Shown here: positions 1 to 35,082 of the stretch, one piece after another
Layout of the letters: the number at the start of each line of letters is the position of its first letter
Position numbering within the stretch: the first letter of the stretch is position 1
Assembly: GCA_023231475.1 (NCBI GenBank)
Contig: JALJEE010001198.1
Location: 1 to 35,082 of the forward strand
Direction of reading: 5' to 3'
Source of the DNA: Seison nebaliae
Lineage: Eukaryota
Length of the DNA: 35,082 bases
Translations under genes and position numbers: made by a program
The notes under the pieces: model-generated
What the model saw: the letters and a program-made list of their open reading frames with translations, nothing else
Told to the model about the DNA's origin: nothing
Databases searched by the model: none

Positions 1-303
1 TTCTTCGCACCAATCATAGTCAATGAACTGGGAGTGAGTTGACGAAATGAATTGAAGAAGACGGTTGGAAGCTGGTGATGAAATTCTTATGTCGCAATTA
101 AAATCGCCACCGATAATGAATTCGCGACTACCGTTCGAATAAATATACGATTCAATGGTTGAAAGGGTAGAGCAAAAATCAACAAAATCATTCGGACGAA
201 GATAGACGTTGAAACAGAGAATGCCACGAACAGAGAAACAAAGAACTTCGTTCGAGAGTTGGTCGAAAGAAGTTGGATGGAGACTATTGGAAATCAAAGC
301 GCA
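1..303 (-). mobile_element. Non-LTR retrotransposon (LINE) APE-type endonuclease fragment, 5'-truncated, running off the left edge
   Basis: Manual minus-strand translation from 300 is stop-free: ALISNSLHPT...LCFNVYLRPND...EFIIGGDFNCD...QFIDYDWCEE. NVY-P and IIGGDFN are hallmark APE/LINE endonuclease motifs. Not in the ORF track. Confidence 0.85.
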
Positions 304-305
304 AG

Positions 306-442
306 TTATGGATAATAAGAAACGTTTTTTAAGTTTTTCGCTAATTTTTGACTAAAAATGCTAAAAATACTACTAAAGTAATACTTTTTAGTCAAAAATT
401 AGCGAAAAATTTAAAAAATGTTTCTTATACTTTTATCCATAA
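306..442. repeat. Long inverted repeat (hairpin / MITE-like element)
   Basis: 315-358 is the reverse complement of 385-428 at 42/44 positions, with a 26-nt spacer. The outer ends TTATGGATA (306-314) and TATCCATAA (434-442) also pair. Confidence 0.85.
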
Positions 443-616
443 AATAAAGAATATTGACGCTATTGACATGAAATTTTGAAGTGAAGAAAACAAGTTGATT
501 GGTTCCATTAAAATAATAAGAGGAGAAATTTCCGATTATTTTCCCAAACCACTTGTTGGTTGGGAAAGAAGGTATGAATTTTATTTAAAACAAAACTTCT
601 GAAACAGTTTTATACG

Positions 617-1220
617 TTACTCGTTTTCTTCTTTTGTTCCAACTAAATAATTTTCATATTCTTTCTTCGTCAAGAAATTTAATTTATCTAAATCTTTACT
701 TTCGATTTCCACTATCCAACCTTCCTCCTCAGCAGACTTATTGATTAACGATGGATTATCTTCCAGTTGTTCATTGACAGCGGTGATTATACCGCCAACT
801 GGTGATAAAAGATCTTCCGCTGCTTTCACACTCTCGATGACTGAAATTGGAGCTGAGAGAAAGAATTGAAGTGAAGGAAAGAATTATAATGAACTTCCTT
901 CATCGATTTTCTCTGTCGCCTTGATCAACAATTCAGTGTAAACGATATCGCCCAATCCTCTCTTGGTGAGAGCGAATAAATGTGAGTGAGAGGGAAGAGA
1001 AGAGAAACTTGTGCATGATGAGTGAGACCGATGCGATAATGACCAGGCGCATCCATTTCTTTTAGCCATTCGTGACTCTTCGTATACATGACGTCTGACC
1101 ATCTGGAGATAAGAACGAGGAAATGAAATTGAAAAAACTTTGTTTGACATGGAAAGTGGATAGGAAGCAATGGATGTTCGGTTGACGAGCACCAGACCTT
1201 AATAATAAACGACTGAACAT
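617..1220 (-). CDS. GCSH: Glycine cleavage system H protein, mitochondrial (156 aa, 4 exons)
   Basis: ATG 1220. Introns 1138-1095 (GTTTTT..CAG), 1008-962 (GTTTCT..AAG), 894-853 (GTTCAT..CAG). Spliced protein: MFSRLLLRSGAR presequence, YTKSHEW, IGLTHHAQRGLGDIVY, lipoyl motif IESVKAAEDLLSPVGG, NKSAEEEGWI. Spliced length 471 nt, in frame. Confidence 0.95.
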
Positions 1221-3222
1221 TCCTCTTCGATGAGTTGATGGAGAAGATATTTATAATTCTTTGTTTTTCGAAAACGTTAAAAGAGCCAAATAATTGATAG
1301 AGAGAGTAGACAAATGAGATGGAATAATATTAATGGAATAAATGTCGAACGAATTGTTTTCCGTCAACTGTTGATTTAATGGATGGATGGAGGGATTTGA
1401 TTGATTGAATTGATTAATCAAATCCATTCGACATATCAGCTCCCAATATCATTGACGGATGAATTGGTTGGAAATGGAGAGAATTCTTATTTTCTTCCTG
1501 CTAGTTCGCTTTATGACGAGTTGAAAAAAACTTACAAATTCGAATGAATTCATTAAACTCATTCCGTAACTTTTATCCTGAGTGATAGTGGAAGGGATGA
1601 TGATTACAATAACTTTCTTTTTATCTTTCCAATCTTTCTTCCACTCACTTATTCGCATTGTTCGATTGCTCGATTGTATAACCTAACATTTACTTGAACT
1701 TACTGAATTCTTTACAGTTTTTTTTTCTTGTGACAAACTGAAAAGAAATCTGTGTACAATTCGTAGGATAGGAGCTTTAGTGATTCCTTTGAGGATATAA
1801 GACGAGAAATTATTTAAGTTTGTTAGTTAGCAAGTCACTTGAGAATGTTATTGAGAAGAGTCATTCTAAATTGATATTAATTTGTGTAGAATTCTGATGA
1901 TGGAAGAAGTAGAGTTAATTCGGGTAGTCATCTATTGTAGTTGTTTTAATGGATAATTCTCATGAATCGCATTAAAAGTTGTTTGAGATAGACGGGTAGT
2001 ATTCGAAGAGATGGGATGGGAGCACTATAACTGGTGGGAGTATAAGAGATAAAATTAAGTTTGATGATAAACTTCATCTAGCGTTAAACATGGAAGAGGT
2101 ACATCAAATTACTTAATGATTTCGGTCGTCGAAGGTTAAAAGTTTTCATTAGTATAACGAAAGGACAAGTGGTTGAGCTGGAAGGAGGAATTAATGAAAA
2201 TAAGAATATTATATGTCTCCACAAGAAGAAAGGAAGGAATTGGATGGAGGAAAGGTGAATAAGTAATGTTGTGGGGAAGAATTTGATAGCCGAAATCGAA
2301 GATGGATAATCAGTTAAATCATATTACATCGTGTAAGCATGATAATTAAATTTTGGTAGTGATGACTAAGGAAATTGGAGGGGACATTATTCATATCCTA
2401 TTTCATGTCATCATGCAAGAAGATAGAGGAGAATTTTATTAATATCTCCCTCCCCCCATCGTCATGGCGACGACGACAGCCAGAGCGATTTTAATGATAA
2501 TTTCGGATAATAATGTCGATGTTAATAATGATGATGTTGTTATTCTAATTCTGATTGATTCTTAAGGATGTTTTCATATTTTATGTTTCTTCCTCTATTT
2601 CGATCTCGTCGCGAATGGCAGTCGGGTAATTTAAGTTGTGATCGTCTATTCTCTATTCAACAATTCGGTGAGATCAATTGTTGGAATTTGGTATTGAAAT
2701 CTGATTCTTTATCAATTTCCATGTCCTCTCAATTCTTCACCATAGTGAGATGACAGGAAAGAACGAGTTGGCTCGTCGTAGTACCTGATGGGATGAATAG
2801 GAAGGAGATGGATAAATAGATATATGGATAGATAGATAGAAAGATAGATAGATAAATGTTTCAATTTGTCTAATGATAGTTAAGTACCTTTCATATTCAT
2901 TTTGAGCCCAATCTACTCATTCTCCTACTTCGTCTCGATAGTCATATATTGGTTTATCTTCCTCCTGCGAAGAATGAAACGATATGAAATGAAACATAAT
3001 GCAATGTTATGCATACTATTATGTACATCCATTAGATTAGAGAAGAGAATTAGAGATTATTTAAAATAATCATTCCATTATATTCCATTTTATTCTTAGC
3101 TATTTCATTTCATTCCCTTCTATTCTTTTTCATTTCATTCGATTCATGAATGGTTCTTCTCATTACTTAATTCGAGTTCAAGTTAATCATCTTCGTTCTA
3201 CTTATTTCATCTATACCTAAAT

Positions 3223-3248
3223 CACCACCACCACCACCACCACCACCA
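3223..3248. repeat. (CAC)n microsatellite
   Basis: Direct run caccaccaccaccaccaccaccacca. Confidence 0.9.
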
Positions 3249-4511
3249 TTACCGCCATCATCATCATCGACATAACAAATAAAAGTTCCATTATCTCATT
3301 ATACAATGGAGATATAGTGATACTGATGATGATGTTTCTTCTTTAATTCTCGCCCTACATCTTCATCCTCTTCTGTTCTCTTTCGTTTATTGATGATCAG
3401 AGAAAAGGCTTTTTGCCTGCCAACCTGCAATAACCAAAATCACTAATGTGCTAATTCTTTGTTGACAGAGGGAAGAGGAGAGAGCAAATGACATTCTATC
3501 ATCTAACTTTCCTATGATTTACCAATTCCATCCAATCCTCTACTACATCGTCATCTCCATCACCTTTATCGTTCGACAGGAGAATGAATTGCAAATAATT
3601 TAGTTAATCAGTCGATGTTCCCCATATTTTCTTCGCCTTGCAAATGCACCGTCAATGTAACATTATCCAATATATGCTTCCACACGACAATGTGAGATAT
3701 ATTTGAAGAATGGAGAGAAAGAGAGCGAAAGAGAGAGAGAGAGAAAGAAAGATATATACTCCTCCTCTTATATGCCAAAAGAAACGGAACAATTATGTTA
3801 GATTTGGTGTCATAATTCTCTTTCACACAATGAAGATGAAAGGATAAGATAAAACTTCGACAACTTTTTCATTTACAATCTTCTTAATGATGATATCTTA
3901 TCAATTCTTATCGAAACTATAATTCCTTTTAATCTCCATCCTATCTTCTTGCTGCGAATGTTAATGATTGATTTGATGATCGCTTCTAGTTCAATTTTAC
4001 CTTTTCTTCAGACAACATGAATTTCAAGGAAAAACGAACAAATATAAGAGAAACTGTTCGGAATGCTTCCATATGACAATCGGTCAATTGAAGAAAGTTA
4101 ATTGAACAAAAGTGAATTCTGTCAATTCACCATACACTTCCATGAGAACTAGCAAATTCGTTAAATAATTGTTTTTCGAATGAGTCATCTAACAAATAAT
4201 TTAATTGAAGGGAATGAGGAAAAATGAATAAATTTTGAAAAGTGTTCCGGTCTTTCTTCATATTTTTTTGCGCAAATTATCGTTGACAACATCATCCTTA
4301 CCTTCAAATATTTTTGTCGCTATTCTTCTAGGAATATGACTGATATTTAACATATCTAACAAATCATTTCATAAAAAAATATGCAACTATTTCTTTTCGT
4401 TTCTTTTATGCAATGTCCTCTCCAACATAACCTAGATTCTTGCAATTATACCTAGACACTTATTTACCGTATATCATACGTGCATGCACACACATATTTT
4501 ATGAGTGTGTA

Positions 4512-4527
4512 TGTGTGTGTGTGTGTG
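4512..4527. repeat. (TG)8 microsatellite
   Basis: Direct dinucleotide run. Confidence 0.9.
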
Positions 4528-6304
4528 CGTCAGTGTGTAGAATGTGGATATTCTGGGTGCATTATGTGTGTCCATAGGAATTGGTAAGTGTTTGAGTAAA
4601 GGAACGAATCGTTGGAATATTCCATCAGAAATTGAATATATTCTTTTTGGCCTGTTTATACATTCTTGTTGAGTAGCTTCTCGTTCATGAGAGAATTATG
4701 TGATTTGCAAAATTCTTTCGGTTAATATCGAAATGCAACGGAATAGGGGAATGATGGTGACGATGATGATGATGATGACAACGATTAATAATGTAATTTC
4801 ATATAAATTGTTAACTAAAACAAAATTGTGAGGACTTTCCTTCAACTATTCATTTTGTCTGCACCAGAACAATGCTTCGTCGTCCGATTCATATGAAGAT
4901 CGGTTGGGAAAAGAGATGTCGTTTGTGTGTCAGCTCTCTCCACTAAAAGAGAAGTAATAAGTACAGGAGTAGCAGCAGTTGTAGTACATGGGAGCAATAT
5001 CATTTGTTCTTCACTGCTCACATATTTGGAGACATATGCACACATATATCAACAAAGGAAATGAGAGGAGATTCGTGCTTATGTTCAATGAGAATACTGG
5101 GGAGGAAAAACAAGGGCAATAATAATAATAATTAAGCATCTGTATATTCTGGTTTGTGTGATGGTGGATGTATGGTGAGAAGAATGGAAAGGAGAGATAT
5201 AGAATAAATATAATTTTCAATCATTCACTTATTCTTTTCCATTTATTTCTGTCAATTGTCAATTTTGCCGTCTGCTCCCTCACTATTATAATGTGTAGTT
5301 GGAATGGGCAGACACAACGGTAAATTGTGGCAATACAATTTATTTATCGGTCTAGGTGTTCTTTCTATTTATCCATTATATATTTATAGCTTATGAAATT
5401 CATTAAACATTTCTTTGCAGTTGTAATTAGTTTTAGTGGAAAATCATTTCGGATTAATTTAAACGAATATTAGTCAGAAACTAATTAACTGATTTTATGT
5501 TCGCGTTATACGATAATATATGATTACGCGTTTTGTTCTAAATAGACGACGTGAGATTATTGATTGAGAAATTGTCGATGACGATGTGGGTCTGGGGGTG
5601 GAGAAGATAGTTCTAATTGGTTTCCATTTCTCTAGCGTGCTAGATAACAGATCGTGAGCAAAATTGTTTTTTGTAGGAGTTCGTGGATGCCTGTGATGTA
5701 GGTGAGTGGATGAGAGACAGAAGAAATAGATCGGTATTATCGGAAAGATAAGATATGTTGGTGGGCAGTTAATAATCAGGAGGATGATGATGAAGCGTAA
5801 CTGATGAGACAACATCAATTAGTCGAAGAAATGTTATCATGTCGGTGAAATTGGGGAATCGGTGCGTATTGAGAAACGATGTGCCATACTCATTTATCAT
5901 TCTTAATCGACAATTACTCGAAACGAAGAAATGTTGATGATGACGATGATGGTAGGAATTGTTATCTCATCATTAAATGTTTATCATCTTGTCCAATTAC
6001 TCTACAAGAACAAGAACAAGAGAAAAAGCAAATAGGAGAAGAAAATTATGAACATCATCTTCTTATTCATCTGTCATCTGTGAAATATCATTTACCGGAA
6101 TCACTTCATTCTTCTCTCCATCGAAATAATTTAATTAATTTACATTTCAACCAACCCATTTTCAGAACTACCATCAACGCCAATATCAAGACGATTGTTG
6201 TTATTTTCACCCCAACATTTAGGGATTTACAAATTAAATATTATATATTTTATTTTTTATCTATCAATCTTCTTCTCGTCTGTTTTGTTGTTCTTGTTAA
6301 TATT

Positions 6305-6765
6305 ATGCAGTATCCATCTACCTATGACCAACAGCAACAACAACAGCAACAACCTCAGCAACCTCAACAACAACAACAACAGCAGAAAGGACAAATGCCC
6401 AATCAAATGATGTATCAATCTAACACGAATATGTTACCGAACAAAATGGGCATGCAACAACAACAACAACAGCCTATGACGAATAATATGAATTATTCGT
6501 TAATTAATCAACAACAACAACAGCAGCAACCACATCAAACACCGTTAGCATCACAACAAAAGAATCATTCATCAAACTTTTCACCACAACTCAATCAGAT
6601 GAATTCAAATATGACATCTCATCAACCACAACAGATGCAACATCAACAATTCGATAATTTACAAGGAAATATGATGATCAATGGAATGACCTCCAATTAT
6701 TCAAACGATTTTCAACAACAACAACAACATCCACAAAATCAACAACATCCACAACATCAACATCC

Positions 6766-6833
<68 letters not shown>

Positions 6834-9550
6834 ATCCACAGAAACTTCAAATGAATCAACATAAAATTATGAATAATCAAATGAATAATCAATTATCGGT
6901 TGATATGGGTAATATGAATCTACAACCTGATCTAAATCAGCAGCATTTATACAATTCAACCACATTATCATCCACCACCGCAAATGCCATGTTGCAATCG
7001 CCGGGTGGTGTCGGTGGTCTGAACCCGTCTATGGGTTCTGTATCCAATACTGTTTCATCGAAAACTATATCTGTGCCATTATATCGTTATTATCGATCTG
7101 ATGATCGTACGAAAACGGAAGTGTTAACATTCATCATGCCGTCTACTATTGCTATTCCCACAGACAACATCCGAACGATAACGGAAGATTTCATTGCTGG
7201 TTATCAGCGCTGGTCCATCACTCTCTACCGAAATGGTAATACGATAGACGCAACACTTACATTAAAGTCGTTGACTGAAGGAATGAAAGTACAAACCGAT
7301 TTCACATTGTTACTCATCCATAAAGAGCACGGTTTCCAAAATCCTGAACATAACGAAAAAGATTTCACCTTTTCTGTTCTTCAGCCCTATTATTCGAAGA
7401 AAGGACTTGTCATGTGCGATGCCTTACTCTCTCAAGATTTCCTTGACGAACAAGGTGATTTCCTTTGTCAAATTCACTTCAACAATGCTGAGACTATATT
7501 CGAGACATATGATAACGTGTTGCAAGTGTATTCGTTAGATCGCAGCGTTCCCATCGACAAGAAAATTGAATTTATGCCTTTCTATTTTGCCGGTTACAAA
7601 TGGCGCTTAATTCTTTATCCTCGTCTAGACCAAGTCGGTCACGTCAACTATTTGAAATTAGTTTTATGTAAGATATCCGCTCCCGATCTAGCGTGTCATG
7701 TCGTCTTTAAATATGAGTTGAAATCGAAACATTTCGAATACGAATCTCCAATGTTCACTCGGACAACCGATTCTCGTGGTTATACGGAAGCGTTCCGTTT
7801 TGATAAAGTTCGCGAGTTGGTCTGTTCAAATCATACGGGAACATTCGATCTTTATGTGAGTTTGAGAACAGCCATAACAGTAACAACTTGTCGATTATAT
7901 CCACGTCCAGCCGATGTTCCTATGAATGCCGATAGTCAACAACATGATCGTCGAACGGATCCTGTAAAATTTTACGATCGTCTACAATGTTGTTGGTCAT
8001 TGGGCGCATACGTAGATGAGTCGGGTCATCTTTGTTTAGGTCTGTATAATATGGATGTGGGTTCGATGACACCTGGTCGTACTAGAATGGTCTGCTTTAA
8101 TATGGCTTTGCGTAGTCCGAGTGGAAAAGCGGCAATTAATGCACATCCTTCCTCAGCATCCGGCTCTACTACTTCTACGTCAACGACTACCACCGCTGCC
8201 ATAACGAACATGATGGGAATAACGACGACATCCTCCTCCTCCTCTTCAAATTCCACTTCATTATTTCAAACGAAATCTCCGGGTGAGTCAATTCATTCAT
8301 TGAACGGACAATTGACATCGAATTCAATGATCAATTCTAATCGTTCCAATTGCATTCAACCACCAGCCGCCTTCGCAGCTTTTCCTGTTTATCACGTATT
8401 CAAGACACCGCTCGTTCGAACTTATGTAAATAAATTGGCTGGTGACGAAGGACTTTATATCAATTGTGGATTGAATTCGGATGATTTAACATCTGGTTCC
8501 GAATACATCGATAGTGACGGATCAATAGTAGTGGATTTCGAATGGTATTACGGATACACTCTCCGACAGATGTTATGGCAACCGATCGAAAACATTTTCA
8601 TAAAACATTGGATTCAATTAAGACGTGAATATCAAGTAGCATTGAAAGAATTAAATCGATTAGAACGTGAGAATTGGCGTCATGGACCTGAAGCACAAAT
8701 CATTCAACAACAGAATGATGCCATTTCCAAATTGACACCTCAACAACAACAACAACAATTATTGAAAGGTGCTACTCTGACGAGTACGGGAGCAACATCG
8801 TTAGGAGCATTGGCTAAAACTACAACATTTACATCATCATCTATCACTACAACGACGTCGTTAGCAACATCGTTAATGATGACATCTATATCATCATCGT
8901 CGATTAATATGATTCCCAATACGATAAATACGTCAAATACATTGTTGGGTAAGACGACATTAAGTAGTGGAATGAAATCGCCATCTAATAAAATGTTGCT
9001 GTCATCGACGGCTAATACATTCTCGCCACCTGGAACATCACCAGGAATTATGGGAGGAATGAGTTCGATTGGAAATAATGGAATGAACATCAATCCACAA
9101 ATGCAACCAATGAATAATATGAATATGATGAATAATCCTAATACTAACATGCCACCTAATAATCAATTCCCATCACAAATGATGCCAATGGGAATGTCTA
9201 TGCAATCACAATCAGATCCATTCAATCAACGTCTACCAAATCAACTTAATCTCCAACAACAGCAACAGCAACAGCAACATCAACAACAACAATTCATGCA
9301 GCAGTCACAACAACAACCAATGACAACTACTCAATCAAGTTTTACAGCTGGTTTAACAGGATTATTAAGTGGATTTGGTGGTGGTAACAATCCACCAGGT
9401 CAACCACCAGCCAATCGTCCTGGTCTCCCCAATCAACCGAATCAACAAATGGGTATTGGTAGTTCGTTATTCTCCGCTAAAGGTCAAGCAGCCGAAGCCG
9501 CTTCCAGTCTTACATCTGCCCTCAGTAGCAAACTGTCCAGTTTCTTTTAA
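6305..9550 (+). CDS. Intronless protein: Q/N/M-rich N- and C-terminal regions around tandem MATH/TRAF-like domains and a short coiled coil
   Basis: One long ORF (open from 5879; likely start MQYPSTY at 6305). The central region has three MATH-like openings: FIAGYQRWSITLY, FYFAGYKWRLILYP...YLKLVL and FYDRLQCCWSLGAY...LCLGL. These are followed by helical LRREYQVALKELNRLEREN. The domain call is by motif resemblance only. Confidence 0.8.
6767..6832 (+). repeat. Pure (CAA)22 coding polyglutamine tract
   Basis: Uninterrupted CAA run encoding Q22 in the 6305-9550 CDS. Confidence 0.95.
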
Positions 9551-10018
9551 AATCGCCGTCACTCGATGGTATTTGGTGAACGAGCAAATCGATATTCAAT
9601 TTTATTTGACATTTTCTCTCCATCTTCTTTTCTCTCCGAACTCTTTTGTCATCAATCTTATTATCTATTCGATTTTTTTTTCAATTTATTTATCACTTTA
9701 ATTAATCTTTTTATTAACAAATATATATTCAGTTTTTACTATTCGAAATAAATTGTTCCATATCAGCCATCGTCAAACGTGAGAATGCATTATTGAAATT
9801 CTTTTGTTCCTCCGGAAATAAGTGAATTTCCTTTCCTTTCATTGTCGTTAAGTTTTCCCATCCTCCACAACAACTTTGTTCTTAATTATTCCGTTTCTAG
9901 GCACTTCGACTCCATTTCTCTAACTGCGCATTCCTACATTTCTTCCATAATCAATTACATAGTTTAATCTACCATTCCTTTAAAAAAAACTACGTCATTA
10001 TTTTACTTCAATCGAAAA

Positions 10019-13000
10019 ATGTTTTATTCGAAAATACGGGAAAATATGACGGCTATTCTCCAGAAGAAAGTGGAGAATTCAACACCAGATCAGGTTCCTG
10101 ATGACGAGAGAAAGTTTTTACTTTACTTCTTCACAACTTCTCACCACGACACCTTCTAAGTGAAGTAGACGACATTCTCAAAACGTCGAATTCCAATACC
10201 ATCTTCAAAGTTTTGTTGCGTGAAATGGCCAAAACGGGCCAACAAGATAAACAGGAAGGAACGTTGATGAGTATCCTGAAACATTCGGCAACAGATCGCC
10301 CATCGACAGAAGTGAATGCTCGCCAAAATAAAATTTCCACTGTCAAATATCGAGAGTTAGTAGTAGTGAGAAAGAATTCTTTATTTTTCCTTGTTGCTAT
10401 GGAAACGGTTAAGAAAGCGTAAATACAAATTAAAACTTTGAACAAGTTGAGGAAGGAAAGAAAATAAAAGAACTTATTAAACTGATTTCATCATATTTCT
10501 TAATCATTCTAGAATTCTCATGAAGAAATATGGAAAAGATGAGTTGGCACTCTGGCCCGAATGGACAGATAATGACATTCTCAATGAAAAATGGGAATTA
10601 TCAACCAATGGTTCCGGTACCATTCAATCGAACTATAACGTTCATGGAAACAGAGAACCGATTCTTTCAATCAGTCAATCCCATCAACAAAAATCTGGTA
10701 AGGAAACTTCCCTTGCCAAAAATAGTAGTGCTGTCAATAATAAACAAGTTCTCATTTTCCTTCCAAAATTTTCTTCTAAAAATTTCCCAATTCTAATTAT
10801 TTTCTCAATCTTCTCTTCCATCTGTCTTTCTTAAAATTATTTATATATCTAGATGGAAACGATAAATTCTGACAATCTATTCAACGATAAACGTACAAAT
10901 TTCAAAAGTTTTATCGATCGCCTTATTCCACTCCAACAATATCCGTGTTATGAAGATGTCGAAGGAATTTTATTTCTTCCAGATAATTTGGATGTATATT
11001 GTTGGATAAGAATCCAACCATTCTTATCTCAATATAATAAAGTTGTGATTTAATTCAATTTGTAAACGTCTAAAAATAGTTTTGTTTAGAGTCGAACAAT
11101 TGTCACATCGGTTGTGGAGACACAAGGTAATTATGAATGTATAAATGACGTTGACATCGACGAGAAGATTGATGAGAATTCTTTAGAGAAAACTTTCTTG
11201 AACGTACCGAAGACAAATGAGATAAAATTTGAAGAATTATTACCAATTCAATTGGGTTTGGATCGTACTGAACCTGATGTGTTTTCGAACGATTATGATG
11301 GAATTCAAATAAGTATTTCCAATAAAGATAATGAGGATGAAGGGAAAACTGGAAGTGCACCGGAAGATAATGAAATAAAAGATACGAATTCAGACACTTC
11401 CAATAACGATAAGGAATTGGAAGAATTGATTCGACAAAATAAAAATTTAATATTTGGCGAATCGGTTTATCGAGCGATATATGACTCATTTTTCCATCTC
11501 TTCCAAATGAATAAGAAAATGGAAAAGATTAATTATGAGAAGAGAATTTATTATAAAATTTTAAGTTTGGTCTCCATTGACACGACATCGCCATTGTTAG
11601 AGAATAATCTTCAAGCAAATCCAACGAACAATAATGCGAAGAATGAGAAGAATAAATCTCAGAGTCGTTTGTCAAAGAAGAAAGGTTTCCATTAATTTTC
11701 ATTTCATTACTCCTATAATAAATCTCTGCAGAAATTCGAAATTCGATCGATACATCAAACAAAAGTACAGTGTCCACTACTAGTGGGAAGGACAAGAAAA
11801 AAGATAAATCGGAAACGCAGGAACTGCAACCGAAGAAAGTGGATAATATTCAACAAAAATCAGAGAAGAAATCAATTAATATTTATCGATATCGATGGTT
11901 ACCTCATGACAACATTTTTACACCGTTGTCAATGACTAATGTTCCCACCAATACTCAGAATAATCAACAATCAAATCCATCGAACGAGAAAAAGGCACCA
12001 ACTACAGCAGCAACTACAGGCACCGGACCGACAACAGCAGCCACAACTCAAAAATCGGTCACCGGTGAAAAATCGAAATTGAAAACAGAAGAGAATTTAG
12101 AACGTTCCCAAACTGCCACAACATCTAAAGAAGAGATAGTCCGATATATTTATCCGCCGATTGTTTATACGGAGAATGTCAATCCGAATTCTCCGGTAAT
12201 TGTCAATAATCGTCATCAAATTAATATGCCGAGTACATCAGGTAAATATATTGTCAAATTATATTTTATGGGGAAATGGAGGAAAGTTTATGTGGATGAT
12301 TATATGCCAATTAATCAATCAGCGAAACATTTACTTCCCATCATTATAGGGAGGAATGAAGAGGAGACGAATAAATTATGGTCATTTCTTTTGACTAAAG
12401 CATTACTGAAAGTACTCGCATTAATCTATTCGAATGTCGATTGGTCTCATCTTCCTTACAACACCTTACATTTGACAATCATTTATTTATTAACATCATA
12501 CGAACCGGAATTGATGAATTTACAGAAGAAACAAAATTTCTTGTCAATTTTGAATCAGTTCATACCATTCTCTGATCAATATGATGATAATGAGAACGAT
12601 ATAAAGAAACCATCACCCATCATCGCTTATCATCAAGGAGAAATCCCAATGAATCTTTCGAAAAGTTGTCGTCGATCAGAAATTTTGAGATCGAAAGGAT
12701 TAAATCATCGTTTGTGTCAAACAGTTTCCGTCAATAGATATCGAAAAATATCGAAAGAGAATCGAGAACAATCTCACAATCCTCTAAAATTATCGACACC
12801 CAATTGGAAAAAGTTTCGTTTTGGCATCAAGAAATATATAATACCATTCGATGATATTATTGAGAATGATTCGGAGAATAATTTCGAAATTGAAATATCT
12901 TCTTTATTTGGCATGGAGGAAATGTTGAGTGTTGATATTGGAAAGAAGGTCGATGGAATTGCATTTCCAATGAAAAAAATTGAATTTCAAGAAAAAAATT

Positions 13001-16000
13001 TAATTAGTCAATTGAAGTATTGTGTGGAATCGAATCTTCGCCAATATGAGCCCGAACAACGGATGAATGGAGAACAATGGAAGTTGAACAATGCACCACC
13101 GTTACCTCTCCATTATTGTCTGTCTTCTGTGCAGACACAATCAGCAATAGAGATGGAAAATGAACAGAAACGATTAGAATTGTATAAGAAATGTGCGAAG
13201 AACTTAATGAAATCAGCGAAATGTAATTCAGATGATGAAAAATTATCTGGAATAAATGAAGAGAATAATAAAAAATCAGGAAAATTCACACAAAGAAATT
13301 CCGATAATATACTTCGGAGTCGAACGGTTTGGTTGAGTTTATCGGAATTTTTAATTTGTTTCAATTATTTGGTGAATTGTTGGGATACACAACAATTTGC
13401 TTATACCACTTGTGTTGATGATATTATTAAATTATCAGGAATATCCACATCGAATCTCTCGTCGAATACGAACGCTGGAAATGCGGCAAATATGGCGACG
13501 ACCACACAACCAAAAAAAGGTGGTGGTACTGCCACCACTAAAGAGAAAGGGAAATCCGTTCAAAATTCTTCAGTTCTTACAGATGTATTGAAAGCAACAT
13601 CAATGCCTCATTTTCTTCACAATCATTTCTTATCACCTGAGAATGATGAAGGAATGAAATTGAAGAAACAAATTTATAATGTACAAATCGATCCGACGAT
13701 GTACAACAAAACTTCGCAGAAAATAATTTATGGACAGAATCGACAATTAATCGCTGATATCAGTCGACGTAAATGGAATTATTCGACATTCGTCGGTGAT
13801 ATTCAAACATACGAAATTTTCATACTTATCGATTACGAATATACAAATAGAAATGAAGAACGCTCATCAAATTTCCTTCATTTTCATCTCAATTCTCTAC
13901 CCAGATGGTATGAATGGAATCATCAAAGTTCTAATCAGAAAACTATTCATCTGCCACCTCAAAATAAGATCAAGCGAAAAGTGTCACTCCAATCGACGGA
14001 TAAGAAAAAGAAGAAAGTTCAACAAAATAATCCGAGAGATAGTTCCTTCAAAAGTATTGATAATTCTGATCAACAATATGTAAACAATCAATTTCATGAT
14101 GGGAGAGTATTAAATTATTCGTTTGTTGAAATTTTCCCATATTCGTGGAAGAATCGGAATTATGAGAATAAACCAATTTATTCGACAACCATTTCACTCA
14201 TCAACAGTTTCTCCTTGCCATTTACACCCGGGTTCTATTTTGAATTGTTTACATTTCTCTAAAATTTTCTTTCTATATTTTCTAGAAGAAGAATTTTAAA
14301 AATGAAATTAAATATTCCAATTGCATTCACTTTAAGAGTCAATTCAAATAAACCATTTTTATTGGGAAATGAAGATTTCATATTAAATGCTCTCGCTCAA
14401 AAATCTTATCATTATATTTATGATTCACTCATTCTGTTCAATGCATTCCAGAAGGCAGTTCTCTCATATAAACATAGTGAACAACGGAATGATATCGAAG
14501 AATCGATCAATAATTTAACCAACATATTCTATCCACTTTCTATTCATCCATCCCCATCTTCCTCACCAATACCTTCCGCCAAATCTCATGGTATTTCTCG
14601 TGGTGCCAGTTCTACTTTAAAATTGAAACATGACAATTCATATTCACCTGCCATTTTCCAACAATATAAAACTCAACAACAAATCTTCCGATCGATGATG
14701 AATGAAAACCATCACTTATCCATCCATTTGAAGAGGAGTGAAGCAATCATTAATTTCAATCGGGCACTCTTTCGTTTCCTTCGTGATATTATTGAAGAAC
14801 ATTCGAAGAAACAAGCCACAAACACAACGAACGAATTGAATGTGAAGAAACCGGCGAACGTGAAGAATACAGCGGCAAAAGTGGAACAACAAGTTGAGAA
14901 TGAAATACAAAAATCTGAAATAACCAACATCTTTCCAAATCAAGCACAGATTGAGAGGAAGAAATTGGAATTCGCTTGGAGAAGTTTCACTTTCGATTTT
15001 GCGTCGACAGATCCATTAGAATTATTCACCGCCAATGAACGTCAGTGTTCGGCACAGTCTCATGTTGAGACGAATGAAGTTAAGAATGAAACAATGTTCA
15101 ATTCCGATTCAATTCCACAAATCACTTATTCCCTTGAAGAAGAGAACGCTGCCGTTACTGTACAGAGTGCATGGAAAGGATTTCTTGTTCGTCGGATGCA
15201 TAATTCCAGAATACCTGGTACCATTGAACATGGAATCGTTTTGGAGCAATTAATCGAATCATTAAAATTAATAAAGATCGCTCCAAAAAAGTATCAAAAT
15301 GTCGTAAAATTATTTTCATTTTATTTATCTACTTCATCTTTCTCGTCCGAAATGTTCTCTCATTCCATTTTCGAATGGAATAACATTTTCCTTTGTAATT
15401 ATGGCGGATATAGTGAAATGGAACGACAGAATGATTCGATTCATCAATTCTCGTTTAATGATGGGAAGTTATCGAGACAATCACCCTCGATCAATACGGA
15501 GACGATAAAAACGACAAATAGTAAACAATCGAAATCGAAACAGAAAAATAATCAGAAAATTCTGGAAAATGAAACAAGCAATTTCCAAGAAGGCAACAAG
15601 TTGATTGAAGGGAAATTGGAAAAAATCTTGATTATTCCTCATCTCATCTACCGGTTTCAATATCTCTCATTCTTACACCATTTCATTTAAACTTTCCATT
15701 TTTTCTTTAGCGATATCTATTTCACTTATGTCGATAGTCGATTAGATAGTCAACATTCCGAATCCGTTCTCGCTAATACGATTATTGAGCGAGCTGGTGA
15801 TATTATTGAGAAGAAGAGTTTGGGAGCAGTAGAGAAATTGAATCGACTGAATGGAACAATTCGTCAAATTTATGATCGAATGAATGAAGATAAGAAGAAA
15901 TTGAAAGTTCTTCGAATTGACGAACAACAAATCTATGTAAATTATTCTGCAAAATTCGAAGCCGACGAATTGTCTTATCAATTACATACGGATCTAGTAA

Positions 16001-18481
16001 TTGTCGATAATGATAACCATCAAATTCTCAGAAAACGGTTGGGAGAATTAGAACCCTACCACTTTCCGACAAATGCGTTTGGTTATACAATCTTAATCGT
16101 CGCTTATCAGACGTTTAATGGAAGACAACTTCAACCAATTAATCGACAGAAAGAAAATTTATCTTCCACATTGAAACCGAATGAAATAACGAAACAAAAA
16201 TCGAAACAACCAGCTAATTCTTCAACAATAAGTCAATCCAATTTACCGTCAGCCACACCACAAATACAATTAGATGAAACGAAATTAAATATCAAATGGA
16301 ATCTCCATTTCTTCTCAACTTCTCTCCGAACTATTATTCCCCGAACTTTCTACAACGAATATTTCTTTGACAATTTTAATCAGCGATTGAAAGATCTGAA
16401 ATCAAATGACACATCAGAAAATGAATCTCAACTCTTAGGAAAACTGAAGGAAATTCTCTTGTTTAGTGAACAGGAATTCTATAAATCTTATTCGAATCAA
16501 TCAGTTAATTCTAATTATCAGACTACTAATCAACCGACAACTACCACTACAACCATCAGTGGTTCAGGAGGGAATACGACAACAAATGTGAGTGCAGGAG
16601 CCACCTCTGGTTCATCATCCCAATCAGACATATGGCAACAGAAACATAATGAGCAAATGGGAATTATCGGAATAAATGAACAATCGATATTCAACCGAAT
16701 TCTTTATCAGACTAATTATTTCAATAATTTATATACCCGAAAAGAATTCACTGATTATTTCATTCCAAGACGTGCAAATAATTTGATTGTGAGATATAAT
16801 ATCTCCACCTTAAAAGACCAATTATCCACCATCTATTTCTATGCCAGCAATACGATGGCACATATACAATTATCGATTATTGATAAGGAACTAAATAAGA
16901 AAATTATCGAAGTTGACGGATTTGGCCAAGCAACAATTCCAGCAGTCATCTTCTGGAAATCGCGAACGGATATATTAATTTCCAATGAGAAGATATATAA
17001 TAACCTCAGTGAAACGAACACGAATCATGTTGAGCGTCCGGAAAAGTCACCGGTGCCGCCTGCGAAAAAAGGCTCGAAAAATGCATCAAGTAAAATGAGT
17101 AAATCATCAATGAAAAATAAAAAACCATCAATTGATGAAGACACGGTTCTTTTTTGTTTTATTTTTTGAAAAATTTAATTCCCTTTATTCAAATTTATTC
17201 ACTCGTTGTTTATATTTTGTCAGTCATCAGAATCAGAGAAGATATTGAATTTATTTCCATTTTACATGGAGAACGAGAACGAACTAAAAGAAATTTTTTC
17301 ACCACATCATTATTGGTTGGAGGTGAGAGTCCTCAATAAATCCTGGAATAAATTGAGTGAAAATCAATTGACATTTATTGATCAACAGAAAACGATAGAA
17401 AAAGAAAAGAATAAAAGTTTCCCAATTTCTTCTTTAAATTCCAATTCAATTTCAAAAATAATATTTCAATTATCAGTTTTAAAAGAAGAAGTAAAAGATG
17501 AGAAAATCAAACAAACCACATCAACATCAAGAAACCGAAGTCGAATGACTTCTCAACAGAGAGGAAACGATTTAAAATCGACAGAACAGAAAACGATCGA
17601 TGAGACGAAAGCACATTGGAAATTGATACTATTCTCTGATAAATCAGCCGAAGTTCCAATTCTTTAAAGATTCTCATTTTTTTAATCATTCTCCTTTATA
17701 GAATGATTTGACGATTGAACGTGATAATAGTACGAATGAATCGTTAGTGAATATGAAGAAAGCGTGGGAAATGAGCGAACCGGGACGATTACAAAAAGGA
17801 TTGACAACTGCCTCCCAATACACTCACCATAAACAACAATATAAGGGTGATGAAGAAAAAATTGATAATGAGGATGATGATAGTGACGATGATATTAAAC
17901 TGGTGTCAGCAGATGATGAGAAAAATTCGGAGGAGAATGTTATCGATCAAGAAATGAATGGAGATACGACACCTAAATTACCCGTTCTTTTATATCGTCC
18001 CATAAAAGAGGAGCATTATAAAAAGTTTTTCTCTTTTCTTTTCGTGCATATAAAAGAAAAATATTCGTGTGTTTGTAGAAATCGTAAAAATGTTAATTAT
18101 CCAATGACGACGGATGAAAAAGTGGGAACAATAGCCCAGTTCAAGCAGAAAAAGAATGAGATGTTGCAATACAATCAAATTTTAAAAGAAATTTTCCTCA
18201 AAGAAAAAGAGACGAATAAATCCTTTAACATTTCCATCGATCAAACAGTTGACACATCTCTACTTTTTTCTCCTTCAATTTTTTCTTTCTTTTCCTTCTT
18301 TCAGATAAGAGAAGCGAGAAAATCCTATCAATTGAAAACAGATCAACAACAAGAAATTATTAGTAAAAAATTAGCGGAATTACAGGCATTGAGTGAATCG
18401 AAACCAGCAACACCCATTGCTCCAGTGGCACCAGCAGTCATGACGAAAAATAAGGAGAAGAAAGCCTCAAAAGCTAAATGA
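10019..18481 (+). CDS. ADGB: Androglobin (calpain-like domain, circularly permuted globin, IQ motif), about 2549 aa, 13 exons
   Basis: Motifs LWPEWTDNDILNEKW, YEDVEGILFLP, SGKYIVKLYFMGKWRKVYVDDYMP...LWSFLLTKALLK, IQ motif AAVTVQSAWKGFLVRR, LVIVDNDN, KKAWEMSEPGR. Introns 10114-10160, 10356-10512, 10748-10852, 11042-11089, 11685-11731, 14232-14285, 15654-15710, 17146-17223, 17417-17476, 17653-17701, 18025-18078, 18248-18304 (all GTT..AG). Spliced length 7650 nt, in frame. The first two exons are less certain; alternative start at ATG 10520. Confidence 0.9.
10393..10406. promoter_or_regulatory. RFX X-box (GTTGCTATGGAAAC)
   Basis: 14-bp imperfect palindrome matching the X-box consensus GTTNCCATGGNAAC at all but one position. 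It ends about 114 nt upstream of ATG 10520 of a cilia-associated gene. A forkhead-like GTAAATA lies at 10419-10425. Confidence 0.7.
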
Positions 18482-18922
18482 AGAAAGGAAAATGAATTAT
18501 CATCGAACCATTTAAACTGTCATTCATTTTGATTATTATTCACCCAAAAAGAATGTTCGGAACATGTCTAGCTTGACATGGTCAATTGTTCAAATTCCTT
18601 TTTACACAAAAACATTCACCTTTCTCTGTCATTAAATCGTATCATATCACATCACTCGATTTCTTACAGTCATTCGTTAAGTGATAAACAAACTCTACTG
18701 TCTGACTAGTACTTAAATGAAAATGCTTCAATCTTTCTTCCTCAGGAAAAGATCTCAAGAACTTTTCTTTTCGAATTTGTTTCTTTGAAGAGAAACGACT
18801 TTCCATTAAAATTATCTTCCTCCCTCTAAAACTATTCGGATTTCCCCTCTATACAATTGTCCTCTCTATACAATTTCTTCCATTTTCGAGTTTACAGAAA
18901 TTTTTCATTATATTTTATTGGA

Positions 18923-19480
18923 ATGATGACTAATGTGAAATCTCCGAATTTTTACGAACGTCTCAATTGTAACGAATATTCCACAGTTTTCATCTCTTAT
19001 TCCGACTCTTCTAACACATAATCTTTCTTGTAGATTGAACAAATTCAAACGGAATTTCGAAGAAAAGCTGTCGACTGTCATCCTGATCGTTCCAATAAAA
19101 ATCCGGATGCCAAACAATTCCAGGAATTGGAAGAAGCGAAACGAATTCTTTGTGATGAGAAAACACGACCGATTTATGATCGATGGTTATCAAATCCTAT
19201 AAATGTGCCATGGAGTGATTTTTTGAAACAATCTGGAAATTTTTCATCATCCTTCCATTTCGCTTACACCAAACCACCAGCAGCTATTGATATTCGAGGT
19301 TAGTTAACTTTTTGAAATATTATGAAAAATATTTTATGATTTTTTGAAGGAATGGACGAATCGGTTGAATCAATTGTACAAACTGACAACGATTCGATAA
19401 TTACATTTAATGATCATCGTTATCAATGGCAACGATCAAACAGTGACATCCGTCGGAAATTTCGACGATATCAAATTTGA
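18923..19480 (+). CDS. DNAJC12: DnaJ homolog subfamily C member 12 (152 aa, 3 exons)
   Basis: Missed by the ORF track. ATG 18923; introns 18986-19033 (GTTTTC..TAG) and 19299-19349 (GTTAGT..AAG). Protein: FYERLNCNEYSTIEQIQTEFRRKAVDCHPDR...FQELEEAKRIL...YDRW, C-terminus IRRKFRRYQI* (compare DNAJC12 LRKFRNYEI). Confidence 0.92.
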
Positions 19481-19730
19481 ATTATTTTCCATCGTAGTCG
19501 ACGGTATTAGGAGAAACGTTGAAAATAATCGTAAAACGAATTCATTTCATTTATTCATTAAAAAATTATATTATAAAGACAAAAGAAAAGAAGAAAATAA
19601 AAAAAAAAAAGAGACGAAAACAATTACGAACAGGAAATATTCATAGAAAAAAGTTTCCCTTTAATTAACGGGAAAAGAGTCACGAAAAGAAATAAAAATC
19701 GTTCTTTTCGAATCTAATCTAAATTCGACA

Positions 19731-21679
19731 TCATTTCATCATTTGTTTTTCCGATTGTTTGTTAACGGTGCCATTTATCGTCTTCTTTCCTACAACCGTC
19801 GATGATGAGACGATGTTATTGTTAGTTCCATTTTCAGTTGCCGTTTTCCCATTCGCTTTTCCATATTTGGGCATTTGGAGTGAATCGATCAATGGTTGTA
19901 CTCGATGTTCGAGTAACATGTTGTTGATTGGTGGGAGGCCGATACAAGCTCGAAATAAATTCTCCAATGCCGATTTCTGACGGAATAGAGAATTAACCAC
20001 AGGAATTCCATCAGGTGATAATGGTGCTTTCAAGAAGAGTGAAAGGAATGATAAAATTGAATGGAATGATTGAAAATTCAATTCCATCTCTTCATTGTCA
20101 GTTACTGCGATTTGTATTCTCGTGAGTAATTCGGTGACGATAATCAAATCAAGAATTAATGGAGCGGCCAATAACGAATCTTCACAAGTATTATGAATAA
20201 CGAATGTTTGATGTCCACCCATCATAATCTGACACGTATACTCATCCATAGCACGCTTAGAATCGCCCACATATGGTACATATTTAATAACAACACAATG
20301 ATCCGGTTTGTCGTTGGTCTCATACAACAATTTATTACTCTTCACCATATCATCGACGACATTCGTTTTCGAAATTTCTTTTGAACGGAATTGTTGTGGT
20401 GCACTGAGATTTTTTCCATCATTATTACCCAAATGATTATAACTGACGATGGAAACGGGTTTGATACCACATGACACTAAGAAATCAACAAGTACAGATT
20501 TCAATTTCGTTTGACCCGTTTTGAAATCATCACCAGCAATGAAAGCGTTATGCTCCTCCGCTAATTCAATGAGTCCTGGAACGAACGTATTTTGAGGAGA
20601 ACCATTAATATATGGAACATTCTCTAAAATTGCTGCCATGGCAAAAAGTGTGGAAGGAGCGATTTCTACTGAATGATCATTAATTTTCGTCTTCCTACAC
20701 ATGTCAAGGAGAGTAGAACTATGATCATTCACTCCAGGAATAATCGAAGAAAATCTCTCAGTATTCGCCGTCCACAAAACGATAATTTTATCGACTTTCT
20801 TACGAAAATCACGAATATCATTTCGAATCACTTCCACCAAATCCATGAGGAAACCATCTGTCAATTCAATAACATTATTTGCTCGATCCTCCTGATTAGC
20901 GGCTATATAATTGGGAATATAAATACTCTTTCTTGGTACCATCTCCTTCATCAATGGCGAGAGTTGTTTCCTCAATTCCGGTTCGAAAACTTTCGCTCTA
21001 ATCATAGCATCGGCTAAATTCATGTTGGAAATATCCCAACCATCAAATTCAATATCTTCACCATTCACCATCGGTAATAGTTGACGGATGGGAATGAATA
21101 TTTCATTTCCTGCTTCATCCAATCCGATAGATGTGGTGGCCGCTTGTGTATATGATCCGAACCAATTCGATTTCTCTTGACCATTTCTCGTTTCCCATTC
21201 CAATTTAAATCGATTTGCCAATACTGCTCCAGTGAGAGTGGAGCCGTTATTGCCTCCCCATCCAACTAACATCACTCCTAATTTGGGTACTGTCCGTTCT
21301 GTTCGTAATCGACATTCGATATTTTTCGGTTGAATCTAAAAATCCCAAATAATTAGTTAGATTTTGATGAGTAAACATTTTTTTTTCAAATTACACAAAA
21401 CTAATTAAGAATTCTTTTTTTCTCATCAAATTAAAAAGAAGAAATTTTGATGTTTTATCAAATTTCAAAATAATTATCTTTTAATGAAAATTTGGAAGTT
21501 TGTGAAATTTTTTAAAAATTCTAAAGAGAAACAAGAACTTTATAAGAATTTCCTATCCGATCAACAATAGATGTTTGATATTGATATTGTGAATGAATAT
21601 ACTCCTCCGTATAAACGACGTCATCTGAATCGATAATGAGTTCATTCTCCTGATGTCCATTTTCCGTCAATTGTGTCAT
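19731..21679 (-). CDS. ISYNA1: Inositol-3-phosphate synthase (581 aa, 2 exons)
   Basis: Motifs [47 protein letters not shown]. Exon 1 is 21679-21539; intron 21538-21336 (GTTCTT..TAG). Confidence 0.97.
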
Positions 21680-22779
21680 AATGAAATTGAATTCTATTGA
21701 AGAATGAAGAACTATTCAAATTGGAAATGTCTATGATATGATAAGAAGTTTGTTGATATTAGTAATCGATGTGAGTCATCAATCGAATGACAACAGAATA
21801 AGATCAGAGCAATGAGTTAATTGAAATTATGAAATTCACATTTCATAATTTAAATTGCACATATGCTTTCCAAAGTAGGTTTGTCGTTATTTACTCCTTT
21901 TAAAGGCAATTTCTCTTAAAGTTAGTCAGTCGAGTAAATGTGAGAAGAAATGTGAGAGTCAAATAAGTCGAGTAGAAAATAAATTAAAATTCTCATTTTA
22001 TTTAGTAGTCTGAACGGAAAATCGATCATCAGGTCAGTTTGACGACAGAATTCCTCCCATCTGCCAATGACAAAAAATCAGCATGAAATTATCATGTCAG
22101 CATTCAAATTAATCGAGCTAGAATGGCTCAATTTACCCAACATGAATTTGGGATGATATATAGAAAGTTTCTTCTTTCGAAATGTTGGCCGAATGATATC
22201 ATCAGTTACTGATGATTATGCTGATGCTGCAATACACCATCAGCCCAATACTTTGGAAACATCGAACGATCGATACAATTAATGCTCGCTAAATAAAAAG
22301 GGAGAAATCTCTTTTCTTACCTAATGTTTTATTAGTGTCAGTTAGTGTTTGTGAGAATTCGATGATGATTTATGAATAAAATATTTGAGTTCAACGTTTA
22401 TAACATTTTAGCAATTCGGTCGCGAATAGACGACATAATAATTATTTCGGATGAATCATGCTCCAATTATATGACAGGCGATTACTAACGATATAACAAC
22501 TAATTCAATATTTCGTCATCCACTTAAGTCAATCAGCGTCATCGGAGACACGTTTAAGATGACCACGCGTCACCGCCGACGAAGATAAGTGAGAGAATTA
22601 ACTGATAAGAAATCATTAATAAAAATTAGTGATGAAACAGAAGGAATTGTAATGAGAATTAAAATAAAATTTTAAGCTTATCAATTTTCAACTTTTTTTT
22701 TGAGAGCATAAAATAATTCGGATCTGTGATGAGATGTGAACAGTCATCTTTCTCTCATTGAAATTTGAAGGGATTTCCA

Positions 22780-23683
22780 ATGTTGAACTCGCTCAATCGT
22801 TTCCGTCAAAAGACTTGGGATCCCATACTCATTGGAAGTCAAATTGTATGTTTACAAACAGCAACGTACACCTCCATCAGTTTCATCTTAATGATAATTA
22901 ATGCATTTAAAGGATTCACAAATAATGTCGATTATATTCTATCTACCAAAGTCTAATTGTTTCACTAATTAAATTAATCCATTTCATTATTCAGTATATT
23001 ACAACTGGTAACTTGGTAGGTAGATACATCATCATTGCTTACGTCCTCTCTTCAATCGTCAGGTTATTCTCCTTGTAATTCTCATTCAATATCTTATAAC
23101 GACTTCTTCATTCTTACACATCTCTCTCTCACTTTCTCTTCTTTCGAAAATACATTCAACATTTTTCCCAATTCTTTTCTCTCTGTTTTCTTAAAATATT
23201 TTTCGAAATTTTCAAAACACATCGGTTGATTATAGTTTTAAAGTTGAGTTGCTTAAAAAGTAATTTTATGTTTAAGGAGGCCAAAGAGTTTTAAGTTGAT
23301 ATTCTCTCAAACGTTAGAAGTGAGTGGAAGAAAGTTTGTGAGTTTTGAGGAGAAGATTAATTAGAATTATATATATGAATGGATTTCACTAAAATTGATA
23401 TATCTTCATCTTTTTTCTCTCACCAACACACGAACGATACAGTGCATTGATATTGTGGGTATTTATACAGAAAGCGAAGGAATGCCTCGATTTTGCAGCA
23501 ACATTCTTTCTTTATCATCTTATCATAACTGCAGTATATGATGGAATGTTTCCTCGTTCTCTGATTTGGTGGATCGTCAACATAATCAATCTCATCATCT
23601 CTACAATCATCGGGGAATATTTATGTATGAAAAGTGATCTGAAAGACATCCCTGTTAACCAGCCAGCAATCAGTGATGTATGA
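22780..23683 (+). CDS. SYS1: Golgi trafficking membrane protein SYS1 (159 aa, 3 exons)
   Basis: FRQKTWDPILIGSQIVCLQ, KAKECLDFAAT, FPRSLIWW, IGEYLCMKSDLKDIP. Introns 22951-22994 (GTCTAA..CAG) and 23063-23442 (GTTATT..CAG). Confidence 0.93.
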
Positions 23684-24154
23684 ATGGCGGAGAAGGAAAA
23701 TGATTCTCTTATTTATTTTTCAGTTTTAATTTAAATAAAATTCTGAGCCTATTTATCTCTGTAGAAGAAAGGTTTTTTTTTCTGTTTTTCTCCTCGAACT
23801 TTTTCTTTCATTCGACCAACTATTTTCCTTTCTCATCTTGAACTGTTCTCTTATTTTTTTCATATTTCTTTCTTCCTCTTCAAGAGAATGATTGAATATT
23901 AATTGAATTCGGTTGAGTGAGAGAATAGGGGAAGAAAAAGGAGAAAAATCCAAATTAATTTTTACATCTTTCTTTTTCAAACTCATTTCTTATCGAACTC
24001 AACTTATTTTCGTTTCATTAACTATTATTTTTGAAAGAGAATGAACGTTATTTGATCGTGGGAGTAGAACGGTCAATTTTTTGGGAGTTTTCGATCAAAA
24101 GAAGAGAAGCAAATTCACTTTCGTTGTCTTCAAAAGAGAATCGGGACGATTTTG

Positions 24155-25357
24155 ATGGAAGTCAACAATTCCACAATCATATCACATCATCAGTACCCGT
24201 TGACGATGTCGTCTCATGATAATGATGTGCCATTCCTCCCAATATATTCTTTGTCTTTCGCTACTTATTCGATTGACAGTTCATATATTACATCTGATTC
24301 ATCTCAACACAGCAGTATGAGCAGTGGCCTAAATGATGAGATTGGAGAGAACGATGAGACGAATTCGGAAGAGAAACTCGAACCAGCTTCAGATAATGAA
24401 CGGAAACTGGTGAAGATATTCGCATCAATCGATTTGGAGGAGATGAATAGTGAAACAGATCAACGACAATTCTCTGAAACATTTCAACCATTTTCGAACG
24501 TCGGTGTTGACGGTGGCGGAGAAGCTAATCATGACAATAATAAGGAAAATGATGATATGAGAGTGGCGGAAACGATGCGACGAACGAAGTCGTTAAAAAT
24601 AACTCAACCGTTGAGATCGAAAGAGAATAAACAGAAGAAAATGGTGAGATTTGCCGATTCATTCGGTCTTGATCTCGAACTGGTTCACATCATACAAGTG
24701 GAGGATCCGTTTGGAAATGATACGAAATTATTGAATAAACGATTGGAAAATAAATTGAAATTTAAAGAATCATCAATTTTCACTTCGTTATCGAATCAAC
24801 CGATTATTTCTGTTAATCTTCCTCCGTATGAGTCGAAAGAGTTGAAAGAATCGAATGAGAATGGTAAAAGTGAAAAGAGGAAACGACAAAATTATTCATC
24901 GAAATCATCGTCAAGTGATACGAAAGAAAATGCTGAATTGAGATTTGCCATTTATACCAAACCGGTTTGTCATTTAGTGCCAAAACATGTGTGGAAGACG
25001 AGCAATTCAAGTTATGTGAACGAGAAGGTACTTCATAATTTTATTTGTCTTTGTAGTTTCAATACGAATAATTTCCGTGTTGGTGGTAAGATTAAAGTTC
25101 TCAATTTGCATTATAACAAGAAGGTGATTGTGAGATATACATTGAATAATTGGTTGAGTTATATCGATGAGTCTGCACATTATATAGAAGGCTCACACGA
25201 TGGAGCAACGGATCTATTTCAATTTAGCATTCTGATTCCTTTCTACTTCTCCTCATTTCGCAACGACACATTAGAGTTCTGTCTCAGTTACAAGACGAAT
25301 GGTCAAATATATTGGGACAATAATAGTGGGAAGAATTACGTTTTAGTGTGTTGTTGA
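24155..25357 (+). CDS. Protein phosphatase 1 glycogen-targeting regulatory subunit (PPP1R3 family, CBM21), single exon
   Basis: PP1-docking KKMVRFADSFGLDL. CBM21 motifs GKIKVLNLHYNKKVIVRYTLNNW and EFCLSYKTNGQIYWDNNSGKNY. Confidence 0.93.
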   Translation: MEVNNSTIISHHQYPLTMSSHDNDVPFLPIYSLSFATYSIDSSYITSDSSQHSSMSSGLNDEIGENDETNSEEKLEPASDNERKLVKIFASIDLEEMNSETDQRQFSETFQPFSNVGVDGGGEANHDNNKENDDMRVAETMRRTKSLKITQPLRSKENKQKKMVRFADSFGLDLELVHIIQVEDPFGNDTKLLNKRLENKLKFKESSIFTSLSNQPIISVNLPPYESKELKESNENGKSEKRKRQNYSSKSSSSDTKENAELRFAIYTKPVCHLVPKHVWKTSNSSYVNEKVLHNFICLCSFNTNNFRVGGKIKVLNLHYNKKVIVRYTLNNWLSYIDESAHYIEGSHDGATDLFQFSILIPFYFSSFRNDTLEFCLSYKTNGQIYWDNNSGKNYVLVCC

Positions 25358-26025
25358 CAAATTTCTTGATGAAATTCAATTGATATATCAACCATAATAG
25401 AGTATTGAGAAGAAACCATCAAATTATCGTTACAATCTCTAAAACTCATATTTTCCTCTCTTCCATATCATTCTTCGAATAACTCTTTCGCACAAAACTT
25501 TTTAGGAACATTTCTCCCTCTTCCTATTCACACTTTATGAGACGAACAATTCTTTATTATTATTATTTATTCTATTTTAACCCCCCTTTTTTTTTTACTT
25601 ATATATTCGAACAAGAATAATTAGTGCTCTCCCGGAACTATCTTGTCGTTTTTAAAAGAAACCGTTCGTCTATGCTGTAGTGTTCGTCATCGTCAGAAAG
25701 ATAAATAAATTATATTAACTCCAAGTTTATTTAAACATCTTTATTTATTTATTTATCTATCATTTATCTACTTGTGGTGAATGAATTGAATATTATTATA
25801 ATGAATTTGATCGTTGAAAAAAGGAAATAATGTGTGATAATTCTCGGGAAACGATTGATTTTCCATCTTTTCATTAAATCATCTTTTTGGCGAGTTCATT
25901 TTTAGAATTTGATAAGAAATATTTTATTCTTTCTTTCATTAAAAAACTGTGAAATTTTGTGTCATTTTAAAAGGAAAAAATTCATTAATTTTATGGAAAT
26001 TCGACGACGTTTCGTCGTGTCCAAA

Positions 26026-27017
26026 TCAAAATGATGATTCTAAAATAATTTGTGAAGATGGTGGAGAGGAAAATGAAGGGAAAATAATATGAATATAATT
26101 TGACCATAAAATGAAATGATGATAACTTGCAGTGAAGTTGGATGAACGAAAAGATGCGAGTGAGGAACAATTTGGATCACACAAATCTTCCACAAACTCT
26201 AAACAATCCATTAAAGAATTATGATCTTTTCCCATATCTCCATAAATATATTTTATGTTTAATTTCTGTGGATTCTTCTCTTTGAATTTGGACATTAAAC
26301 ATTTTAAAATTTCTTCTCAAAAATTTCTTATGGAAATGAAGAAAAAAGAAAAGAACTTGTACAATTATCGATATCAGTTCGACTAGCACGCATTGGTTCA
26401 TAAATGAGAACGTCTTTATATCGACGAATGATTACGTTAAAATGCCAAATATCTTTACGACGGTGGAATGCTGCGAGAATACCGATATTTCCATTACGTA
26501 AAATATCTGGGAGATGAAGGATAATGGAATTGTGAAAGAAATTGGGAACTTAATGCCGCTCGATAATCACGAATACTGGCGAACGGTAATAATTTGAGGA
26601 TTTCATGAGAATATAATTTCTCCTCATTGTTAGGGTCGTATGCGAAAATGGTTTTATTTAAACGATTCTCTAAAACTAATTTCTTAAATTTCGATTTAAC
26701 CAAACTGTTATTGGACGATGAGCGCTATGGAATTGGATAAGACGGAGTGATTGAAGGACAAAGAAGATAAAACTAACACCATTCGGACATTTGAGTTCAC
26801 ACGACGCATCACAAATATCGACATGTTTCGGTTTAATTTTCATAATTAATTTTCTGATATGTTTCAACTCATCTAAAATATCTTTGAGAGATGTAAGTGA
26901 AGCACGTGATTTAGGCGTCACTTGTAATCGGGAAATTGCTTTCTCGTACCGTTCGATGATGTTGTTAATTGGTGATGATAACATATCATAATATCGTTGA
27001 CGACGATCGTCATCCAT
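26026..27017 (-). CDS. Uncharacterised protein (about 255 aa, 4-5 exons)
   Basis: ATG 27017. ORF pieces join in frame through introns 26777-26725 (GTTAGT), 26549-26507 (GTTCCC), 26356-26316 or 26313 (GTTCTT) and probably 26126-26040 (GTTATC). No family recognised. Confidence 0.65.
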
Positions 27018-27218
27018 GTTGAATGAATAATAATTATGTTGAACGAAAGAATGAAAAAGTTTGGAAAGAAAATAAAGTTTTTTTTTGAAAAAAAAATTCT
27101 TTTCCTTTTCATTTCACTTCAGTTTTACAGATTCCGCTACAGTTGTTCCCATCGAATTTTTCTCAAAAGAAAAATTGAATAAGAAAACTCTTTTCTTTCT
27201 TTCTCCTTTTTTATTTTA

Positions 27219-28439
27219 TTAAAAAAAATCAGTAGATTGATATGGAGAATTTTTTTTATGAGGATTCACTCTCCTCTCTGACGCTTCAATCAATTTCCGT
27301 TTAGGTAATCGTTTATTGAAACTTTCTTTCCAACAACGTGAAATGAATTGAGAATGATTCTCATCATTTTTCATTAACGATCTATTCAATTGATTCTCTT
27401 GTTGATCGACGATGATGTTGAAGACCTGATCCAAACATAAATGTTTCGATCCAACTCCCCATTTCACATGGAAGTCGATTGGTAATCGTTCACAATTAAT
27501 ATCTTCTTTTCTTGCTTTCGTTCTTGTTAATTTCTTATTAGCTAATTTATCTACTAAAGCGCCAATAATATAAATAGATGAATTGACAGTAGAAATAATT
27601 TGACGACTATCTGGTGAGAGATAAACTAGACGATTAATTGGAAATAATTCCAAATAAGATTTCTCCGAATGAAATAAAAGAAGATCATCTAATAGAATAT
27701 TTCTTCGAAGGAATTCTTTATAATAATCACCATTTTTCTTCATGTTCGTAAAATAGATGAGTAACGGATCATTCCTCTTCCAATTCTCTCCATAAACAAA
27801 GAGAAGTTGATCGATACAATTACGAATGTCTTGTCGTCTCATATGTTCTTGGAAGGAGAAATCGAATGCTATTATATCGATGTTATTTGAATCATAAATA
27901 AATTGATTGACGAGAGAACAGAAATAAGAACGATGTTGAAGTTTCAGATAATTTTTTGAATATTGACGGAAAGGAGTATGATATCCCGGATAGTTTGTCA
28001 AAGGAATATTCAATTTTTTCATTTCATCTCTCCGTTTAACATTCAATTTCATTCGTTCTCCAATTCTTTTCTTCTTTTCTATTTTCTCTTCCGATCGTTT
28101 CCAGAGAACACAGAGATATTTATAAAAACGTTCACGTCGTTGTTGACTATGAATTTCGATGATTTCATTCCATCGATTATTCGTTTCTACAAATTCGACG
28201 GGCGGAGCTGCTTTTCCCGTTTCTCGACATGTTCGAAGTTCTAATCGAATAACATCCTTTTGCTGATCATATTTCAAATCGGTGAACAGACCCAAATCTC
28301 CATTCAAATATTCCAATAACCATTTCTTATCAGCAGCCAATGATTGTTGAGAACGAAGTTGATGGAAATTCCAAGTTGATTGTCGAAACAATTGTGGACG
28401 TGTCAAAGTCAAGAAAGACAAGAAACACTTCTTTATCAT
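27219..28439 (-). CDS. TRMT10C: Mitochondrial RNase P protein 1 / tRNA m1R9 methyltransferase TRM10 homolog C, single exon
   Basis: Presequence-like N-terminus and basic coiled region. SPOUT TRM10 motifs LVYLSPDS, YIIGALVDK, RLPIDFHVKW, LCLDQV, LPKRK. Confidence 0.85.
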   Translation of the reverse strand: MIKKCFLSFLTLTRPQLFRQSTWNFHQLRSQQSLAADKKWLLEYLNGDLGLFTDLKYDQQKDVIRLELRTCRETGKAAPPVEFVETNNRWNEIIEIHSQQRRERFYKYLCVLWKRSEEKIEKKKRIGERMKLNVKRRDEMKKLNIPLTNYPGYHTPFRQYSKNYLKLQHRSYFCSLVNQFIYDSNNIDIIAFDFSFQEHMRRQDIRNCIDQLLFVYGENWKRNDPLLIYFTNMKKNGDYYKEFLRRNILLDDLLLFHSEKSYLELFPINRLVYLSPDSRQIISTVNSSIYIIGALVDKLANKKLTRTKARKEDINCERLPIDFHVKWGVGSKHLCLDQVFNIIVDQQENQLNRSLMKNDENHSQFISRCWKESFNKRLPKRKLIEASERRVNPHKKNSPYQSTDFF

Positions 28440-28971
28440 TTCTACGGTATAGATAAGTGGTAAAATGGACGAACTTCAGAAATTGAGTAATAACTTTAAA
28501 AATTAGCAAAATTTATTTTGAAATTTTCAAATCACATGTCAATTTATGCTTAAAATTTAAATTATTTAAATTAGAACATAATAGGAAATACTCAAAATTT
28601 TCTCGTATTTAAAGAGAGAGTTTGAGAGGAATATTTTCTAAATCCCACATTTGGAGCTTCTTCTTCAAACCGTTTTCACGATCCGTTCTCTCATGATGAA
28701 AAGTGAAAGATAAACATGAATTCTGACTAATTTCCCTGAAAAGGACAGATTTATTAATTTTCATTAAATTTCATTGTTTAACTTGTGACAACCTGTGTAT
28801 CGGAGGTGAAGGGTAGAACAAAACGATTTATATGCCGATTTCTTCAGGTGACATACTTTCCATATCGTTCAATAATATTGATCGATTTCTTTTCTTGTTT
28901 ATTTTATTCCTTATTTACATATCATATCTAGTCATCGATTAACTTATTAACATTCGATTCCATTATCTACA

Positions 28972-31900
28972 ATGGCATTCGAAGATGGACAAAATGTTTG
29001 GGTACCTGACGTTGACGATGGTTACATTTTGGGCCACATCGTTGACATCGGCGCGTCCACATTTACTATACGATCAATTAACAATCCAGAAAAAATGATT
29101 CAAGCCTCAATCGATCAAGTTTATCCCACCGAACAATATGATCATGATGTTGATGATAATTGTGCTCTCATGTTCCTGAATGAAGCAAATTTATTGAACA
29201 ATATTCGTCGTCGTTATAAACGAGATGCGATTTATGTTAATTCTCTTCTCCCTTCTTCTCCAATCGCCCAATCCATCTAGACTTACGTCGCAAACATCTT
29301 ATTGGCCATCAATCCCTATAAAGATTTGAAGAATTTGTATTCGAAAGAAACCGTCCACAAATACAAAGGCAAATCGTTAGGTGTATTGCCACCACATGTC
29401 TTCGCTATAGGTTCACATTTCTTCTATATCTCTCCGCTCTTTCTTTTCTATGTTCAATACTACCGATAAATATCATATTATTAATATAAATTAGTTAAAA
29501 AATTATTTGAAACTCAAAAGAAAAAATTTGGAGAATTACCTTTTTTTTTATTTTATATTCCTTATAAATTAAAAAAAAAGAGAAATTACAATTTAATTTT
29601 TTTTCTAGCTGACAAATCATATCGTGATATGCGAGCGTTGAAAATCAGTCAGTCGATTATCGTTAGTGGAGAATCGGGAGCTGGTAAAACAGAATCTACC
29701 AAATATATTATCCGGTTTCTTATGGAGAATTGTGGTGATCATTCTGGTTGTATCGAGAAAAGAATTGTTGAATGTTCGTTTTTTTGTCGATTTTGAAAAT
29801 TTCTTATTCTTCTTCTAGCCAATCCATTATTAGAATCGTTCGGAAATGCGAAAACGGCAAGAAACAACAATTCTTCACGTTTTGGTAAGTTTATTGAAAT
29901 TCATTTCGATAAGAAAGTTTTTAATCTTTTCTTCTGCTGCTTATCATTCTGCTTTGATCCTTTTCTTCTTCCCTTCTTTCTTCTTCCCAATTAATCCTCA
30001 TCAGTTTTCCGTTAACGGTGGCTTCATATCACATTACTTATTGGAGAAATCGAGAATATGCATGCAGTCGCCCGATGAGAGGAATTATCATATATTTTAC
30101 AGATTAATTGCTGGTGCCCAAATGGATTTGCGGAAGAAATTACATCTTACAACACCTGACGATTTTTATGTTTCTTTTCAATTTCCATTAATATTCTCAT
30201 TTCTCCTCAGTATCTCAATTCCGGTTGTACACAATATTTCATGAACGGTTCCAATAAGATTGATAAGGATCGTACAAGTATCAATTTCCAAAAATATGGT
30301 TCATTACGAGATACACAAATGAATGATTTCACTGATTTTTGGGAATGTGACAGTGCGATGAGTCAAGTTGGATTGACGGCTGATACAAAATTTCTTATTT
30401 ATCGAACTATCGCTGCTATTCTCCATTTGGGTAACATTCAATTTGATGAGAGTGATGACTCAAAAGATGGTAGTCGAATCGTTGACAATTCGAAAGAATC
30501 TTTAGAATTAACTGCACAAATGATCGATGTATCGATCGATGAATTGAAAAGTCGATTAATTTATCGAACAATCTCCTCAGGTGGAACAGAAATTCAAGTT
30601 CCCTTAAAAGTTCACGAAGCACAAAATGCGAGAGATGCTCTCGCTAAAGCGATCTATTCTCGACTCTTCAATTATTTGGTGGATATCGTTAACAAATCGA
30701 TTCCATATGACGTTTCTAATTCTTTCATCGGAATTTTGGATATTGCTGGATTCGGTTTCTCATTCTCTTCCATTTCCATCATCTAATCATTTTTCATTTA
30801 AAGAATTTTTTCAAATTAATTCCTTCGAACAATTTTGTATTAATTATTGTAATGAAAAATTACAACAATTCTTCAACGAAAGAATTTTGAAAGAAGTTTC
30901 TTCTAATTTCATTTTTAACCAATTCAACTTTCTTTTTTCTTCGAAAGGAACAAGCACTTTATGCGAAAGAAGGACTCAATGTTAAAAAGATTCATTATAT
31001 CGATAATGAAGATTGTATCGGTTTTTCTTAATATTTTTTCGAAAAATTTTTTGAAATTTTTTAAAATTATTTTTTAAGATTTAATTGAAAATCGAATTAA
31101 AGGAGTTTTCCATTTGTTGGATGAGGAAAGTAAATTACCAGCATGTCGTCCTGATCATTTCACTTCAGAAGTTCATTTGAGAAATCGAGGACATTTCAGA
31201 ATTGACGTTAATATTTTGATGATTCTCTAATTCCAAATAATTTTCTTTTGAAGTTTCCAAGAAAGTCTCGATTGAAATGCTATCGCGGATTGAGAGACGA
31301 TGAAGGATTTCTGATTCGTCATTTCGCTGGAGCTGTCGTATATCAGACACACCAATTCATAGAGAAGAATAATGATGCACTTCATCAATCCTTATTATCA
31401 TTAATTCAGGTTTTCATCTTTTTTTTGATTTTTAACAAAAAAAAATTTTTTTCAAATTTTATTATAGAAATCCAACGATGATTTCATTCAGAAATTGTTC
31501 AATGATAATGACGATAAAAAATTGACGTCCACTTATACGAACACTTTCATGACGTCGCCGGAGAAATCGTTGAAAATCGGTCGGTTGGGATTCATCAGCA
31601 TTGGATCGAAATTTCGATCTCAATTGGCGTTGTTGATGGAGAAATTGAAAACGACACGAACTAGTTTCGTCCGATGTGTCAAACCCAATAGCAAAATGGC
31701 GAGTAATGTGTTTGATGGTGGACCGGTGTTGAGTCAATTACAATGTTCGGGAATGACATCGGTGGTGAGTTTGATGCAGCAAGGTTTCCCCTCACGAACT
31801 CAATTTCGTGAATTATATGAAATGTACAAGAAGTTTATGCCAAAAAAAATGATCAAATTAGATCCAAGATTATTTTGTAAAGCGTTATTCCATGCATTGG

Positions 31901-33716
31901 GATTGAACGAGAATGATTACAAATTTGGAATTAGTAAAGTTTTTTTCCGACCGGGAAAATTTGCTGAATTTGACAAAATGCTCCAAACGGATTCAGAGGA
32001 AATTTTGCGGTTAGTTGACGCGGTTGGAAAATGGTTGAGATGTTCAAGATGGAAACGTGCACAATGGGGAGCTTTGAGTGTGATCAAATTGAAGAATAAA
32101 ATAATTTATCGAAGGAATTGTATCGTGAAATTACAAAGTGAATTTCGAGGTTATCTCGTCCGACGACGATACAAAGAACGAATTCGAATGATGAGAGAAA
32201 TTCGAATTCTTATCAATCGTGATGATGAAATGAGAAAATTATTGAAAGAGTTGGACGAGACGATTCGTTTGAAATTGTTGATGAGATTGAATTTGAGTCA
32301 AAAGAAATTAATGGAAATTGAGAATAAGGTCAAATCGGTTAATGACAAACAATTTCATCATGAAGAGATTGACGAGAGCCTATTGAAATTTCGTAAGGAG
32401 ATTAATGAGAATTTCAACGAAATTAAAGAAACGTTAGAGAAAGAGAACATTCGAAAGAAAGAAGAACGTGAAAGACTTCAAATATTGGCAATGGAAATGG
32501 AGCAAGAGAAGGAGAAACAGAGACGATTAAAAGAAGAAGAGGAAGAGAAACGAAAAGATGAACAAATGCGTCAAGAGATCGAAGAACGAAGAAAGAAAGT
32601 GGAGGAGGAATCGAGACGGATTGAAATAGAACGACAGAAAAAAGAAGAAAAACAACTCAAATTAAAAGAACAAGAGAAGTTTAAGAAAGAGGAAGAAGAT
32701 ATTGAGTGTCAGAAAGAAATTGAACAATCCAAACGAGATTTGGAAATGTCAAATCGATTAAAGAATGAATATCGAATCGAAATGGATGACCAACAAGTAA
32801 CAGGAATAACTTCTCCTTCGTCATCATCTGCACCAGTAGCCACCATCGTTGTAACGAAAGATGGTAAATATGATTTAAGTAAATTTAAATATGCCGAATT
32901 GAGAGTTACTATTAACAATTCATGTGATATCGATTTGATCAAAGCTTGTCGTCGCGAATTCCATCGACGACTACACGTCTATCACGCTTGGAAAACGAAA
33001 CATCGACGAAATAGTCTTGCGGCCAGAAATAGTCTAGTTAGTCAACAATTATTAGTTCCCAGCTCAACAAGAACTTCAAATAATAAGACGTCTTCATCTA
33101 TTGTAAATCAGTCATCGAACGACTTGAGTCAATATGACGAGAATGAATTGACGAGAGCTCCTTCTCTACTTCTGAAGGATACGTCTCAAATTAATATTGA
33201 TTTGAAAGCGGAAGGTTAACCAATATATTTCCATTTAATTTTTCATCTTCTTTTTCAGATGATTCACAAAGATACTTTCGTTTATCACACACAACGAATG
33301 ATAGTGTTTGGTATGGTCATTTCGATGGTGAATGGATCGCTAGACAAATGGATGTTTGTAAATTATATTTTAATTCAAATAATTATTTCCAAATATTTTT
33401 TCTCTATCTATTTTTGGCAGGTATTCGTTGAGGGTAAAAGACCAGCTAGACTTCTCGTTGCAGGTGTTGATGATATGTCGATGTTGGAACAAAATTTATC
33501 ATCTACATCATTAACAAAAATTCCCGTTAAATTTCTTTGGAAAACATTCTAATTTTATTTCGATTATTTTAGGGAACGGAAATATTACCATCAGTCTTCG
33601 AAGCGACATGGACACACAATGGTGGCTACAATTATTTATCGGAAAATTTTAGCAACATCTCTTCCAGATATGTCATTCGAATAATGAAGGAAAGACAACA
33701 GAACCTACGTAAATAA
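28972..33716 (+). CDS. MYO6: Unconventional myosin VI (1301 aa, 14 exons)
   Basis: [24 protein letters not shown], insert-2 [19 protein letters not shown], single IQ, E/R/K-rich [26 protein letters not shown]. Introns 29236-29280, 29411-29608, 29774-29818, 29917-30004, 30170-30210, 30755-30803, 30896-30947, 31021-31078, 31207-31253, 31410-31467, 33215-33258, 33354-33420, 33526-33572 (all GTT..AG). Spliced length 3906 nt, in frame. Confidence 0.97.
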
Positions 33717-33919
33717 TTTATTCAGTTTTAGAGACTATTTGGATGGGAAAATTTATTCAGTCCATCACAAAATAAGAATTTTATTTATTGATTTTCATTT
33801 ATCTTCAAATTCCATTCCATTCCAGCAAAGGAAATTTTGTCAATTATTATTTCATTAAATTTATCCTTTTTTCAGTTCATTATTCATTTTATTGAATTTC
33901 CTTATACTTTCTTAATACA

Positions 33920-34680
33920 AACTTACGGTCGAACGTATGTGACAGAGTTTCTGTTTCCACTCGTTGGTTGAGATAAACACATTCAGGTTGTTGTTACCTG
34001 CGAAGGTAATTTCTTCGTATGGTAGGCATTCCTTGTTCGGTGATGGAGTTCCGGTTCGGTTTTTCTATTCCTTCATCATCCCCTCCAAACAGTTAATGTT
34101 ATGGATAATATGAAGGTATTTTTGTGGGCATGCTACTACTGACGCAGTTTTTCTGCATCTCTCCTCGTCGATTTCGTAGTAGATTCCTTTAGCGATATTG
34201 TAGATTACCTTCTCCGGTAATTTAATTTTACAGTGATAAAACATATTAGTAAAATATCCAATATTCGTGATTTCGTATTCCAATAAGTTCGCATATGTAA
34301 GGGTGCTTTTGGAATCGAAACTAAAAGGGATAATGTCCATGATTTTTGGTCTACCTTCATAATGTGCGCTCTGGCCATAGTGTAAAACGTCGTGGCGTCT
34401 TTGCACGCCAATATCTTATCCAGTTTCCATTGCTTACATGCTTGGAGTATTTGATGTAGATGGATTAATTCTGGCGTTAATCTTGCCGTCCGGGTAACTT
34501 CTAATAATGCTTCCATTATTTCTTTTGTTTTTATCTTTTCTTCGACCCCGTGTATTTCCTTCTCTAACTCGGAAGTACTATGTAACATCTCATCTATTAC
34601 ATCGGCGATTTTATTCTGATTTTCCTTGATTTGGTTAAATCGGGTATTTACTTCTTTGGTGAAGTGAGCCATATTGTCTA
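33920..34680 (-). pseudogene. Decayed env/F-like glycoprotein fragment of a probable LTR retroelement or endogenous virus
   Basis: A heptad coiled coil, then LTPELI...LSLLVSIP, a frameshift near 34310 into YEITNIGYF...CKIKLPEKVIY...YYEIDEERC...CP...CL, and an in-frame stop at 34065-34067. The layout resembles Gypsy/errantivirus env ectodomains; resemblance only. Confidence 0.45.
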
Positions 34681-34810
34681 AGAACGTATTTCCGAACTTT
34701 CTCTTTTCTACCAAAAATTGAGAAAACAGACCGTATTTCCAATTTTTTTTCTCTCTCTTTAAAAAACATTTTCTGTATACAAACAAATGGGACTCTTCGT
34801 GCTCTAGTAG

Positions 34811-35082
34811 TGTTTCATAAATTATTTATATATATTTCTGTACGAATTTCTGTCGAAGGAGTGTGGGGATAGTACTTTTATTATCGGTGGAGACTTTAAC
34901 CTCTCTCCTATGGATATTAAATTATTATTACAGAGTGGTAAAGATATATGTAAGGCATTTGAATGTTCCTTTGTCGATCTACTTTGGTGTGAAAAAGAAT
35001 CAATCACTTTCAATTCTAATAGAGGAAGTTCATGGATCGATCACTTTCTTATTTCGAATAAGGTTCTTGATCAAGTAACCGA
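34811..35082 (+). mobile_element. LINE APE-type endonuclease fragment, 5'-truncated, running off the right edge
   Basis: Frame not in the ORF track: FLYEFLSKECGDSTFIIGGDFNL...SFVDLLWCEKESITFNSNRGSSWIDHFLIS, with GDFN and SWIDH motifs. Confidence 0.88.

Follow-up and report, generated by a model that had tools for sequence, protein, structure and literature searches.

Introns starting with GTT in a genomic contig of Seison nebaliae (Syndermata)

Described classes of 5′ splice site and the analysed window

Few features of animal genes are as steady as the purine at position +3 and the trade-off between G at −1 and G at +5; human disease results when they are altered. Standard metazoan U2-type donors fall into the classes NN//GURAG and AG//GU. 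The closest precedent for the introns described here is Entamoeba, in which, according to Roy & Bowser (bioRxiv 10.1101/2022.06.08.495308), the donors are GUUUGU(U), U1 has co-evolved to ACAAAC and U6 keeps ACAGA; this organism has few introns, its six-base signal is strict (GUUUGU in 88-90%) and +5G is kept. A second related case is the AG//GUNNN (U5-type) class with the METTL16/SNRNP27K switches at +4. PMC11732430, PMC10581693 and PMC11347140 place +3 opposite U6 G44 and +4 opposite m6A43; loss of METTL16, the U6 methylase, moves usage from GURAG to U5-type sites and is tied there to +4U, not +3U. Across about 230 yeasts whose donors have changed, the pairing boxes of U1 and U6 are invariant.

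The window, i.e. the whole 35,082-nt stretch analysed (contig JALJEE010001198.1), originates from S. nebaliae, whose public assembly comprises 44 Mb. Within this single contig 37 introns were distinguished in seven genes on both strands. As the initial annotation had claimed, 36 of them start with GTT and one with GTC (SYS1, 22951). GTA and GTG donors are absent (0/37), and all 37 introns have GT..AG termini. Their median length is 51 nt (longest, 380 nt). The features are as follows (a slash marks the exon-intron border).

617..1220, − strand: GCSH (glycine cleavage H protein), 156 aa, Pfam GCV_H; introns 1138-1095, 1008-962 and 894-853, all GTT and all in the transcript table
10019..18481, + strand: androglobin-like gene (ADGB), 2549 aa, NCBI protein P0241 mapped exactly, junctions per NCBI model, homologues being too distant to fix them; 12 introns, all GTT, starting at 10114, 10356, 10748, 11042, 11685, 14232, 15654, 17146, 17417, 17653, 18025 and 18248
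10695..10705, + strand: canonical-looking CTG/GTAAGG in an ADGB exon, not used per NCBI model
18923..19480, + strand: DnaJ-domain gene, 152 aa, Pfam DnaJ, modelled by reading frame; introns 18986-19033 and 19299-19349, both GTT
19731..21679, − strand: INO1 (inositol-3-phosphate synthase), 581 aa, NCBI protein P0001; intron 21538-21336, GTT (transcript rows stop at 21335 and restart at 21539)
22780..23683, + strand: SYS1, 159 aa, Pfam SYS1, modelled by reading frame; introns 22951-22994 (the sole GTC donor) and 23063-23442 (GTT)
26026..27017, − strand: ORFX, no known family, 254 aa; introns 26777-26725, 26549-26507, 26356-26313 and 26126-26040, all GTT, each matching a gap in the transcript table
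28972..33716, + strand: myosin VI (MYO6), NCBI protein P0121, with profile test and Owenia MYO6 spliced alignment; 13 firm introns, all GTT, starting at 29236, 29411, 29774, 29917, 30170, 30755, 30896, 31021, 31207, 31410, 33215, 33354 and 33526
29882..29892, + strand: bypassed perfect canonical donor TTG/GTAAGT, inside a conserved MYO6 motif (10 residues)
33037..33087, + strand: doubtful in-frame MYO6 intron (51 nt, GTT, NCBI model), excluded from the count

Placement and age of the introns

Eight introns (three of GCSH, one of INO1 and four of ORFX) match transcript-mapped gaps exactly and are missing from the assembled transcripts. Each gap can be placed in only one way, and every one reads GTT..AG. 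In ORFX, RNA excludes a GTA donor that lies in phase 6 nt before 26356; a search for this protein in the ESM Atlas gave no usable match. Junction patterns of MYO6 and ADGB were sought in the transcript table and none occurred among the rows listed. Sequencing-run contigs covering part of the window carry no spliced joints and are DNA-like, which makes them silent on expression.

The 13 GTT donors claimed for MYO6 were all re-placed at the same bases by a spliced alignment of the annelid (Owenia) MYO6 that permitted any GT or GC donor; where the alignment was poor, it also proposed a single spurious intron of 30 nt. At all 14 annotated MYO6 junctions the GTT donor came first in a profile built from 60 non-Seison homologues, with no in-frame rival at five of them, a lead of at least 8.5 bits at seven, and leads of 3.1 bits for intron 33215-33258 and 1.8 bits for 33037-33087. 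With so small a lead, the latter intron counts as doubtful on homology.

MYO6 introns 1-5 occupy positions common to introns of other animals, as expected of U2-type introns. Introns 1-4 share their positions with metagenome loci, while introns 4 and 5 flank a 55-aa exon equivalent to human MYO6 exon 9, the only human exon whose borders were compared. Orthologous introns elsewhere start with GTA or GTG in eight of eight cases, so the Seison introns are old and were converted in place. Among 29 control MYO6 introns the donors are GTA (21), GTG (5), GTT (2) and GTC (1). No rotifer loci were found for this control set; in a tree built without locus L022, the intron-bearing loci grouped with arthropods or outside animals.

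It is very improbable that the pattern is an artefact of U-rich introns or gene prediction, or that it reflects a burst of introner elements. T does make up about 54% of the sequence after the donor, and 26 of the 37 junctions come from automated NCBI protein models (ADGB, INO1 and MYO6), but GTT exceeds what T-richness predicts (P 3e-9, see below), and the eight RNA-mapped and 13 homology-pinned junctions agree. The ancestral positions, including that of human MYO6 exon 9, and the lack of any motif past +3 speak against an introner origin; for this window the whole artefact reading was rejected, and the GTT-only observation is confirmed.

The donor signal and canonical U1 pairing

The donor signal consists of (A)(A/G)/GTT only. 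Its exon side is not blank, which adds to the initial annotation: A occupies −2 in 27/37 donors (37% A in exons), −1 is A in 19 and G in 11, and the exon ends in AA in 16 cases and in AG in six. There is no consensus at +4/+5 and no motif past +3. T at +4 (16/37) does not rise above the intron background, G at +5 was recounted in five donors, the figure first claimed, and G at +6 occurs in one. Both −1G and +5G are missing from 22/37 donors, compared with 0/29 control introns, and GURAG donors are absent (0/37).

In exons T follows 34% of GTs, and inside introns 54%. Given 54% T at +4 to +20, 36 of 37 donors with +3T would arise with P 3e-9; U-richness thus does not account for GTT donors. Among gene-body GTs preceding an equally pyrimidine-rich, G-poor 17-mer, 27/52 GTT but 0/23 GTA/GTG are donors (P 3e-6), which indicates that +3 is read specifically. 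G makes up 16.5% of the sequence before the donor and 5.6% of the intron after it. The branch-point motif YTAAY is not enriched (17/37 introns vs 16.0 in shuffles). Exonic GTA is low (157 vs 219), as is CTA (0.73), so this depletion reflects general TA avoidance. Two further signals are weak, have uncorrected P values and carry no weight here: exonic A[AG]GTT (36 vs 47, P 0.03) and, in the 30 nt preceding donors, GTT (8/40, P 0.04).

Seison shares with Entamoeba +3U in nearly all introns (36/37 here), GT-AG ends, host dependence and a reduced gene set. It differs in being an animal rich in introns, which are ancestral, and in having a signal of three bases (one GTTTGT donor in 37). The U5-type class is resembled in the lost GURAG donors, the exon-side weight and the apparent absence of METTL16; Seison departs from it in exons ending mostly in AA, in a fixed +3U rather than +4U, and in keeping SNRNP27. 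Of the donors, 31/37 lie outside both published classes, GURAG and AG//GU. Standard metazoan U2 introns are matched in GT-AG ends, YAG/AAG acceptors and intron positions, whereas the control MYO6 introns are mostly GTA/GTG and none lacks both Gs. Membership of the U12-type (minor) class, with RTATCCT donors (PMC3033335), was rejected, as no Seison donor has A at +3.

Unlike U2-type donors in general, those of Seison are not complementary to canonical U1. The mean duplex energy is −2.3 kcal/mol for true donors and −1.9 for exonic GTs (P 0.25), compared with −6.8 for control introns; canonical U1 pairing therefore cannot separate true donors from exonic GTs. The bypassed MYO6 TTG/GTAAGT, 32 nt upstream of the used AAA/GTTTTT, would shift the frame if used, and its duplex is far stronger (−9.1 vs −1.6 kcal/mol). 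Likewise, the ADGB CTG/GTAAGG lies 50 nt upstream of the annotated CAA/GTTCTC (−8.5 vs −1.4 kcal/mol). A better GTA/GTG site near the donor exists in only 8/37 cases, mostly by one match.

The initial annotation had called the donor code shifted and proposed that 5′ splice-site recognition is rewired. Rewiring is supported by the uninformative U1 pairing, the bypassed canonical sites and the in-place conversion of old introns; no support emerged for a slid register. The few GTTAGT donors could suit canonical U1 if its register were shifted by +1 or bulged at +3 (GTT-NN-GT), but mean matches fall from 5.2 to 4.4 (shift) or 4.9 (bulge) of 11 and G at +6 is nearly absent, leaving this largely refuted reading a negligible chance.

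We consider it unlikely that GTT is limited to short coding-region introns or to this region, with long or UTR introns elsewhere using GTA/GTG as a second class. The sample of 37 introns on one contig leaves room for this, as do canonical-looking sites at 4584 and 5702 (+ strand) and an exon-like piece ending AAG/GTACTT near 2888 (− strand), all within 2-6 kb, where genes are sparse. Against it, every intron longer than 70 nt (up to 380) starts with GTT, exons tolerate strong canonical sites (16 GTRAG vs 14.7 expected), and the intergenic sites are covered by no transcript row among those listed.

Spliceosome components and candidate mechanisms

Rfam detected no snRNA gene in the window, only three weak miRNA-like matches. 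Protein calls were taken from a published BUSCO table without recomputation. Core proteins of the major spliceosome are present: of the 26 spliceosome-related rows seen, 22 are complete in Seison, one is fragmented and three are missing (METTL16, SNRNP40 and SPF45). Inspection of METTL16, suggested by the initial annotation, proved productive: of the 25 syndermatans in the table, only Seison has it listed as Missing; PRP8 and SNRNP27, proposed alongside it, are complete. Searching the table for U1-specific proteins returned no rows. Seison is without 356/954 BUSCOs, 76 on its own branch, so the single METTL16 call is weak.

With 36/37 GTT and no GTA/GTG, intron starts are likely recognised under an altered rule, which a modified small RNA may underlie. 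The explanation we favour, with confidence about evenly balanced, is that these are short GT-AG introns with the signal (A)(A/G)/GUU, removed by a U2 spliceosome in which a changed snRNA base opposite +3 probably reads U. Recognition would proceed chiefly by intron definition, with U-binding proteins acting on U-rich, G-poor introns of ~50 nt; the A-rich exon end may be held by U5 loop 1; +3U would be checked by an A, either at U1 position 6, the Entamoeba arrangement, or at U6 position 44; and +4A and +5G would have been released, a step plausibly tied to lost m6A methylation of U6 (METTL16). The three-base intronic signal is too short alone, so intron definition is needed whichever snRNA changed.

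This explanation is favoured by the GTT excess over T-richness, specificity at +3, A at −2, low intron G and the eight MYO6 orthologues, as well as by +3U/U1 co-evolution in Entamoeba, the U6 G44/m6A43 geometry and the METTL16 call. Against it stand the invariant snRNA boxes of the yeasts and the unchanged U6 ACAGA of Entamoeba, the tie of METTL16 to +4U, the weak BUSCO call, the single contig and the 380-nt intron. Moreover, A at U1 position 6 alone raises computed mean matches from 5.2 to 6.2 of 11; this one extra pair is too little for unaided site selection.

Canonical snRNAs are a possible, somewhat less probable basis: +3U would be accepted through a U6 G44-U wobble beside unmethylated A43, or through changed proteins (U1-C, LUC7, PRP8, TIA-1/Nam8 type), with little or no role for U1 pairing. 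This accords with donors that pair with U1 no better than exonic GTs, with the METTL16 listing and with the rarity of snRNA box changes; GUUUGU could also pair better with unchanged U6 ACAGA, according to bioRxiv 10.1101/2022.06.08.495308. A wobble is, however, a weak reason for 97% invariance when the Watson-Crick +5G-C42 pair is lost (5/37). More speculatively, the spliceosome may throughout the genome have abandoned choice by U1 pairing altogether: a short U-rich intron would present its initial GUU to U5 and to a U6 that is changed or unmethylated, and ancestral introns in the tens of thousands would have been converted in place.

In the literature, no report of GTT-only donors in an animal was found. 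An altered small RNA reading intron starts would, if true, be the first for an animal, and the link between METTL16 and splice-site choice would be extended beyond yeasts to an animal. Standard aligners and gene finders may mishandle the Seison genome. With +3 inverted and both Gs dropped across its old introns, this animal offers a natural experiment on whether U1, U5, U6 or proteins commit the 5′ splice site, and also on the number of introns that can co-evolve with one machine.

Intron models and junction support

Three NCBI proteins of Seison nebaliae, a seisonid rotifer hosted by Nebalia crustaceans and with a 44-Mb assembly (PMC8351084), are counterparts of window proteins (SNEBB_000835, 837 and 842). 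Exact mapping of NCBI proteins gave 14 introns in MYO6 (myosin VI), 12 in androglobin-like ADGB and one in INO1, all 27 being GTT..AG. Models for GCSH, DNAJ, SYS1 and ORFX, a gene of no known family, were built by reading frame. Once RNA evidence was in, an ORFX acceptor was corrected and a further ORFX intron included; a doubtful MYO6 intron (33037-33087), likewise GTT, was left out.

Genes annotated in the window include:
6303-9550, + strand: intronless glutamine-rich gene, weak MATH-domain match
10019-18481, + strand: ADGB, 2549 aa, ~950 aa beyond matched bird proteins
26026-27017, - strand: ORFX, 254 aa, transcribed and spliced; no Pfam match for four pieces and no Atlas match for exon 1

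In the final set from this contig (median intron length 51 nt, range 41-380), 36 of 37 donors are GTT and one is GTC, which upholds the claim of the initial annotation that GTT is near-universal and GTA/GTG absent. A second donor class, GTA/GTG, situated elsewhere in the Seison genome is an unlikely reading of this pattern.

RNA junctions at GTT sites were found in assembled transcripts mapped to the Seison genome (PMC8351084, supplement 2). At least 14 rows concern the matching contig and show eight distinct gaps (GCSH three, INO1 one, ORFX four), all GTT..AG with a single possible placement, and seven agreed with donors modelled beforehand. The sole in-phase GTA rival donor was ruled out by the same mapping. 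No junction rows for MYO6, ADGB, DNAJ or SYS1 occur among the 19,906 transcript rows listed. Seven of the eight gaps were recorded by the mapper as deletions, not introns, and at 853-1138 and 26040-26777 introns are kept in differing subsets among isoforms; slow splicing, and failure of the standard splice model on these donors, are the likely reasons.

For MYO6, a profile of 60 non-Seison proteins put the GTT donor in first place at 14/14 junctions when compared with every in-frame GT/GC-AG alternative up to 36 nt away. Spliced alignment with Owenia MYO6 as sole query recovered the same 13 introns, base-exact, together with one spurious intron of 30 nt where the alignment was poor. In low-depth divergent contigs from DNA runs (40 listed of 105 differences), exon alignment breaks off at +3 in ADGB intron 12 and at +4 in DNAJ intron 2. 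Conservation of GTT, but not of the remaining intron, would produce this pattern, which is a weak indication of such conservation.

Donor signal and U1 pairing

T-after-GT frequencies and register, branch-motif and G-content counts refer to an earlier 37-intron set, differing by the ORFX/MYO6 edits. GT is followed by T in 34% of cases in exons and in 54% inside introns, and T content at +4 to +20 is 54%. Given that composition, 36/37 GTT has P = 3e-9 and is not put down to chance; an artefact is highly improbable. Among gene-body GTs followed by a pyrimidine-rich, G-poor 17-mer (non-donor sites including some within introns), donors made up 27/52 GTT, 1/13 GTC and 0/23 GTA/GTG (P = 3e-6). Position +3 of the donor is read specifically.

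On the exon side, -2 is A in 27/37, and -1 is A in 19 and G in 11. The weakness noted initially at +4 to +6 was confirmed: +4 is T16 C10 A9 G2, with T not above background, +5 is G in only 5/37 and +6 is T in 21/37. Metazoan donors fall into the classes NN//GURAG and AG//GU (PMC11732430), whereas Seison has 0/37 and 6/37, respectively. Both -1G and +5G are absent from 22/37 Seison donors but from 0/29 control introns, i.e. GT introns of at least 50 nt from the motor domain of five metagenome MYO6 loci (chosen from 80 fetched, 13 of these aligned; four of the five place with arthropods), with donors GTA 21, GTG 5, GTT 2 and GTC 1. Seison acceptors are TAG (16), CAG (13) and AAG (8); no branch motif was enriched in its introns, and G content drops from 16.5% upstream of the donor to 5.6% downstream.

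Duplex energies were computed against the canonical U1 5' end. Means are -2.3 kcal/mol for Seison donors and -6.8 for control introns; 611 exonic GTs average -1.9 (P = 0.25 against Seison donors). Shifted or bulged registers fitted Seison donors more poorly than the unshifted one, so a shifted register is very improbable. At 29885, TTG/GTAAGT (-9.1 kcal/mol) lies 32 nt upstream of the used AAA/GTTTTT (-1.6), within a conserved 10-residue motif; its use would cause a frameshift.

Intron age and the splicing machinery

MYO6 introns 1-4 are matched in codon and phase in four metagenome loci (L012, L015, L017 and L022), with GTA/GTG donors in 8/8 cases. Introns 1-3 and 6-9 correspond to c.261, 391, 553, 1381, 1473, 1546 and 1674, which we take to be human exon borders. 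Introns 4 and 5 fall at residues 217 and 272 in vertebrate numbering and so coincide with the limits of exon 9 in human MYO6 (Ser218-Arg272; PMC13314912). Old introns were thus converted in place, pointing to a machinery change rather than element invasion. A three-base intronic signal operates at ancestral introns, and a perfect canonical site is ignored.

No snRNA genes were found in the 35,082-nt window. Of the orthologues singled out initially, the published BUSCO table (PMC12256650) gives METTL16 as 'Missing' for Seison, though each of the other 24 syndermatans has it, both acanthocephalans included, and PRP8 and SNRNP27 as complete. Among at least 26 spliceosome-related rows listed, 22 are complete (including SF3B1), one is fragmented and three are missing (METTL16, SNRNP40, SPF45); Seison lacks 356/954 BUSCOs, 76 on its own branch, so the METTL16 absence is easily over-read. 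METTL16 methylates U6 A43, opposite +4; +3 lies opposite U6 G44. When METTL16 is lost, worms, plants and human cells turn from GURAG sites to U5-type ones, and in yeasts its loss goes with +4U (PMC11732430, PMC11347140, PMC10581693). Such loss would be consistent with the missing GURAG class and A-rich exon end, but not with the fixed +3U, and +4 T does not exceed background. Entamoeba evolved +3U/+4U jointly with U1 ACAAAC, and its U6 kept ACAGA; in other lineages donors changed and U1 did not (preprint).

We give about an even chance to a joint model in which intron definition across short U-rich, G-poor introns would locate the intron, the A-rich exon end would pair with U5 loop 1, an A at U1 position 6 or U6 position 44 would enforce +3U, and loss of U6 methylation would free +4/+5. 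Canonical snRNAs, with +3U imposed by wobble or protein reading, form a tentative alternative of lower probability.

Other features and significance

Strong canonical donor look-alikes occur in non-coding DNA at 4584 (+), 5702 (+), 4301 (-) and 22320 (-). At 2713-2966 (-), a pyrimidine-rich CAG acceptor is followed by ~78 nt, AAG/GTACTT and, ~100 nt further, a second CAG; the stretch has stops in all frames and no row among the transcript rows listed, and may be a non-coding exon whose donor is GTA, or a chance resemblance. At least six assembled transcripts at 25938-28637 (-) cover both ORFX and a TRMT10C-like gene (27219-28439), ~200 nt apart on one strand; the RNA is either dicistronic (or operon-like) or a fusion made in assembly. 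An inverted repeat (315-428; 44-nt arms, 95% complementary) adjoins a LINE-type endonuclease ORF fragment (1-351, -); a second such fragment lies at 34811-35080.

Our search, thin for subscription literature, found no report of Seison GTT donors or of near-universal GTT in any animal. Seison donors are unmentioned in the accessible parts of PMC8351084, PMC12256650, PMC10125929, PMC10599564, PMC3033335, PMC3464624, PMC10639083, PMC11347168 and bioRxiv 2024.08.22.609214, and in the accessible material of a minor-intron survey Seison figures solely in a supplement listing. GTT-donor U2 introns in an animal are a real and apparently unreported variant, known from one contig. Low-depth contigs of runs X1, X2 and X5 on 14201-31000, with exons 86-91% identical and intron sequence replaced, likely represent a second, divergent Seison lineage, which could serve to probe GTT conservation.

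Follow-up and report, generated by a model that had tools for sequence, protein, structure and literature searches.

Genes and intron models of the window

The window analysed here is a single contig of 35,082 nucleotides from Seison nebaliae, an epizoic rotifer relative whose genome has been published together with RNA-seq data and measures about 44-46 Mb in either of two strains (PMC8351084). In this sample of one 35-kb contig we modelled ten genes, all with open frames, and seven of them contain introns. The MYO6 gene (28972..33716, forward strand; public model SNEBB_000842) has 13 introns fixed by homology, all of which begin with GTT, at positions 29236, 29411, 29774, 29917, 30170, 30755, 30896, 31021, 31207, 31410, 33215, 33354 and 33526. 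Its intron 4 (29917..30004; 88 nt, GTTTTT...CAG, phase 0) occupies the position of human intron 8, and the exon of 55 codons that follows (30005..30169) aligns with residues 218-272 of vertebrate MYO6, the span of human MYO6 exon 9 (PMC13314912). This match identifies as ancestral the introns that start at the GTT donors 29917 and 30170, and sequence and homology together establish that at least one ancestral exon is retained with its two flanking introns.

An androglobin-like gene (ADGB; 10225..18481, forward strand) of 2501 codons carries 11 modelled introns, again all GTT, eight of them forced by stop codons and three stop-free and placed by composition. On the same strand lie a J-domain gene (18923..19480) with two introns (GTT donors at 18986 and 19299) and SYS1 (22780..23683; SNEBB_000838), which has a GTT donor at 23063 and the sole GTC donor of the set at 22951; the latter agrees exactly with the public model and matches the Pfam register. 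The reverse strand encodes the glycine cleavage H protein (GCSH; 617..1220) with three introns (GTT donors at 1138, 1008 and 894), INO1 (19731..21679; SNEBB_000837) with one (GTT donor at 21538), and a short gene of unknown kind (26676..27017) with one probable intron (GTT donor at 26773). A MATH-like poly-Q gene (6305..9550, forward strand), with GTGAGT at 7856 and 8283, is intronless. The public models of MYO6, INO1 and SYS1 have the same junctions as those modelled here, and the MYO6 and INO1 proteins of the window are 100% identical to NCBI records from Seison nebaliae.

Donors were placed by homology in 18 cases, by frame or public model in 11, and by composition in 4 stop-free introns; 15 of the 33 were set by us from frame and composition. 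For MYO6, all GT/GC-AG pairs that lie within 75 nt and leave the frame open were ranked, with no preference for any donor type, by an HMM of 33 non-Seison proteins. The GTT junction ranked top for 13 of 14 introns, and the best GTR alternatives in those introns scored 9-122 bits lower or did not exist. The remaining one, the public MYO6 intron 33037-33087, is a stop-free, A-rich GTT..AAG stretch of 51 nt in the variable tail, where homology does not decide. This segment may be a false intron or an alternative splice and was omitted from the tally; counting it would give 33 GTT donors among 34.

Several further features of the window were recorded. The ADGB model includes long low-complexity insertions, and its Pfam matches comprise calpain, IQ and domain IV/V pieces only, those to domains IV/V and IQ being near or under the cut-off. 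In the MATH-like gene (1081 codons), poly-Q ends flank a match to MATH that is weak and falls below the cut-off (E 3e-4). The MATH and PPP1R3 translations had no exact match in the protein collection, where P0001 and P0121 are single-member clusters. At 34065-34825 on the reverse strand, two overlapping ORFs of 206 and 116 codons in different frames, with no Pfam match above the cut-off, are possibly a decayed gene or the remnant of a mobile element. In the stretch 26666-26852, a low-depth DNA contig, about 90% alike, matches on both sides of 26707-26769 and has 76 letters replacing 63, which fits a second lineage with another intron length in the 26676..27017 gene. An Rfam search of the window returned no match and hence no snRNA.

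Composition of donors and introns

Among the 33 modelled introns of the seven genes, 32 begin with GTT and one with GTC; none begins with GTA or GTG. The same bias is seen in the donors fixed by homology (17 GTT and 1 GTC of 18) and when stop-free introns are excluded (28 GTT and 1 GTC of 29). Measured against intron composition at +4..+20, an all-pyrimidine +3 position has P = 3.2e-5, and T at +3 in 32 of 33 donors, where the background holds 53% T, has P = 2.6e-8 (P = 1.9e-4 for the 17 of 18 in the homology subset). A purine follows internal intron GT in 19 of 56 cases, and the +3 bias is thus specific to the junction. Frame-compatible GTG sites at 11045 and 26779 are possible alternatives to two of the GTT donors. 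By comparison, a control gene for animal myosin VI (L056), whose introns are equally short at about 60 nt, uses GTR at five of the nine junctions that could be resolved among its 13 (GTA 4, GTG 1, GTT 2, GTC 2), and the other four look like GTR by eye only.

Beyond +3 no position is conserved: A occurs at +4 in 7 and T in 17 of the 33 donors, A at +5 in 9 and G in 4, and G at +6 in one. The features of a standard GTRAG donor are accordingly missing, with a +3 purine in 0/33, +4A in 7/33 and +5G in 4/33, and neither A nor G enriched. On the exon side, A stands at -2 in 23 of 33 (P = 9e-5) and a purine at -1 in 26. The introns measure 39-380 nt (median 51), all 33 have GT...AG ends in a search that covered GT/GC-AG pairs only, and T is found in 14-23 of 33 at positions -13..-5. 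Donors of the form (A)AR|GTT, GT-AG ends and short, U-rich, G-poor introns are thus established at the level of sequence and homology. Raw counts of branch-point motifs (YTRAY in 17/33, CTRAY in 8/33) reveal no strong consensus. GTT is not significantly depleted 20, 40 or 60 nt upstream of the real donors (P 0.3-0.5), and intron density in this window is about 1.6 per kb of coding sequence.

U12-type donors, which have the motif RTATCCTT, were considered and rejected, as no donor has A at +3. Acceptors reading AAG were seen in six of the 33 introns (962, 19349, 30803, 30947, 31078 and 31253). In the first GCSH intron (1138-1095, reverse strand), the frame indicates that an AG at 44 nt is needed and a CAG at 36 nt skipped; together with the shortest modelled intron, of 39 nt, this hints at a lower size limit.

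Canonical-type sites within exons

A canonical-type donor, GTAAGT, lies at 29885..29890 (forward strand) in the Gly-Lys-Phe codons of the MYO6 myosin, where GGT AAG TTT of the sequence NSSRFGKF reads TTG|GTAAGT. The initial annotation had described this site as lying in conserved codons, 32 nt upstream of the GTTTTT donor that the protein demands at 29917, and as causing a frameshift if used. Our analysis agrees on each of these points. All 33 myosin VI homologues share residues N203-F211 (NNSSRFGKF), E213, H215 and F216 without change; the 29917-30004 junction is 56 bits ahead of its nearest rival among 10 open-frame alternatives; and a frameshift results whichever of the 10 AGs found from 29910 to 30166 is joined to 29885, with a stop at residue 212 if the true acceptor at 30004 is used. 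The GTAAGT at 29885 would thus appear to be ignored by splicing. The same site had also been called a perfect donor, which it is not: -2 is T here, whereas 23 of the 33 real donors carry -2A. Use of 29885 would extend intron 4 from 88 to 120 nt. Two GTT sites in the same exon, CAC|GTTTTG (29879) and TAA|GTTTAT (29889), both fit the local donor pattern and are apparently bypassed as well, so that position matters, whatever the third base. The second of these, a Seison-type donor with the exon end AA|GTTTAT (29889..29894, forward strand), scores 97 bits worse in the HMM.

The remaining sites that had been cited, GTG|GTGAGT at 31765, CGG|GTGAGT at 8283, CAG|GTAAAT at 12242 and AAG|GTAATT at 11127, are all present, and their reported location in conserved exons applies to 31765 and 12242, as it does to 29885, but not to 8283 or 11127. 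The GTGAGT at 31765..31770 (forward strand) falls in the conserved GMTSVVSL region of a 1.7-kb MYO6 exon, and the GTAAAT at 12242..12247 (forward strand) within the Pfam calpain match of ADGB; both are probably unused. We give little weight to the other two, because the GTGAGT at 8283 belongs to a low-complexity stretch of the intronless MATH-like gene and the GTAATT at 11127..11132 (forward strand) to a non-conserved ADGB exon without a Pfam match. For the latter, homology does not show non-use, and by phase it could join the acceptor at 11731 in frame. The 68-nt middle exon of SYS1 (forward strand) contains three more sites that appear to be unused, G|GTAACT (23008), G|GTAGGT (23016) and AG|GTAGAT (23020).

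As a background for these sites we used 80 metagenome myosin loci from mixed, unmatched eukaryotes, including some near-duplicates, among which no rotifer or acanthocephalan gene was identified. Dropping three loci without the RFGK motif left 77 for the analysis of that motif, and dropping 12 of the 80 without an unbroken motif-bearing ORF of at least 1500 nt left 68 ORFs totalling 290 kb. Unspliced GGTAAGT occurs at the motif in 4 of the 77 control myosins, and the control exons hold 41 GTRAGT in 290 kb; the caveat, raised with the original proposal, that pseudo-donors also occur in ordinary genomes is well founded. Control myosins do avoid GGTAAGT at the motif, as seen from the skew in its codons (GGT-AAG 4 versus GGT-AAA 22; GGA-AAG 12 versus GGA-AAA 14; Fisher P = 0.034).

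Motif counts in exons were compared with expectations from per-gene synonymous shuffles, the Seison coding sample amounting to only 20.5 kb. Sense-strand GTRAGT occurs 5 times in Seison exons against 4.6 expected (O/E 1.08; controls 0.54; P = 0.11), GTRAG 16 times against 14.1 (O/E 1.13; controls 0.70; P = 0.045), and GGTRAG 8 times against 4.5 (O/E 1.79; controls 0.62; P = 0.008); these P values are nominal, about 40 motifs were inspected without correction, and the controls match Seison in neither taxon nor gene type. The 19 low-GC controls gave O/E values of 0.54, 0.69 and 0.53 for the same three motifs. The Seison GTRAGT count is at chance level, and the signal consists in the missing depletion that controls display, in a small sample. 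AGGTT is depleted in Seison exons only, with 3 occurrences versus 12.7 expected (O/E 0.24; controls 0.97-1.06), ranking 28 of 766 five-mers by depletion, and GTTTT is likewise low (14 versus 22.6 expected, O/E 0.62; controls 1.08-1.10); AAGTT is not depleted (O/E 0.92). AGGTA remains scarce in the Seison exons (4 versus 11.2 expected, O/E 0.36; controls 0.52-0.63), which speaks against a reversal of exonic avoidance. Part of the low AGGTA and GTA (O/E 0.70) may be general TA avoidance, the values for TA and CTA being 0.87 and 0.73. Runs of A are also avoided in the coding sequence of the window, AAAAA being the most depleted of the 766 five-mers (89 versus 210 expected from synonymous shuffles).

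The suggestion in the initial annotation that exonic GTRAGT escapes depletion was therefore upheld in part: depletion is absent from the 20.5 kb, but the difference from controls has P = 0.11 and AGGTA remains low. Its broader claim, that GTR is disfavoured rather than GTT merely tolerated, is supported, though by evidence other than its own, namely 0/33 GTR and 32/33 T at +3, the missing depletion of GTRAGT, GTRAG and GGTRAG and the depletion of AGGTT; the argument from a single site is weak. The donor tally is strong evidence, and single unused exonic sites are weak evidence.

A probable change of donor rule and its possible causes

Seison nebaliae probably recognises the beginnings of its introns by a rule that has changed. 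The best reading of our data, to which we assign a probability of roughly 0.6, is a lineage-wide switch to U at +3, the position of the splice site being determined by the short, U-rich introns. That donors of Seison require GTT we regard as very probable. The spliceosome would then demand U as the third base of the intron and would likely have ceased to read GTRAGT, so that sites such as 29885 could stay unused in exons. GTT occurs 292 times in the modelled exons and alone cannot specify a donor. Position is most likely set mainly by intron definition, from a U-rich tract and an AG some 39-70 nt away, and GUU would serve as a checkpoint once intron definition has fixed the place.

Could GTT instead be merely tolerated, the donors having drifted to T under intron definition while GTR stayed equally usable and the exonic sites were ordinary cryptic donors? 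The unspliced GGTAAGT at the same motif of four control myosins, the bypassed GTT sites at 29879 and 29889, the low AGGTA and the lengthening of intron 4 that 29885 would entail all suit this view. Free drift, however, predicts about 27% GTR (9/33) where none was observed (P = 3e-5), and T at +3 in 53% of donors instead of 32/33; moreover, the purines after internal GT tie the bias to the junction, and we consider mere tolerance improbable. Still less probable is a standard signal read one base out of register, of the type GTTRAGT: donors such as GTTAGT, GTTAAT, GTTAAC and GTTAAA do occur, but the counts of +4A, +5A and +6G (7, 9 and 1 of 33) form no displaced motif, and we disfavour this idea. 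An artefact of gene modelling or assembly seems the least credible of all. The junctions are indeed known here from sequence, homology and public models, one of which includes the doubtful intron at 33037. Against this stand a junction ranking that used no donor preference, an exon equal to human exon 9, DNA contigs that agree with the window where aligned, and the penalty, rather than preference, given to GTT by common aligners (PMC9869432). The contigs from three sequencing runs that align with 18500-31000 are DNA-like and contain no splice joints, which speaks neither for nor against the junctions.

As to the cause of a GTT requirement, we predict, at slightly better than even odds, that it lies at the snRNA level, in altered contacts between the donor and snRNAs. 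At human donors, U5 loop 1 contacts the exon end and U6 contacts +3..+5 (PMC11347140), and the +3 base faces U6 G44, weakly (PMC11732430). METTL16, which methylates U6 and is linked to donors of the GURAG class (PMC11347140), is scored Missing in Seison only, among the 25 syndermatans of a BUSCO table (PMC12256650). When METTL16 is lost, use shifts from //GURAG to sites that contact U5 more strongly (PMC11347140). A lack of methylation at U6 A43 might have weakened the GURAG class and left the contact of U5 loop 1 with the exon, visible as -2A, and METTL16 loss is likely part of GURAG loss. Since about 36% of BUSCOs are missing from the Seison genome (PMC8351084), the absence of METTL16 may also reflect chance or divergence. 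METTL16 loss has furthermore been reported to lead to a preference for +4U (PMC10581693), yet in the Seison donors +4U shows no enrichment (+4T 17/33 versus 53% background, P = 0.86), although it exceeds +4A (7); METTL16 loss alone therefore does not explain +3U. A second change would have to impose the U, perhaps an A in the U1 arm where it faces +3, or a wobble between U6 G44 and U(+3).

The main rival to an snRNA-level cause holds that the same GTT rule is imposed by protein, with standard snRNAs and either a U-binding helper of U1 or changed U1C, LUC7 or PRP8 contacts. TIA-1/Nam8-like proteins are U-binding helpers of U1. ZMAT5, one of the proteins scored in the BUSCO table, belongs to the minor spliceosome. 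Among the splicing-related rows listed in that table, at least 30 in number, Seison has 25 Complete, 1 Fragmented and 4 Missing, the last being METTL16, SNRNP40, SPF45 and ZMAT5, while SNRNP27K and PRP8 are Complete (PMC12256650). ZMAT5 is also Missing in both acanthocephalans (row 796 of the supplement), and the searched text of the BUSCO supplement has no entry for U1 proteins or LUC7 (PMC12256650). The Missing scores of SPF45 and SNRNP40 speak for a protein rule, as do the several atypical-donor lineages that keep a standard U1 (bioRxiv 10.1101/2022.06.08.495308; PMC10581693) and the lack of any conserved position after +3, which implies little base pairing. A general U-binder, however, should enrich U at +4 to +6, yet only +3 exceeds the background, and a rule for one position fits a fixed contact. 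We thus consider a protein-imposed rule unlikely, albeit less so than mere tolerance.

Comparison with known systems

From yeasts to mammals, donors are more commonly of the GTR type (PMC9869432, PMC12766944). Seison introns resemble the standard U2-type GTR..YAG class in their GT-AG ends, their U-rich 3' tract and the presence of core spliceosome proteins, and differ from it in having no GTR among 33 donors and AAG acceptors in six. Strong-looking exonic sites that appear to be unused are shared with ordinary genomes, but such pseudo-donors are depleted about twofold in controls and not in Seison, where no true donor resembles them.

The closest known case is Entamoeba, where GUUUGU donors are accompanied by a co-evolved U1 (ACAAAC) and, after massive intron loss, GUUUGU accounts for 88-90% and GUUUGN for 97-98% of donors (bioRxiv 10.1101/2022.06.08.495308). 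Both systems have near-universal +3U in place of a purine (32/33 in Seison), but the +4U and +5G of Entamoeba are rigid, whereas Seison has +4T in 17/33 (background level), +5G in 4/33 and GTTTGT in 1/33. Having +3U without rigid +4 and +5, and being intron-rich in this window, Seison works like the Entamoeba-type class but does not belong to it. In Mamiellales the preferred donor is GYGCGY and U1 is standard, and atypical donors mostly accompany heavy intron loss; the transformed donors found in print, mostly from intron-poor organisms, belong to unicellular lineages or to a slime mould (bioRxiv 10.1101/2022.06.08.495308). Lineages or mutants without METTL16, namely Saccharomycotina, C. elegans mett-10 and Arabidopsis fio1 (PMC10581693, PMC11347140, PMC11732430), share with Seison, in which METTL16 is scored missing, the shift from //GURAG towards the exon contact of U5 loop 1. 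They change +4, from A to U, whereas Seison changes +3 without an excess of +4U and keeps SNRNP27K; the METTL16-less yeasts are also intron-poor with near-invariant signals, unlike Seison (PMC10581693).

A literature search, with subscription journals mostly outside its scope, found no paper that describes the splice signals of Seison or GTT donors in any animal. Term searches of PMC8351084, PMC12256650 and PMC10125929 in their main texts showed nothing on either subject, and the supplements of PMC8351084 gave no match for splicing terms.

Taken in full, the proposal is that the major spliceosome of an intron-rich animal has been rewired genome-wide, with ancient introns converted to GUU, U6 unmethylated, a compensating change in U1 or U6, and GUAAGU rendered invisible. 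We advance this complete chain tentatively, as somewhat short of an even chance. A +3 purine preference is built into aligners (PMC9869432), and with aligners that penalise GTT, genes of Seison nebaliae will be mis-modelled. If the reading is true, an animal with many ancestral introns has switched to GUU, and the splice code can change over thousands of sites without mass intron loss. Seison would then offer a natural experiment on whether the third base of the intron is read by U1, U5, U6 G44 or U6 m6A43.
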